A stretch of DNA of 64,000 bases from Candidatus Poribacteria bacterium (GCA_965197475.1 CBDANF010000002.1:1312001-1376000); one strand, 5' to 3'; shown: positions 1 through 64,000, counted from the stretch's first letter. Numbers and translations: made by a program. Notes: a model not told the origin generated them from the sequence alone.

Positions 1-132
1 TGCTACTACAAACACAGAAACGCTTGAAAACAAGCAGAATGCGTAAATCAATAATAGACATTATAATGATTTAATCGTCCGTCCCTGATATCACTAATAC
101 CGAAATATAGTCTAAACGCTAATGGCTTGTCC

Positions 133-281
133 GTCGGGTAGAGTTTGCGAAACCCGACATGTTTGTTCTGAATGTCAAGTGTTCAGATGGTGGAAGTTAC
201 CGTTTTATAGATTGCGAAATCTGCTATATTATCTCTGGAACCCTGATATTGTCGGGTTTCGCTGCGCTCTACCCGACCTAC
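133..281. repeat. Inverted pair of GTAG-type REP palindromes (REPIN-like)
   Basis: GTCGGGTAGAGTTTGCGAAACCCGACA (133-159) and the reverse-oriented TGTCGGGTTTCGCTGCGCTCTACCCGACCTAC (250-281); same family at 50059-50089. Confidence 0.75.
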
Positions 282-360
282 GAACTTTAGATTTTATTAT
301 AAACCAGTAACAACACACAATTAAAACGTTATAATGTCTAATATATTTTAAAAATTATGT

Positions 361-389
361 TTGACATTTTTTTGAAAGTTTTGTATAAT
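361..389 (+). promoter_or_regulatory. Consensus sigma70 promoter
   Basis: TTGACA (361-366), 17-bp spacer, TATAAT (384-389). Confidence 0.7.
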
Positions 390-653
390 TATAAATATAA
401 ACAAGTTCAAGAAATTAGTGTGATAGAACTCTTGACATGGTTTGTCTGCAAAAAAACTTTTTATCCATTTTAGGCAGATATAAAGGGATTGTTGTTTGAT
501 GGTATCGGGACAGATGCTCAAACATGGCAAAGGATAATGCAAAATACTAATACTAACCGCAATGTTGAAAAAGCGTCCTCAATTAGATTAGGTCAACACC
601 ACAGTTGGTCTATTCCTACTTCTTCCACGCCTTCAGCATCACTCATTTTGCGA

Positions 654-669
654 CCCCCCCCCCCCCCCC
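654..669. repeat. Poly-C homopolymer (C16)
   Basis: Directly visible, in the long leader upstream of the LamG genes. Confidence 0.9.
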
Positions 670-883
670 AGTTAACGATTGTAATAGTATTTCAGTTACA
701 AATAGGCGAATATCGGTTCGGACCATCAGTCTTTTGTCGCGCCCGCACGCTCTCAATTGGACATTGTGAGTTTTGTTGCGAGCTATTTTGTTTGCAGAAG
801 GTGGGTATTCCCACCCAATATTCATGAACACAACGCATGAGTGTTTTTAGTGTTATTTTAGGAACTCTAACCGTAAACTTAAT

Positions 884-932
884 CAGGACTTACATAGATT
901 TGGGTGCCTACTTTTAAAGTGCGTAAGTCCTA
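884..932. mobile_element. Short degenerate MITE with CAGGACTTAC...TGCGTAAGTCCT ends
   Basis: Termini match those of the 123-bp elements at 45766 and 54375. Confidence 0.55.
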
Positions 933-964
933 TCTATAATTAATCTATAATTAAGGAGGAAAAC

Positions 965-1735
965 ATGAAAACTCTATTTATGATGTTAACAATTATTGCG
1001 TTTGTGGCTTCTTTTGCCCACGCGCTGAATGAACCAGAGGAATCGCTCATCCTTTACATGTCTTTTGATACGGTTGATGGGAAAAACACAATTGACCATT
1101 CAAAGTATGAAAACCATGGCGAAATGGTGGGTGACCCGAAACATGTTGAGGGCAAATTCGGTAAAGCATTAGAATTTAACGGCACATCCGATTGGGTTGA
1201 AATCCCGCATCATGAGACGCTCACTGTTGATAAGGATGTCACGGTCATGGCTTGGATTCATACTGAGAGGCTTACGGGACCCAATAACGCGCAGTGGCAA
1301 GGCATCCTTGCAAAAGGCAACGCTCTCCGTTCCTATAGTTTCTATACTGAGTCAAAAAGTAAGTGTTTGCACTTCGTTGCCGGTGCCGGAAGCGTCTGCA
1401 ACGGGGAAGTCAAGTTAAACGAATGGCAGCATGTCGCTGCGCAGACGAGTGATGGAACACACCGGTATTGGATTAACGGTCAGAAGGTTGGTGAAGTCGG
1501 CGGCAAAGCACCACCGCCAGGCCAAGCTGATACAGCCGATGTCCTTATTGGGAAAACACATGAACCGGCTCGCGAATTCCTTGGATTAATCGACGAGGTG
1601 CGCATCTGGAACCGGGCTCTCTCTGAAGAAGAGATTGTTGAGCAAATGGAAAAAGGGCATTTTGAGCTCCTTCCTGTTGACCCACGCCAGAAATTAACAA
1701 CGACGTGGGGAACCCTAAAGACTCAAAAACGATAG
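965..1735 (+). CDS. Secreted LamG-like jellyroll (concanavalin A-like) protein with C-terminal TWG tail
   Basis: SD AAGGAGG; signal peptide; GKFGKALEFNG, WQHVA and GLIDEVRIWNRALS motifs; ends PVDPRQKLTTTWGTLK. Confidence 0.9.
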   Translation: MKTLFMMLTIIAFVASFAHALNEPEESLILYMSFDTVDGKNTIDHSKYENHGEMVGDPKHVEGKFGKALEFNGTSDWVEIPHHETLTVDKDVTVMAWIHTERLTGPNNAQWQGILAKGNALRSYSFYTESKSKCLHFVAGAGSVCNGEVKLNEWQHVAAQTSDGTHRYWINGQKVGEVGGKAPPPGQADTADVLIGKTHEPAREFLGLIDEVRIWNRALSEEEIVEQMEKGHFELLPVDPRQKLTTTWGTLKTQKR

Positions 1736-1825
1736 TTACAACTAACAGTGATAAGGTTTACTTTTATCACTATAATTTTTATATCACTACTTCGGGATTT
1801 CCGAAGTTAAATTTGGAGGAAAATA

Positions 1826-2596
1826 ATGAGGTTTTTGTTTGTTGTATTAACCCTTACCGTGTTTGTTGCTTCTTTCGCTCACGCAGCAGAAGAATCGGAT
1901 GAATCGCTCATCCTCTATTTCTCTTTTGATGAATTAGATGGGGACATGGCGGTTGACCATTCGCAATATGGGAATAATGGCACTGTAAACGGTGCTCCTG
2001 AGCTGGCAGATGGTAAGTTTGGAAAGGCTCTGAAACTTAACGGAGAAACAGACTGGGTTGAAGTGCCACATGCCGATATTCTTACCGTTGAAACAAGTGT
2101 AACCGTGATGGCATGGATTAATGCTGAAAGGCACATGGGACCGAATAACCAACGTTGGCAAGGTATCCTCGCAAAAGGGAACAGTCCGCGCTCTTATAGT
2201 TTCTACACCGAATCCCCAAGTGAATGTTTGCACTTCGTTACGGGAAGTGGTAGTACCTGCGCGGAAAAAATTGCCCTCAATAAGTGGCAGCATGTTGTTG
2301 GGCAGTCAGATAGTGGCACGCATAGGTATTGGCTTAATGGTGTAAATATCGGTGAATTTGGTGGTAAAGGTGCTTTACCGGGAGCTGCGGATACCTCTAA
2401 CGTCTTCGTCGGAACTACAGCCGAAGGTGCTAATAGAAGGTTCCTTGGCTTGATTGACGAGGTCCGTATCTGGAACCGTGCCCTCACCGAGGAAGAAGTT
2501 ATCATGGAGATGGAAAGCGGATATCAATCCGGAACAGCTGTCGATCCACGGGCGAAATTAGCCATGACTTGGGGTACCATAAAATCCCACAAATAA
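1826..2596 (+). CDS. Secreted LamG-like protein, tandem paralog of 965..1735
   Basis: Same length (256 aa) and same motifs; ends AVDPRAKLAMTWGTIK. Confidence 0.9.
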   Translation: MRFLFVVLTLTVFVASFAHAAEESDESLILYFSFDELDGDMAVDHSQYGNNGTVNGAPELADGKFGKALKLNGETDWVEVPHADILTVETSVTVMAWINAERHMGPNNQRWQGILAKGNSPRSYSFYTESPSECLHFVTGSGSTCAEKIALNKWQHVVGQSDSGTHRYWLNGVNIGEFGGKGALPGAADTSNVFVGTTAEGANRRFLGLIDEVRIWNRALTEEEVIMEMESGYQSGTAVDPRAKLAMTWGTIKSHK

Positions 2597-2626
2597 CGGA
2601 TTGACAGTTATAATTCACGTATTTCT

Positions 2627-2656
2627 TGTAGGTGAACTCGGTTGGGTTCACCTACA
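2627..2656. terminator. GTAG-initiated hairpin (REP or terminator) after the LamG pair
   Basis: TGTAGGTGAAC-N8-GTTCACCTACA perfect stem. Confidence 0.6.
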
Positions 2657-2725
2657 TCCTTTCAGATGTGGCAGAAATTGAAGTTGATAAAATCCTCTGA
2701 TAAATAAAAGGAGAATACATAAAAT

Positions 2726-3127
2726 ATGAACGGAAAATTTATATCATCCGAAGAGGTTGAAAGAGACCACTTAGATTGGGGAACAATAGGTTGGCTCAGC
2801 CGTCCAGAAACCACAGGTGCAAAAGATATCGTCGCAATGGAAGTTAGTCTCTCCCCCGGATACGGGCATGATTTTCATAAACATCCCGATCAGGAAGAGG
2901 TTATCTACGTTATAGAAGGCAGCGTTGAGCAGTGGCTTGAAGATAAGAAGCAAACGCTAAACGCAGGTGACTCTGTCTTCATCGCAGCGGACGTTGTTCA
3001 CGCATCTTTTAATGTTTCAAATCAACCTGCGAAGTTATTTGTTACGCTGAGCCCCAGTAAGGGAGAAGAAGGATATCAACTCATTGATGTTTATGATGAA
3101 GCACCGTGGAATACCCTTCGCTCATAA
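2726..3127 (+). CDS. Cupin domain protein
   Basis: HDFHKHPDQEEVIYVIEG and GDSVFIAADVVH cupin motifs; SD AAGGAG. Confidence 0.9.
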   Translation: MNGKFISSEEVERDHLDWGTIGWLSRPETTGAKDIVAMEVSLSPGYGHDFHKHPDQEEVIYVIEGSVEQWLEDKKQTLNAGDSVFIAADVVHASFNVSNQPAKLFVTLSPSKGEEGYQLIDVYDEAPWNTLRS

Positions 3128-3226
3128 TTGAAACTAATTAGGTTCCTTTCAGACCCTCGCACTTTTTCTTGTTTTCCTGTACCCAAACGGATATAATTTA
3201 TTAAACCTTTTTGGATTTGGACAAAT

Positions 3227-4057
3227 ATGCTTGACACACCCATACCTGAAACACCATTGCAACTCCGTCAGCGGATGCGCGAATTCTATGAAACATCAGA
3301 AACCTATAAAGACCTCTTAGCTGCACATGACGAAGTCTACCTCCGACACTACGTAGAATTGGTAACCCGTTATGCACCATCAGGTTCCAAGATTTTGGAT
3401 CTCGGGTGCGGGAACGGTATTTCCGCTCAACTGCTAAATCAGGCGGACTATGATGTCGTTGGGACTGATATATCGCCGCTTTTTCTTGAGGAAGCGCGGA
3501 ATTGGGAAAATCCGAGACTACGATATCAAGTGTGTGATGTTGTGGAGTTACCGTTTGAGAATGCGTCCTTTGATGTTATCTGTTCAAACGAACTCATAGA
3601 ACATCTGCCTGATGTAGAGACAGCATTAAATGAGATGATTCGTGTTGTACGCAAAGGCGGGAAGGTTGTGCTTTCCGGACCAAATCTTTGTTCACCCTTA
3701 ACACCTTTCCTTGATTGGGTCCGTCTGATGTGTGGTAAACCGGGCAGACCCGTTTGGGGAGAAACAAAGCGGCAAGCATTGCAACAATTTAAGCGAAACT
3801 GTGGACTCTACATAAAAAAGCGTTTCTTGACAAAAACACCTCACTTTATTTATCGCAACCCGGATCTACAAGCAGATGCTATCGGTGGCGATGCTGACAG
3901 TGCCTATTACGCTAACCCAATTGATCTTGCTCAATTTTTTAAGCTGAACGGATTTAGCATAGTCAAAAAATCTGTTGGCTTTGGCATAAAAGGCAGAATT
4001 ATTGCGAGCATGTTTCCGTATTTGAGTCCTTATATCACTATGGTTGTCCAGAAATGA
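3227..4057 (+). CDS. Class I SAM-dependent methyltransferase
   Basis: ILDLGCGNG motif I; LPFENASFDVI; EHL. Confidence 0.9.
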   Translation: MLDTPIPETPLQLRQRMREFYETSETYKDLLAAHDEVYLRHYVELVTRYAPSGSKILDLGCGNGISAQLLNQADYDVVGTDISPLFLEEARNWENPRLRYQVCDVVELPFENASFDVICSNELIEHLPDVETALNEMIRVVRKGGKVVLSGPNLCSPLTPFLDWVRLMCGKPGRPVWGETKRQALQQFKRNCGLYIKKRFLTKTPHFIYRNPDLQADAIGGDADSAYYANPIDLAQFFKLNGFSIVKKSVGFGIKGRIIASMFPYLSPYITMVVQK

Positions 4058-4890
4058 ACATTCGTGCAAACGATTTTGTTTTAGAAATTGGAAGCGGGCA
4101 CAACCCCAAAATACGCTCTGATGTTTTATGCGATAAATTTATGGATGATGACGAACAGCGCGGCGGTATAATTGTTGCGGACCGACCAATGGTGGAAGCG
4201 GATGGGCAGTTTCTGCCTTTTGCAGATGGGGCGTTTGACTATGTGATATGTTCACATGTTTTGGAACATGTTGAAGATCCGGATTTACTTGTATCCGAAT
4301 TGATGCGTGTAGCACCCCGCGGCTATATTGAAACACCCTCCGAAATTGGAGAACGTATCTACGGATGGCATTATCACAACTGGGTAGTTAACCTAATTGA
4401 CGGTCGTTTGGTGTTACAAAAAAACGATAAGCGAACCGAATTTGGACAACTTTTCCACACGTTGGCGGCAAAAGATAAGCATTGGAAGCGATTCCACATT
4501 ATGCATCACCGTATTTTCCTTGTCCAGTATGAATGGGAAGGCAAGATAGACTACGAAATATCGGACGGGAAGGAGTCGCCACTGAATTTGAAATGTCCGC
4601 AGACTATTGAAGAACTTCTAACACCCAAGGTTTCGGAGCAAACCCATAAAGGTTTTTGGTTAATTCTTAAAAGTGTGGTTCCGCGCGGTATTGTATCTCG
4701 TGCAAAATCGCTTTTAGCAAAAAGTAGAAGCCGCCAAACCAAAACATTAAAGGAAATTATCGCCTGTCCGCAGTGTAAAGGCGAAATTACATGGCAGGAA
4801 CAAAACCTACATTGTAATAAATGCAATCGGTTTTATCCGGTTATTGATGGAATTCCGAGATTTACCGTAACTCCAGGGAATTCTCTGTAA
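4054..4890 (+). CDS. Methyltransferase-domain protein with C-terminal Trm112-like zinc ribbon
   Basis: VLEIGSG; LPFADGAFDYVICSHVLEH; C-terminal CPQCKG...CNKCNRFYPVIDGIP; ATGA overlap with upstream gene. Confidence 0.8.
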   Translation: MNIRANDFVLEIGSGHNPKIRSDVLCDKFMDDDEQRGGIIVADRPMVEADGQFLPFADGAFDYVICSHVLEHVEDPDLLVSELMRVAPRGYIETPSEIGERIYGWHYHNWVVNLIDGRLVLQKNDKRTEFGQLFHTLAAKDKHWKRFHIMHHRIFLVQYEWEGKIDYEISDGKESPLNLKCPQTIEELLTPKVSEQTHKGFWLILKSVVPRGIVSRAKSLLAKSRSRQTKTLKEIIACPQCKGEITWQEQNLHCNKCNRFYPVIDGIPRFTVTPGNSL

Positions 4891-4974
4891 TCTCTAAAAC
4901 ACCTAATCTTAACGCTTCATCTTTCTTGAGAAAACTTAGGTTATAACAACCTGCAAAAGAGGAACATATAAATA

Positions 4975-6975
4975 GTGAAAAATATTTACACTTATTTGGC
5001 AATTTTAATAGCGGTGTTTAGTAGTTCGCTTAATGTTGGCTTTGCACAAGAAGATCCGGCGGCTGCGTGGATGCCAGATTCAATTCTGCGGAAAGTCGTG
5101 CGGAGAGCCCTTGAGTTGGATGCGGATGTTGAACTCACGCAAGAAGCCTTAAAAGGGTTGACAGAATTGAATACTCACTATCGTGCGTTTCGGGACCGTG
5201 GAGACGGATTTATTGCCGATATCACCGGTTTAGAATATGCAACAAATTTAGAATTGTTAGTTCTTGTGCCGGAAGCGATTAGCGATATTAACCCGCTTGC
5301 GGGATTAACCAAATTAACATGGTTAGACATAACCTCCAACCAGATCAATGATATCAGTGCCGTGGCAGGATTGGTGAACCTCACAGCATTGCAGCTTAAT
5401 GGAAATCCTGTAGCCGACCTTAGTGTGATAACAAATTTAACGAAACTAACCATACTTAATATTCCGGATTCTATCATAGACGACCTTAATTTGCTCCAGG
5501 AGATCCTACGAAAGAATCCGAATTTAACAAGTGTGAATTTCGTTTTTGATATTCGTAACATCGTCAAGACTCAAATCACCAAGATCGGTTTTTCAGAGGA
5601 GGCACTGCAAACCTACACTGAAGGAGATGAGGTTCAAGTAAATGTGACATTTGACGCGGATGGAACGCGCCATGCTAATGCTAAACCCTACGTGACTGTG
5701 TATATGGGAGAGCAAATCCCAGAGAATGAGCGACAGGCAGAATGGACATCTTCAAAAGATACCAATTCAACGGAGGTAACATTTATATATGAGGTGCTCC
5801 CTGGCGATGATACGTCCAGTGTGACAATAAAACCAAATAGCTTTACAGTTCCTAAGGGGTCATTCATTGTTGACAACAATGGCACCTTTGTTCATGGGGG
5901 CACTGGGGATCAACAGTCAATTGTGACTATTCCTACTTCCGCAGACGTTTATGTTCCTATTGTTGGCACATTGCATCTGATCGTTTTTAGCGAATTTTTA
6001 TTTCAACCTATAAATGAAGTCCATTCAGTGCCACAATGGATTGAGGTCTACAACACGAGTGAAGCTGATATGAATCTACGAGGATGGCAATTAAAGTTAG
6101 AACGTCATGCAGATTATCCCATAATCAATCAACAAGGCGAAAAACCTGTTTTAGAACGCACAGTGCAGATTCAGACAGATTTTATTGTTCCTGCTCGCGA
6201 AACACGTTTAATCGTTACATCCTCAGGACGGAATTCTGGTGGGAAAGCACTTGAGTCTGGACAGGTCTATAATTTATTCGATCACCACTCTGTTGAACTC
6301 AATCAGAACACAGACAATAAGAATAGTGTGATCGTCGCAGACGGCTTTTCGCTCAAACTCCTTGATGCTGACAATATACTTATTGATATCATCGGGAACT
6401 TAAATGAAGATGGGAACACCGTATGGGAAATCCCTAAACGCCTCCTTAATATTCGTGTATCGTTGATACGGCGTTTCGATGAAGGCACACCTCGTCCAGG
6501 AACAGAACGGCGGGGATGGATACCCGCGGATAAGGTGAAAAATCAGCCTAAAGATATTTACTATGGACACAGTTTAGATATTGGCGCGCCTGGGTATCGT
6601 AGCAAGAGTAACCCATTACCTGTCAATTTATCAGTCTTTACAGTGAATGTTGTTTCAGGTAATATCGTTATCGAATGGATAACGGAATCGGAATTAAACA
6701 ACGCTGGTTTTTATGTTCTGCGGAATCCAGCGCGTGAGGGGAATTATGAAGTGCTCAATGCCAAGTTAATTCCGGGGGCAGGCACGACAGGTGAGCGTTC
6801 AGCTTATATGTTTACAGATACAACTGCCGTACCTGGTGTTGTATATTATTATCAACTTGTGGATGTGTCGTATAGTGGTATCCGTAACGTGCTTGGAACG
6901 CAACGGTTACGGGGCACCCTATCGCCAGTTGGGAAACGTATAACGCAATGGGGCAACCTGAAAAACAATAAATGA
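4975..6975 (+). CDS. Exported leucine-rich repeat (internalin-like) plus lamin-tail-like domain protein with TWG-like tail
   Basis: Signal peptide; PDSILRKVVR cap; LxxLxxLxxLxLxxNxIxDI repeats; FSEF...QWIEVYN LTD-like motif; WITESELNNAGFY; ends SPVGKRITQWGNLK. Confidence 0.8.
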   Translation: MKNIYTYLAILIAVFSSSLNVGFAQEDPAAAWMPDSILRKVVRRALELDADVELTQEALKGLTELNTHYRAFRDRGDGFIADITGLEYATNLELLVLVPEAISDINPLAGLTKLTWLDITSNQINDISAVAGLVNLTALQLNGNPVADLSVITNLTKLTILNIPDSIIDDLNLLQEILRKNPNLTSVNFVFDIRNIVKTQITKIGFSEEALQTYTEGDEVQVNVTFDADGTRHANAKPYVTVYMGEQIPENERQAEWTSSKDTNSTEVTFIYEVLPGDDTSSVTIKPNSFTVPKGSFIVDNNGTFVHGGTGDQQSIVTIPTSADVYVPIVGTLHLIVFSEFLFQPINEVHSVPQWIEVYNTSEADMNLRGWQLKLERHADYPIINQQGEKPVLERTVQIQTDFIVPARETRLIVTSSGRNSGGKALESGQVYNLFDHHSVELNQNTDNKNSVIVADGFSLKLLDADNILIDIIGNLNEDGNTVWEIPKRLLNIRVSLIRRFDEGTPRPGTERRGWIPADKVKNQPKDIYYGHSLDIGAPGYRSKSNPLPVNLSVFTVNVVSGNIVIEWITESELNNAGFYVLRNPAREGNYEVLNAKLIPGAGTTGERSAYMFTDTTAVPGVVYYYQLVDVSYSGIRNVLGTQRLRGTLSPVGKRITQWGNLKNNK

Positions 6976-7000
6976 ACCAATCCATAAATTTGAGCAAGGG

Positions 7001-7037
7001 AGGTTTTGAAGATTGTTTACGATAATCTTCAAAACCT
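7001..7037 (+). terminator. Stem-loop, likely terminator
   Basis: AGGTTTTGAAGATT...AATCTTCAAAACCT. Confidence 0.6.
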
Positions 7038-7080
7038 TTACTAACTCACCACTTCGTTACCGAGACGTTGAATATACAAA

Positions 7081-8043
7081 ATGAAAAATAATACAAACAA
7101 CATTGAAAATAGAAATGTCGTGATAATTGGTGGTGGAACTGCTGGCTTTGCAGCAGGTGTCTACACCTCCCGGGCAATGCTGGAACCTGTTCTAATTACG
7201 GGTGATGCACTTGGCGGGCAACTCTCCTTAACACTTGACCTTGAGAACTACCCCGGATTTTTTGGTAACGAAGCTTCCGTTTTCATTCAAGGCATGCAGG
7301 AGCAAGCAGAGCGGTTCGGTACTGAGGTTAAATTTGACACAGTAACAGCCGTTGATTTCGCGCAACACCCGTTTGTCGTGAACACTTATGAAAAAGAGTA
7401 CCACGTAAAATCTGTGATTATCTGCACTGGTGCTTCCCCACGCACACTTGACATCCCTGGGGAAGAGCGATATGGTGGACGTGGTGTCTCCTACTGTGCG
7501 ACGTGTGATGGGTTTTTCTTCCAAGACCAACGACTCGTCGTAGTTGGTGGTGGTGACGCTGCATTGGAGGAAGGAATCTTCCTAACAAAATACGCATCTG
7601 AAGTCTATGTCGTTCATCGGCGCGACCAATTGCGTGCAAGTCAAATTATGCAAGAACGCGCATTCAAAAACGATAAAATCAAGTTTATTTGGGACACTGT
7701 CGTTGAGGAAATTTGCGGAAATGACGAAAAAGTAACGGGTGCCAAACTCAAAAACGTCAAAACAAATGAGACAGAACTTTTCCCGATTGATGGTGTGTTT
7801 ATCTTTATAGGTCATATACCGAACACAGAACTTTTTGCAAACGTTATAGATATGAATGAACAAGGGTACATTATCGTAGACGATCTTCAACGTACCAACA
7901 TAGATGGCGTTTTTGCAGCAGGTGATGTGCATGATCACGTGTTCCGTCAAGCGATTACGGCGGCAGGTGCAGGCGCAGCGGCGGCGATCGCATCCGAAAA
8001 GTTCATCGCTGAATTCGAAAACCGCGCATATCCAGGGAATTGA
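7081..8043 (+). CDS. trxB: Thioredoxin-disulfide reductase
   Basis: GGGTAG FAD motif; SYCATCDG active site; GGGDAALEEG NADPH motif; HRRD; GVFAAGD. Confidence 0.95.
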   Translation: MKNNTNNIENRNVVIIGGGTAGFAAGVYTSRAMLEPVLITGDALGGQLSLTLDLENYPGFFGNEASVFIQGMQEQAERFGTEVKFDTVTAVDFAQHPFVVNTYEKEYHVKSVIICTGASPRTLDIPGEERYGGRGVSYCATCDGFFFQDQRLVVVGGGDAALEEGIFLTKYASEVYVVHRRDQLRASQIMQERAFKNDKIKFIWDTVVEEICGNDEKVTGAKLKNVKTNETELFPIDGVFIFIGHIPNTELFANVIDMNEQGYIIVDDLQRTNIDGVFAAGDVHDHVFRQAITAAGAGAAAAIASEKFIAEFENRAYPGN

Positions 8044-8108
8044 TTCTCCGAATAGATGCACTGTAAAGAAGGTTGATATTCATCGGCGGAATAGAGTACA
8101 ATATTGAT

Positions 8109-9062
8109 ATGATCTACATAAGAGAGCATCCCGATCCTGACTTTGCGTTACTGCCCCACGGTAGATACGATATTGTGACCAAAGATGCCTTGCAGAAATT
8201 CCCTGAAGACATCTTGAAGGTAGTTTTAGAACATGCTGATTTTAAGTTTATAGAATTTGTGGAAGGCGAATTCACGACCGTTGAAATCCGTCGGACAGAT
8301 AGACTCATAAAGGTACTACTCGGTGATGAGTTAGTTTTAGTGCACATTGAGTTTCAGGTAGGCGATAGTACTGCTCTTGAAATGGTGCGCCGCAACGTAG
8401 GTTATCTCGGCAGATGCTACGAAACATACGGCTTGCCAATCCTTTCTCACGTTATCTATCTCCGTCCCAATGCGGGGCAGAATGATCCAGGTGGTTACAG
8501 GCAAGACGTGCCGAACCATCGGTTCATCGTTGAGTACAAGGTAATTCGTCTCATTGAACTTGATGGACAATCTGTGTTGGAGATGGAAAACACTGGACTC
8601 ATGCCTTTTGCGCCGTTGATGAAGCCTCCGACTGGTATGGAAAAACTCCAATGGGCTGTGCAATGTAATGAAAAGACAAAGGAACTTTCGTTACCCTCAG
8701 ATATTCGTAGTAACCTTCTGGTATCGCAGTGGGTTCTGAGTGGTTTAATTCATCCTCACCAAGCAATTGGTGGTTTTCTATCGGAGGAAGTTATGCAAGA
8801 ATCTTCGGTTTACCAACACCTATTAGAGACAACAGGAAAAGAACATTACGAACGAGGGTTACAACAGGGAGCGAGACAAAATGCCCTTGAATCTCTCTTT
8901 GGTGTCCTTGAGTATAAGTTTGATTCTATCTCAGTCCGTCTATTACTACCGTCGTTGGAAAACATTAGCGATGTCAATGTTCTTAGACAGCTACTTGACG
9001 CAGCACTACGTGTAGAAGACCTTGAAACGTTTGTCCAGATTTTAGAAACGAGCGAGAGTTAA
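8109..9062 (+). CDS. Rpn/YhgA-like PD-(D/E)XK nuclease (recombination-promoting nuclease / putative transposase family)
   Basis: RRTDRL...HIEFQ nuclease motif; VIYL; LMPFAPLM; MQESSVYQ...GLQQG C-terminal signature; start at ATG 8109 is my choice. Confidence 0.8.
   Translation: MIYIREHPDPDFALLPHGRYDIVTKDALQKFPEDILKVVLEHADFKFIEFVEGEFTTVEIRRTDRLIKVLLGDELVLVHIEFQVGDSTALEMVRRNVGYLGRCYETYGLPILSHVIYLRPNAGQNDPGGYRQDVPNHRFIVEYKVIRLIELDGQSVLEMENTGLMPFAPLMKPPTGMEKLQWAVQCNEKTKELSLPSDIRSNLLVSQWVLSGLIHPHQAIGGFLSEEVMQESSVYQHLLETTGKEHYERGLQQGARQNALESLFGVLEYKFDSISVRLLLPSLENISDVNVLRQLLDAALRVEDLETFVQILETSES
8793..9062 (+). CDS. Putative internally translated small C-terminal protein (RpnS-like, 89 aa)
   Basis: GGAGG at 8783-8787, 5 nt before an in-frame ATG at 8793. 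Confidence 0.5.
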   Translation: MQESSVYQHLLETTGKEHYERGLQQGARQNALESLFGVLEYKFDSISVRLLLPSLENISDVNVLRQLLDAALRVEDLETFVQILETSES

Positions 9063-9103
9063 CTCTAACCGGTTAAGTAGGATCCTTTAGGTTGCGTGGT
9101 GCC

Positions 9104-9264
9104 ATCGTAGACGATATGTAGCGGGCAATATAGACGGCGTTTTTGCCGCGGGTGATGTGCATGATCACGTATTCCGACAGGTGATCACGGCGGCGGGCGC
9201 GGCGGCTATTGCATCCGAAAAGTTCATCGCTGAATTGGAGAACCGCGCCTATCCGGGAAATTAA
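9104..9264 (+). pseudogene. Diverged second copy of the trxB 3' end
   Basis: Encodes IDGVFAAGDVHDHVFRQVITAAG---AAAIASEKFIAELENRAYPGN*; aligns to 7873-8043. Confidence 0.9.
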
Positions 9265-9295
9265 TCGGTAAGGGTTGCCTACTGTAAGGTGAAAT

Positions 9296-10726
9296 ATGAA
9301 AACACGAATCAGTCTATTTATGTATGGCATCGTAATACTTTTACTGGCTTGTAATGGACCAATCGCTAACAGCCAATCATTTGTAAAGGCAGTTGAACGC
9401 GCTAAGCCCGCGGTTGTCATGATCCGTACCTATGATGCGCTCGGTAAACTCAATACATTTTTTGGTTCTTCTGGAGGATCGGGCATTATTATTGACAAGG
9501 ACAAAGGGTACATTCTTACGAATTACCATGTCATTGCCCATGAAGAAGCAGATTTTATTCTGGCTACTTTTCTTGAAAAACGTGATGGTCGCCGCTCATT
9601 TGAGGTTACTCTGGTTGGCTACGATCACTTATCAGACCTTGCTGTTCTGAAAATTGATCCTGAAAAAGCACCACCCTTGTCGGAAATCGAGTGGGGTGAT
9701 TCCGACAATGTGCAAATAGGCGAACCGGCAATTGCAATCGGTTACCCATATTTATTCAATCTGCAAGGTAGTCAACAAGAACCCGTAGCGTGGGAAACCG
9801 AGGATACAGGCAATTATCTCTATGAGACAATTGCAGAATTAGTTCAACCTACTATCTCAGTCGGCATCGTCAGTGCAACAGATAAAATTCTGCTAGATAA
9901 AAATAAAATCGATAGAGAAGATCGCTTCCTTCCAAGTCTCATCCAGACCGACGCGTCTATTAACAGAGGGAACAGTGGTGGTGCCTTAGTCAATAGTAAA
10001 GGTCAACTCATCGGCGTAAATACTTGGGGAAAACTAGCGTCAGAAGAAGGGGGTTCAATTGGAATTAACTTTGCCATTTCAGCGAATACTGCCAAAAAGG
10101 TTTACAACCAACTTATTGATTTTGGTTACGTTCAGTCGATCTATCTTGGACTTCGAACAATATCAATAACTTACGAATTACAAAAACAATTGCAACTACC
10201 ATTTATAAACGGAGTAATAGTTTCCTCTGTGGATGCCGAAAGTTCTGCTGCCCTTTCAGGTTTTAAAAAAGATGATGTCATTACAAGCATTGCCGGGCAA
10301 TCGATAAAAAATGACCGTCACTTCAAGGCAATAGAACGCCTGTTGCCTATCAATCAAAAGGTTGTTTGTACTCTCATCCGAGATGGCAAACATGAAGAAG
10401 TTATATTGATTCCTATTGTCCTTGGTACCATTACTACAAGTTGGGGTGTAATTGAACAACCCAATCGTAAAACGCTTGAAAATTACACACGTCGTGGTGC
10501 TATTGTCACAGATGTTATATCAGATAGTGTATTGGGGAGAGAAGGATTGGAACGCGGCGACCTTATTTATAAAATAAACCATAGAAAAATTCACTCACTT
10601 GAAGACTATAAAACTTTCGGAGATATGCTTCCCAGAGGCAGAACTATACCAATGCGTTTCCACATTGAGAGGCGTATTGATCAGGATAGTTGGCACAGAT
10701 TTATAGATTTCAATATGACAAAGTGA
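9296..10726 (+). CDS. HtrA/DegP-like trypsin serine protease with two PDZ domains
   Basis: TNYHVI, SDLAVL and QTDASINRGNSGGAL triad motifs; signal or lipoprotein-like N-terminus. Confidence 0.9.
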   Translation: MKTRISLFMYGIVILLLACNGPIANSQSFVKAVERAKPAVVMIRTYDALGKLNTFFGSSGGSGIIIDKDKGYILTNYHVIAHEEADFILATFLEKRDGRRSFEVTLVGYDHLSDLAVLKIDPEKAPPLSEIEWGDSDNVQIGEPAIAIGYPYLFNLQGSQQEPVAWETEDTGNYLYETIAELVQPTISVGIVSATDKILLDKNKIDREDRFLPSLIQTDASINRGNSGGALVNSKGQLIGVNTWGKLASEEGGSIGINFAISANTAKKVYNQLIDFGYVQSIYLGLRTISITYELQKQLQLPFINGVIVSSVDAESSAALSGFKKDDVITSIAGQSIKNDRHFKAIERLLPINQKVVCTLIRDGKHEEVILIPIVLGTITTSWGVIEQPNRKTLENYTRRGAIVTDVISDSVLGREGLERGDLIYKINHRKIHSLEDYKTFGDMLPRGRTIPMRFHIERRIDQDSWHRFIDFNMTK

Positions 10727-10739
10727 TGGGACTGTTCCA

Positions 10740-12377
10740 GTGACTAACCACATAAACCAACGTTTTGCTCTTGGCTTAGATTCAAGCACACAGAGTTTAT
10801 CGGCAATCGTCATCAATATTGACACAGCAGAAAAGTGTTTTGATCACGCAATTGACTATCGTGCTGATGCACGAACCAATGGCTTCGGTATTGGAGAGGA
10901 CTACATCTTACCACCGAAGTCTGATGGTGAAGCAGAACAACCGCCGTTGATGTACCTTGCATCACTTGATGCAATGCTCACTGACATGCGCGAGGCGGGT
11001 GTTGCGTTAGAGAATATCGTTGCTATCAACACATCCGGACAACAGCACGGGCATGTTTATCTGAACCGAAACGCTGCGATTATATTCTCCAACCTACAAA
11101 GGGTAGAAAGTAGTAGATTAGATTTAAATACGCTTTTAGCGGGTGTCTTATCGTATTCCACTGCACCGATATGGATGACTGCCAACACCGTCGCACAGAC
11201 AAATCATGTGCGAGAAGCAGTCGGTGGAAAAACACAGATGATTGAACGTTCTGGCTCGGATGCACCACTTCGGTTCACAGGCGCAGTGCTCCGTCGTGTG
11301 GCAGAACAATTATCACGCGAATACGCAGCAACAGAAAAAATCCAACTTATCAGCAGTTTTATCCCCGCAGTGCTGTCGGGAAATCCGACAGTGCCGATTG
11401 ATACAGGCAATGGATGCGGCATGTCGCTGATGAATTACCGGAACAAGGTGTGGGATACCGAACTGCTATCAGCAACGGCACAAGACATACCCGGAGGTTC
11501 AGAAGAATTACTGCGTAAATTACCAGAACTTGCCCCGCCGGATTCTGTTGTAGGAAATATCGCGACGTATTTTGTGGAAAAGTATGGGTTTTCAGAAGAG
11601 TGTTCAATCATAGCAGGGTCAGGGGACAATCCACAAGCAAAAGTTCCTGTAGCAGGCGATCTGCTCAGCCTCGGCACCAGTTTTGTCAATATGGTATCCA
11701 CAGATGGAGATACGCTTGACCCAGAAGGGTTTGCTAACGCAATGTACGATGGCATCGGTCGCCCGTTTATGTTCGGGTGTCGTACCAATGGTGCTATGGT
11801 GTGGGATGCTGTCAGAAATCACTACGGACTTGCAAAAGAGGAATATGAACCCGCGGAAGCTGCTTTGAAAGATGTTTCACCCGGACAATTCATGACATTT
11901 TGGCAACCGAAAACAGAATCTTTTCCTGTATCCGGTGCCTTTGATTTGATACGCACAACCGATTCGAAAACTCCAAATTTAGCGGAGGATTATACTGGGG
12001 TTATAGAGACAAGTCTTGCAGCGGTTTATGTCTATTCCGAAGTCTTTACAAAACCATCGCAAGACCCTTTATATGTTACAGGGGGAGCGACAGGAAGTCC
12101 TCAAATTATGCGGCGCGTCGCAGGAATTTGGAACAGACCCACCGTCTCGGTAGAAAAGGGTGGTGCTGCACTCGGTGCTGCGGTAGCAGGTGTGAAAGCG
12201 TATTGCGACTATATGGATGAACCTTTTGACGTTGAGGCATTTAGTGCTGCAGTCCTAAAACGCGGTGAAATAATTCAACCTAACGCTGCCGATGTCGCAG
12301 CATATCACGGAGATGGAAAATATCTCCAGCGATTCCGCGATACTTATGAAAAAATTATGAGGGAAAACCCTCTATAG
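10740..12377 (+). CDS. FGGY-family carbohydrate kinase, xylulokinase-like
   Basis: LGLDSSTQS, SGQQHG, RFTG, SGDNP, SLGTS and YVTGGA motifs. Confidence 0.8.
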   Translation: MTNHINQRFALGLDSSTQSLSAIVINIDTAEKCFDHAIDYRADARTNGFGIGEDYILPPKSDGEAEQPPLMYLASLDAMLTDMREAGVALENIVAINTSGQQHGHVYLNRNAAIIFSNLQRVESSRLDLNTLLAGVLSYSTAPIWMTANTVAQTNHVREAVGGKTQMIERSGSDAPLRFTGAVLRRVAEQLSREYAATEKIQLISSFIPAVLSGNPTVPIDTGNGCGMSLMNYRNKVWDTELLSATAQDIPGGSEELLRKLPELAPPDSVVGNIATYFVEKYGFSEECSIIAGSGDNPQAKVPVAGDLLSLGTSFVNMVSTDGDTLDPEGFANAMYDGIGRPFMFGCRTNGAMVWDAVRNHYGLAKEEYEPAEAALKDVSPGQFMTFWQPKTESFPVSGAFDLIRTTDSKTPNLAEDYTGVIETSLAAVYVYSEVFTKPSQDPLYVTGGATGSPQIMRRVAGIWNRPTVSVEKGGAALGAAVAGVKAYCDYMDEPFDVEAFSAAVLKRGEIIQPNAADVAAYHGDGKYLQRFRDTYEKIMRENPL

Positions 12378-12450
12378 CAAAAAATTGTCAACGGTTAGCT
12401 GCAAACGAGGTTGAATTCATCAATACCTCTCACCACAGGCGATAGCTATT

Positions 12451-12918
12451 ATGAGCGAACTAACACATTTTGACGAAAAAGGCAACACTCGGATGGTTGA
12501 CGTTGGTGGAAAACCGGAAACGTTGCGCATTGCTATTGCCAGGGGACATGTGACCGCTCAACCTGAAACGCTCCACCGCATTACTGAACAACAGATGAAG
12601 AAGGGTAATGTTTTGGAAGTCGCCCGACTCGCCGGTTATATGGCAGCAAAACGGACGAGTGATCTCATACCGTTGTGTCATCCTCTCACACTCACCTCTA
12701 TCCGTGTGGATGTGGCAATTGTTGAAGAAAAAATAGAAATTGAGGCTGAAGTGCAAACCGTTGGACGTACAGGTGTGGAAATGGAAGCACTCACGGCTGT
12801 GTCCGTGGCGGGCTTGACTGTTTACGATATGTGTAAAGCTGTTGATCGAGAAATGTGTATCTCAGAAATAAAGTTAGTCAAAAAAACCGGTGGTGCAAGC
12901 GGTGATTTCAATTTGTAA
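12451..12918 (+). CDS. moaC: Cyclic pyranopterin monophosphate synthase MoaC
   Basis: LTHFD...MVDV; LIPLCHP; TGVEMEALT; YDMCKAVD. Confidence 0.95.
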   Translation: MSELTHFDEKGNTRMVDVGGKPETLRIAIARGHVTAQPETLHRITEQQMKKGNVLEVARLAGYMAAKRTSDLIPLCHPLTLTSIRVDVAIVEEKIEIEAEVQTVGRTGVEMEALTAVSVAGLTVYDMCKAVDREMCISEIKLVKKTGGASGDFNL

Positions 12919-12992
12919 TACCAAATTAACTTCATTTCACTGGTAGGCGCGCTTTGTAAGCGTGCTGTCAATAGTGTTCAAGTAATTAATAT
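12918..12992. mobile_element. Degenerate MITE (ATACCAAATTAAC end) carrying a GTAGGCGCGC palindrome
   Basis: Homologous to 53487-53576. Confidence 0.6.
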
Positions 12993-13031
12993 GTTTACTA
13001 AAAGACACTGTGCTAAAGCGGAGAAATAATT

Positions 13032-15950
13032 ATGCGTCGAATTATCATAGCAATTCTTGCGGTTTTTCTATTAGTTTCCACAACAACTTTTGCTACAGAC
13101 TACGTCCTGATTCTCGGAGGCGTTGGTGGTGAAAAATCCTACTATGACCAATTTTGGAGTGCGACTTCCCGATTCCACCAATTGCTCACACAACAATACG
13201 GATTTGCCCCTGACCAGATTACCTTTCTCTTTGAAGACGAAGGCACACTCCCCGGACTTGTCACCGGTCAAGCAAAGCGGGAACCTGTACTAGAGACATT
13301 CTCGCAACTTGCTGAGAAGGTGCAACCGACAGACAGGTTTGTCCTCTTCATGATTGGACACGCATCGCGAACCTCGTCCGGCGTGAAATTCAATTTGCCC
13401 GGACGCGATATTAGCCAAGCGGAATACACCGATAGCATTAACAGTATTCGTGCCGAACAGCAGCTCCTCGTCTTTGGATTTCCTTATAGCGCGAGGATCG
13501 TACAAGGCATCAGTGCATCCGGACGAATTATTATCACATCAAGTTCTCCAAATGAAGGTTACGCCTCTCAAGCCGGTTTCGGGGACCTCTTCGTTGATGC
13601 CTTCTCTGAACCATCCGCAGATACAAGCAGCGATGGCGCAATATCACTTTTGGAAGCGTTCCTTTGGATGCAAGTCCGTACCGACGATTGGTATGAACAA
13701 GATGGTGCAATGCAAGCAGAGCACCCTCATTTGGATGACAACGGTGATGGACGTGCCTCGCGTAAGGATTTAGAAGCGAGTGGGGAAGGAACACTCGCTG
13801 AAAAAACGTTTTTGGGCAAACGCAGCGCACCGCTTCCGCAAGTAGAGCAGAGTACCGCACAAAATCCGAAAGAGGAACAAAACGAACCTTCAGCACCACA
13901 TACACTTGACAACGGTCATACACTTGGCGAAGATACCGTAGAAAAAGAAGCACAAGACGGGATGAAAGGAAAATCGTCGCTATCGTACAACTTTATTAGC
14001 GAAGCAGACGAACAAGCCATCCAAAAAAGCATTGAAAACGCACCCCCTGAGGCAGACCACCCTGAGGACGGTGCTGTGGTGTTGTGGGAAGCAGAGGTTT
14101 ATGACATTGACGAGAATAGTACGCATGTCTATTCCACACGCCGAGTCATAAAAATTTTCAATAAAGATGGACATCATCTGGGTGAAATCAAGATTCCTTA
14201 TATGTTTGGCGCGGATGATGTCACTATCCATCATGCTCACACGTTTCGACCTGATGGTACTCAAGTTGAATTGGATCAGCGTGAAATTGTGCGTGGAATT
14301 TCCCCATCAAGTGCTGCTGAAGCAGGATTGCACGTTAGTACCCGCTTAATGTTTTTTGAATTGCCAGAAATGTCCGACGGTTGCATCATTGACTACGCTT
14401 ATTCTACCAAAAATCCACCACATGTAATGAAAGACGAATTTTGGCAGCAAGTCTATTTTCAGGTAGATCAGCCTGTTCAATACTACCGTCTCACTGCGCA
14501 TATTCCGAAGAAAATGCAACTTCTTTACCGAATTGACGGGCCGCCAATTGCGCCAACCGTTACCGAAAACAACTATACACGTACCTATATTTTTGAAGCG
14601 AAAGATGTTCCAGCCTTACGCCGAGAACCCTTGATGCCTGCTGTATCGGATTTTGCTTATAACATTAGTCTCTCTTCAATTGATTCATGGGATAAATTAA
14701 TCGCGTGGTATGCGACATTGATTCGTGAACAGGATAGAACTACAAAGGAAATTGAGGCGAAAACGAAAGAGTTGCTCACTGGGGTCTTTTCACGCAAAGA
14801 AAAAATCAAGAGGTTGTACGAATTTGTTGCGACAAATATCCAGTACGCGGGGGATGAAAGTGGTATTTGGGCTATTAAACCGTATCCTGCCGCTAAGGTA
14901 TTAGAGGGTGAATGGGGAGATTGTAAAGGGAAATCAACCCTACTTTCCACGATGCTTCGTGTCGCAGGTATTGATTCTTACCCGGTACTCATTTCTGCTG
15001 GCAAGGCGAGCAAAATTATCCGAGAAGTCCCATCACTTGCCTACTTTAATCACATGATACTCGCAGTAGACGGGGGCAAAAATAAAGACCTGATATGGCT
15101 TGACCCAACTGCTCAAACCTGTGCGTTTGGTGATTTCCCTGCAAGTGACCAAAATCGATGGACCCTGATTATCAATACCGATGCTCCAATTACAAAGGCA
15201 GCTGATGTGGCTACAGCAGACACACCTGTACCGGATCAGGAAAAACTGGATGGAGAAAAAGTAAAAGACCGCCTCTATGCTTTTCAAAAAAGCCCGTCGT
15301 TCCCCGCAACTTCAAATGTAAAGCGGACATCTACGCAGGTCAAGGTCAAAAAGGACCTGAGTGTAGAAGTGGCACACGAACTGTGGGTCTCTGGGGATTT
15401 CAACGCAAGATTTCGCGCGCGTCTGTTAAGTGCTAATCATCGCGAAGAACGAATCCGATTACTGCGCGATGCGTTGGAATTAGATGAACGTGCTAAAGTT
15501 GAACATTTTGAAATTTCAGAGATTGAACAATTGGATGCCGATTTAAAGATTAATCTTACATGGTCATGCAAGGAATATCTTTATGCAATAGGCGGTCAAT
15601 TTATACTGGAACTGCCTGTTGTGGAACATCCGTACGCAAAGCTTCTGGCTGAAGAGGAACGTGCCCACCCGGTTGTTCTTGGAAAGGCACTCACTTTTGA
15701 AGACAAAATCACTGTTGATGTGGAGGCACCCTTTGCCATACTAACAGTTCCTGAGTCAAAGAAACTTCAAACAGATGTCGCAGAAATCCAACTGGATTAC
15801 ACAAAATCCAAACAGAAAGCGGAAATGAAACAGACGATTCGTCTCCACGCGCCAACGGTGGAAGTTAACAAAATCTTGCATCTTACAGATGTTGTCAGAA
15901 TCGCTTCAAGCCAAAGCACAAAACGCTTCATCTTAATTCAAAATCCGTAG
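13032..15950 (+). CDS. Exported protein: caspase/C13-C25-like N-domain, DUF3857 and transglutaminase-like domain
   Basis: Signal peptide; VLFMIGH; DGAISLLEAF; GDCKGKS...FNHMI...WLDPT Cys-His-Asp triad. Confidence 0.75.
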   Translation: MRRIIIAILAVFLLVSTTTFATDYVLILGGVGGEKSYYDQFWSATSRFHQLLTQQYGFAPDQITFLFEDEGTLPGLVTGQAKREPVLETFSQLAEKVQPTDRFVLFMIGHASRTSSGVKFNLPGRDISQAEYTDSINSIRAEQQLLVFGFPYSARIVQGISASGRIIITSSSPNEGYASQAGFGDLFVDAFSEPSADTSSDGAISLLEAFLWMQVRTDDWYEQDGAMQAEHPHLDDNGDGRASRKDLEASGEGTLAEKTFLGKRSAPLPQVEQSTAQNPKEEQNEPSAPHTLDNGHTLGEDTVEKEAQDGMKGKSSLSYNFISEADEQAIQKSIENAPPEADHPEDGAVVLWEAEVYDIDENSTHVYSTRRVIKIFNKDGHHLGEIKIPYMFGADDVTIHHAHTFRPDGTQVELDQREIVRGISPSSAAEAGLHVSTRLMFFELPEMSDGCIIDYAYSTKNPPHVMKDEFWQQVYFQVDQPVQYYRLTAHIPKKMQLLYRIDGPPIAPTVTENNYTRTYIFEAKDVPALRREPLMPAVSDFAYNISLSSIDSWDKLIAWYATLIREQDRTTKEIEAKTKELLTGVFSRKEKIKRLYEFVATNIQYAGDESGIWAIKPYPAAKVLEGEWGDCKGKSTLLSTMLRVAGIDSYPVLISAGKASKIIREVPSLAYFNHMILAVDGGKNKDLIWLDPTAQTCAFGDFPASDQNRWTLIINTDAPITKAADVATADTPVPDQEKLDGEKVKDRLYAFQKSPSFPATSNVKRTSTQVKVKKDLSVEVAHELWVSGDFNARFRARLLSANHREERIRLLRDALELDERAKVEHFEISEIEQLDADLKINLTWSCKEYLYAIGGQFILELPVVEHPYAKLLAEEERAHPVVLGKALTFEDKITVDVEAPFAILTVPESKKLQTDVAEIQLDYTKSKQKAEMKQTIRLHAPTVEVNKILHLTDVVRIASSQSTKRFILIQNP

Positions 15951-15967
15951 AAAAAAGCTAATTAAGC

Positions 15968-16134
15968 AGCCCCAGTGGGGCGGAATGTTTATAGAAAATG
16001 GTAATCTTAGCACAGTAAGCCCCAGCGGGGCGAAATGTATATAAATATATCGTATATTGATGTCTAAGGTGTTTTCATAAATCTAAGTTCACACAATAGA
16101 ACCCTCAAAATTGTCCAAAACTTAGTAACACCTA
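15968..16134. repeat. Two AGCCCCAG(T/C)GGGGCG palindromes (50-bp period) plus a MITE right end
   Basis: 16018-16134 is homologous to 44999-45110. Confidence 0.7.
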
Positions 16135-16172
16135 TGTTTTATAACCATAGCATCCATACAAGGAGTGAGTAG

Positions 16173-17180
16173 ATGCCCGCAACTGAAGAAGTCAAAGCTA
16201 TTGAAGAGTTAATGGAAAGCCAAGAATTAATTGTGGCACAGCTTAAGAAAGTTATTATTGGTCAAGAAGATGTTATCAATCAGATGTTGATGGCACTCTT
16301 TGCCGGTGGGCACTGTCTTATCGAAGGTGTACCTGGGTTAGCGAAAACGTTGATGATTAAAACGCTCGCTCAGATCCTGAAACTCAAATTTAAACGAATT
16401 CAGTTTACACCAGATTTAATGCCTGCCGACATTATTGGCACGGATGTGCTTGAGGAGGATCGCACCACAGGACACAGAACGATTCGATTCATTCAAGGGC
16501 CTATCTTCGCGAACATCCTTCTTGCCGATGAAATTAACCGAACTCCGCCGAAAACCCAGGCTGCCTTGTTGGAAGCGATGCAGGAACATCACGTCACTGC
16601 TGGAGGCACCGAATATCTATTGACGGAACCTTTCTTTGTGCTTGCCACACAGAATCCGATTGAACAAGAAGGCACATATCCGTTGCCGGAGGCGCAACTC
16701 GACCGGTTCATGTTCAAAATCGTTATAGACTACCCAACAGAGGAGGAGGAGGTCAACATCATTTCCGCAACAACAGGGGCGGACGAACCTGAATTAGAGA
16801 CAGCTCTTTCAGGTGAAGCCATTGTGGCATTGCACCAAATCGTGCGTAGAGTGCCTGCTGCAGATAACGTTGTTCAATATGCTGTAAAACTCGCCCGCGC
16901 AACCCGACCTAAAGAAAAGGATGCACCGGATTTTATCCAGCAGTGGGTGCGATGGGGCGCAGGTCCCCGTGCAGGTCAATACCTCATATTAGGTGCTAAA
17001 GCAAGGGCTATTCTCAGGGGTCGCTACAACGCTTCTTGCGAAGATGTGAAATCCGTTGCGTCAGCTGTGCTACGCCATCGCGTTTTGACCAATTTCCATG
17101 CTGAGGCTGAAGGGGTTGATACCGATACAGTTATCGAACGTCTCCTTGAGACAGTGCAAGAACCCGCGGTCAAAATGTAA
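16173..17180 (+). CDS. MoxR family AAA+ ATPase
   Basis: EGVPGLAKT Walker A; [13 protein letters not shown]; [20 protein letters not shown]; [21 protein letters not shown]. Confidence 0.95.
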
Positions 17181-17232
17181 GAGTGAGTGCAAACACACCA
17201 TATAAACATAAAAAAGATATTATAATGGAATT

Positions 17233-17286
17233 GAGTTAATAAACTCTGAAGGTTAAACGTCCTGCGCGGAGACGTAAACCCGCGCA
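17233..17286 (+). ncRNA. Putative structured 5' leader: hairpin plus H-type pseudoknot
   Basis: TATAAT 17221-17226; GAGTT/AACTC hairpin; ACGTC/GACGT and TGCGCGG/CCGCGCA interleaved stems just upstream of SD GGAGG. Confidence 0.45.
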
Positions 17287-17302
17287 CTAATGGAGGATAA
17301 TT

Positions 17303-17527
17303 ATGTTTATAATGACTACAGACGACATACTGATCAACCTAAATCAGTACGCACGAGTAGAGGTTGAAAAAACAAGGCTCATAGCCATTCCCTCAAAATC
17401 AGAATATGAGGGTTATACGCTAAATTGTATAGTAATTGCAGAGTATCAGAATAAGGAAGAAGCTGTAACCGCTCTTAGATCACTGTTCAGTAGTATAAAA
17501 GATGGGTCGTCTGCATGGAATGCTTAA
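17303..17527 (+). CDS. Small hypothetical protein (74 aa), paralog of 39172..39450
   Basis: SD GGAGG; shared IAxY-x4-EA(V/I)TA(L/Y)RxL...I...W pattern. Confidence 0.7.
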   Translation: MFIMTTDDILINLNQYARVEVEKTRLIAIPSKSEYEGYTLNCIVIAEYQNKEEAVTALRSLFSSIKDGSSAWNA

Positions 17528-17540
17528 AGGGGTTTAATCA

Positions 17541-17795
17541 ATGAGCTGGTATCATTTCCTCCGAGATGATTGGGATAGATATTATCCAAAATACCTGCAG
17601 TCTGAAACGTGGAAGAAGAAACGTGAGGAGGTCTTTCAACGAGACGGATGTCTTTGTATCTGCGGGCAAACCGCGACAGAGGTGCATCACAAACGTTATG
17701 ACAATGTGGGAAAAGAACCTTTGTCCGATTTAGTTTCACTCTGTAAAGAATGCCACTTTGATTTGCAGGCGACACTTAAGGATATGCGTAGGTGA
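17541..17795 (+). CDS. Small HNH endonuclease-like protein
   Basis: YLQSETWKKKREEVFQRDG-C-x-C...EVHH...LVSLCKECH. Confidence 0.8.
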   Translation: MSWYHFLRDDWDRYYPKYLQSETWKKKREEVFQRDGCLCICGQTATEVHHKRYDNVGKEPLSDLVSLCKECHFDLQATLKDMRR

Positions 17796-17808
17796 TAAAG
17801 GAGATAGT

Positions 17809-20115
17809 ATGCGCAATTGGACTATTACATCTATAATATTGTTTTCTTTCTTTTCTTTGTGTCCGATTATCTCTGCCCAAGAATACGCACATACAACGTT
17901 TATTGGACATGAACGTATTGTTTCAAGTGTAGCGTTTAGTCCTGATGGCAAGATATTAGCAAGTGGCAGTTGGGATTATACTATACGTTTATGGAATGTA
18001 AACACTGGGGAACTTCTCAAAACACTTATTGGGCATGAGAATTGTGTTTCAAGTGTAGCGTTTAGTCCTGATGGCAAGATATTAGCAAGTGGCAGTTGGG
18101 ATCACAGTATCCGAATCTGGGATGTAGACACTGGTAACCATATCCACACACCAGTTCGGAAGGATACTGGAGTAGCCCATTGGGATCGTGTCAGAAGTGT
18201 AGCGTTTAGTCCTGATGGACAAATCCTTGTTGTAGGGAGCCATGATAAAAGTATTAGTCTATGGGATACAAACACTTGGCAAAATCTTAATGGGCGCACT
18301 GAACCACAGGATAAGATTACGAGCGTAAAGTTCAGTCCTGATGGGCAGTATGTCGCGTGTGGAAGTTTGGACGATAATGTCTATTTGTGGGATACAAAAG
18401 GTCAGAATAATACGAATATATGGACACTACATAAAAAACTCAAACACCGGAATGGTATTGCAGGCATCGCGTTTAATCCTGATGGCAAAATTCTTGCTAC
18501 CGGAGCCGGAAAAACTATACGCCTCTGGAATCCTAACACAGGACAACTCCTCAATACACTAGCAGGACATACACACTCTGTTAATCATTTAGCATTCAGC
18601 CGCGACGGACAAACTCTGGCAAGTGGAAGCAGTGGTTACCAAAAAAATATCATTCTCTGGGATGTGAAAACAGGACAACTCCTCAGTACATTAGCTGATA
18701 CCAAAAATCACACCTTCAGTGTGGCATTTAGTCCAGATGGACAAACCCTGGCAAGTGGTGGTTCGATCTTTAACAGTGGTAGAGGTGTTGTGAAATTGTG
18801 GGATTTATACCATGCTTATGTCGAGATTACACCTAATAATATATCAGATACACCAATTATTGGGGATCAGTTCTCAATTAACATAAACATTGCTGATGGA
18901 AAATTAGTCGATGGGTACCAATTCACTGTAGAGTATGATAGCTCAACACTCCGATATCTATCAAGTTCCAATGGTAACTATTTATCAGAAGGAGCATATC
19001 TTGTGCCACCGATTGTATCAGATGATAAAGTGACAATCAGTGCCATTTCTCTTGGAGGAGAAAGTAACGGCAATGGTACGCTTGCTACAGTAACATTTGA
19101 AGCTATAGATTTTAAAGATTCCGTTATCAAAATATCTGATGTAATCCTTACGAATAAAGAAGGAGATAAATTACTTCACCATTTAAATGATACTGTTAAA
19201 CTTGTTAAAGCAGCGGGCGGAGCTTCACCTGCGGTTATCAGCATTACTCCTTCCCTGATACCTGCGAGAGGCACCGGTGAAAACATTGTATTTGATGTAA
19301 ATATTGCTGGTGGGCAAAACATCACTGATTATTACTTTCATTGGGAATATTTTCCAACAACAAGAATGAAAATGTTATCAGTTGATAAGGGTGACTATTT
19401 TACAAATGGTATTGGTAATGGGGATGGTACATTGGCGACAGTAACAATTGAAGTCCTTCGTGTTCATTCTCATTATAGTATTTTGCTGGATGTATATCTT
19501 ATCGGAAAAGACGGTCTTCGTTATATACCAATTCATAAGGCAAGTGATGGGTTTCCAAGGATGGAAGGTCGTATAAATGTTCCAGTAGTTATTCCTGATT
19601 TACCTAATGTTGTAAACATTATACCTTCGTCTCTTCCTCATCCAGGTATTGGCAAGAAAGTAGTCTTTGATGTCAATATTACAGGAGGTCATAATATTGT
19701 TGATTATAAAATGTCTTGGAAATATATCAAAAATAATCTAAAATTAATAAACAATGAATGGAATAATTTTACGAATGCTATTGGGAGTGAAGGAGGAAAA
19801 CTTACAACCACAACATTTGAAACACTTACAGATAAAGACGCAAGTATTGCTGTTGATATATTACTTGTCAATTCTGATAATTTCGTCTACAGAGCTGTAA
19901 ACGAACAGGGTGATCTACCATTTATTGAAATAAAAAAACCAGTTTTCCCACATGGAGATATAAATAAAGATGGTGTTGTTAATATTCAAGACCTTGTATT
20001 AGTGGCATCAAAGTTCGGTGAGGCAGTAGAAGATGATCCCGCAGATGTGAATGGGGATGGGGTTATCAATGTTCAAGACCTTGTCATCGTTGCCAATGCG
20101 CTGGGGAACAATTAA
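17809..20115 (+). CDS. Exported WD40-repeat protein with cohesin-like domains and C-terminal dockerin
   Basis: SD AAGGAG; signal peptide; GH...VAFSPDG..LASGSWD..IRLW repeats; GNGTLATVTF; GDINKDGVVNIQDL and DVNGDGVINVQDL. Confidence 0.9.
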   Translation: MRNWTITSIILFSFFSLCPIISAQEYAHTTFIGHERIVSSVAFSPDGKILASGSWDYTIRLWNVNTGELLKTLIGHENCVSSVAFSPDGKILASGSWDHSIRIWDVDTGNHIHTPVRKDTGVAHWDRVRSVAFSPDGQILVVGSHDKSISLWDTNTWQNLNGRTEPQDKITSVKFSPDGQYVACGSLDDNVYLWDTKGQNNTNIWTLHKKLKHRNGIAGIAFNPDGKILATGAGKTIRLWNPNTGQLLNTLAGHTHSVNHLAFSRDGQTLASGSSGYQKNIILWDVKTGQLLSTLADTKNHTFSVAFSPDGQTLASGGSIFNSGRGVVKLWDLYHAYVEITPNNISDTPIIGDQFSININIADGKLVDGYQFTVEYDSSTLRYLSSSNGNYLSEGAYLVPPIVSDDKVTISAISLGGESNGNGTLATVTFEAIDFKDSVIKISDVILTNKEGDKLLHHLNDTVKLVKAAGGASPAVISITPSLIPARGTGENIVFDVNIAGGQNITDYYFHWEYFPTTRMKMLSVDKGDYFTNGIGNGDGTLATVTIEVLRVHSHYSILLDVYLIGKDGLRYIPIHKASDGFPRMEGRINVPVVIPDLPNVVNIIPSSLPHPGIGKKVVFDVNITGGHNIVDYKMSWKYIKNNLKLINNEWNNFTNAIGSEGGKLTTTTFETLTDKDASIAVDILLVNSDNFVYRAVNEQGDLPFIEIKKPVFPHGDINKDGVVNIQDLVLVASKFGEAVEDDPADVNGDGVINVQDLVIVANALGNN

Positions 20116-20396
20116 AATCAGGGTGTAGACATTATAGCGTTTTAATTGTGGTTCTTATCGGTCTGTGGTAAGTCTTAAGTTCGTGGATTGCACTCTACTC
20201 AATCTAAATTTATACTTACACTCGGATTTTAATATTGAACCCATGTTTAGATTAAATTTTTGATATGGTGTTATGATATACCTCTCAATTAAATCATTAA
20301 TGTCTATTTTACTGCGGTGTTTCCGATTATGTCATAAGGACTGTGAAGGCTGGAATGAATATGAATTTTTCTGCTCTCAACCATTGAAGTAAAATC

Positions 20397-21071
20397 ATGA
20401 AAATTTCAGTCATCATTCCTGTATTGAATGAAGAAGGCGCGATCGCAAATGTCATCAACGATATTCCAAAATCGTTAGTCCAAGAAATTATCGTTGTTGA
20501 CAATGGATGTACTGACCGCACCGTAGAAATAGCACGCAAACATGGCGCAAAAGTCGTGGCTGAGCCGCAAAGAGGCTATGGCAGTGCATGTCTTGCAGGA
20601 ATTGCAGCTGTTCATACAGCAGATATAGTAGTGTTTTTAGATGGTGATTATAGCGATGACCCAACGGAGATGCCATTGCTTGTTCAACCGATCCAAGACG
20701 GTCTCGCGGAGTTTGTTATCGGCACACGCGTCCCAACTGAAAAGGGAGCATTGCTACCACAAGCAAGGTTCGGAAACAAACTCGCAACCTTCTTAATGCG
20801 AATCTTCTTTGGGGTAAAGTACACCGATTTAGGTCCCTTTCGTGCTATCCGTTACGAACAACTCCAAGCATTGGACATGCAGGATAAAAATTTCGGATGG
20901 ACAATAGAGATGCAACTCAAAGCAGCCAAAATGGGAATGAATGTCCGTGAGGTACCAGTTAGTTATCGCAAACGTATCGGCACATCAAAAATCAGTGGGA
21001 CCTTCACTGGAAGTATCCGAGCTGGTGCTAAAATACTTATAACGCTCTTCCGATATGGAATACTTCGTTGA
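20397..21071 (+). CDS. Glycosyltransferase family 2
   Basis: VIIPVLNEE; VVDNG; FLDGD; TDLGPFRAI. Confidence 0.9.
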   Translation: MKISVIIPVLNEEGAIANVINDIPKSLVQEIIVVDNGCTDRTVEIARKHGAKVVAEPQRGYGSACLAGIAAVHTADIVVFLDGDYSDDPTEMPLLVQPIQDGLAEFVIGTRVPTEKGALLPQARFGNKLATFLMRIFFGVKYTDLGPFRAIRYEQLQALDMQDKNFGWTIEMQLKAAKMGMNVREVPVSYRKRIGTSKISGTFTGSIRAGAKILITLFRYGILR

Positions 21072-21132
21072 TTATCTGCTGAAGTGAGAGTTCGGTTTTG
21101 CAGGTAGGGTTGGCAACCTCTGGACAAAGAAA

Positions 21133-22104
21133 ATGAAAAATTTCAGGACAGAACAATTCTGGTGTGTCAAACAAATTCATATCTTCCGTGGCCTTTCCGA
21201 TGTAGATACTCGGGCATTAGCGAAGATAACCACATTCAAAAATCTAAAACACAAGGAACGTATTTGTGCAGAAGGGGTTTATCTAATTAAAGAGGGGCGC
21301 GTTAAAATTTCTGAAAATCTGCCAGATACTGATCCTAAGAAGATTGGAAATCGTTCTGTTAATTCAGATTCAAGCAAAAATCAGGAAACGAAAGAGGTGC
21401 TGGAACCAGGCGAGATATTTGGTGCTGTTTCCGATGATGAAGAGGTTTTGAATGGGAATCCAAATTCACCCACCTTCGCGGAAACTTTGACAGAGGTTTG
21501 TGTCGGCATTGTTACTACCCGCAACTTTTTGTTTTTTCTCAAACGGAAACCGCATTTAGCACTACCGCTGCAACGTAGGATACAGTTAGGGTTCTCTAAT
21601 GTGTTAGGAACGTCCAACAATCCTTTTTTCATCGGATACAAAAATAAAAAGCAGGAATGGCATTTCAGTTCACATAACATATTGAAAAGACCCACAACGC
21701 CAGACAGGAGGCGGACCAACGTATTTGGAGACATTATGTTCCGATGTGCGTCCTCTCGTCTTGCCCTATTATTACAGAACCTTGCTTCGGTCCCAAATAG
21801 AAATGGTGTTGTGTTTGTGCCTCGCTTGTCAACCAAACGCATGTCGAAATTAATTGGAAGTTCAACGGAAACAATTGATACACTATTAAAAACGTTCAAA
21901 CAGTATAATGTGATTGATACACGGTGGGGACAGATTCAGATTTTGAATGCATGGCAGTTAAAGAAAATTGCGGATGCGCGGATGAAAACATTATCACCCC
22001 AAGTGCCTACCACCACTTCCAACGATGATATTGATTTGGAAATGTTCGCTAATCTTCAAAACGAGGAAAACAGTGATGCTATTTCCACCGTATCTTCAAG
22101 GTAA
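21133..22104 (+). CDS. Crp/Fnr-family transcriptional regulator (divergent)
   Basis: IFRGLS; VYLIKEGRVKI; LEPGEIFG; C-terminal HTH (MSKLIGSSTETI). Confidence 0.7.
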   Translation: MKNFRTEQFWCVKQIHIFRGLSDVDTRALAKITTFKNLKHKERICAEGVYLIKEGRVKISENLPDTDPKKIGNRSVNSDSSKNQETKEVLEPGEIFGAVSDDEEVLNGNPNSPTFAETLTEVCVGIVTTRNFLFFLKRKPHLALPLQRRIQLGFSNVLGTSNNPFFIGYKNKKQEWHFSSHNILKRPTTPDRRRTNVFGDIMFRCASSRLALLLQNLASVPNRNGVVFVPRLSTKRMSKLIGSSTETIDTLLKTFKQYNVIDTRWGQIQILNAWQLKKIADARMKTLSPQVPTTTSNDDIDLEMFANLQNEENSDAISTVSSR

Positions 22105-22157
22105 AACTTCGTTCACGTTACTAAAACACAACAGTAGAAACTGGTAATTTATAGAAT

Positions 22158-23534
22158 ATGAAAAACAAAAATCCGTATCTAAATATTGACCAGCAAATGG
22201 TCGGTGATATCTACACGAACCGTGAGGTCATGGAAAACCTAACCGTTTTATGTGATGACTTCGGTTCCCGTTTTGCGGGAACCCCTGAAGAATACAAGGC
22301 GGCTACTTTTATCTCTGAAACATTTACCCGCTACGGGCTCAAGAATGTTAGATTAGAGGAATACCCCTACGCAGGTTGGTCACGCGGTACTGCCACCCTC
22401 ACAATCACCGAACCTATCGAACGGACTTTGCACTGCATTTCGCTTCCCTACTGTCCCGCAGGCGATATTACTTGCGAACTCGTTTCTGTAGGATATGGAA
22501 GTCCAGTGGAATACAGTGAACTTTGCGAAACAGCTGCCGGTAAACTGATAATGGCGAAAAGTGCTTCACCGAGAAACTTGGGTAGATGGGTGCATCGAAA
22601 GGAAAAATATGAGCGCGCTGTTCTCAGTGGTGCAAGTGCTTTCATTTTTGTGAGTGAACACCCCGGCGTTGGCCCTGAAACCGGAAGCCTTCAAAATAAC
22701 AGACCCGCACCTATCCCTGGTATCTCAGTTTGCAAGGAAGATGGTGATTTTCTAACACGATGCATTGACCGCTACGGAAAGGTGACAATGCGTCTGCAAA
22801 CGACAGACATTAACGAACCCCGCACCTCATGGAACGTCGTTGCTGACCTGCCGGGGAAGGAAATTCCTGAAGAGATGATTGTTTTAGGGTGCCATTACGA
22901 TGGACACGACATCGCGCAAGGGGCACACGACCCTGCCTCAGGTATGGTATCCGTCATAGAGGCGGCGCGCGTCTTATCTACCTACACAGCGGATCTGTTA
23001 AAACGGACTATCCGATTTATCGCCTTTGGAACAGAGGAAATCGGACTTACTGGGGCACTTCGTTATGTTGAAGCACATGCAAACGAGTTGGATAATATCC
23101 GGTTCATGCTGAATATGGACGCAGCTGGCGGTACGAGTCGAAAAGGAATCGTTTTACATCATTGGAAAACGTTGGAACCTTTCTTTAACACAGCACAACA
23201 ACAGATGCATGTAGATATGCCTATCGGACAGAAGGTGCATTCCTACTCCGACCATTTTCCGTTTTTCCTTGAGGGTGTGCCTTCATGCCACATGGGGGAC
23301 CCTACTTCTGCTCCGTCTGGACGTGGGTTTGGACATACTGCTTATGACACGCTCGAAAAGGTGGAATTAGAAAATCTTCGGCGCGCAAGTTCAGTCGGAG
23401 CAAGGATAGCACTCAGAAGTGCAAATGCTGAAAAATTTCCCGCAAAACGCCGTTCTCAAGAAGATGTTCAAGAAATCGTTGATACTGACCCAGGGTTAGA
23501 AGGGTATCGCATTTCCCTGAAATTGAAAACGTAG
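22158..23534 (+). CDS. M28 family metallopeptidase (PA domain)
   Basis: GSRFAGT; GCHYDG; GAHD; EEIGLTG; NMD; SDHFPF; GHTAYD. Confidence 0.9.
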   Translation: MKNKNPYLNIDQQMVGDIYTNREVMENLTVLCDDFGSRFAGTPEEYKAATFISETFTRYGLKNVRLEEYPYAGWSRGTATLTITEPIERTLHCISLPYCPAGDITCELVSVGYGSPVEYSELCETAAGKLIMAKSASPRNLGRWVHRKEKYERAVLSGASAFIFVSEHPGVGPETGSLQNNRPAPIPGISVCKEDGDFLTRCIDRYGKVTMRLQTTDINEPRTSWNVVADLPGKEIPEEMIVLGCHYDGHDIAQGAHDPASGMVSVIEAARVLSTYTADLLKRTIRFIAFGTEEIGLTGALRYVEAHANELDNIRFMLNMDAAGGTSRKGIVLHHWKTLEPFFNTAQQQMHVDMPIGQKVHSYSDHFPFFLEGVPSCHMGDPTSAPSGRGFGHTAYDTLEKVELENLRRASSVGARIALRSANAEKFPAKRRSQEDVQEIVDTDPGLEGYRISLKLKT

Positions 23535-23564
23535 ACGGTTCAGAGGCACCGCAAAGGAGATTTT

Positions 23565-25013
23565 GTGACTGTGACAAAACAAATAAAGGAAAGCAAGATG
23601 ATGAGCAAATTCCTTTCATATACTGTGCTGCTTTATGGGGTAATTGCTTCACTGTTTAGTTTTTCGCTTCTACCAGATGGACACGCTGAACAGGACATCC
23701 AACGTGCCGTTACGCAATCGAGACGAACGGCAATCGTAACAGCAGTTGAACGGGCGAGTCCCGCGGTTGTCAATATAAGTGCGATACGGAGTGTGACGCA
23801 GCTTACATCCTTTGACGAATGGTTTTGGGGAGACGCACCCAGACGTTCCCTGCGTGAGGTCGGGTCAGGTGTAATTATCAATAAAGACGGTCATATCCTT
23901 ACGAACCATCACGTCATTGAAGAGGCTGAGAGGATCAAAGTTACCATCGCTGACGGGCGGGAACTTGATGCACAGATAATCGGATACGATTTCCTTTCTG
24001 ACCTCGCACTTTTAAAGGTCAATACTACAGAAACTCTACCTAAAATTAAGTGGGGGGATTCCGATAATTTACTCATTGGTGAATGGGCACTTGCAATCGG
24101 AAATCCTTTCGGACTCTCAATTGGCACGGCGCAACCTACGGTAACGGTTGGTATTGTCAGTGCAACGCAACGTTCTCTGACAGTAGACAACCGTTTCTAT
24201 GAAGCACTGATTCAGACAGATGCCTCTGTTAACCCTGGAAACAGCGGCGGAGCTCTGGTAAATGTACACGGCGAACTCATCGGTATAAACACCGTCATCC
24301 GTTCAACCAGTGGTGGGTCGCAAGGTGTTGGCTTTGCAATACCTGTGAACAAAACAAGAAAGGTAATCCAGCAGGTTCTTGAGCGCGGATGTGTTATTCC
24401 ACCCTACTTAGGGCTGGAAATACAGTCTGTAACTGAGGAGGTGGCGGAAAAACTTTTGGGAAGAGAGGCTTCACAAAACTCAGTCTTTTCTCGCGGGGTT
24501 TTAGTATCGGAACTGGAGAAACAGAGTCCTATTGGTACTGCTGGTATTAAACGAGGCGATATCATCTGGTCCGTCTCGGGACATCGGATAAAGGATGAAA
24601 CCGACTTTATGGCAGTTGTTCGCTTGCTTCCACTTAACCAATCTATTAAATGTGAATTCATCCGGCGTGGAAAAAAGAGAGAAACCACCTTGAAACTAAA
24701 GACGTTGGAATGGAAGTACACACCACGCGGTTGGGGATTGACCCTTACACAGCCTGACAAGGATAAAGCACAAAGATATAAACATCGCGGTGTCGTCATC
24801 TCACATATTGAAAAAGGAAGTGGATTGGCAGGAATTCTCAAGAAAGGGGATATCATCTATCAAATAAACGATATCACAATTTACACCCTCGAAATTTTTA
24901 AAATTGTGGACACACGAATCCGAACGCGGAACAGAATTCAACTCTACTTTGAGAGAGACGGTGTAACTGACAATATCCCTATCACTTTTAATAGGAACAA
25001 TCGCTGGAGATAA
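23565..25013 (+). CDS. HtrA/DegP-like serine protease with PDZ domains
   Basis: TNHHVI; SDLALL; IQTDASVNPGNSGGAL; the start may instead be ATG 23598. Confidence 0.9.
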   Translation: MTVTKQIKESKMMSKFLSYTVLLYGVIASLFSFSLLPDGHAEQDIQRAVTQSRRTAIVTAVERASPAVVNISAIRSVTQLTSFDEWFWGDAPRRSLREVGSGVIINKDGHILTNHHVIEEAERIKVTIADGRELDAQIIGYDFLSDLALLKVNTTETLPKIKWGDSDNLLIGEWALAIGNPFGLSIGTAQPTVTVGIVSATQRSLTVDNRFYEALIQTDASVNPGNSGGALVNVHGELIGINTVIRSTSGGSQGVGFAIPVNKTRKVIQQVLERGCVIPPYLGLEIQSVTEEVAEKLLGREASQNSVFSRGVLVSELEKQSPIGTAGIKRGDIIWSVSGHRIKDETDFMAVVRLLPLNQSIKCEFIRRGKKRETTLKLKTLEWKYTPRGWGLTLTQPDKDKAQRYKHRGVVISHIEKGSGLAGILKKGDIIYQINDITIYTLEIFKIVDTRIRTRNRIQLYFERDGVTDNIPITFNRNNRWR

Positions 25014-25136
25014 GTGTTTTAAGGGTAATAGAACGAACACGGAGAGGCCGCTGTTCAGTGGAAAATATAAAGGACAGAGATAGTACCTCAATCATCCGAA
25101 TATGATACTAATGTCATCAAACTACAACATTGGAGA

Positions 25137-25859
25137 ATGAAAATGAAATTGCAGCTACCCATACTCATTATCGTCTGTTTGTCCGTTGTATTGATTCTCA
25201 CCATCCATTTCTTGGGGGGCAAGAACACGCAATCCGCTGTAGAACCTATCAAGGAGAGCGAAGAGTTTAATGTAGTTCGGGATGATGCGGAGAACGCATA
25301 TAACGCACAAAATTTCAATCAAGCTATCGAACTTTATGAACAGGCATTAGAGTTACGCCCTGAAAATGCTGAAATATATAACGACCTTGGATCAGCTCAC
25401 TACGATCTCGGACTGAAATATTCAGGACCGAAATGGCCGTCATGGGAGATTCAGGACAAATCGATTGAAGGCGCGTCGGCAGAACTTGACCGTGCTATTC
25501 AAATAATAGAGTCTGGATATATCGTCTTGGAAACGAGTTCGTCTGAAATAGCAAAAGCAGTTGAAGAACATGCAAAGGCGAAAGGAGCTGCTGTTTTTCC
25601 TTACTTTGGAAACACCCAGACCACTCTCAATATTCTGATTGGTTCTACAAAAGATCATTTACTACAAGCGCATTGGTTATATCTTAAGTCAATAGAGTTT
25701 AAATCTATTTATGCCGCTCCATATCGCAATCTCGGTTCGCTTTATATGAAAATCGGTATTAGAGATAAGGCTATCAATTATTTGCAAGAAGCATACAAAC
25801 GTGAACCGAGTGATGAAAAACTCGCGGACTATCTGATCCAATTCAGAAGAGGATTTTAG
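25137..25859 (+). CDS. Membrane-anchored TPR protein
   Basis: N-terminal TM segment; AIELYEQALELRPENAEIYNDLG and YRNLGSLY...AINYLQEAY TPR motifs. Confidence 0.8.
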   Translation: MKMKLQLPILIIVCLSVVLILTIHFLGGKNTQSAVEPIKESEEFNVVRDDAENAYNAQNFNQAIELYEQALELRPENAEIYNDLGSAHYDLGLKYSGPKWPSWEIQDKSIEGASAELDRAIQIIESGYIVLETSSSEIAKAVEEHAKAKGAAVFPYFGNTQTTLNILIGSTKDHLLQAHWLYLKSIEFKSIYAAPYRNLGSLYMKIGIRDKAINYLQEAYKREPSDEKLADYLIQFRRGF

Positions 25860-25870
25860 CCGCTGACTCT

Positions 25871-26406
25871 TATAGTACGATTTTGTAAATACACCGGAAT
25901 TTAATACAATAAACTAACTGTATGCTTAATTGGCGAACGCAATAAACGTTCACCTTTTGAATAGCCAGTATTACACGAAATCGTAAATCTATACATTTGT
26001 GACCGATGTAGTTGAAACGAACATCACATCTCGTGTGAAGAATACCTGACATTTCTCACAATTGTTCGGCTCATGTAAAAAATAAGTGCAAATGAAACTT
26101 TTTACCCCTATGACCATTGACTTCGTGAAAACAAACGCACACACATTTTACATGAGTGAAGTTTTTCTAATTCCTCTAAACCTAATAACATCAATACGAA
26201 ATACCTATAAAAAACCCATTTAATGGACAATTTATTCTATTTTGTATTGAAAATAAAGTGCTTTTTTCACATAATGGAGGTTTATCAATTAGTATTTTTT
26301 AGCATTTTCATAACCGCGTATTGAGAGACCATAGATAGATACTGATTTCTGAGTGCTTTTGAGAAATATCAGAATACTTACAATACATTACGGAGTCCGT
26401 GCTATA
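25871..26406. mobile_element. Possible non-coding MITE-like element with TATAG termini
   Basis: TATAGTACGATTTTGTAA at the left and TTACGGAGTCCGTGCTATA at the right (imperfect IR resembling the IS630 ends). Confidence 0.3.
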
Positions 26407-26423
26407 GATACAAAATAGCAATT

Positions 26424-29400
26424 ATGGAAAGTCTAACGCAAATACGTTGCGCAAATTGTGGTTTTATGAACCCAGCAGTCAAGTTTTGTGGGGACTGTGG
26501 TCGCACACTTGATGATACAAACACACCGCTCAGTGCAACTCCTATCAGCAAGGCAGAAAGACGACAACTGACAGTTCTGTTCTGTGATGTCATAGATTCA
26601 ACCGCCTTGACAGAACAATTGGATCCAGAGGATTTACGACAAGTGTTAGATGCCTATCGAGCATCTGTCGCTGCGGTTGTTTTAGAATACGATGGACACA
26701 TCGCGCGTTATTTTGGCGATGGTATCCTTGTTTACTTCGGGTATCCGAGCGCACATGAAGACGCAACACGTCGGGCTGTACAGGTAGCACTAGGCATTGT
26801 TGCCGGTTTAGAAGATCTGAATTCGCGTTTGATAGAGACATTTGGTATCCAGATACAGGTGCGCCTAAGTATTGACACTGGTTTGGTAGTTGTGTGGGAG
26901 GTAGGAATACCTACAGGTAAACCAGGTGACCACCTCTCTTCTCTGGAGCGTTACCACGGTGATGCGATAGACATTGTGGGAAAAACTCCAAATATCGCTG
27001 CCCGAATGCAGCAAGTTGCGCCTCCGAACGGTATCGTGATTGGTGACACCACGCTCAGGCTGATTGAAGGTTTTTTTACACATAAAGACTTGGGCACATT
27101 AGCACTGAAAGGAATTTCACAACCGGTTCCAATTTATCAGATACTCGGTGAACACCCGGATAGTGCGCTCCCCGCTTTCAGACGCGAGCAGGCTACGCTT
27201 CCGCTGCAAAGCAACGTAACTCCTTTAATTGGAAGAACCCGACAAGTTTCAACCCTAAAAACCCGTTGGAAGCACGCCGCAGCCTCATCAGGGCAAGTTA
27301 TATTGATTGAGGGTGAAGCAGGTATTGGCAAGTCACGCATTGTTACTGTTATTGCTGAACAAGCGGCTGAGGTTGATGCCCAAATTTTGGAGTGTCGTGG
27401 TTCACCAGATTCACAAAATAGTCCGCTCTATCCAATTCTGTCGCTCTTGCGACAACAACTCTTTCGGTTCGGTGAGATGGACACAGGAAATACACGACTG
27501 AAAAAACTGGAACAATTTTTAAATACACATGAATTCTCATTAAATCTACTCCCTCTTTTGGCAGAACTTTTAGAGATAGACGGTGACTACCGAACCCTGG
27601 AACTGAAACCGGAACAACGCCGCCGACGGACGTTACAAGCACTTGTGCAGATTTTCCTGAAAACTGCACAACGAAAATCGCTTTTATTGATTGCCGAAGA
27701 TTTACATTGGGCTGATCCGTCTACATTAGAGTTTCTACATCTGTTAATTTCTCGAATAGAAACCGCACCTATCCTTGCAATCTTGACTTCGCGGGCAGAA
27801 ATGGGTGTTAATCAGGATAGCACACAAGCTGAAGGTAGAGCGAAACTGAAAACGCTTGCCGAGTTAAAGTGGGTAACCCAAATGCCGTTGAAACGTTTAA
27901 ACCGAAGACAGGTGTCGCAAATGATTGCGGAGGTTGCGGGGGATCATCAGATACCTCCAGATGTATCTAAACAAATTGCAGCAAAAACAGAAGGCGTACC
28001 GTTGTTTGTAGAAGAATTAACGCGCATGGCACTCGAATCTGACCTGCCAAATATTGATGTTTCAACAGAGATACCGGCCACACTGCAAGCATCTTTGACG
28101 GCACGACTTGACCGACTTGGCTCGCGAAAAGAACTCGTTCAACTTGGGGCAACACTTGGTAGGGATTGGACAGCGGAACTTCTACATAAGGTTATCGTAA
28201 GTATGACTGAAGAACCTGATGCAGGTGAGTTTCTTGCACACCCTGACCAATTTGCGGCATTTCGCCCACTTCTAGACCAGAAAGATAATCTCACATGGCT
28301 CGAAAAAGAATTACAGCAGCTTGTTGAAGCAGAGATATTGAGGTGTCGACAAACTCATGAAAACAAACTAATTTATACTTTCAAGCATCCGTTGATCCGT
28401 GAGACCGCATATCAAGCATTACTCAAGAGTACGCGACACGCTTATCACCGCCGGATTGCAACCGTGTTACGGAAGTCATTCGGGGATGTCGTTCGGGCAC
28501 AACCGGAGTTGGTCGCATATCACTACACGGAGGGTGAGCTACCGGAGCGGGCTATTGAATTTTGGCAACAAGCAGGACAACGGGCGGTAGAACGATCTGC
28601 AAATGTTGAGGGGGTTCGTCATTTGACGCAGGGGTTAACTTTGTTAGAAACATTTCCTGAAACCTCCGCACGTGCAGCGCGCGAATTGGTAATTCAAACA
28701 ACATTGGGCCCCGCGCTCATCGCAACGATGGGTTATGCCGCACTTGAAGTAGAAAAAACATATACACGCGCAAAAGCACTGTTAGAAACGATGCCAAATA
28801 ACGAACGCATGCCCCTCCGATTCCCGATTTTGTTTGGATTATGGCTCACCTATTTAGTGCAAGCAAAGCTACAAACTGCCCGTGAACTCGGAGAACAGTG
28901 TCTTGTGATGGCACAACAACAAGCAAATACGGTGTTGGAAGTTGAAGCACACAGAGCATTAGGTGCCACACTTTTTTATCTCGGCGAGTTAAAAATGGCA
29001 CGCGCTCACGTTGAAGCGGGAATTTCACGCTATAACCCGCATCAACACCCTGTGCATGCTTTTTTTCATTATCTTGCTGACCCGGGGATGACCTTACACG
29101 CTTATGCTGCGCCGTTAGTGTGGTGTTTAGGATACCCCGAACAAGCCGTGGCACAACTTCAAGCATCACAGCAGATGGGTGAGGAACGCCCACATCCGTT
29201 TAGCCAAGTAGTTTCCTTACATTTTGGCGCACTGCTGTACCAATTACGCCGAGACGGGGACAAAGTAAATGCTTACGCTACAGAGCTACTCGCGATTTGC
29301 AAAGAACACGGTTTTTCTGTCTGGGAGCCAACGGGTAGAATAATGAAAGGGTGGGCACTTCAACAGAATTCTGAAGGTACACACGAAGAAGAAATAGCCT

Positions 29401-29933
29401 TAATTCGAGAGGGTATTGCCGGATGGGAATCCAACCGATCGCGTGTCCTACGACCTGTTTATTTGGGAATATTGGCACAAGCTTATGGACAGGCAGGAAA
29501 AGCTCAAGAAGGACTTCAGACAGTAGAAGAAGCATTAGCCGCTGTTGCTGAAAGTGGTGAACGCGCTAATGAAGCCGAACTCTATAGACTCAAAGGCGAA
29601 CTCCTGCTAAAATCGGACAAAGATGTTCTGTTAACTTGTGCGAATTCGTCTATAAAAACAGATGCGCAAAACAATTGTTCATCTGCACTTCAACGTGAGG
29701 CGGAAACTAATTTTGAGAAAGCGTTGACTATTGCACAACGCCAAGAAGCGAAATCATGGGAACTCCGAACCGCTATCAGTTTTAGCAAACTCATGATAGC
29801 ACAGAATCGACATGATGCCGCGCATAATTTACTTAAACCGATCTATGAGTGGTTCACAGAAGGATTTGAAACTGTTGACCTTGTAGAAGCGCGTGACTTA
29901 TTACAAATCTTAAGTGGAGAAAAAACGGAATGA
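26424..29933 (+). CDS. Class III adenylate/guanylate cyclase with zinc ribbon, AAA ATPase and TPR domains
   Basis: CANCG...KFCGDCG; ERRQLTVLFCDVIDST; YFGDG; NIAARMQ; GEAGIGKSR; EDLHWAD; FKHPLIRE. Confidence 0.9.
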   Translation: MESLTQIRCANCGFMNPAVKFCGDCGRTLDDTNTPLSATPISKAERRQLTVLFCDVIDSTALTEQLDPEDLRQVLDAYRASVAAVVLEYDGHIARYFGDGILVYFGYPSAHEDATRRAVQVALGIVAGLEDLNSRLIETFGIQIQVRLSIDTGLVVVWEVGIPTGKPGDHLSSLERYHGDAIDIVGKTPNIAARMQQVAPPNGIVIGDTTLRLIEGFFTHKDLGTLALKGISQPVPIYQILGEHPDSALPAFRREQATLPLQSNVTPLIGRTRQVSTLKTRWKHAAASSGQVILIEGEAGIGKSRIVTVIAEQAAEVDAQILECRGSPDSQNSPLYPILSLLRQQLFRFGEMDTGNTRLKKLEQFLNTHEFSLNLLPLLAELLEIDGDYRTLELKPEQRRRRTLQALVQIFLKTAQRKSLLLIAEDLHWADPSTLEFLHLLISRIETAPILAILTSRAEMGVNQDSTQAEGRAKLKTLAELKWVTQMPLKRLNRRQVSQMIAEVAGDHQIPPDVSKQIAAKTEGVPLFVEELTRMALESDLPNIDVSTEIPATLQASLTARLDRLGSRKELVQLGATLGRDWTAELLHKVIVSMTEEPDAGEFLAHPDQFAAFRPLLDQKDNLTWLEKELQQLVEAEILRCRQTHENKLIYTFKHPLIRETAYQALLKSTRHAYHRRIATVLRKSFGDVVRAQPELVAYHYTEGELPERAIEFWQQAGQRAVERSANVEGVRHLTQGLTLLETFPETSARAARELVIQTTLGPALIATMGYAALEVEKTYTRAKALLETMPNNERMPLRFPILFGLWLTYLVQAKLQTARELGEQCLVMAQQQANTVLEVEAHRALGATLFYLGELKMARAHVEAGISRYNPHQHPVHAFFHYLADPGMTLHAYAAPLVWCLGYPEQAVAQLQASQQMGEERPHPFSQVVSLHFGALLYQLRRDGDKVNAYATELLAICKEHGFSVWEPTGRIMKGWALQQNSEGTHEEEIALIREGIAGWESNRSRVLRPVYLGILAQAYGQAGKAQEGLQTVEEALAAVAESGERANEAELYRLKGELLLKSDKDVLLTCANSSIKTDAQNNCSSALQREAETNFEKALTIAQRQEAKSWELRTAISFSKLMIAQNRHDAAHNLLKPIYEWFTEGFETVDLVEARDLLQILSGEKTE

Positions 29934-30790
29934 GACTTGGTATCGTTGGCATGTGCAGCGATTTCCGAACGCTGAATCAGGAAGAGATAGAAGCGATACA
30001 GAAATTGCAGTTTACTGGAGTGAGTTACCATTTCGCAAGTTCAAATATTCCGCTTGTTTCTCCAGATGAATGTACGCGATGTCGTTTTCTCCTTGAAAAA
30101 GCACAACTTGATCTGGTACAATTTGGTATCACTTATGGAGAGTGTCTATTTGATCCGCGTCCCTCAGGACGTGAAGCATCAATTGAGGCAGTGAATTGTG
30201 GGATGCCAGTGGCGCGTGAACTTGGCGCATTTTTCTACCTATTCCGACCAGGCAGTCTAAATCCGGACGGGGCATGGACATCCCATAGAGACAATCATCT
30301 GCCTGAATCGATGGAACGATTAATTGAAACGCTGAAACCCATCGCTGAAAATGCTGAACGCGAAGGTCTCACACTTGTGATGGAAACACACGCGATTTCT
30401 ATTATGGATTCGCCTGAGACATGTAGAGAAGTTGTTGAAAAAGTTGGTTCCGACCGGCTCCGCATCGTTATGGATTTTGTAAACCATTTTCAATCCCTGC
30501 GTCAGGTTTATGAAAGCGAAGCGAGACTCAACCATATTTTTGATGTGATGGGACCGATTGCACCTATGGCACATATTAAGGACATTCGTGTTGAAAATGG
30601 GTTAGTTTTACACCTTAATGAGGAAGTGCCCGGCGAGGGAGAATTAGAGTTAAGCGTGGCTTTAAAGCTGTTTGACGCTCTCCATCCGAATGGCTACGGG
30701 TTAATAGAACATCTGCCGTTGGAGAAAATTCCGCTTGCCAATACAAATGTCCGCAAAATTGCGGCTGAAAATGGGGTTAATATCTATTAA
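29930..30790 (+). CDS. Sugar phosphate isomerase/epimerase (xylose isomerase-like TIM barrel)
   Basis: LVMETH; MDFVN; HIKD; PGEG; IEH. Confidence 0.85.
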   Translation: MRLGIVGMCSDFRTLNQEEIEAIQKLQFTGVSYHFASSNIPLVSPDECTRCRFLLEKAQLDLVQFGITYGECLFDPRPSGREASIEAVNCGMPVARELGAFFYLFRPGSLNPDGAWTSHRDNHLPESMERLIETLKPIAENAEREGLTLVMETHAISIMDSPETCREVVEKVGSDRLRIVMDFVNHFQSLRQVYESEARLNHIFDVMGPIAPMAHIKDIRVENGLVLHLNEEVPGEGELELSVALKLFDALHPNGYGLIEHLPLEKIPLANTNVRKIAAENGVNIY

Positions 30791-30806
30791 TTGGAGGATT
30801 CGCATC

Positions 30807-33194
30807 ATGTTAAAGAAAAGACAAATAATATTGCTAATTCTCGTTTTAGGGATGATGTTTGCAGCTTACTCAGCGATAGGTCAGGAGGAAAATATCGTCG
30901 AAGAGTTGCAGGGTGGTGCCAAAAGTTTTTGGGATAGGATTAAGCTGCCCGTTATTGCCGCCGTTTTGATGTTTGTTTTCCAGGGTATTATTTATATTAT
31001 CGGCTTGTTTAAGAAAGACAGACTACTTAAAACAATTATGAACAAGTACGTAGTCTTTGATATGCAAGAAGGTCCACGCTACCAAGGCACGATGCGCTTC
31101 GGGAATAAAGGAACGGAAATTGTTTCCGAAGAATCCCGGCAACGCGGACAAGCACCAAGTTACATTTTCCCCAGTGACGAGCTGCAGAAGAAAGTTAGAG
31201 GGTATATCCGATACATTGACACGATGAATGAACGCGAAAGACGTGAGCGCGCGTGGGAACTTGAACGACTGCTTAATCCACCGTTATCTCAACGAATGGT
31301 CCGAAAAATCAGAAATATATTCTTTGCTCTGAATGAGGCAGTCAAAAACGCTATTAATATGGTATGGGGTGGAATCAGACGAGCAGCGAACCCTTTGCAA
31401 CAACAGATGAAACGTCTTGATACTGCTACCTCAGAACTTGGCGGGCAAAGCGGAGCAGGCGCAATGTCGTCAGCAATGGGTCAGATGGAAAGCGAATCTA
31501 AAGCATTCTTGAAGGAAGAAAGTTATGATAGTATCGTTGAACGACTTGTAGGAACACGTGTCAAAATTAGAGTAAAGGGTTCAGGCGAATATATGGCACT
31601 ACTCAAAGATTACAATAAAGAACACATGTCGTTCATGAATGTAAAAGATAAGAATAATAACGGTTACAAAGATCAATGGGGTTACGAGCACGAATACAAA
31701 CACGATATCAACAACTTTAATCGACGCGATGATCGAGGACTCAGATGTCGCATGGTAGAGGATGATAGTAAATACTTTTTAGTCTTCGAAAATAATACTG
31801 CTTATGCTATTCAGATTGGCAAGATCACGTTACATGATGGATCACCGGCATGGGATAGGAATCTTGAATTTAAGTGGCACATTGAACCACTCAGCGTCAG
31901 GAGAATCCGCCTCAATCCAGTATCACAACATAAAGTGGCTCCTTTCGATCGAGTCTCAATCCCTGAACATAGGACTCCAAGAAACTTTAAGAAGATAAAA
32001 CTCGAATTCCGATCTTTTCGGGATGCGGATGTTATTTTTCCGCGTAACGTTTGTACCATTATCGAAAGTGCTGAAAAACATCAACAGGAATTGTTCAGTA
32101 TATCTTCCTTGACAGATGCGATTCTTGACCGCAGTGAGACTGAAGAAATCGCCATTCAGGACGCACAAGGACGACCAATTCACGGTATGAACCTCGTCCA
32201 TGGCTACGTCACCAACGTCAATGAAGAACGGATTGACCTGAAAACCGTTGATTCGAGTTATAGCCGACGTTGGGAGGTCGAAAGCGCGTATACGCATTTT
32301 GATAATACTTTACGCCACCGAGTTCCTATTCATCGGAGGATGATACCATTTTTCGCGAACCGTCTTGTTACACAAAACGCACTTGTTGAACAGATAAGAG
32401 AGAACCCACTCCAGCAAGAAGCACTATCCCAGTTAGCATATCCTAATTCTGTGAAAAGACGGTTGCGAATTCCATTGCTGAAGAAATTGCCTTCAAATGT
32501 TGATATCCCTCTGCCTCTCAAGGTGATGGCACTCACGGGCAACAATACTGATGAAGAATTCCCGATCCTTGAACGTTTTGAATACGTTCATGAACACCAC
32601 ATGCTTTATGAATCTGTCAACAACTTACGAAATGACCGACTCGCCAAAATGGACATATTATGGATAGGAAACGGCGAAATTTACAAGGCAGGCTACCGCC
32701 TTAATATTGACACTGAACACCGTATCAAAAATTTCGTCAGTCAAGGGGGCGTTGTCATCGTTTCGGGGCAGGATGTGAAGGCAAACTACAGACAGAGACG
32801 AGGCGCAGGATGGATTCCCGAACCGCTGACAGGTGTAGAATATGATGAAACGGATGAACTCTTACCAACTGGTCAAGGAAGAAGGAGTCGCGTCTTTCAT
32901 ACCCCCAATGTGCTTAACACCACACCAGACACTAAAGAGATTCCCTTAGTTCAACTTGACGATATGTGGGTAGATCCGCTCGGTAAATGGAATTCACTTG
33001 CGAAATCTACCGCGCAAGATGCCTCAGCCTTGCTCACACTTCCGTTTCAGCAAGGGTTATATATTGTCACAAGTTTGAAGAATGAAACACAGAGAGACGT
33101 GGAAATAAACAATAAATTGATGGAGAATTTGCTACACTTTTCTGTTAAGTGGCTGGACAACCAGAAATGGAAGCAACGTATTTGGGGTCAATAA
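30807..33194 (+). CDS. Large membrane-anchored hypothetical protein with C-terminal class I glutamine amidotransferase-like fold
   Basis: SD GGAGG; signal peptide plus TM; C-terminal DILWIG...IKNFVSQGGVVIVSGQ. Confidence 0.7.
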   Translation: MLKKRQIILLILVLGMMFAAYSAIGQEENIVEELQGGAKSFWDRIKLPVIAAVLMFVFQGIIYIIGLFKKDRLLKTIMNKYVVFDMQEGPRYQGTMRFGNKGTEIVSEESRQRGQAPSYIFPSDELQKKVRGYIRYIDTMNERERRERAWELERLLNPPLSQRMVRKIRNIFFALNEAVKNAINMVWGGIRRAANPLQQQMKRLDTATSELGGQSGAGAMSSAMGQMESESKAFLKEESYDSIVERLVGTRVKIRVKGSGEYMALLKDYNKEHMSFMNVKDKNNNGYKDQWGYEHEYKHDINNFNRRDDRGLRCRMVEDDSKYFLVFENNTAYAIQIGKITLHDGSPAWDRNLEFKWHIEPLSVRRIRLNPVSQHKVAPFDRVSIPEHRTPRNFKKIKLEFRSFRDADVIFPRNVCTIIESAEKHQQELFSISSLTDAILDRSETEEIAIQDAQGRPIHGMNLVHGYVTNVNEERIDLKTVDSSYSRRWEVESAYTHFDNTLRHRVPIHRRMIPFFANRLVTQNALVEQIRENPLQQEALSQLAYPNSVKRRLRIPLLKKLPSNVDIPLPLKVMALTGNNTDEEFPILERFEYVHEHHMLYESVNNLRNDRLAKMDILWIGNGEIYKAGYRLNIDTEHRIKNFVSQGGVVIVSGQDVKANYRQRRGAGWIPEPLTGVEYDETDELLPTGQGRRSRVFHTPNVLNTTPDTKEIPLVQLDDMWVDPLGKWNSLAKSTAQDASALLTLPFQQGLYIVTSLKNETQRDVEINNKLMENLLHFSVKWLDNQKWKQRIWGQ

Positions 33195-33239
33195 ATTTCA
33201 ATATGGTAGTTTTGCATTAGAATTTTTTATAGTGAAATG

Positions 33240-33290
33240 CGAGAGACGTTATTAGGTTCGCGAACCTATCTAACCGGATAACGTCTCTCG
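33240..33290. terminator. Bidirectional hairpin between convergent genes
   Basis: CGAGAGACGTTAT...ATAACGTCTCTCG. Confidence 0.65.
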
Positions 33291-33301
33291 TATTTTAATT
33301 T

Positions 33302-36300
33302 TTATTCTTTTTCCTTTTTATTACCTGCTTTTACCTGAGAGTTCTGTTTATCTGCTGTTTCTGAAGGTTTTTGCTTATCTGATGGTTTTACAGCGGTTGG
33401 CCCATTCCCGTTTTCCGCCGCCTTTACTGCTTTTCTAAGATCTTCTAAGGCTTTCGCAAGTACTTCAAAACGTTCTGCAAGAGTAGGTTCTTTTTCTCCG
33501 TTTGTTGTTTCATCGGTGTTCAATGTATCAGTTTTCTGTCCGACATCAACTGCTTTTATTACTGCCTCAGAAAATATAGGATCTGAAGCGAGAGTGTCGT
33601 TCGCTACAACTACAACCTGTTTAAACGTCGGACGTTTTATTTCCATATCTTCTTCTTTTTCTCCCTTTTTGCCTGTATCTGGCTTTTGATAGATTGCTTC
33701 AACGTGAAAAATACCGTCTTCAAGGGGAATTGAGTGCAAACTTGAACGCATAATAACATTCCCTGTTGACAATTCGAGGAACTTATTGGATAGTCCACCT
33801 GTAATTAGAGCTTCTACGTGCTTAGGACCTTTGACTTCGGGGGTATTGTTAAGCGTATAGACAATCCGTTCACCGTAATGAAGTGGATCACACCGTGCGA
33901 CTAACCATGCCTTCATATCAAATTCCTTTATCGGAGGAGTAAATGGAATCATGTTGACAAATTCCATGTGTGTTTCGCCAGGCAATCTGATCATAGCATA
34001 ATACGGCATCATCTCCTGATCATCCTTCCATACTATGCGTCCCTCCTCTCTCTTTCCGTCACCATATACCTCTTTAGGAATTTTCAGCTGCTTGCTTTTT
34101 CCGTCAAAAGTTTTGGCCTTCTCAACGTGATAGTCCTTATACATCTTAGCTTGAATGCGCGTTAGATAGTCTGGAAATCGGAGATGTGCGCGTAACCCTG
34201 GAGGCATTTCGTCAAACCCTTTAAATAGGTTCGGAAAGGCTTTTTGGTACGCATCCATAATTGCTTCATTGGCTTTAACGGCATAAAAATTTACCTCACC
34301 TGAATAAGCGTTAACGGCTGCTATACCGGAATTTCGAATGTAATTGAATTTCTCAAATTGGCGTTCGGCATCCTGGAAGTTATCTGGCACCTGGGCTGTG
34401 TCATCTTCATAGAATTGTGCATTCGGGTACCACTTACTCGTGATATAGAAGTCTACTATCCACCAGAGTTGTCCATTGTCAATAACAATATAAGGATCTG
34501 GATCGTAATCAAGGAACGGTGCAATATGCGAAAGTCGGTCAGATACAACCTTTTGCCCACGCCGTGTTCCAATCTTTCGCCAGAACATGATGCGACTATC
34601 CGGTAATAGAACAGCATTTTTATTATAGAGAATCTGCAAATCGAGAAATCGAATTGAAAAACAGAGGCGTCTGAACCATCCACTTAACTGAACGCCACCT
34701 ATTCCTTGATAATGATATCCTTCGTTTTCGTCTATTTCAGTTGTAGTTTGTGTTTCTTCCTCAGTTTGTGTTTCTTCCTCAGTTTGTGTTTCTTCCTCAG
34801 TTTGTGTTTCTTCCTCAGGGATTACCTCTGAAACTTCGGATTCAAAGTCATACTCACTTACTGTTGTGTTAACGAAGACATAGTCGTTCGTCATCTCACC
34901 ATAGTAAATCCTTGGGTGTGTCACCTCTAATTCTGGATAAGTAAAACTTGTCTCATTTTTTAATTTTTGGGGGTTCAACTTAACTTCTGTCCAGAATACC
35001 GGTGACTCCTTCTCATCAACAGCATTGACTGGGACAACATACACGCCATACCCATGCGTATAGACAAGTTTCCTTCTTCGCCAATTTCCAGTAATTCCCA
35101 AAACATCAGGATCTGGTTCAATTTCTCGTGCTGCAATTAGTACTTGTCTGTACTGTTCAGTAGATTCGGATTTTTCATTATCATCTTCTCCAGAAGTATC
35201 GGAGGCACTACTGACATAATACCGATCAATATCGGTATACGGATAAAAATTATGGTGCTTCACAAGATGTTCTGCCCGAAGGACATCATAAAGCACACGT
35301 CGATCCCAAAGCTGAACATTTTCCAGTACCTCTCTATTTTCCTTTTTATTCACTAACTCCAAAGTTGCAGGACCTGCGGTGTAGTTTTTTTTCTTAATAG
35401 AGTCTAAATCAAAAGCGGTTCGCGTGGATTTAATGTGCTTCTCTAAGTAAATACCTTCTACTTCAAGTACATCAGATTGGACATTCACAAAGTGTGATAC
35501 ACGCGGGTAAACGTGTAAAAGTGAAACATAACTTATGCACCATACTGCTATTGCGGCATACCATAGGATTCGTTTTCGCCAGAACACGTTAACTATAATT
35601 ACTATACCAATTGCCAAAAGGATTCCATAATAGAATAGTGTTGAACCTGCTAATTGGACATCTAAATAGAACATTCCACTCAATTTATTAAGGGTAGGGG
35701 TGGCAGATTTCGTGTATACCTTACCCCATAAATTCACATTACCTCGCCATATCTCCACTGCCAACAATACAAGCCACAAAACTGAACCGTGGAATACAAT
35801 ATTTCTTTTCACATAACCCTTAGAACGCGCATCACGACGATAGTAGAAATTATAAAGTAAACCCACAACTCCACAAGTTGATAATAGCAATATTTGTACC
35901 CAGAGACTAACCGCTTTATGCATAGGGAAGGAAAAAAGAAAAAAATTTAGATCTTTCCCAAACAGAATAGGTTCTACAATGTCAGTAGGACGTTCCAAAT
36001 AACGAAAAAAGGTATCCTGTAGAGGCATCATTGGAATAGCAAGAAGAATAGCAAGAACCACTGTGCCGCAAAAGAAAGCGCGATGAAACGAGACAGTACG
36101 CTCATGCGTCCATCGAGCAAATTCTCGCGGTTCCGGGCAAAGTCGATTAGCAATTACAGCATTGACATTCATGAATGCTAATGCGACGAAGAAAAATCCT
36201 GCAAAGATACCCCATCGCATCTTCCGAATTTTCCAAAAGACATCAGCATAATTTACGCTTGCAAACCATAGGTGTTCCGTAAAGAGATAGGCAAACGGAA

Positions 36301-36475
36301 ACATGCTGCTCAGCAGTGCGACACCGCCTATCCCCCAAAGCAGATATGCCTGGATTTTCAACGTAAGTTTCCTATACCAAATACCTTTCCGATATCGGAA
36401 GATACCCCATACCAGCGTGATCGTGATGATAAAAACATTGAAAAGTAACCATGCAATGGCCAGATCTGGTGTCAT
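33302..36475 (-). CDS. UPF0182 family membrane protein
   Basis: TEHLWF; DPI/EPILFGKDLNFFLF; QLWD; DIDRY; AAREI; YTHGYG; PRIYYGE; IAPFLDYDPDPY; NYIRNS. Confidence 0.9.
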   Translation of the reverse strand: MTPDLAIAWLLFNVFIITITLVWGIFRYRKGIWYRKLTLKIQAYLLWGIGGVALLSSMFPFAYLFTEHLWFASVNYADVFWKIRKMRWGIFAGFFFVALAFMNVNAVIANRLCPEPREFARWTHERTVSFHRAFFCGTVVLAILLAIPMMPLQDTFFRYLERPTDIVEPILFGKDLNFFLFSFPMHKAVSLWVQILLLSTCGVVGLLYNFYYRRDARSKGYVKRNIVFHGSVLWLVLLAVEIWRGNVNLWGKVYTKSATPTLNKLSGMFYLDVQLAGSTLFYYGILLAIGIVIIVNVFWRKRILWYAAIAVWCISYVSLLHVYPRVSHFVNVQSDVLEVEGIYLEKHIKSTRTAFDLDSIKKKNYTAGPATLELVNKKENREVLENVQLWDRRVLYDVLRAEHLVKHHNFYPYTDIDRYYVSSASDTSGEDDNEKSESTEQYRQVLIAAREIEPDPDVLGITGNWRRRKLVYTHGYGVYVVPVNAVDEKESPVFWTEVKLNPQKLKNETSFTYPELEVTHPRIYYGEMTNDYVFVNTTVSEYDFESEVSEVIPEEETQTEEETQTEEETQTEEETQTTTEIDENEGYHYQGIGGVQLSGWFRRLCFSIRFLDLQILYNKNAVLLPDSRIMFWRKIGTRRGQKVVSDRLSHIAPFLDYDPDPYIVIDNGQLWWIVDFYITSKWYPNAQFYEDDTAQVPDNFQDAERQFEKFNYIRNSGIAAVNAYSGEVNFYAVKANEAIMDAYQKAFPNLFKGFDEMPPGLRAHLRFPDYLTRIQAKMYKDYHVEKAKTFDGKSKQLKIPKEVYGDGKREEGRIVWKDDQEMMPYYAMIRLPGETHMEFVNMIPFTPPIKEFDMKAWLVARCDPLHYGERIVYTLNNTPEVKGPKHVEALITGGLSNKFLELSTGNVIMRSSLHSIPLEDGIFHVEAIYQKPDTGKKGEKEEDMEIKRPTFKQVVVVANDTLASDPIFSEAVIKAVDVGQKTDTLNTDETTNGEKEPTLAERFEVLAKALEDLRKAVKAAENGNGPTAVKPSDKQKPSETADKQNSQVKAGNKKEKE
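34745..34816 (-). repeat. 18-bp tandem repeat x4 encoding EEETQT
   Basis: AGTTTGTGTTTCTTCCTC repeated perfectly four times. Confidence 0.95.
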
Positions 36476-36808
36476 AAGAAATACCTCATTTAGTTTCGGT
36501 AGGGGAGTAGTCTAAAGCAGCTAAGCAAATGGTAACCTCTGATTTTATGCCGTAGACCGCTTGTACACATCGCAGTGCTGGGCAATGTTTTTATATAGAA
36601 TACCATCATTTTTATGCCGATGTCAAGGCAATCACAAAAGTTGTTATTGCGAACATTAATCTCTGAATACATGTTTTCAGGCATAGCAGTAAATCCTTCT
36701 GAAAATTAAGTTTCTCATTTTTTAAATTTTTGCTATAATGAGGAAAGTTGCAAGATGGACTTGCAAGTTACGACTCATACTCACCCATAATAAGCAAGGA
36801 GGCTTGTT

Positions 36809-37267
36809 ATGTTCGGAAGGAAAAAAAGAATGACAGGAATGATTCCGACAATTAGTTCTGGGGTCGCAGGTCCCCTCGGCGTGTTACATCTCCCTCGATT
36901 TTGGTCTAAAGTATTGATGGATGCCAAGGGTGTCCTTCACGAAGACTACCCCGCATGCGGAATGGGGTATGATCAGATGGTGTTAGACGCACTTGGACTT
37001 GATAAGGACGCAACGCTAGCATATATCAGTGACAACTCACCTACCTACCCGCAATTTGAAGCATGGGTTTTAGAGCAGAGCGGTGGTAGTCTTGATACTG
37101 ATGCAGTCGCTAAGTTGAATGCTGATATTGAAGGTTATCATCATGATGACGATACCCGCACAAGCATTCTTGGCGCGAGCGGAATCGAAGACGACGGCAC
37201 TATTTTAGATGCTGTCAACCTCAACAACCTTGATGACTGGTATGAACTTCACGCCAGTTTAGGTTAG
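36809..37267 (+). CDS. DUF5069-like protein
   Basis: SD AAGGAGG; GPLGVLHLPRFWSK; PTYPQFEAWV; NNLDDW. Confidence 0.7.
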   Translation: MFGRKKRMTGMIPTISSGVAGPLGVLHLPRFWSKVLMDAKGVLHEDYPACGMGYDQMVLDALGLDKDATLAYISDNSPTYPQFEAWVLEQSGGSLDTDAVAKLNADIEGYHHDDDTRTSILGASGIEDDGTILDAVNLNNLDDWYELHASLG

Positions 37268-37336
37268 ACGTTTAGGCATCTCCATGTAGGGCGTGATGAA
37301 CACGTCCACATTGAGATGCCTATTTTGTCTTAATGG

Positions 37337-38395
37337 TTACTTGTCCGCTTCCGTCGTTAATTCGATTGCGCTACCCGTTTCAGAGGATTTGAGACCCGCA
37401 AGCAGGATTTCAGTTACATGCCGTGCCGTGTAGACATTTGAGAGCGGCGGTTGTGTTCCCGCTCGAATATGTTCGGCGAAATGGGCGTGCATACCGCTCG
37501 GTGCAACATCGCTGCAGTCAATCGCTTTGGTATCAACGGGAGCATGTTCGCGGGTATAAGAGGTAGGTGTCCATTGCGTAAGCGCAGCACCATCTCTACC
37601 GGGCATGGTGAACTTGCCAGCAGTGCCGTGGACACTTGATTCGCCCGTTCGCGCAGGATCACACCAACTTGTTTCAGCGGTGACAATGCCTCCCGATTGC
37701 ATCTCAAGCACGAGCGTTGCAACGTCTTCTAACTCTGTCGGTTTGTCAAAAGTAGAGACGAAGCCTGTTACGCGTTTAAAGGTTCCGAGCATCGCGACAA
37801 GTCCGGAAACTGCATAAACTCCCATATCAAAAAGCGCACCAACGCTCGCTTGTTTAGCGTCAAAAAACCATAAATCGTCTCCAGATTCGCCGAAAATATC
37901 GCGGATTTCAGCATAGTAAATCTCGGGACCGCCATGGCTACTACGCATTCTCGCACCTGACACACGTCCAATCGCATTTTCAGCAATGAGTTGGCGAACT
38001 TTATAGATACCCGCACTGAAATGTGGAAGACACATCACTGTTTTGGCACTCGCTTCAGCAGCATTGACAAATTGATTAGCTTCATCCATATCACCGCAGA
38101 GCGGTTTTTGCATCAACACATGCTTCCCTGCTTCCAATGCTTTAACGCCCCAAGGCACATGCAAGGGATGCGGGGTGCCAATAACGATAGCGTCAAGTGT
38201 GTCGTCTGCTATAATCGCATCGTAATCCTGGGTCCAGCGCGGAATATCGAATTCTTGACACTGATGTTTAAGACGGTGTTCACGTCTGCCCCCAATCACA
38301 ACGACTTCAAAATCGTCTCCTCTTGTCAAATCAGGTAGATGCATTCGGCAGACGATACCACCAGCACCAATAACGCCGAGTTTTAGTTTATCCAT
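37337..38395 (-). CDS. Gfo/Idh/MocA family oxidoreductase
   Basis: GVIGAGGI; TPHPLH; GKHVLMQKP; GALFDMGVY. Confidence 0.9.
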   Translation of the reverse strand: MDKLKLGVIGAGGIVCRMHLPDLTRGDDFEVVVIGGRREHRLKHQCQEFDIPRWTQDYDAIIADDTLDAIVIGTPHPLHVPWGVKALEAGKHVLMQKPLCGDMDEANQFVNAAEASAKTVMCLPHFSAGIYKVRQLIAENAIGRVSGARMRSSHGGPEIYYAEIRDIFGESGDDLWFFDAKQASVGALFDMGVYAVSGLVAMLGTFKRVTGFVSTFDKPTELEDVATLVLEMQSGGIVTAETSWCDPARTGESSVHGTAGKFTMPGRDGAALTQWTPTSYTREHAPVDTKAIDCSDVAPSGMHAHFAEHIRAGTQPPLSNVYTARHVTEILLAGLKSSETGSAIELTTEADK

Positions 38396-38435
38396 GATTC
38401 TAAATAATTCCTTATAATGAAAATAATCCCTTAAA

Positions 38436-38945
38436 ATGAAACAGTTACGAAATACAGCACTTAAACACTTTTTACAACAGTCTGGTTCTCCATCGATTGA
38501 TCTCGTTTTTGTTCTTCAAGACGTTGAAGATCCGGTTAACGTCGGGGCAACCTTCAGGATTGCCGATGCGTGCGGCGTTCGCGAGATTGTATTAGCTGGT
38601 ATTAGCGCGCATCCACCGAACCCGATGATCGCAGGTATCGGGCGCGGCACACATCGCCGAGTTCCATGGCACACAACAAAATATGCTGCTGATGCCATTA
38701 AAAAATATAAAGAAGATGGTTATCTCGCGTGTGCCTTAGAGGTAGCATCGGATGCTGTGCCTTATCATACAGTTGAATATCCTGAAAAAGTATGCTTGAT
38801 TGTCGGAAACGAGTATCGCGGCATTTCCCGACGAACTTTTGATGTCTGCGATACGGCAATCTATCTTCCAATGTACGGTAAAGTTGGTTCTTTGAATGTC
38901 CACGTCGCACTCGCTGTTGCTACATACCATATTTTACATAAATGA
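38436..38945 (+). CDS. TrmH/SpoU family RNA methyltransferase
   Basis: DPVNVGATFRIADA; IVGNEYRGI; LPMYGKVGSLNV. Confidence 0.9.
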   Translation: MKQLRNTALKHFLQQSGSPSIDLVFVLQDVEDPVNVGATFRIADACGVREIVLAGISAHPPNPMIAGIGRGTHRRVPWHTTKYAADAIKKYKEDGYLACALEVASDAVPYHTVEYPEKVCLIVGNEYRGISRRTFDVCDTAIYLPMYGKVGSLNVHVALAVATYHILHK

Positions 38946-39127
38946 GAACATACGCAGTATCTATTTTATGTCAAGTGTTATTGCGTAAGTCCCAGGGACA
39001 TTCAATTCTCCAGTAGTTGCAACCTTCTGATCAAGGTCACTCCTCTGTCCGAGCAACCTCCCGGTCGCGACTAGACGGCTAAAACGCACAAAAAACCGAA
39101 AACTGAATGGCTCTGCGTAAGCCCTGA
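38944..39127. mobile_element. Degenerate or nested MITE remnants with TGCGTAAG(T/C)CC termini and REP-like palindromes
   Basis: AGAACATACGCA...TGCGTAAGTCCCAG and a second TGCGTAAGCCCTG end near 39114-39127. Confidence 0.45.
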
Positions 39128-39171
39128 TTATAAAAAACAGCATAGATGTTTTTACTTTACTGCTTCAGAAT

Positions 39172-39450
39172 CTATTTTAAAGGATTTGGTACATCCAAAG
39201 GACTCCAAATGCCTTTTTCTTCTTCTATTTTCTGCATCAGATCTCTATATGCTGTGATCGCTTCATTCTCCTCCGAATATCTTGCTATGTTTACTCTTCT
39301 AATCTTGTCATTCTGTATTGGAACTAATGCAATGAGTGAAAAATAATCACTGTCAGTCGCAACAAGTATTTGCAAACACATATCAATATTAATTGCAGAG
39401 ACAACTGCATTATATTTTGTATCTTCTAAATCTGTTATAAACATTCTCAA
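39172..39450 (-). CDS. Small hypothetical protein, paralog of 17303..17527
   Basis: SD AGGAG; promoter TTGACT-17-CATAAT (39581-39553); shared C-terminal pattern. Confidence 0.7.
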   Translation of the reverse strand: MRMFITDLEDTKYNAVVSAINIDMCLQILVATDSDYFSLIALVPIQNDKIRRVNIARYSEENEAITAYRDLMQKIEEEKGIWSPLDVPNPLK

Positions 39451-39666
39451 TTATCTCCTAAAATAGCCCAGATTCCAATCCTCATGCGGATGATTGACTT
39501 ATATCCTCGTATTCTGTGGTTGCAAGGCACAATGTCGTGCTAACTCAATATGATTATGTTGTAATTTATGTTAAAAGTCAATAAAAATCGGTAATTACGG
39601 TAAGTAGGAGCGATCGCCAAATCGCGATACATTGTCTGAACAAGGATTCACAGTAAGACGTGTTGT

Positions 39667-42135
39667 TTACTCTTTCGGATTAAAGAGTTCTGGATCAATT
39701 TCAGCGTTGATGATAACGTTGCTGAAATGTGATTCATGGTGTGAGTTATCCTTTGTAATCGACTGATACGGAAGCATGATACCGTCCACATCCTTGTATT
39801 GCCCAAAGATTTTCAATACGTTCATTTGTTCCCCTTCAATCTCAAGCTGCACAAGATAGTGTGTTTTGTCGCTAATAAAGATTTTGAGTGATGCCCCGGA
39901 AGGTTGCTTAACACGCAGCACCGATGCGGTTCCATCTTTCACATTCTCTGTTCCCACATATTGCACAGGAACCTTGTTTTGCGCCAGCGTTTTCAGCAGC
40001 CATATCGGTTCACGGAACGCCATATCTTTATCGCCCTTAATTTGCGCTTTCTCTTGTTCAGCGGGCATTCGTTGAAATGTATCGCCGACCCCTATGTATA
40101 TCGCTTCACCGTCAGATAAAATGGTGTACTGTTCATTCTTGGTTGTATAGAAATCGGATCGATACTTATCAGGGTATAGGTATGCTTTCCCGCCGCCATA
40201 CATTTGCAGAGAACCATCTGGACGCCCTTGAAAGAGCTGATAATCCCGCACCATGTTTTTCACAGCGATTAGTTTTTCACGCCCGCCGTGTGCTGCAACT
40301 GCCTTTGAGACAATATCTTCGGCTTTTGGGTCTGTGTTTTCCGCATCAGTATTTTCCGCAGGGTTCTCAAACCTCACATCGGAAGATAGCAACATCTTTG
40401 TGGAAGACTTCGGACTAAAGAGTTCGGGGTCAATTTCAGCGTTGAGGGTGACTTCGGTAAAAAATATTTCATTCTGCCACTTGTGCTTTTCGATCCAATG
40501 ATGCACAAATTGAATGCCGTCTACATCCTTATACTGCTCTAAAGATATAACTGTGTTTTCGGGTCCGTCTGCAACCTCAACCTCAAACTGCAACTGCACA
40601 ACATAGTTTGTTTTTTGACTGATAAAGATTTTGATCGGTTTCCCTGAAGGTTGCTTAACACGCAGCACCGAAGCAGGCGCACCTTTGACATTCTTTGTTC
40701 CCAAATATTGCACAGGTATCTCGTTTTGAGCGAGGGTAGGCAACAGCCACATCGGTTGACGGAACAACACATCTTTATGGATCTCAATTTGAGATTTAGC
40801 TTCCGCAGGGGACATCTGTTCAAATTTTTCGCCTTTTGACGTATATATTGAGGTGCCATCAAATAAAAAGGTGGATGCCTCTTCTGCATTGTCAGTGTAG
40901 GCTTCGATGCGTAATTTATCACGATAAAAGACACTTTTGCCGCGCTTACCTTCTTCAATAGAACTATCCGAACGGCGTCTAAATACACGATAATTCATCA
41001 CAATGTTTTTCACTACTTGTAGTTTTTCAAGTCCGCCGTGTGCTGCAACCGCCGCCGCGATAATCTCTTTTGTTCTCGGATCAGCGTATGTTGCGAGATT
41101 TTCCGTGACCAGTTCATCTACTGCTTTTTCAAGGGCGGCCCCGGTGAGATGTGTCTTTCGGATAACGCCTTCACTATCAATCAGAAAGACAGCGGGAAGC
41201 GCGCGCACCTGATACATATCAACAAGTTTTGCTACACTGACTTGAGTATGAATCCGTGTGGTTTCCTCATTGTCTGCAGCATCTAAAACAGAGGGGTTCA
41301 ACGGGTCTACGTTGATATTGATAATCTGAAACCGTTGGTCTTTGTATTTTTCATGAACCTGTTTCAGAATTGGCGTGTCCGATGCGCCAAAATAAAGCAA
41401 CACCACCTGTCCCCAGCATAGATGCAAGGCGTGCCATTTACTTGTCATATCCTCCAACCAAAAATTGGGTGCCTGTTGACCTATCCATGCGTTGTGAACT
41501 TTGGGGATTTCACCTGTTCGTAAAACGCTACCAAGTTCAAGCATCCGCCGCGCAATCCGTGCCTGCAACCCGCCTGCAAACTTCGGATGCGTTATCAGTT
41601 TTCTATAGACCGCATCTGCTTTATCGTGCTGGTTGTGTTTGTCATGTGCCAACCCTAATTCCAGCAAACCCCGTTCAAGCGGGCTCCACCTTAACTTGTC
41701 CCACATTCTATCAGGATAATGCGTCACAACGATACGATCTGGCGTGGAATCCTTTATCAGTTTTTCAAGGACAGTGATTCCTGTTTCAATACGTCCTAAT
41801 TGCACCGACGCTCTGCCAAGATAGTAGTAGACTGCATCTATCTGTTCAGATGATGGATACGTATTGATAAAGTCGTTTGACATCGTAACCAACGTCTCTA
41901 ATAGTTCAGGATCGGTTGGGTCGGTGAGGTGCTTCATAAATGCGTGTATCGCTGTAATCGAAAGCGCGTTATATGCTTTATCCGTGGCACGTTCATCAAG
42001 GTTCCTTGGATTCACCTCGACATTTGCATCTAACTGCTGCGCATTGGTCGTGTTGACACTAAAGACAACTATCATCAGTAGTGTCAGAACACTGCTCAGC
42101 CATATACCCAATCTTATTTGTTTTCGGAAAAACAT
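39667..42135 (-). CDS. Exported multidomain protein: TPR-like, redoxin-fold (no CxxC) and two LolA-like/outer-membrane-sorting-like domains
   Basis: SD GGAGG before ATG 42135; IGQQAPNF...YQVRALPAVFLIDSEG; duplicated AVAAHGG.EKL...YKDVDGI...NAEIDPELF domains. Confidence 0.75.
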   Translation of the reverse strand: MFFRKQIRLGIWLSSVLTLLMIVVFSVNTTNAQQLDANVEVNPRNLDERATDKAYNALSITAIHAFMKHLTDPTDPELLETLVTMSNDFINTYPSSEQIDAVYYYLGRASVQLGRIETGITVLEKLIKDSTPDRIVVTHYPDRMWDKLRWSPLERGLLELGLAHDKHNQHDKADAVYRKLITHPKFAGGLQARIARRMLELGSVLRTGEIPKVHNAWIGQQAPNFWLEDMTSKWHALHLCWGQVVLLYFGASDTPILKQVHEKYKDQRFQIININVDPLNPSVLDAADNEETTRIHTQVSVAKLVDMYQVRALPAVFLIDSEGVIRKTHLTGAALEKAVDELVTENLATYADPRTKEIIAAAVAAHGGLEKLQVVKNIVMNYRVFRRRSDSSIEEGKRGKSVFYRDKLRIEAYTDNAEEASTFLFDGTSIYTSKGEKFEQMSPAEAKSQIEIHKDVLFRQPMWLLPTLAQNEIPVQYLGTKNVKGAPASVLRVKQPSGKPIKIFISQKTNYVVQLQFEVEVADGPENTVISLEQYKDVDGIQFVHHWIEKHKWQNEIFFTEVTLNAEIDPELFSPKSSTKMLLSSDVRFENPAENTDAENTDPKAEDIVSKAVAAHGGREKLIAVKNMVRDYQLFQGRPDGSLQMYGGGKAYLYPDKYRSDFYTTKNEQYTILSDGEAIYIGVGDTFQRMPAEQEKAQIKGDKDMAFREPIWLLKTLAQNKVPVQYVGTENVKDGTASVLRVKQPSGASLKIFISDKTHYLVQLEIEGEQMNVLKIFGQYKDVDGIMLPYQSITKDNSHHESHFSNVIINAEIDPELFNPKE

Positions 42136-42160
42136 CGTGACACCTCCGTAAGTGCACATT

Positions 42161-42820
42161 TTAGTCATCAATCGGTGTTAAAATGACATTGCGGTAAGCA
42201 ACAGGACCGTGATCACCCTGCAACAATAAGGGACCCGTAGCCGCTTCATCTGCCAACATCGCCCCGCGCGTAACCCCTGCCACCTCAACGTTCTCGTGAA
42301 CTACCTGTCCATTCCACACGACTTTGACAAAGGTAGCATTGGCAGTTTTATTGTTGTTCGCATCAAACTGCGGTGCGCGGAAGGTAATATCATACGTTTG
42401 CCATTTACCCGGCGGTTTGCTTGCATTGACACGCGGCGGAACGCCGTCGACCGGTTTATTGTCAATCCAACGACAATAAACACCTCCGCATGTCCCATAG
42501 TGTAGTTCCGTTGCGCCCCAACTATCTAATATCTGAATCTCATACCTACCCATTACGTAAACACCCGAGTTTGAACCTTGCGGCACCATAAATTCGACGT
42601 GCAGTTCGCAATCACCATGTTCATATTCTGTATAGAGATCGGCTGTTCGTCCTGTGGGACCGTTGTAAAAAATGCCTTCCCCAGGAGTCGCTGCTAACAA
42701 CTTATTGTCGTCTGGATTGAGCGCGACATCACCAATAGCAGACCATGCATGTTCCGAGGCACCACCTCTGGCTAACCAACCTCCCATATTCTTACCATTA
42801 AATAGAGCAACTTGCGACAT
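42161..42820 (-). CDS. DUF1080 (3-keto-disaccharide hydrolase-like) protein
   Basis: LFNGKNMGGW; NSGVY; YEIQILDS; LQGDHGPVAYRN. Confidence 0.9.
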   Translation of the reverse strand: MSQVALFNGKNMGGWLARGGASEHAWSAIGDVALNPDDNKLLAATPGEGIFYNGPTGRTADLYTEYEHGDCELHVEFMVPQGSNSGVYVMGRYEIQILDSWGATELHYGTCGGVYCRWIDNKPVDGVPPRVNASKPPGKWQTYDITFRAPQFDANNNKTANATFVKVVWNGQVVHENVEVAGVTRGAMLADEAATGPLLLQGDHGPVAYRNVILTPIDD

Positions 42821-42983
42821 AAGAATCCCTCCTACGTAAATATGTTATATACCAAAAACTTTTCATTGACAAAATTTGTAAAATGACATAATCTTATCAT
42901 GAATAAAATTATTATAGTAAAGTTTGTAATTATTGAGATACTGCCATAGCGTACTTACTTTCTACAAGGATAATCTAAAGTCT

Positions 42984-43919
42984 ATGAAACAAGCATTCTT
43001 ATTTCTATTTTTATCCCTACTGATGGGGACACTTGTTGTTTTCAAAATTGCGACAATCCAAGCAGATACGACAGATGCACAGAAAAACACCTCACAGGAT
43101 AAAAAAACACCTTTTACCGAAGGGTGCAATAAATGTCACGGAGACGAAAACGCCTTTAAAGAATGGACTCAAGCAGGGCATTCACACGCGCTTGTCAACC
43201 TCCTTGAAGGACCTTATGAGGTAAAAACGTCTTGTCTGAGTTGCCATTCCTCTGGGTATACCATGTTTGCCGAGCGAGGCATTCCAGGACACCCGTATAA
43301 CGAAAAGACAGCCGTGAATGCAGTTGCTTGCTCTTCTTGCCATTCCCACGCCAGCAAAGAAGAACATTTGTTGGTAATACCAGCAAAAAAATTATGTGTC
43401 ACCTGCCACAAAATGGACTGTGGGTGTGCTGGTGCTGGCATTGTCCACCAATCGCAAGCAGAGATGTTCTTAGGACGTGAAGGCGCAGGCGTTAAACGGA
43501 TGCCATCACCACACGTGCGTGCCATGAAAAAACGGTGTGTCCACTGCCACATGGCAAAAGATGATATGAAAACTGTAGCAAAGGACGATCAAAAAAAAGA
43601 CGACAAAGAAGCTGTGGCAAAACATGGCGGTCATACCTTTAAAGCAGACTTTTCGACTTGTAGCAACGCAGGATGTCATGATAGTGCTGACAACGATATG
43701 GCTGTGAAACTTCCAACATATCGCACTGAAATTGAGGCAAAAATGAAAACTGTCAAAACAATGCTGGACAATGCAGAAGACAAAACATCCCAAGCCTATA
43801 TTGACGCAAAGTTGAACTACGACATGGTTAAAGGTGACAGCGGTTATGGACTACACAATATTCCGTATGCCCGCGCGCTGTTAGACCATAACCTATCTCT
43901 AAAACCGGAGATAAAATAG
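42984..43919 (+). CDS. Periplasmic multiheme c-type cytochrome
   Basis: Signal peptide; five CxxCH motifs (CNKCH, CLSCH, CSSCH, CVTCH, CVHCH) plus CSNAGCH; C-terminal DSGYGLHN helical region. Confidence 0.85.
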   Translation: MKQAFLFLFLSLLMGTLVVFKIATIQADTTDAQKNTSQDKKTPFTEGCNKCHGDENAFKEWTQAGHSHALVNLLEGPYEVKTSCLSCHSSGYTMFAERGIPGHPYNEKTAVNAVACSSCHSHASKEEHLLVIPAKKLCVTCHKMDCGCAGAGIVHQSQAEMFLGREGAGVKRMPSPHVRAMKKRCVHCHMAKDDMKTVAKDDQKKDDKEAVAKHGGHTFKADFSTCSNAGCHDSADNDMAVKLPTYRTEIEAKMKTVKTMLDNAEDKTSQAYIDAKLNYDMVKGDSGYGLHNIPYARALLDHNLSLKPEIK

Positions 43920-43964
43920 CAGGCACATTCCGTCGTGCCGTAGCATTGCCACAAGGGTTGAACT

Positions 43965-44801
43965 TCAACCAGCACTATTCAGTGCCGATTTCAACGGGAC
44001 GTCCTTATCTTGCGGGATATAAAAACTCAGTGGATCGCTAACAACACCGATGAGTTGCTTCTGAATCGGATTACATTTGGCGACCAATTCATCCGGCATT
44101 TGTATATAATCCATCGGTTTGACCCAACGGTAGGCATATCCCATAAAAATAGTTTTGCGGGGGAAACCCGACCAATTATGTCCGATGCCATGATACGTCC
44201 GTTGTTCAAAGAGGAAAGCATCACCAGCATTGACGTTCATAGAAATCGCGCCGCGTGCCCAACCTGTTTCAGGATCACGGGCGGGCATGCCTGTTAATCG
44301 GTTGCTTCCTGGCACTAATACCGTCGCACCTGAAGCAGGATTAGACTGGTCGCTGATAGCATACGCTATTTTGAGTAGAATGCGCGGATGCGGTTCTTGC
44401 ATCTCCTTATATGACGTTCCACCATCACGGTGAAGCCCAATGTGGTTTTTTACATTGTCAGCCGGTTCCTCTTTCGAAGGCAAGACAATCAGATGTGACG
44501 TAATCATCTGGATGTTCCAATTCAATACCCCACAAGCGAGGGGAAATGTCTTATTCCAGTCAAGAAGTTGGAGAAATGCTTCATGATGCGTAATGCAATT
44601 GCGAAGATTCAACTTACCGCCTGCTTCCAAATTCCCTGCTGCCTCCTCTTTGGCATAAACTTCATCAACCGCAGCGTCAATTTCCGCCACAGCATCTGGG
44701 GATAGGGCGTTTTTAATTAAAAGATAACCATTGTTATCAACAAACTGTTTCTGCTCAGACGTAAGGACTACTGCTTCAGATAAATCGCTCATCGTTTCCA
44801 T
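43965..44801 (-). CDS. Phytanoyl-CoA dioxygenase (PhyH) family protein
   Basis: LTSEQKQFVDNNGYL; LHRD; VPGSN; GDAFLF...YHG...R. Confidence 0.9.
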   Translation of the reverse strand: METMSDLSEAVVLTSEQKQFVDNNGYLLIKNALSPDAVAEIDAAVDEVYAKEEAAGNLEAGGKLNLRNCITHHEAFLQLLDWNKTFPLACGVLNWNIQMITSHLIVLPSKEEPADNVKNHIGLHRDGGTSYKEMQEPHPRILLKIAYAISDQSNPASGATVLVPGSNRLTGMPARDPETGWARGAISMNVNAGDAFLFEQRTYHGIGHNWSGFPRKTIFMGYAYRWVKPMDYIQMPDELVAKCNPIQKQLIGVVSDPLSFYIPQDKDVPLKSALNSAG

Positions 44802-44870
44802 TTTTTCATCCTTTTTTAGACATGTCTAAATTCAATTTATGTAACTTCTATTTTGGACGCTAAAATGTCC

Positions 44871-45112
44871 TATAGTTTTACTAAAGTTTGGACATTTTCT
44901 GTCTGTTTCATGTTGTGTTCTCACGTATTTTCTATTTTTCTACGAGTTTTGTGCGGAGTTGTAACCCACAGAAAAACTATTATAGGTTCAGCAGAGGCAG
45001 CCCCAGCGGGGCGAAATGTTTATCAATAAATCTTATATTGATGCCTAAGGTGTTTCTATTGACCTTGACTATCACTCAAGAACTCTAAAAATTGTCCAAA
45101 GTATAGTAGTCT
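44871..45112. mobile_element. About 240-bp MITE with TACTAAAGTTTGGACA / TGTCCAAAGTATAGTA termini and an internal GCCCCAGCGGGGC palindrome
   Basis: Imperfect terminal IR; the right half is homologous to 16018-16134. Confidence 0.6.
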
Positions 45113-45209
45113 TAAAGTATACAAGGATTTACAAAAAATCTCAAGAAAATTTTAGACAACACCAGCGTTCTGGAACTCAAGGCGACAACGCGTAAGGTCG
45201 GAATCAAAA

Positions 45210-47306
45210 TTGACACCTACAACCTCACATCAAGTTTTACGGCAATCAGCAGGAAGCGGTCAACAGACTCCACATCGTGAACTAACAACACATGAACAAC
45301 AACACTTCGGTGCTACATGGCGTGCTATCTTAATCGGCACCGCACTTACTATTCCCAACGTCTATTGGATTTTGGATTCCGCGGGACAAGGATATCCAAC
45401 CACAATTTCGCTCTATTTTAATGTCATTTTTTGTATCTTCGTCTTTACAGGTGCGAATTTGGCATTGAAACGGGTAGTGCCGCGAGTGGCATTCCAACAA
45501 GGCGAATTGTTGACGATCTATGTCATGCTTGCTATTGCCTCCTCCTTGGCAGGGCACGATGTTCTCCGCGTCTTAATTCCGATGATCCCCTACGCTTTCT
45601 GGTATGCCACCCCCGAAAACGATTGGGCGCATCTATTTCACCGATATATTCCTGACTGGATAGCAGTCAAAGATAGAACATTTTTAACGGAGTATTACCG
45701 AGGCGAAGCCAGCTTATATAGTTGGGAAGTCATTGAAGAATGGATCACGACCACCCTAACTTGGGCAGGACTTACGCAATGTGTTTAAAAGTCCCCTTGA
45801 TAAGGGGGATTTTGGGGGTTAAAAGCACCAAATTCTGCCTATTTAACCCCCCTAACCCCCCTTATCAAGGGGGAATGCGTAAGTCCTGCTTGGGGTGGTT
45901 TTTTGTGCGCGCTCGTGTTCGTAATGGTTTTTATCAATACCCTCGTCCGCAAGCAATGGACAGAACATGAAAAACTGAGTTACCCGATTATTCAGCTTCC
46001 GCTTGAATTGACAAACGTCGGTAAAACAAACCTGCTGACAAATAGGATAATGTGGCTCGGATTTGGGATTGCAGGTGCGATTGATATCCTCAACGGGTTG
46101 CACTATCTTTTTCCGACTGTTCCGAGTCTCGGCGGTCGCCTCTACGATTTACGCCCATTTTTTACACAGAAACCGTGGAGCGCAATTGGATGGACTCCTG
46201 TGGCTGTATTTCCGTTTGCAGTCGGAATGGCGTTCTTTATTCCGTTGGATCTGTCATTTTCTTGCTGGTTCTTTTATCTGTTTTGGAAGGTAGAACGGAT
46301 TTTCGGGGATGCTTTGGGAATCAGGGGTATGCCGAATTTTCCGTTTACCGATGAGCAATCTTTTGGCGCGTATATCGGCTTATTCGTGATTGCTATAATC
46401 GCAACGCGAAAACACCTCGCACAGGTGGCACGCAAAATCTTTAAGCAGCGGGAAGGAAACGATTCTGACGAACCGATGTCTTATCGTGGCATGATAATTT
46501 GCCTCATCGGTAGTCTGATGTTCATCGGTATCTTTTGCAATGCCGCCGGAATGTCAGTATGGGCAATTATAGTTTTCTTCGGAATTTATTACGCAATTTC
46601 CACCGCTGTAACCCGCATGCGTGCTGAACTCGGTTCACCGGTACACGATTTACATTTCATCGGACCGGATGAGATGATGCCTCGCATCTTTGGAACGCGC
46701 CTGATCGGCCCACGAAACTTAACGATGCTCGCCTACCTCTTCTCTTTCAATCGCGCCTATCGTGGGCATCCGATGCCGCATATCCTGGAAGGTTTTAAAC
46801 TTGCTGAACGCACCCGAATTTCTAATCGCAGACTCCTTATCGCAATGTGTATTGCAATTGTTATCGGAACATTCGCATCATTTTGGGCATTTTATCATAT
46901 CTCATACATTGAAGGCGCACGCGATTGGTTCGCGGGTAGACCGTTTAACCGACTTCAAGGTTGGCTCTCTTCACCCAAAGTGCCCGATATTCCTGCGATT
47001 ATCGCTATAGGTGTCGGATTTCTGATAACCGGTTTCTTGATGATTATGCGGATACGGTTGTTTTGGTGGCCTTTTCATCCGGCGGGTTTCGCTATTTCAA
47101 GCAGTTGGTCGATGAATGTGTTTTGGTTCTCTATTTTCGTCAGTTCTGTTATCAAGTGGATTATTCTGAAACAAGGCGGGATGAATCTGCACCGTAAACT
47201 TATTCCGTTTTTCCTCGGGTTGATTCTCGATGAGTTTATTGTTGGGGGTGTCTGGAGTCTTATCGGTATTATGCTGGATACACCAATGTATCGCTTCCTG
47301 TTTTAG
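45210..47306 (+). pseudogene. Polytopic membrane protein (DUF6785-type, putative peptide transporter-like) interrupted by a MITE
   Basis: ORFs 45210..45788 and 45903..47306 are in the same frame; removing 45766-45894 gives a continuous 655-aa ORF (...TLTW|GGFLCALVF...); family motifs ELLTIYVM, RKQWTEHEKLSYP, WWPFHPAG. Confidence 0.85.
45766..45888. mobile_element. 123-bp MITE with 13-bp terminal IR and 6-bp target duplication
   Basis: CAGGACTTACGCA...TGCGTAAGTCCTG flanked by CTTGGG (45760-65 and 45889-94); near-identical copy at 54375. Confidence 0.92.
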
Positions 47307-47353
47307 GAAGTGGTGGTATGTGGAATCACACGACTAATCAGATTTCATTCATC

Positions 47354-47382
47354 TTGACTGAACAACCTAAATATGCTATAAT
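47354..47382 (+). promoter_or_regulatory. sigma70 promoter with extended -10
   Basis: TTGACT, 17-bp spacer, TATAAT preceded by TG. Confidence 0.6.
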
Positions 47383-47442
47383 GATAATAGCAACTTATCA
47401 AATCAAAAGACTATTGGTTGAATATTATAGTAAAACCTGTAA

Positions 47443-47975
47443 TTACTTATACACTTTTATAATATCATCAATAGAGGTCTCAGCGTTGTATTGACGTATC
47501 CGCTTGATGTTAGCGAAATCTTTCTCAATCGGATTCAACTCCGGTGAATACGGCGGTAAAAACAACAAACTCGCACCGCATTCCCGGATCAATGCTTCTG
47601 TTTGTGAACCTTTGTGGAAAGAGGCATTATCCATAATCACAACGTGGCTGTCGTCAAGCAAAGGACATAACATCTCCGAAAGCCATGCGTTGAAGGCAAC
47701 CGCATCGCAACTACCTTCGAAAAGCACAGGCACTGTGAAACATCCATCAAGACGTGCCGCAATCAAGGTTGTGGTGGTATACCGATGACTTGGCACTTTA
47801 TCTTCAACACGGACACCTTTCGGGCATAAGCATACCGACGGAAATCGGTTTCGGTGAAACCACTTTCGTCAAGATAAACCGGTTTTTTGCCATGCTCGTG
47901 TGTCTCTTGTTGAAGTGCCGAGAGATACTCTTGGCGTTTTACCGGACACTGTTCTTTGTAGGTCGTGGTCTTTTT
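47443..47975 (-). pseudogene. IS630 transposase OrfB (DDE) with an extra 1-bp frameshift
   Basis: KPVYLDESGF...YAYA frame breaks near 47822; one added C restores YAPKGVRVEDKVPSHRY. Confidence 0.75.
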
Positions 47976-48295
47976 TTTCGCGTGATATTGAGTTTTGCCA
48001 AGGCATAAAAGATGCCGTTTGTTGAAACACCGAAGTGTTTGGCACGTTCGGCGAGTGTGCTATCGGGAAAATCGGCAACATGTTGTTGAAGCGCATCATA
48101 ATCAATGTGTCGGGGCCCTTTGGTATCCGGCTTCTCATAGGCAAAGGGGTTTTCTGCTTCTAACCAGTTATAGATCGTCCTTCTTGAGACACCGAAGGTG
48201 CGTTTAGCAGCGGTTTTACTCCCACCGTTATTGATGAAATCAAGGACGCTTTTGCGTCCATCTGTTGAATATGCCATAATCATAAACGCTAACAT
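47939..48295 (-). CDS. IS630 transposase OrfA (HTH), -1 frameshift at A AAA AAG
   Basis: MAYSTD.RK..L; ...NITRKK followed by an A8G run at 47970-47978. Confidence 0.8.
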   Translation of the reverse strand: MLAFMIMAYSTDGRKSVLDFINNGGSKTAAKRTFGVSRRTIYNWLEAENPFAYEKPDTKGPRHIDYDALQQHVADFPDSTLAERAKHFGVSTNGIFYALAKLNITRKKRPRPTKNSVR

Positions 48296-48336
48296 AAATC
48301 TCAGAAAATGTAAACTTATTTTTGGGATCTACTATA

Positions 48337-48582
48337 ATTGCTGCCAATCTTAGAACCAATAGATTTGAAATAAAAACTGAAGAAAAAAACTATACTGGAG
48401 ATATCGCAGACGAAGTCTTTGAAACAGTGGATAACATAACACTAAATCTAAAATACGCTGCTGAGATTCAGGAAGTCACCGAACGAAGCGAAGCCACGGA
48501 TGAACTCACTAAACCGAAATACCTACTCCTAAGTCTTAAATTAGTTTCAAATGAACAAACTATACTTCGGCGACAACCTTGA
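48337..48582 (+). pseudogene. 3' remnant of a hypothetical gene next to the IS630 end
   Basis: Open frame IAANLRTNRFEI...KYLLLSL with no own start or SD. Confidence 0.4.
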
Positions 48583-50062
48583 AGTCATGCGAGAGATGGA
48601 CGACCAACGCGTCGACCTAATCTGCACCGACCCACCCTTCAACAGCGGACGTGACTATAACGCGTTCCTCACTGACTCGCTTGCACAATCCAAAGCGTTC
48701 ACGGATACATGGACATGGGACGACCCAGCAAAAGATTCCCGCGCCGACATTGAAAGACGCGCACGCACCAGCGACACTTACAAGGCACTTAATACCTGCC
48801 TGAAAGGGTATGACCTTGTGCTGCAAAATGCGGTGTCCGGGAACAAAGGGGCAATGCGTGCATACCTTGCGTTTATGGGGCCGCGGCTGGCGGAGATGCA
48901 CCGCATCCTCAAAGACACAGGGAGCATCTACCTACACTGCGACCCGACTGCAAGCCACTACCTCAAAGGTGTGATGGATGCTGTGTTTGAGGTAGAGAAT
49001 TATAGGAACGAGATTGCTTGGGGATATTCCAACAGTGGTCGTCCAAAGCGTTTCTTTGCTAAGAAACACGATACCATTTTACTTTATACGAAAACTGACA
49101 AGGCATTCTGGGGAAATTATAAAATGCCTATTAGTGAAGAATATTTGGCAAGTCATTATCGGCAGATAGATGATCAAGGGCGAAGATGTCGTATTCGTGT
49201 TGATGCAGGTAAAAAGAGATATTACTATCCAGAGGAAGGAATGACTCCTAATGATTGGTGGAAGGATATACCTTCTCTAAATTCTATGGCGAAAGAACGT
49301 CTCGGTTATCCAACTCAAAAACCACTTGCCCTCTATGAACGGATGATCCAAGCCTCCAGCAATGAAGGCGATCTCGTGATGGACCCGTTCGCGGGGTGCG
49401 GTACCACAATAGACGCAGCACACTCGCTCAATCGGTTCTGGATAGGGATTGACCTCACAATCCTGTCGCTTGACCCGATGCGGCGACGTCTCTATGACAG
49501 GCACGGATTGGAACCCTCAAAAAACTACGAAGTCCACGGTTACCCGACAAACATGCAGGAGGTGCACATGCTCGTCCGCGACGAAAGGAAATATCACGAC
49601 TTTTCTAACTGGGCGGTTACACGACTCGGTCTTCAGCCGACAAAATCGGTTGGCGATGGCGGTAAGGATGGCGAGGCAGAGGTCGGGCATATCACGTTGT
49701 GGGACCCTGAGGCGGGAGAGACGACTAACACGCGTATCCTTGCGGAGGTCAAAAGCGGTAAGCCGACAATCTCGCAAGTCCGTGCATTCTGTCGTGTTAT
49801 GGACAAACACGATGCGATCGGGGTATTTATCACGATTGAACCTGTGAGTGCGGGGATGCGTCAGGAGGCGGCGGATATGGGGACGTTTTCACATAACAAT
49901 GAGACGTTTCCGCGCTTGCAGTTCTGGCAGATAGATGATGCGTATTTTGCTAATCCGAGTTCCTTGCGGAGTCTTATTCGTTTGCCGCAACAGTGGCTTG
50001 AGCCGATGCGAAAGATGGAACGGCATTTTTCGGATACGCAGTTGCCGCTGCTGCGTTTGTAG
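48551..50062 (+). CDS. Beta-class N6/N4 DNA methyltransferase fused to a C-terminal Mrr-like restriction endonuclease domain
   Basis: TDPPFNS motif IV; YPTQKP; DPFAGCGTT motif I; C-terminal DGGKDG...AEVKSG nuclease motif. Confidence 0.88.
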   Translation: MNKLYFGDNLEVMREMDDQRVDLICTDPPFNSGRDYNAFLTDSLAQSKAFTDTWTWDDPAKDSRADIERRARTSDTYKALNTCLKGYDLVLQNAVSGNKGAMRAYLAFMGPRLAEMHRILKDTGSIYLHCDPTASHYLKGVMDAVFEVENYRNEIAWGYSNSGRPKRFFAKKHDTILLYTKTDKAFWGNYKMPISEEYLASHYRQIDDQGRRCRIRVDAGKKRYYYPEEGMTPNDWWKDIPSLNSMAKERLGYPTQKPLALYERMIQASSNEGDLVMDPFAGCGTTIDAAHSLNRFWIGIDLTILSLDPMRRRLYDRHGLEPSKNYEVHGYPTNMQEVHMLVRDERKYHDFSNWAVTRLGLQPTKSVGDGGKDGEAEVGHITLWDPEAGETTNTRILAEVKSGKPTISQVRAFCRVMDKHDAIGVFITIEPVSAGMRQEAADMGTFSHNNETFPRLQFWQIDDAYFANPSSLRSLIRLPQQWLEPMRKMERHFSDTQLPLLRL

Positions 50063-50089
50063 GTTGGGTAGAGCTTGCGAAACCCAACA
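50059..50089 (+). repeat. GTAG-type REP overlapping the MTase stop codon
   Basis: GTAGGTTGGGTAGAGCTTGCGAAACCCAACA, same family as 133-281. Confidence 0.75.
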
Positions 50090-50168
50090 TTGTTAGGAAC
50101 GACCTCCAATCAACGCCAAAAGCGCATTCGACGTTGATTTGGCCACTTTGCAAGCAGCCTCTAAGACA

Positions 50169-50663
50169 TCATTCTGATTCAAGGTGTTTCTTGACATTTT
50201 CCTTACCGAATGCCCACACTTCTTCTCCAAATTCCATCAGAGGCGAAGTAAAAAGCGAGTTGTTAATTTCGTCTTTGAAGAAATCGTTGGTATGTGGATT
50301 GAGGAAAGTAAGAAGCAGCGCGATTATAAGTGCACTTGTGGCAATGCCTATTCCTAATCCGAGCAAGCTATTCAACCACCCTAAAATGCCTTTCTCAAAG
50401 ATTTGATGGATCCGTTCAAAAATTGTGTCTGTTACGATAGATGTAATAATTATCAGTGCAATAATGCTGATCCATTTTGCAATTTCTTCATTTACAATAA
50501 TTTTTTGGATGGGAAAAGCGAGGTGCTGCCACAATTGACTTGCGACGATGAGTCCGGCGCCGAGGGCAAAAGCACCCCACACACTTCGAGTGAAACCGGC
50601 TTTGTAACAACTAAATCCGGCTATTCCAACGATGATGAGAATGACAATATCTAATTTCGTCAT
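50169..50663 (-). CDS. CvpA (colicin V production) family membrane protein
   Basis: LDIVILII...GF.R; four TM segments; WLNSLLG..G. Confidence 0.8.
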   Translation of the reverse strand: MTKLDIVILIIVGIAGFSCYKAGFTRSVWGAFALGAGLIVASQLWQHLAFPIQKIIVNEEIAKWISIIALIIITSIVTDTIFERIHQIFEKGILGWLNSLLGLGIGIATSALIIALLLTFLNPHTNDFFKDEINNSLFTSPLMEFGEEVWAFGKENVKKHLESE

Positions 50664-50781
50664 AGCAAGGGAGGTGCATTAAATAAGCACGCGATTTATA
50701 TTTTGCAGGTGTTTTGCAGGTTTGAAATAAAGGGCGTAGAAAGTTAAGAAACGAGATCCTTGGAGTATCTTTTGATCTGGG

Positions 50782-51789
50782 TTAATTTGGTATTACGCTC
50801 TTTTTATAAATTTGCTGCATCGCTGTTTCAATCGGGGTGCCGTTTCCTAAAAGACTAAGGAGTTGTCGGATAGAAAGGAATCCTCCTTCATCAATCAAGG
50901 CACTAACGATCGCTGCTGATTGAAGATATGCAATTTTTCGCTTTGAAGTTGGAAGTTCGGTGAAAGGTTGGTTGAGTTCCAACAACGTTGGCAAAGTTCC
51001 ATGTTTGTCTGCTTGTTGCAGGGCGAGTTTTTCGAAGGACAGCAACGGACGGGCAATCGTTTGCGCAAGTCCCTCGTTGAGCCAAATCGGACAATTCCCG
51101 TGTGTAAGGAGATCAACTAACAGATGTGTCCACTCATGCCGAATAAGGACATATAAAACACCCAGTTCCGGTTCTCCATCAGCACAATAGTTCAGTTGGA
51201 TATGTCCATCGTAGCACCCACTTGCCCATTTCGGTATGTGTGCTTGTGGTGGAGCATCGTGCGTATTTATGATTGAGATAGATATTTGGTGGGGTGGATA
51301 ACTGTCAAGTTGGGCACCAACTTCGTTGTGCGTTCTTTCAGTGAGTTGGCAGATATACCAAAGTGTTTTTGGAGCAACGGCAGGTTCAACGGTCAGTTTA
51401 AAAAACAGACGTTCAATTACATTCTGAGTGCGCGGCAAATTTTCTGATTGAAGTTTTAGCGTGAAGTCCGAGGGAGGCTCTTCCACTAAATTGCTCTCAT
51501 GAATTAGGGTTTGATAGCACTTTTTTTCTTCACTGATACGTGCTTTACGTCTGAGTACTGCAGGTGAATCGGGACATAATTGAAGCGCGATATCCAAGTA
51601 TATCAATGCCTGTTCCCATTTTCCGACCATTTCGTATGCCTTAGCAAGGTCAGCATAAATATGGTAACGACTCTGGTCGTATTTTAAACCCGCTAAGTAG
51701 TGCTGGATGGATTCAACGTAACGAGTTTGTTGAAAACAGACTGCCGCCTGCTGAAAATAGGGTAAAGCGAGCGAAGACGTATCGCGCAC
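50782..51789 (-). CDS. TPR plus peptidase MA-like (gluzincin) protein
   Basis: N-terminal TPRs; IRHEWTH...PIWLNEGLAQ; AYLQS. Confidence 0.8.
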   Translation of the reverse strand: MRDTSSLALPYFQQAAVCFQQTRYVESIQHYLAGLKYDQSRYHIYADLAKAYEMVGKWEQALIYLDIALQLCPDSPAVLRRKARISEEKKCYQTLIHESNLVEEPPSDFTLKLQSENLPRTQNVIERLFFKLTVEPAVAPKTLWYICQLTERTHNEVGAQLDSYPPHQISISIINTHDAPPQAHIPKWASGCYDGHIQLNYCADGEPELGVLYVLIRHEWTHLLVDLLTHGNCPIWLNEGLAQTIARPLLSFEKLALQQADKHGTLPTLLELNQPFTELPTSKRKIAYLQSAAIVSALIDEGGFLSIRQLLSLLGNGTPIETAMQQIYKKSVIPN

Positions 51790-51912
51790 GGGTTCTCATT
51801 TTCTCGGTTAGGTGAGAACAAAAGGGGAGTATGATAGATGCACGAGTCTCTACGTCTAAATAGCATGGACCCGTATTGCAAATTTGAAGTTGCTCCCCTG
51901 TTCCCCCGTAGT

Positions 51913-52554
51913 TTAAGAATTTTTAACGTCAATTATTTGGAAAGTGATATCCCCGCACTTAAACTCTGAACCTTCTTCAATCGGTGCAGAATCCTTTACG
52001 CGAATCCCTCCAACATACGTAGGTGTTGAACTTCCCAAGTCTGTGACAGAGACTTCATCATCTTGCATCTCAAAAGAGAGATTCAGATGTGCAAGGGTTC
52101 GGGTATCATTATTCTTTTCCGCTTCAGGATTTTGCCAGCGTTTCAATTCTTCACCAGTCGGAGGCTTTAGCGATCCTGGAAAAACATCAGTATCTACGTT
52201 CCCCATTGCCTGCGGGCTGTAGGCTGCCTGAGGGTTAAGCGTAGCCATCACATCTTGTGCAGCCTCACTTGCTTCATCTCTGACAGTTTTCATCAGTTTT
52301 TCTCTTACGCGTTCCTTCGACCCTGGACGCGGCATAACGCTTTCTGTTTCCTGAAAACGATAATGTGCGAAATCAACCAGTTCTTTTAACTTGTGAAAGT
52401 GGGTTGATTCTTGAATGTTTTTAAGAAGGCATCTTTGTTTACGGCTGAGTTTTTCATTTTTCAACCAACACGTATAAGCTTCTAAAACCTCTGCTTCTTT
52501 GATATCGGTATCATTATACCGAGCGGACTTCGGAGTCTTTCTCAAAAAACTCAT
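51913..52554 (-). CDS. Putative anti-sigma-like protein with partial FHA domain
   Basis: SD GGAGG; directly downstream of the ECF sigma; C-terminal VTDLGSSTPTYVGG...GSEFKCGD resembles an FHA C-half. Confidence 0.6.
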   Translation of the reverse strand: MSFLRKTPKSARYNDTDIKEAEVLEAYTCWLKNEKLSRKQRCLLKNIQESTHFHKLKELVDFAHYRFQETESVMPRPGSKERVREKLMKTVRDEASEAAQDVMATLNPQAAYSPQAMGNVDTDVFPGSLKPPTGEELKRWQNPEAEKNNDTRTLAHLNLSFEMQDDEVSVTDLGSSTPTYVGGIRVKDSAPIEEGSEFKCGDITFQIIDVKNS

Positions 52555-52591
52555 TAGTTAATCCTCCATGTTTACAAATCAATTAAATCCG

Positions 52592-53209
52592 TTATTGTAT
52601 CCATTGAATACCTTTGTTAACCAGAATTTGCCGCAATTCTTGCGTACATCGGAATATCCAGATTTTGACTGTTCCATCTTTCCGGTTAAGAATACGGGAA
52701 ATTTCTGCAACACTACATCCTTCTAAATGTCTTAGGATCCAGGCGATACGGTGATTCGGTTTAGTGACCTGCTCAAGAGCCGTTTCTAAAATTTCTTGTG
52801 CCTCTTGGGCTATTATGTGTTTGTCAGGTCCCGGTCGTCCATCTTCGTATTCATTCAGAGGGAGGTCATCTTGCTCTTCAAGTGTGAGGAGCGATTCACG
52901 GATCCGATCTCTCCTGCGTATCGCATCAATAATTGTATTGCGAGCTACTATATTTAACCATGCTTGGAAACTACCTTTTTCAGGGTCCCATTTATCTTTG
53001 TCAAGTTTTTGCCAGACTTTAGTAAAAACATCCAGACTAACCTCTTCAGTATCTTGATGGTCTCCGAGCATTCGATAAGCCTTACTATAGACCCAATTAT
53101 AGTGCTTCTCAAATAGCTGGCTAAACGCAGCTTCATCGCCTTGTTTAGCTTGGGTAGCTAGATAGGTATCTTCAGTAGCCGATAGGTCATTTTTCGCTTG
53201 GCGCGCCAT
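52592..53209 (-). CDS. ECF RNA polymerase sigma factor
   Basis: GDEAAFSQLFEKH; DTEEV..DVF; FQAWLNIVARN..ID; LRHLEG.S..EIS.IL....GTVK..I.R; SD AGGAGG. Confidence 0.92.
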   Translation of the reverse strand: MARQAKNDLSATEDTYLATQAKQGDEAAFSQLFEKHYNWVYSKAYRMLGDHQDTEEVSLDVFTKVWQKLDKDKWDPEKGSFQAWLNIVARNTIIDAIRRRDRIRESLLTLEEQDDLPLNEYEDGRPGPDKHIIAQEAQEILETALEQVTKPNHRIAWILRHLEGCSVAEISRILNRKDGTVKIWIFRCTQELRQILVNKGIQWIQ

Positions 53210-53270
53210 AGGCAAAACCTCCTTTGTCCTCTTTTAGCCAAAGGATTTATGAAACCAGTTTCGCTATAAT

Positions 53271-53297
53271 AACGAAACTATCCCGTATTACGTTTCA
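53271..53297 (-). promoter_or_regulatory. Putative ECF-type autoregulatory promoter
   Basis: Minus strand TGAAAC-N17-CGTT about 60 nt upstream of the sigma ATG. Confidence 0.5.
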
Positions 53298-53426
53298 GAT
53301 AATTCTGAAATCTTCCTATAGGAAAAGTAAATTAGCACATTAGAGGATATCAATGCAAAATGATGTAATATTTTTAAAGTATATCATACAACGAAAATTA
53401 CATCAATAATGTTTACCGGATTTTGT

Positions 53427-53455
53427 TTGACACATATAGGCTGAATAGGTAAAAT
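53427..53455 (+). promoter_or_regulatory. sigma70 promoter
   Basis: TTGACA-N17-TAAAAT. Confidence 0.55.
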
Positions 53456-53486
53456 GTGATCGATTGTTGTGGTAAATTTTTGTATA

Positions 53487-53576
53487 ATACCAAATTAACT
53501 TGATCTTACTCGGTAGGCGCGCTTGTAAGCGTGCCTAATACCCAGAAAAATAAGATAAATCCGGTTAATTTGATAT
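53487..53576. mobile_element. 90-bp MITE with ATACCAAATTAAC / GTTAATTTGATAT IR enclosing a GTAGGCGCGCTT...AAGCGTGCCT palindrome
   Basis: 12/13 IR match; relatives at 12918 and a solo end at 50781-50793. Confidence 0.7.
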
Positions 53577-53590
53577 AAGGAGTAAATCAG

Positions 53591-54358
53591 ATGATTAGAC
53601 CAGGAACTTTATCTACCATCTTGTGCGTTATCCTCATCTTTTCAGCGAGAGGAGATTTTCTTCCAGAGGAAAACATTGACGCGTTTGGACTAAAATATGG
53701 AGAATCAATTGCAGGCATACCACCGAGTAAACCCAAAATTGATGGTAAACTTGACGATTGGCGGTACGCTGTCTGGGTCGCCTTCGACTCAGAAAAGGAA
53801 CTATATCGTGGTAAAGGAGCATGGCAAGGGAAAGATGACCTTACGATGACATGGTCAACGATGTATGATGCAAAGAATTTTTATTTTGCAGCAGCAGTAC
53901 GCGATGATGCCTTTACTCCAGCGGCGAATCCTGCTGATGCGTGGAAAGGCGATACGATTTTCTTGTATATTGATTGGGAAAAAGTGGGAGCCGGATCGCC
54001 TTCAGGTAAGCCCAACTTTGCACTTATCAATAATAAAACCCATATTATTGACTACAGTGCTGAGAAAAATGAAGATCTACCTAACTCCGATATTGCTATT
54101 GTTCCAACACCTGAATTGGGAAAGGGCGGCATGATTTACGAAGTCGCCATGCCGTTTGAGTGGCTCACAAAAATGAAAATAGAGCGAGGAGCCGTAGTCG
54201 GGTTTACGCCCGGATATGAGGAAGGTACTGACGATCTTGAAAAGAAAGGAGGCATGGTGTTCATGTGTTGGGACGGAACGTTTGAGGGTCCGCTTGATGT
54301 CAATTCAACGAGCAAGTTAGCAATCACATGGGGACAATTGAAAAGATTTGTGCAATAA
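53591..54358 (+). CDS. Exported CBM9-like/DOMON sugar-binding protein with TWG tail
   Basis: Signal peptide; PKIDGKLDDW; YFAAAVRDD; YEVAMPF; ends DVNSTSKLAITWGQLK. Confidence 0.75.
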   Translation: MIRPGTLSTILCVILIFSARGDFLPEENIDAFGLKYGESIAGIPPSKPKIDGKLDDWRYAVWVAFDSEKELYRGKGAWQGKDDLTMTWSTMYDAKNFYFAAAVRDDAFTPAANPADAWKGDTIFLYIDWEKVGAGSPSGKPNFALINNKTHIIDYSAEKNEDLPNSDIAIVPTPELGKGGMIYEVAMPFEWLTKMKIERGAVVGFTPGYEEGTDDLEKKGGMVFMCWDGTFEGPLDVNSTSKLAITWGQLKRFVQ

Positions 54359-54374
54359 AACAATGTATTCTTTT

Positions 54375-54497
54375 CAGGACTTACGCAATGTGTTTAAAAG
54401 TCCCACTGATAAGGGGGATTTAGGGGGTTAAAAGCACCAAATTCTGCCTATTTAACCCCCCTAACCTCCCTTATCAAGGGGGAATGCGTCCGTCCTG
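54375..54497. mobile_element. Second 123-bp MITE copy
   Basis: Near-identical to 45766-45888; flanked by a CTTTT direct repeat. Confidence 0.9.
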
Positions 54498-54677
54498 CTT
54501 TTAACCATCCACGTAGATTTCGCAATGCATAAACAGGAATTCGGACACACCATCACTGTAAAAAATTCGTTTGACATTTTTTATAAATTAGTAGTAAACT
54601 ATTTATGTGGTAGGTACCCTCAGTGGATTCTTGTAAACAGTATTTGGCACACTCTGTATGTTGCTACCTTTTACATA

Positions 54678-55574
54678 ATGTCTGAAAAAACGCGGAAGCA
54701 AGAAGAACTTTTTATACAACTGCTTGAAAAAGCCGATAGTTTGTTAACCCGGTTGCAAATGCCTGTGGTTCAACCACCAAGTAAGGTGCTTGACGATTAC
54801 ATAGCCTTTCGGTGGCGACAACAAAATGGAACCGGACAGATTGTGCCAGTTAAACATCCACATCTTGTTGATACTACAGATTTAATTGGAATAGACGTAC
54901 AGTGTGAAGTGTTGGATAGAAACACTCGGCAGTTTTTGCGTAGCGCGCCAGCAAACCACGCGCTTTTGTGGGGAGACCGTGGAACCGGAAAATCTTCTCT
55001 GGTTAAAGCGATGTTGAAAAGGTATGCTGACGATGGTCTTCGGTTAATCGGTATCGGTAAAGAGGGACTTGTCCATTTACAAGAGATTGCGGAATTGTTG
55101 TGGGAACGCCCCGAACGTTATCTTCTTTTTTGTGATGACCTCGCTTTTAGCGAAAACGAACCTGAATATCGTGAATTGAAGGCAGTGCTGGAAGGTGGGA
55201 TTTCCGAATGCCCAGACAATATTCTTATCTACGCAACCTCTAATCGTCGGCACCTGATGCCTCGACAGGTAGGTGAGAACCGTTACCCACAGAACGAAGA
55301 AGATGAACTCTGTCCACGTGAGGCAACAGAAGAAAAAGTATCACTAAGCGACCGTTTTGGGTTACGACTCGCTTTCTACCGTATTTCACAGAACACCTAT
55401 TTGGAAATCGTTTCCCATTACGCTCAAAAATTGGGACTTACTATACCGGCCGAGGAATTACATCGTGCAGCGTTGGAGTGGGAAGCATCATCCAGCGGAC
55501 GTTCCGGCCGAGTTGCCTATCAGTTCATCATACACCTTGCCGGACAATTAGCACTGACTGATACAACATTGTAG
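54678..55574 (+). CDS. DUF815 family AAA+ ATP-binding protein
   Basis: AFRW; NTRQF; LLWGDRGTGKSSLVKA; FCDDL; YATSNRRHL; EEKVSLSDRFG. Confidence 0.9.
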   Translation: MSEKTRKQEELFIQLLEKADSLLTRLQMPVVQPPSKVLDDYIAFRWRQQNGTGQIVPVKHPHLVDTTDLIGIDVQCEVLDRNTRQFLRSAPANHALLWGDRGTGKSSLVKAMLKRYADDGLRLIGIGKEGLVHLQEIAELLWERPERYLLFCDDLAFSENEPEYRELKAVLEGGISECPDNILIYATSNRRHLMPRQVGENRYPQNEEDELCPREATEEKVSLSDRFGLRLAFYRISQNTYLEIVSHYAQKLGLTIPAEELHRAALEWEASSSGRSGRVAYQFIIHLAGQLALTDTTL

Positions 55575-55624
55575 AATCCTCACACGCAGGTTCACTATAT
55601 TCTATAAAACAGGAACGTAAGTTC

Positions 55625-56401
55625 ATGGGCGACCTACAGACACAGCAATACCTCTTCGACGTGCAAGGCTACTTAGTCATTGAAGAAGTCTTGGATTCTG
55701 AAGAGGTCGCTGAACTCAATCAACGAATTGACGAGCAAGAACTCCCTACACCGGGAAAGGTTCAAAGATTCGGGAGTGCACCGGACGGTGCTGGCTTTTT
55801 ACAGTGGGGAAAATTGTTTTGTAATTTATTGGATCATCCGAAGATAATGGAGGTTCTTCGCTTCCGATTAGGCGACTGTTTTCGCCTTGACCGAATTTAC
55901 GGCATGTATATGCATGAGGGGATGCCGAGGGGCGGGCTCCATGCTGACTACGGTGCCTCATCACCGACCTCAAAAGCAAAGCATGGAGAATATTACGCAT
56001 TTCGAGATAACGAAATCCCTAACGGATTTGTTGTGGTAACATGGAATTTGGCAGATACCGGTCCAGAACTTGGCGGTTTTTGCTGTATTCCCGGTAGCCA
56101 TAAGAGCAATTATAAACTACCACATGAGATAGCCTCCGCACCTGAAAATGCACCTTGTGTTACTATTCCAAACGCACCTGCAGGCTCAGCGATTCTCTTT
56201 TCCGAAGCACTAACACACGGCACCGCTGCCTGGAACGGAAAACATGAACGGAGGTCGCTTTTGTATAAATATTGTGTGTCACACATGGCGTGGACATCTC
56301 GACGTGTAGCACAACCGGAGGATATAGAATTAACAGAACGTCAAAAGATTCTCTTCCGTGAACCTGCAGATCCGTATCGGCATTTTCCATCGTTGTTTTG
56401 A
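55625..56401 (+). CDS. Phytanoyl-CoA dioxygenase (PhyH) family protein
   Basis: YLFDVQGYLV; GGFCCIPGSHKSN; FSEALTHG; RRSLLYKY. Confidence 0.9.
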   Translation: MGDLQTQQYLFDVQGYLVIEEVLDSEEVAELNQRIDEQELPTPGKVQRFGSAPDGAGFLQWGKLFCNLLDHPKIMEVLRFRLGDCFRLDRIYGMYMHEGMPRGGLHADYGASSPTSKAKHGEYYAFRDNEIPNGFVVVTWNLADTGPELGGFCCIPGSHKSNYKLPHEIASAPENAPCVTIPNAPAGSAILFSEALTHGTAAWNGKHERRSLLYKYCVSHMAWTSRRVAQPEDIELTERQKILFREPADPYRHFPSLF

Positions 56402-56531
56402 AGTTGAGACTTGAGCAAGCAACGGTTTTATCAATCTAACATCTGTGTTTATCGTGAATATGAAAATAATATTAAAATTACACCTACGGTGAAATCAAAT
56501 TTTGATTTATCCATTACCGTAGACATAAAAA

Positions 56532-57187
56532 ATGAAAATGAAGGTTTTTATGAACAAGCGAATCATGGTCTGTGTAACACTTATACTGTTGTTAGGCAGC
56601 ATAATTCTGATACAAACAACAAATGCTGTCCCTAAAAAGGGAACTTTGCGCGTTAGTGGCGATAACACTTGGGTCGCTTACGTAAACGGAGAAAAGGTAG
56701 CAGAAGGCGGTGACTGGACTCAACCCACTGCCAGCGAGTTCACACTGGACGATGGCTTTGCGGTCATAGCGGTCTATGTACATGATGCGGAAGCAGGAGC
56801 CGCGGGCAAAGGTGGATTTCTCGCCGATATCATCCTTGACGATAAGCCAAACTACATCGGGACAGGCGAAGATGGCTGGCGATGTGATTCTGGCATCCTT
56901 CTTGCTGATCGGAAAGATGGTTGGGAAAAAGTTAATTTTGACGATAGCGATTGGGAAACAGAACTCCAGATTTATGAAAAATTCGGGGATCCGGTAGCTA
57001 TTTGGAATGATGGTGTCAATGCGATGAAAGCGATTCTCAAAGATCCTGATTGTACAGCAAATTGGGTTTGGTGCGGTCCATACGATGTAGAAGATGATAT
57101 CTACTTCCGTTATACTATCGGTCAACTCCCGTTGAACCTAACGGAAAAATCACAACTACGTGGGGTGCTTTAAAGGCTGCACGGTAA
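56532..57187 (+). CDS. Exported lectin/galactose-binding-like protein; TWG tail out of frame near 57122
   Basis: Signal peptide; DN...YVNG; WEKVNFDDSDW; the frame-0 ORF ends at 57173, and another frame reads TPVEPNGKITTTWGALKAAR* to 57187. Confidence 0.75.
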
Positions 57188-57192
57188 AATTA

Positions 57193-57231
57193 TGTATTTA
57201 GGGAACGGTTTTGTGCCGTTCCCTAAATACA
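57193..57231. terminator. Bidirectional terminator hairpin
   Basis: TGTATTTAGGGAACGG-N7-CCGTTCCCTAAATACA between convergent genes. Confidence 0.75.
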
Positions 57232-57261
57232 ATACTTCAACAACGCCTGTTTTCCCATCTG

Positions 57262-58548
57262 TTATTGTGATTGAATAGCTTGTGCAATCGCTCGGAAAAC
57301 AGTATCAATATCGGATTCTTCAACACATGAATACGCCACTCGCAATTCCGTATCGCTAAGCGCGATTGTGCCAATGCCGTGTTCATTGAGAAGCATTTGA
57401 CGAACTGTCTCTGCATTTCCCGATTTAAGAGAGAGGCATGTGAAATAACCCGCATGGCTTGGGTAAACTTCCCAAAGATTCGCATATCGCGTATCAGTGG
57501 TAACCTGTTTTACCTTCAATGCTCGTGCCTTAAGTATTTCGTAGTTGTGTTGTTTTTGCTCAGCATAATTCGGTGCCTTCATCGTTTCAAGAATAAGCGT
57601 TTGGGAAATCTGTGCGGCACCAGAGGTGTTAGCGCGAATTAGTCCGCTCAACTTACCCTCAATATCCCGCATCACATTTTCTGGAAGTCCGAAAGTTAGA
57701 AACCCTACACGCAACCCCCACGCATATTCCTCTTTGGTTGCGCCGTCAATCTTTACGGGTATGACGTTTGGGTGGCATCCGACTAACATACCGAAAAAGG
57801 ATTCTTGCATTACTTCTGCATCATACCAAAAACCTGCGTAGGCATCGTCAACCAGGACAAGAACGCGGCATCCAGTGTCAGCACATTTCACAATTGCGTC
57901 CATAGTATGTTGTGCTTCAGCACAAGTAATAGCGTATCCGGTCGGATTATGTGGAAAATTCAGGAGAATCAACAACTTATCGGGAGTCGTCTCAGAGAGT
58001 GTCTCGCTAAATCCGCTGATGTTAAAACGCTTATCAGTGTTGAAGAACGGGTAGGTTTGGATAGTCGCACCCGCTTTAGTCTGAAAGATGAGTCGATAAT
58101 TTCCCCAAATTTTGTCTGGGAGAATGAGCGTATCACCTGTATTGACAAACAGATCTGCCAGAAGACTAAAACCGTGGGTCATGCCACTTGTCACAATCGA
58201 CAGACTAAACGTTGCATCCGAAAGTAATGGATTTTCTGCCCGGAGATGCGCTTGCCACATTTGCCGCAATTCTGGATTACCGAGTATCGGTGGGTAACTG
58301 TAAATACTTTCTGGTGAAAGTTCAGGGACCAATTGGTGTGAAACGTCTAAGTGCATTATATGGCTATCTTCCAAAGCAACTGCGCGTGTCGCATTAAAAC
58401 GATTCGCTTTTACATTTGCTTCTGCGCTTTGGCTTAAGATACCTTTTGGCAGGTAGATACGTTTTCCTAAATCGGAGAGTAACGCGTAAACCGTTGGTGA
58501 GGCATTGCGAATTTTTTCATTCAATTCAATTGCTAAAGGCAGGATCAT
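57262..58548 (-). CDS. Class I/II PLP-dependent aminotransferase
   Basis: NFPHNPTGY; DDAY; KIDGATKEEYAWGLRVGF. Confidence 0.9.
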   Translation of the reverse strand: MILPLAIELNEKIRNASPTVYALLSDLGKRIYLPKGILSQSAEANVKANRFNATRAVALEDSHIMHLDVSHQLVPELSPESIYSYPPILGNPELRQMWQAHLRAENPLLSDATFSLSIVTSGMTHGFSLLADLFVNTGDTLILPDKIWGNYRLIFQTKAGATIQTYPFFNTDKRFNISGFSETLSETTPDKLLILLNFPHNPTGYAITCAEAQHTMDAIVKCADTGCRVLVLVDDAYAGFWYDAEVMQESFFGMLVGCHPNVIPVKIDGATKEEYAWGLRVGFLTFGLPENVMRDIEGKLSGLIRANTSGAAQISQTLILETMKAPNYAEQKQHNYEILKARALKVKQVTTDTRYANLWEVYPSHAGYFTCLSLKSGNAETVRQMLLNEHGIGTIALSDTELRVAYSCVEESDIDTVFRAIAQAIQSQ

Positions 58549-58659
58549 TTAGTTTTCGACTTTTCTTGGGAAATTTATCACAAGTGTTAATATTTTACGA
58601 TATACAGATGTAGCATGATTTTTCACGCTACATCTGCTATACTTCACCTTAAAAAACAA

Positions 58660-59196
58660 ACTCTTTTGAGGTGAAACAAGACACTTCTCTTGCCACTTGA
58701 TTAATATGTTAGCAGAAGTGCCAGATCCATGCAATAAAAAAGGTAAACGACATTCGTTGAAGTCAATCCTTGCGCTTGTCGTCATCGGTTTGATGTGCGG
58801 TCATAAAGGTTGGACTTCCATCGCAACTTGGGCGCGCTCTCAACCTACACTCGCAAAGATATGTGCACGGGTGAGGAAACACACAAGGTTCAATATGGTA
58901 GGACAAGTCTTGATCCGACAGAAACATCCGCTGAACGCTTACTCACTGGATGGCGCGGACATTGGGCAATAGAGAACAAATCGCACTGGGTGCGCGATGT
59001 TGTGTTTGGAGAAGATACCTCTCCTGTCCGATGTGGTGCCATTCCACAGGTGATGGCAGCATTGTGAAGGACAGCAATATCGGTATTGCAGTTCGCAAGA
59101 TATACTGCTATCTCTGAGACAATCCGATATTTCACTTCAAGACCTAAACTTTCAGTTAAACTCATAAACTGAATATTCTTAAACTAAATAGCCCTG
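58660..59196 (+). pseudogene. Internally deleted ISAs1-family transposase remnant
   Basis: VPDP...KRHSLKSIL...MCG N-terminus fused to RGHWAIENKSHWVRDVVFGED; premature TGA; right end ...TAGCCCTG. Confidence 0.85.
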
Positions 59197-59260
59197 ACAC
59201 CTTTTCCCGCAAAAAATGTAAAGATGTGATAAAATAGGTATAAAGTGAGGATATAGCACA

Positions 59261-60055
59261 ATGAAAAACCGCATTCTGATTGGCTGCCTATTGTTCTTAT
59301 CTGTACTCAGTGTAGTCTTTCAATATCACTTCCGTGTTGAAGCAGATTCACGGGCAGAGCAGGACGCGACTGATACCCCTTTTTCACATGACCTATTTAA
59401 TCAAGTATTGCAAGAATACGTTGATAAGGGAAAAGTTGATTACGCCAAACTGAAAGCAAACCCTAAAAAATTTGAAACGTATTTGAATCTCTTAGCGGTT
59501 GCAAAACCAGCGGAAATGTCTTACAACGCGCAATTGGTTTTTTGGATTAATACATACAATGCCCTTGTCATTAAAGGCGTTATTGACCACTATCCTACAA
59601 AGAGTGTGCGAAAAGTAAAAGCGTTCGGAGGTTTTTTTTCTCGACTCAAGTTTCAGATAGCAGGGGAAACATATTCCCTTAATCAAATTGAACACGACAT
59701 AATCCGTACAGAATTTGTTGATCCACGTGTCCATTTTGCGCTCGTGTGCGCGTCAATAGGTTGCCCACCTTTGGAAAACAATGTTTATTTGCCTGAAACA
59801 ATTGAGGAACAATTAGACGCTGTCACTCTCAAATTTGTTACTAATCCAGAGAAGGTCCGGTTAGACCGACCAAAACGCCGAGTCTATCTCTCAAAAATCT
59901 TCAAATGGTATAAGAAAGATTTTACGGAAGGCTACGATGGGGTATCAGATTTTCTCGCAGATTACTTGCCATCAGAAGACGCAGACTTTGTGTTAGCGAA
60001 AGATGTTAAGTTTCACTATTTAGACTACGATTGGACACTGAACGATAAAAAATGA
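59261..60055 (+). CDS. DUF547 domain protein
   Basis: VDYAKL; FWINTYN; IEHDIIR; DPRVHFALVCASIGCP; SKIFKWY; YDWTLN. Confidence 0.92.
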   Translation: MKNRILIGCLLFLSVLSVVFQYHFRVEADSRAEQDATDTPFSHDLFNQVLQEYVDKGKVDYAKLKANPKKFETYLNLLAVAKPAEMSYNAQLVFWINTYNALVIKGVIDHYPTKSVRKVKAFGGFFSRLKFQIAGETYSLNQIEHDIIRTEFVDPRVHFALVCASIGCPPLENNVYLPETIEEQLDAVTLKFVTNPEKVRLDRPKRRVYLSKIFKWYKKDFTEGYDGVSDFLADYLPSEDADFVLAKDVKFHYLDYDWTLNDKK

Positions 60056-60100
60056 AAAGGGGAAATGTTGGCTCTTTTCGGGAGCCGATGTTGAAATAAT

Positions 60101-61135
60101 ATGATAAATACCGCTGTTATTGGTTACGGATATGCTGGTCGTGCGTTTCACTCCTATCTTGTTGGTTTAGCAGATGGATTAAATTTATATGCGATTGCAA
60201 CTCGGAACAATGAACGCCGCGAAGCCGCACGTGAAGCATACCCGAACGCACAGATATATCAAACAATAGATGAAGTCGTTGCTGACGATAACGTTGACCT
60301 CGTTGTCTTGGCAACACCGCACGATACGCATGCTGAACTTGCTATCAAAGCGATGGATGCTGGGAAACACCTTGTTACAGATAAAATCATGGCGATGAAC
60401 ACCGCTGAGGCAGATGCGATGATTGCTGCGAGCGAACGCAATAATGTCATGCTCAGCGTTTTTCATAACCGACGATGGGATTGGGATTATCTTACCGTCA
60501 AAAAGGTCATCGCCGATGGTCTTCTTGGAACACCTTACCTTTTTCAAGTGGCAATTATGCGCTACGGTGCACCAGGGGGTTGGCGCGGCGTTAAAAGCCA
60601 AAGTGGCGGTATTCTTTACGATTGGCCCGCACACTTCGTTGATCAGGCACTGCAATTCGGAGCAGCACCCGTTGAATCTGTCTATTGTGATATTCACTAC
60701 AACACAAAATGGGACATTGATATTGGCAACTATGCTAACCTCATTATTAAGTTTCAAAACGATGTGCGGTATCAAATTGAGATTAGCAATCTTTCAAAAG
60801 CCGAGAAACCGCGTTGGTATGTTGTGGGTGACGAAGGCGGATTAATCAAATACGGCTTGGATCCGCAGGAAGGACCGATGCGTGAAGGAAACATTGATGC
60901 GGCTGAACAAGACCCCGCTAACTATGCTAAAGTCTGGACTGAAGCTGGTGGTGAAAAACGCGAACTTGTTGTTGAGAGTGTGCGCGGCACTTGGAAGTCT
61001 TACTACCAGAATATTGCGGATGTCCTGAATAAAGGCGCGGAATTGGTTGTCAAACCTGAGGAAATGCGTAAAGTCATGCAGGTGTATGATGCTGCGATGC
61101 AATCTGCAGAAACAGGCGATACCGTCCGACTGTAA
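60101..61135 (+). CDS. Gfo/Idh/MocA family oxidoreductase
   Basis: IGYGYAG; TPHDTH; GKHLVTDK; FHNRRWD; GGILYD. Confidence 0.92.
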   Translation: MINTAVIGYGYAGRAFHSYLVGLADGLNLYAIATRNNERREAAREAYPNAQIYQTIDEVVADDNVDLVVLATPHDTHAELAIKAMDAGKHLVTDKIMAMNTAEADAMIAASERNNVMLSVFHNRRWDWDYLTVKKVIADGLLGTPYLFQVAIMRYGAPGGWRGVKSQSGGILYDWPAHFVDQALQFGAAPVESVYCDIHYNTKWDIDIGNYANLIIKFQNDVRYQIEISNLSKAEKPRWYVVGDEGGLIKYGLDPQEGPMREGNIDAAEQDPANYAKVWTEAGGEKRELVVESVRGTWKSYYQNIADVLNKGAELVVKPEEMRKVMQVYDAAMQSAETGDTVRL

Positions 61136-61154
61136 CCAATTCTTTAGGTGCACT

Positions 61155-61460
61155 ATGAAATCCACGTTTTTGCATCATTTTGTCCATATTATCGTTTTTA
61201 CGCTATGTCTACCGAGCATTTATGCCCAAGATTCTATGCGATGGCACTTACCTGAAGATGCGAAAGCCGGCTTGACAAAGTTAATATCAACGAAGTAGTC
61301 TTTCGCCAGACAGAAATATACTCGCTGTGACTACAGATATCGGTATTTGGATTTATGATGCACATACACATCAAGAACTCGCGTTGTTAGGTACACATAC
61401 GAAGAATTCGTAGCATTGACTTTAGTTCTGACGGACAAACCCTTGTCTATCAGTGATGCA
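61155..61460 (+). pseudogene. Degraded N-terminus of an exported WD40 protein
   Basis: MKST...YAQDSMRWHLPEDAKA, then frameshifted LAVTTDIGIWIYDAHTHQELALL and DFSSDGQTL. Confidence 0.7.
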
Positions 61461-61558
61461 GCTGACAATATAATGTTTCAATGGTAGCATATTGTTCACT
61501 GAGAAATAATTCTATTGACATTAACGTACGCCTCAGTCAAAACATGAAAGGAAAAATT

Positions 61559-62338
61559 ATGGAAACCAGAGTGCCAATTGGTTTAGAGTTATATTCTGTC
61601 CGAAATGAGTTAGCAGCGGATGTTCGCGGCACAATAAAAGCAGTCGCAGAAATGGGATACGAAGGTGTGGAATTCGCAGGTCCTCCGCAACACTCCGCGG
61701 AGGAGTTGAAAGGTTACCTTAACGAATTTGGCTTGGTTTGTTGTGGATGGCATACGCCGTTCAACCTGGTTCAAGAGGACACCCTTGCTGATACGATTGA
61801 ATTCAACAAAGTCCTTGAAAATCGTTATGTTATCATTCCGGGTATTCCTGGGGAACTGCGTCAATCTCGGGCAGATTGGTTGAAATTGGCGGATTTTTTC
61901 AATGACCTCGCCGACAAACTTGCACCACACGGCATGGTGACCGGCTATCATAACCACCACGTCGAATTTTCACCACTTGATGGCGAAATTCAGTGGGATA
62001 CTTTCTTCGGAAATACAAACAAGGGCGTTGTGATGCAACTAGATATGGGGAACGCTCTTAATGGCGGTGCTGATCTCGTTGAAATTTTAGAGAAATATCC
62101 TGGTCGGTCAGGAACAGTGCATCTCAAGCCTTATACCCTATTAGATGACGCGGCGGATGGACACGCTGGCTTCCGTCCTATTATCGGCGAAGATAGCGTG
62201 CCGTGGAACGAGATTTTCCGAGTCTGCGAGACAAGCGGAGGCACGAAATGGTATATCGTTGAATACGAAAGCGATGCCTTCCCGCCGCTTGAAGCAGTGG
62301 AACGCTGTCTGAAAGCATTAAAAGGAATGGGCAAGTAA
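61559..62338 (+). CDS. Sugar phosphate isomerase/epimerase (IolE-like TIM barrel)
   Basis: IGLELYSVR; GYEGVEFAG; GYHNH; QLDMG; HLK; YIVEYE. Confidence 0.9.
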   Translation: METRVPIGLELYSVRNELAADVRGTIKAVAEMGYEGVEFAGPPQHSAEELKGYLNEFGLVCCGWHTPFNLVQEDTLADTIEFNKVLENRYVIIPGIPGELRQSRADWLKLADFFNDLADKLAPHGMVTGYHNHHVEFSPLDGEIQWDTFFGNTNKGVVMQLDMGNALNGGADLVEILEKYPGRSGTVHLKPYTLLDDAADGHAGFRPIIGEDSVPWNEIFRVCETSGGTKWYIVEYESDAFPPLEAVERCLKALKGMGK

Positions 62339-62356
62339 TTTTTTCACCAAAAACTT

Positions 62357-62392
62357 AGCTTGCAAGCAAACTTTTTTGGATGCTTGCAAGCT
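62357..62392. terminator. Hairpin between convergent genes
   Basis: AGCTTGCAAGCA...TGCTTGCAAGCT. Confidence 0.6.
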
Positions 62393-62422
62393 TCACTTTG
62401 ATAAGTCTTTATCTTATCTGAA

Positions 62423-63481
62423 CTAATGCAAATCTACCAGTTGCGGCATCACTTCATTCTTGAGAAGTTCCATTGAATGCCTCCACTGCTCCTTAGGTTC
62501 CCATTCGTGCCCCATCGCAAGCAAAACACCGAACCCTCCGACATCTTCATAGAGTTGACGCAAGCGATTTGCAACGCGGTCAGGACTACCCACAATCCAC
62601 AGTGTATCCAATAAGTACTCCAGACATGTTTCTACGTCGGGAATGTCCGGGTTCATCTTGAATTTCTCCCATCCGAAGAGCCTAAACCAATAATCCCTAA
62701 AATCGCGTCCGAGCGTTCCTTCAATTGCTTCTTTTCGTGCTTGTTCATCGGTATCGGCAACGTAAACTTCGCGGGCAATACGCCAAGTAGAACGTGACAG
62801 CGAGAGACCTGTCTTTGCCGCACCCTCTTCAACAGCATCCCAATGCGTCTTAATTACATGGACAGGTGCAAGATTGATGCTCATCGGAATCCAACCGCGC
62901 TCACCAGCAAGAATAAGTGTATCGGATTTCATTGACGACCCTGCCAACGCAATCGGGGGGTGCGGTTTCTGATACGGTTTCATGTGAATACTCACAATGT
63001 CCGGATTGCCGCCGGGGATTTTAAATTCCCAAAAATCGCTTTTATAATGACCGGGTTCTGGGTCTTCCCAAATCTTGAGGACAGCATCAATTCCTTCGCG
63101 GGTTGCCCTCCGCCTGTCTCCACCTGCCATGAACATCTCAGCATCGCTCGGTGTGGAACTTGAGCCGACACCCCAATGAAAACGTCCGTGTGCAAGATGG
63201 TCTAACTGCGCGATGCGATGCGCGACAACAGCAGGATTGTGTATCGGCATACACGTTATTCCAGTCCCAAAGATAATATTCTCCGTCATCGCGACCGCTT
63301 TGGCTATAAAGAGGTCAGGAGCGGGGATATTTTCCCATGTAAACGTAAAATGTTCGCCGATATAAGCTTCTTTGTAACCTAACTTGTCTAACGTCACCAC
63401 CTGTTCAAGATCATCGTCTAACGTTTTTGTCGTGTCACTCCCGGGTGGATGCAAAGGCATTGTGAAAAAACCGAGTTCCAT
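62423..63481 (-). CDS. LLM-class flavin-dependent oxidoreductase (luciferase-like monooxygenase)
   Basis: FFTMPLHPP; IGEH; AQLDHLAHGR; KPYQKPHPPI; VGSPD. Confidence 0.92.
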   Translation of the reverse strand: MELGFFTMPLHPPGSDTTKTLDDDLEQVVTLDKLGYKEAYIGEHFTFTWENIPAPDLFIAKAVAMTENIIFGTGITCMPIHNPAVVAHRIAQLDHLAHGRFHWGVGSSSTPSDAEMFMAGGDRRRATREGIDAVLKIWEDPEPGHYKSDFWEFKIPGGNPDIVSIHMKPYQKPHPPIALAGSSMKSDTLILAGERGWIPMSINLAPVHVIKTHWDAVEEGAAKTGLSLSRSTWRIAREVYVADTDEQARKEAIEGTLGRDFRDYWFRLFGWEKFKMNPDIPDVETCLEYLLDTLWIVGSPDRVANRLRQLYEDVGGFGVLLAMGHEWEPKEQWRHSMELLKNEVMPQLVDLH

Positions 63482-63631
63482 AGAAAACTCCTTTTTGTAT
63501 ATAAACGAATGGAGTAGGAATAAGATTCTTGTCTATGACTCCTTATGTTATGGACTGTGTTTGTCAACACGCTATGTGTTGTCTATTGAAGACAATTCAA
63601 GGATATGTATTAATAATTTGGAGAGTATTGG

Positions 63632-64000
63632 TTAAATAATGATATTCATGTTTTCTATTCCGTCGAGTTTTAAAATGTCAAACACGTTGCCATTGACACG
63701 AAATCGTGCGAACAAAGCAATCGTCAAATCCACCATTTCTATGCTTTTGGAAACAATAATGGACTTGCGCTTGAAGCGTCCGAACCAGTGGCGCATCCGA
63801 CCATTGTTGCGTTCAATGCGATGCGTCTCCGCTTTATCCTGAACATGTTTTACGGCAGGTAGGACCGACTCATAGACCTGCCATTTGTCTGTGTAATATA
63901 TCTTAGCATTGAGGGTTGAGAGCCTTGCCGTGAGTTTTTCAAGGGTTTGTTTATCACGCCCACCACATTCCCAGTCAATGAGGTATCCTGTGTTTCTGTC
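63632..64000 (-). mobile_element. IS1-family transposase (InsB-like), 3' part, truncated by the window edge
   Basis: Minus-strand translation ...GGRDKQTL...YYTDKWQVY...THRIERNNGRMRHWFGRFKRKS...SKS. Confidence 0.85.

Follow-up and report, generated by a model that had tools for sequence, protein, structure and literature searches.

We identified a conserved C-terminal end of ~20 residues, the TWG tail, that ~130 exported binding proteins with a variety of unrelated folds have in common in the genome of a Candidatus Poribacteria bacterium. In our preferred reading, to which we assign a probability of roughly 0.4, this tail may be a portable C-terminal tag for sorting, maturation or anchoring, perhaps linked to the attachment branch of a T9SS. 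It looks like an apparently undescribed address or anchoring label; no library model of Pfam or NCBIfam covers it, and our literature search found no description of it.

The starting point was a window of 64,000 nucleotides in which the original prediction had pointed to five exported proteins with a common tail. Translation placed four of the tails in frame and the fifth in another frame, just as claimed, and Pfam agrees with the labels given to the first four carriers. Two of them, both on the plus strand like the other features described here, are exported LamG paralogues of 256 aa: 965..1735, with PF13385 at residues 72-224 and the in-frame tail PVDPRQKLTTTWGTLKTQKR at residues 237-256 (nt 1673-1732), and 1826..2596, also a Pfam LamG protein, with the in-frame tail AVDPRAKLAMTWGTIKSHK (nt 2534-2593). 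The third is an exported protein of 666 aa with LRR and lamin-tail domains (4975..6975) that belongs to a genome paralogue group of 24 members; its in-frame tail, ...LSPVGKRITQWGNLKNNK (nt 6913-6972), is divergent and obtains 15.9 bits with the tail HMM. The fourth, an exported CBM9-like protein of 255 aa (53591..54358; PF06452 at residues 50-221), ends in frame with DVNSTSKLAITWGQLKRFVQ (nt 54296-54355). The fifth gene, 56532..57187, encodes an exported protein that had been called lectin-like, a label we could not sustain since it has no Pfam match and only a weak NCBIfam match to a rhamnosidase region (E 1.8e-7). Its tail, PVEPNGKITTTWGALKAAR (nt 57098-57184, stop codon at 57185-57187), is out of frame with the ORF 56532-57173. 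Because the tail is in frame behind ...YFRYTIGQLPVEP... in all five same-genus orthologues examined, we place a 1-base indel in the window copy at GQLP|VEP, near 57125. This is either an assembly error or a real frameshift, and among the public contigs none of the same strain bridges 57100-57130. A contig of 370 bases identical to 56595-56964 is present in a sponge metatranscriptome library, but this is no proof of transcription. The window neighbours of the tail genes are ordinary cytoplasmic enzymes.

Next to the stop codon is where the motif is found. Scanning all six frames of the window for W-G-x-[LIVM]-K gave six matches, each 3-4 residues ahead of a stop. We rejected as a sixth tail a chance W-G-T-I-K match at 20102..20128 (+), in an alternative frame at the end of the WD40 and dockerin gene 17758-20115, which is not preceded by V-E-P-x-G-K-L-x-T-T and scores 9.3 bits (E 12). 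Genome-wide, 86 of 133 W-G-x-[LIVM]-K matches are placed 1-7 residues ahead of the stop, and a broad core-pattern scan found 131 of 169 matches no more than 10 residues before the stop codon, so the tail is, as had been proposed, essentially strictly C-terminal. Its consensus is L-A-V-E-P-x-G-K-L-A/T-T-T-W-G/A-x-L/I-K followed by 1-10 residues, mostly basic or polar. The W, the G and the final K do not change in any of 75 aligned tails, while V, P/A, G-K-L and T-T are strongly conserved, giving ~17 positions maintained over several phyla. None of the 131 C-terminal tails terminates at the Lys; at least one residue lies beyond it in each, and 78 of them end in R, K or Q. A total of 35 of the 131 are on ORFs shorter than 150 aa, 13 of which have upstream body homology in another frame; truncation affects many of the carriers in this assembly.

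Conservation of the tail lies in its protein sequence and not in its DNA, and reflects protein-level selection. Pairwise nucleotide identity between tails is 0.56 and 0.68 at codon positions 1 and 2 and 0.37 at position 3, all four codons of both Thr and Gly are in use, and in the 60 nt beyond the tails identity drops to 0.26, the random level. Moreover, the motif is preserved in orthologues although the residues trailing it differ. Look-alikes of residues 230-256 in the Protein Atlas reached 0.78-0.82 to unnamed clusters, which is the chance level. In a PDB profile search the top match, an internal V-x-P-S-G-K-L-P-x-T-W-G stretch of GH3 beta-glucosidases, had an E value of 0.87 and was taken as chance.

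The carriers are Sec-exported, mostly small ligand-binding proteins. A signal-peptide-like N-terminus, called with a hydrophobicity heuristic, is present in 72 of 99 called tail genes compared with 1318 of 4479 others, and in 72 of the 86 tail genes of at least 200 aa. Only one of the 99 has a later TM-like stretch, in agreement with the claim that the tail has no TM helix. The 96 carriers of at least 150 aa fall into 27 BLAST similarity groups, and 12 of 20 representatives have Pfam families (LamG, LRR, PD40, LDLR-B, CBM4_9, NPCBM, CBM9, F5/8C, DUF1080-type and Kelch). The view of a portable tail on unrelated exported proteins was therefore supported across 27 groups and at least 10 Pfam families. 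AF2 modelling of the LamG protein 965..1735 gave a body mostly at pLDDT 77-95 (10-residue block means, from residue 51) and a tail (residues 234-256) below 50, while genuine CTDs of the same genome fold with pLDDT >90. In these models the tail is disordered, flexible and exposed in the monomer. The spread over 27 groups and the unpacked tail speak against a structural strand of one domain family. The idea of the tail as an extra CTD strand in cis was not supported, as the model of a tail plus CTD segment leaves the tail unpacked with pLDDT <50.

The tail model matches all 151 sampled Poribacteria genomes; 151/151 genomes keep the motif, on ~100 genes or more in each, and so do other phyla. In 121 other, related genomes the tail-pattern counts range from 0 to 60. 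In MAGs that carry the labels Eisenbacteria, Krumholzibacteriota, Latescibacterota and others, proteins end in a variant of the tail built on the same T-W-G-x-[IV]-K core. The Eisenbacteria-type tail reads ...C-P-[VT]-P-[VT]-E-x-[ST]-T-W-G-x-[IV]-K-[AS]-L-Y-R-stop, and all named records that have it come from FCB-type lineages. It shares with the Poribacteria tail the T-W-G-x-[ILV]-K core, placed at the very C-terminal end of varied ORFs, and an acidic V/T-E element ahead of this core. It differs in that this element is closer to T-W-G, in that Cys is frequent upstream, and in its ending of four fixed residues, x-L-Y-R, where the Poribacteria tail has 1-10 variable ones, although this fixity is no independent result because the search pattern imposed that ending. 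Since the core recurs in several FCB-type candidate phyla, the tail is not lineage-specific as had been suggested.

A possible link between the tail and a T9SS comes from its position relative to the CTDs. In the same genome the motif lies directly ahead of the CTD in 6 of 42 CTD proteins, with the K at -7 from N[YF]PNPF, and 33 of the 42 have K or R at -7 or -6. A search for the W-G-x-[ILVM]-K / PNPFNP junction gave 43 cases in 35 of 61 Poribacteria genomes, 42 of them with identical spacing, and the reversed control pattern gave none. This fixed-register junction of tail and CTD in Poribacteria is a new observation. It was found in none of 17 genomes of the Poribacteria families f2 and f3, nor in any of five tail-rich genomes from other phyla, whose CTD motif may differ from P-N-P-F. 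In addition, the bodies of 18 of the 96 tail proteins are homologous to bodies of CTD proteins. The same genome encodes a SprA-like ORF (157 bits; NCBIfam cut-off 200), three PorU-like ORFs (371-412 bits; cut-off 420) and at least two proteins of the PorV/PorQ family above the cut-off of 90, at 204 and 105 bits. SprA-like genes and PorV-like orthologues were each found in 37 of 37 sampled Poribacteria, and PorU family genes in 121/121 and 5/5 of the other tail-bearing genomes checked. The GldL/M/N models had no match in this genome and the GldM model none in the 121 others, but these models are silent in controls too. One paper from 2014 states that Poribacteria have T9SS sorting domains and no T9SS structural genes (PMC3909097); the phylum-wide presence of SprA-, PorU- and PorV-like genes invites revisiting that statement. 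Our literature search found no T9SS described in Poribacteria, Eisenbacteria or Latescibacteria.

These results bear on the statement that no cognate machinery is known. It stood insofar as the gene neighbourhoods yielded no partner: the 312 genes within two genes of the 99 tail genes include no recurrent specific one, only large paralogous families turned up, and the best enrichment was 12 members of a 75-member family against ~5 expected. It gave way insofar as the CTD junction and the SprA-, PorU- and PorV-like genes offer a candidate T9SS context. In the proposed search for co-distributed genes, PorU did not discriminate, as it is present in 121/121 genomes whatever the tail count.

Under the preferred reading, an envelope component would read the flexible tail after export, most likely the attachment branch of the T9SS-like system of these genomes, formed by a PorU-like C25 sortase together with a PorV-like barrel. 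Processing or attachment would take place at the invariant Lys; the few residues behind it, or an entire CTD, would act as leaving group, and the cell surface would retain the mature protein. Against the tie to a T9SS we count the tail-only proteins that are devoid of the CTD that studied T9SS need for export, the equal presence of PorU where tails are few or none, and the SprA- and PorU-like scores under the NCBIfam cut-offs. On the same side stand the genomes of families f2 and f3 and of other phyla that gave no junction, the neighbourhoods that gave no recurrent gene and, in the window, only ordinary enzymes, the AF2 model that does not pack the tail against the CTD, and the silent GldL/M/N models. 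A narrower and rather unlikely version takes the tail for a minimal, CTD-independent sortase-branch signal in a variant of the T9SS for which the models detected no motor of the GldL/M/N type, where the PorU-like C25 enzyme might cut after the invariant Lys and pass the protein on to a glycolipid of the surface. If true, it would amount to a new covalent surface-anchoring pathway serving a hundred or more proteins per genome and spanning Poribacteria, Eisenbacteria, Krumholzibacteriota, Latescibacterota and neighbouring lineages.

A possible, if doubtful, explanation with no tie to a T9SS is that of an independent docking tag, a short ligand peptide (an added beta-strand, for instance) for an unrecognised envelope receptor or scaffold, by analogy with dockerin and cohesin. 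The predicted flexibility and exposure of the tail would suit such a role, as would the strand-like K-L-x-T-T-W-G-x-L-K segment, whose conserved positions occupy both faces, and the small binding modules that form the carriers. Tail abundance also ranges from 0 to 60 though PorU is universal in the phylum, 131 tails have no CTD compared with 6 of 42 CTD proteins that have the motif, and docking modules of another kind are in use in the genome, for example at the dockerin-like end of the ORF 17758-20115. Nonetheless, the neighbourhoods gave no receptor candidate, and a docking tag explains neither the fixed register with CTDs nor the constant presence of at least one residue after the Lys.

We find it improbable that the tail is a self-sufficient envelope-binding peptide whose Trp and Lys/Arg stick to anionic LPS, phospholipid or peptidoglycan with no machinery at all. 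It is true that K and R make up 30% of the residues after the Lys, versus 15% of the last three residues in other genes, that 95 of the 131 tails have a K or R there, and that the neighbourhoods revealed no machinery, but conservation over ~17 positions and several phyla exceeds what generic charge or aromatic binding needs. Still less probable is a proteolysis or turnover tag by which a periplasmic C-terminal-processing (PDZ) protease would control level or activation. The C-terminal position, the flexible segment and the residue always found behind the Lys would fit it; however, the distance from motif to C-terminus varies from 1-10 residues to a whole 90-aa CTD, and thus hardly suits a protease that reads a free carboxylate in a set register, and the ends are polar or basic, while Tsp/Prc prefer non-polar C-terminal ends. 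That the tail has no function, being left over from a lost CTD, serving as a plain linker or translated from a repeated DNA element inserted at gene ends, accords with the many truncated carriers and with tail-only proteins that resemble tail plus CTD proteins cut a few residues past the Lys, but is largely refuted by the number of genes and genomes that maintain the motif, in other phyla too, by the free variation of synonymous codons beside unrelated downstream DNA, and by the retention of the motif in orthologues whose trailing residues change.

Portable C-terminal tags have repeatedly led to whole sorting systems, as with sortase, exosortase and T9SS. The TWG tail marks ~2-3% of the genes in a dominant sponge-symbiont phylum, and its carriers are for the most part binding modules of lectin-like and eukaryote-like type to which a role in host contact is ascribed. 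Finding its reader would reveal how these bacteria equip their surface. The range of tail counts (0-60) in the 121 related genomes makes them a ready contrast set for phylogenetic profiling.

Compared with known systems, the tail resembles LPXTG/sortase, PEP-CTERM/exosortase and GlyGly-CTERM/rhombosortase signals in being a short C-terminal motif on unrelated exported proteins followed by basic residues. Those tripartite signals have a hydrophobic TM segment after the motif, whereas only 1-10 polar or basic residues follow it here, and no NCBIfam CTERM model matched the tail proteins at E up to 0.1. The beta-signal of outer-membrane proteins is a C-terminal barrel strand with an aromatic last residue, and the TWG carriers are soluble-domain proteins (LamG, LRR, Kelch). 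With encapsulin cargo-loading peptides and dockerin modules the likeness is in the functional idea alone, namely that a small and flexible peptide or module at the terminus lets different cargo proteins dock to a single receptor; the tail proteins carry signal peptides, unlike encapsulin cargo, which is cytoplasmic. Like the tail, the T9SS type A CTD (Por_Secre_tail) is portable and C-terminal, has no TM helix and is found on Sec-exported proteins of diverse folds; the two occur together in genomes and on bodies that are homologous. The CTD is a 60-100-residue Ig-like sandwich and the tail ~17-20 residues predicted to be disordered; neither the window tail proteins nor the 20 genome representatives match TIGR04183 or PF18962, and the motifs B (YPNP), D (GxY) and E (basic C-terminal strand), present in the 42 CTDs of the genome, are absent from the 75-row tail consensus. 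Nevertheless, K or R stands at the CTD boundary where the tail has its Lys. In Prevotella intermedia short CTDs are cleaved 6-11 residues ahead of motif B (PMC11969387), a distance that resembles the six residues between the Lys and N[YF]PNPF in our proteins.

The first four of the tails predicted for the window were found in frame upon translation, at the ends of the ORFs 965-1735, 1826-2596, 4975-6975 and 53591-54358, while the fifth, PVEPNGKITTTWGALKAAR, with its stop codon at 57185-57187, is not in the frame of the ORF 56532-57173, just as the original prediction had it. Pfam supported the domain labels of the former (LamG twice, LRR plus LTD, and CBM9) but the fifth protein could not be confirmed as 'lectin-like'. 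In the same-genus orthologues of the latter, ...YFRYTIGQLPVEPxDK..W[GA]xIK... is read through in a single frame (5/5 examined), so the window copy carries a 1-base indel. None of the same-strain public contigs searched spans the indel site; the indel may be either an assembly error or a sign of decay. A six-frame scan of the window recovered six matches to W-G-x-[LIVM]-K, all on the + strand and each 3-4 residues ahead of a stop. The match at 20102 was rejected as a tail; it arises where the dockerin-like end of a WD40 gene is read in the alternative frame, and we attribute it to chance because it lacks the upstream motif and scores only 9.3 bits with the tail model (E 12). That gene (window 17758-20115, +) encodes a 785-aa WD40 beta-propeller protein with a dockerin-like repeat at its end (NCBIfam dockerin_GC, E 0.001), a resemblance that suggests a putative second, separate docking system in the organism. 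Just upstream of the window lies a third tandem LamG paralogue with a tail (...PVDPRQKLATTWGNLKTQQR; contig C2, 1311038-1311844, +), and since it precedes the two in the window, the local LamG cluster is a three-gene tandem array.

The gene neighbourhoods of the tail genes yielded no specific partner; the neighbours in the window encode a cupin, methyltransferases, a thioredoxin-reductase-like protein, an ECF sigma factor, DUF815, PhyH and an aminotransferase. Next to the CBM9-like tail gene (53591-54358, +) and divergent from it are the gene of the ECF sigma factor and, downstream of that, an ORF that has no Pfam match and is possibly an anti-sigma factor (window 51913-53215, -). Atlas and PDB look-ups with the tail returned matches at chance level only.

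On the scale of the genome containing the window (5.70 Mb, 3 contigs), 86 of the 133 six-frame matches to W-G-x-[LIVM]-K sit 1-7 residues ahead of a stop. With a broader core pattern, 131 of 169 matches lie at most 10 residues from a stop and 38 are internal. The consensus of 75 anchored tails is L-A-V-E-P-x-G-K-L-A/T-T-T-W-G-x-L/I-K, with W, G and the final K the same in every tail and K(-5) and V(-10) kept in 65 and 66 tails. An HMM of the same tails also recovered T-W-A, T-W-S and T-W-E variants. The tail Lys is never terminal (0/131): it is followed by 1-10 residues, most often three, with a K+R share of 30% vs 15% in the terminal residues of other genes. The 96 carriers of at least 150 aa fall into 27 BLAST groups (32, 24, 7 and 4 members, six pairs and 17 singletons). 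Among 20 representative carriers, Pfam identified Laminin_G_3, LRR, PD40, Ldl_recept_b, CBM_4_9, NPCBM, CBM9_1, F5_F8_type_C, 3keto-disac_hyd and Kelch, and eight had no Pfam family at all. In a crude gene call of 4578 genes, a signal-peptide-like N-terminus was present in 72/99 tail genes vs 1318/4479 others (Fisher p 2e-18), and in 72/86 tail genes of at least 200 aa, the exceptions mostly starting within a domain; a later TM-like stretch was found in 1/99. We also observed that 35 of the 131 tails lie on ORFs shorter than 150 aa, 13 of them with a homologous body upstream in another frame; either indel errors are numerous in the 3-contig assembly or decay affects many of the tail genes.

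Exported proteins carry the tail as a genuine and portable C-terminal tag at the protein level. None of the outcomes that the original prediction named as refuting it arose: the tail is neither equally frequent on cytoplasmic proteins nor mostly internal, nor is it a strand of one domain family. It is a protein motif and not a DNA repeat. Pairwise nucleotide identity over 73 tails is 0.56, 0.68 and 0.37 at codon positions 1, 2 and 3, all four codons of both Thr and Gly are in use, and identity drops to the random level (0.26) in the 60 bases past the stop. Across 42 homologues compared with the first LamG protein, the tail keeps its P, K, W, G and K without exception and varies in the trailing residues. 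AlphaFold2 modeled the body of this protein from residue 51 with block-mean pLDDT values mostly of 77-95 and residues 234-256 below 50, and the tail is accordingly predicted to be a flexible appendage.

The closest database homologues carry the NCBI name Candidatus Poribacteria, and a 25-row tail model matched all 151 sampled Poribacteria genomes (9 families, 22 genera), mostly with at least 55 matches per genome. Moreover, T-W-G-x-[IV]-K-x-L-Y-R-stop occurs in at least 133 stretches of a species-genome collection; 39 of the 80 listed matches are taxon-named (Eisenbacteria 21, Latescibacter- 6, Krumholzibacteri- 5, Gemmatimonadota 3, Fibrobacteraceae 3, Zixiibacteriota 1). Across 121 genomes of the phylum of the Eisenbacteria-type tail group, T-W-G-x-[ILVM]-K, searched as a DNA pattern, was found 0-60 times per genome (0-3 for the reversed control), with at least 20 matches in 24 genomes and three or fewer in 22. 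The pattern counts and the named matches indicate that the core is common to several FCB-type phyla with strongly variable abundance. Upstream of the Eisenbacteria-type core, the consensus among the matches listed is C-P-[VT]-P-[VT]-E-x-[ST]. These tails (MAGs L040-L119, from other phyla) often have one to three Cys 8-10 positions ahead of T-W-G, and a Cys occupies positions -20 to -18, counted from the end, in 12-19 of 80; the poribacterial tails have none.

The genome also encodes 42 ORFs whose C-terminus is a classical type A T9SS C-terminal domain (CTD; N-Y-P-N-P-F-N-P-E-T-W ... G-x-Y-F-Y ... T-R-K-M-L-I-x-K), for example those at 3407529-3407918 of contig C3 and 517434-517823 of C2. In six of them a tail or tail-like motif (T-W-G-K-I-K, K-W-G-Q-I-K or T-[LI]-G-Q-I-K) stands directly ahead of the CTD, and its Lys lies at position -7 relative to the first residue of N[YF]PNPF; K/R occupies -7 in 22/42, -6 in 18/42 and either position in 33/42. 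Most of the 42 CTDs are preceded by a helical element, F-Q-R-G-I-x-x-L-E-x-L-L...P-K-E-T-A-L-L-P, which the TWG-type motif replaces in these six, its Lys keeping the same register. A search for the junction W-G-x-[ILVM]-K ... P-N-P-F-N-P recovered 43 copies, spread over 35 of the 61 Poribacteria genomes sampled (control 0), with identical spacing in 42 of the 43; it was not found in the 17 genomes of the Poribacteria families f2 and f3, nor in five genomes from other phyla that are rich in tails. Furthermore, of the 96 tail proteins, 18 have a body homologous to that of a CTD protein. In AF2 models the type A CTD folds at pLDDT >90 and the tail is not packed onto it. Short CTDs of Prevotella intermedia are reported to be cut 6-11 residues before motif B (PMC11969387), a distance that, by analogy, would be compatible with a putative processing site at or near the tail Lys.

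In a passage of Kamke et al. (2014), Por structural genes are stated not to have been found in Poribacteria (PMC3909097), which the SprA- (translocon), PorU- (sortase) and PorV-like (shuttle) genes predicted here, a T9SS-like core encoded outside the window, would contradict. The SprA-like ORF (C3:1988941-1995363, -; 2140 aa) scored 157 bits against a cut-off of 200. Three oversized PorU-like C25 proteins (C2:1199232-1205792, +; C3:62315-68770, +; C3:3901209-3906443, -), of 1744-2186 aa, reached 371, 374 and 412 bits (cut-off 420) and have CTD-like ends of their own. Immediately downstream of the first lies a gene for a PorV-like barrel of the PorV/PorQ family (C2:1206358-1207362, +; 105 bits, cut-off 90), and another PorV/PorQ-family barrel, with a score of 204 bits (cut-off 90), is encoded at C3:3543578-3544549 (-). 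SprA-like ORFs were present in 37/37 sampled Poribacteria, as were, again in 37/37, orthologues of the PorV-like gene that adjoins PorU. PorU-family genes were found in 121/121 genomes of the other phylum, as well as in 5/5 further tail-bearing MAGs, that is, in every tail-bearing genome checked and in tail-poor genomes as well. Models of GldL, GldM and GldN in this genome, and of GldM in the 121 genomes, gave no match; they were silent in the controls too, so absence is not established.

A link of the tail to a T9SS attachment or maturation branch is the best single hypothesis, with a probability of roughly 0.4. We favor it because of the CTD-boundary register, the invariant and never-terminal Lys, the homologous bodies carrying either a tail or a CTD, and the restriction of all tail examples seen to lineages that have SprA/PorU/PorV-type genes. 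Its main gap is that proteins with a tail and no CTD behind it have no known path through the outer membrane, and that no discriminator between tail-rich and tail-poor genomes has emerged so far. Docking of the tail to a receptor unrelated to T9SS is only slightly less likely. The tail lies outside all Pfam and NCBIfam models for the tail proteins of the window, and outside Pfam for the 20 genome representatives; a full-text literature search found no published description, and it appears to be undescribed in print.

Finally, further PorV/PorP-like barrel genes stand directly beside very large CTD-protein genes (870, 4851 and 5213-aa frames) at C3:3203434-3204453, C3:3991275-3991709 and C3:1413490-1413930, all on the + strand. 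SprB and SprF form an adhesin and shuttle pair, and the barrels and their large CTD-protein neighbours are reminiscent of such pairs.
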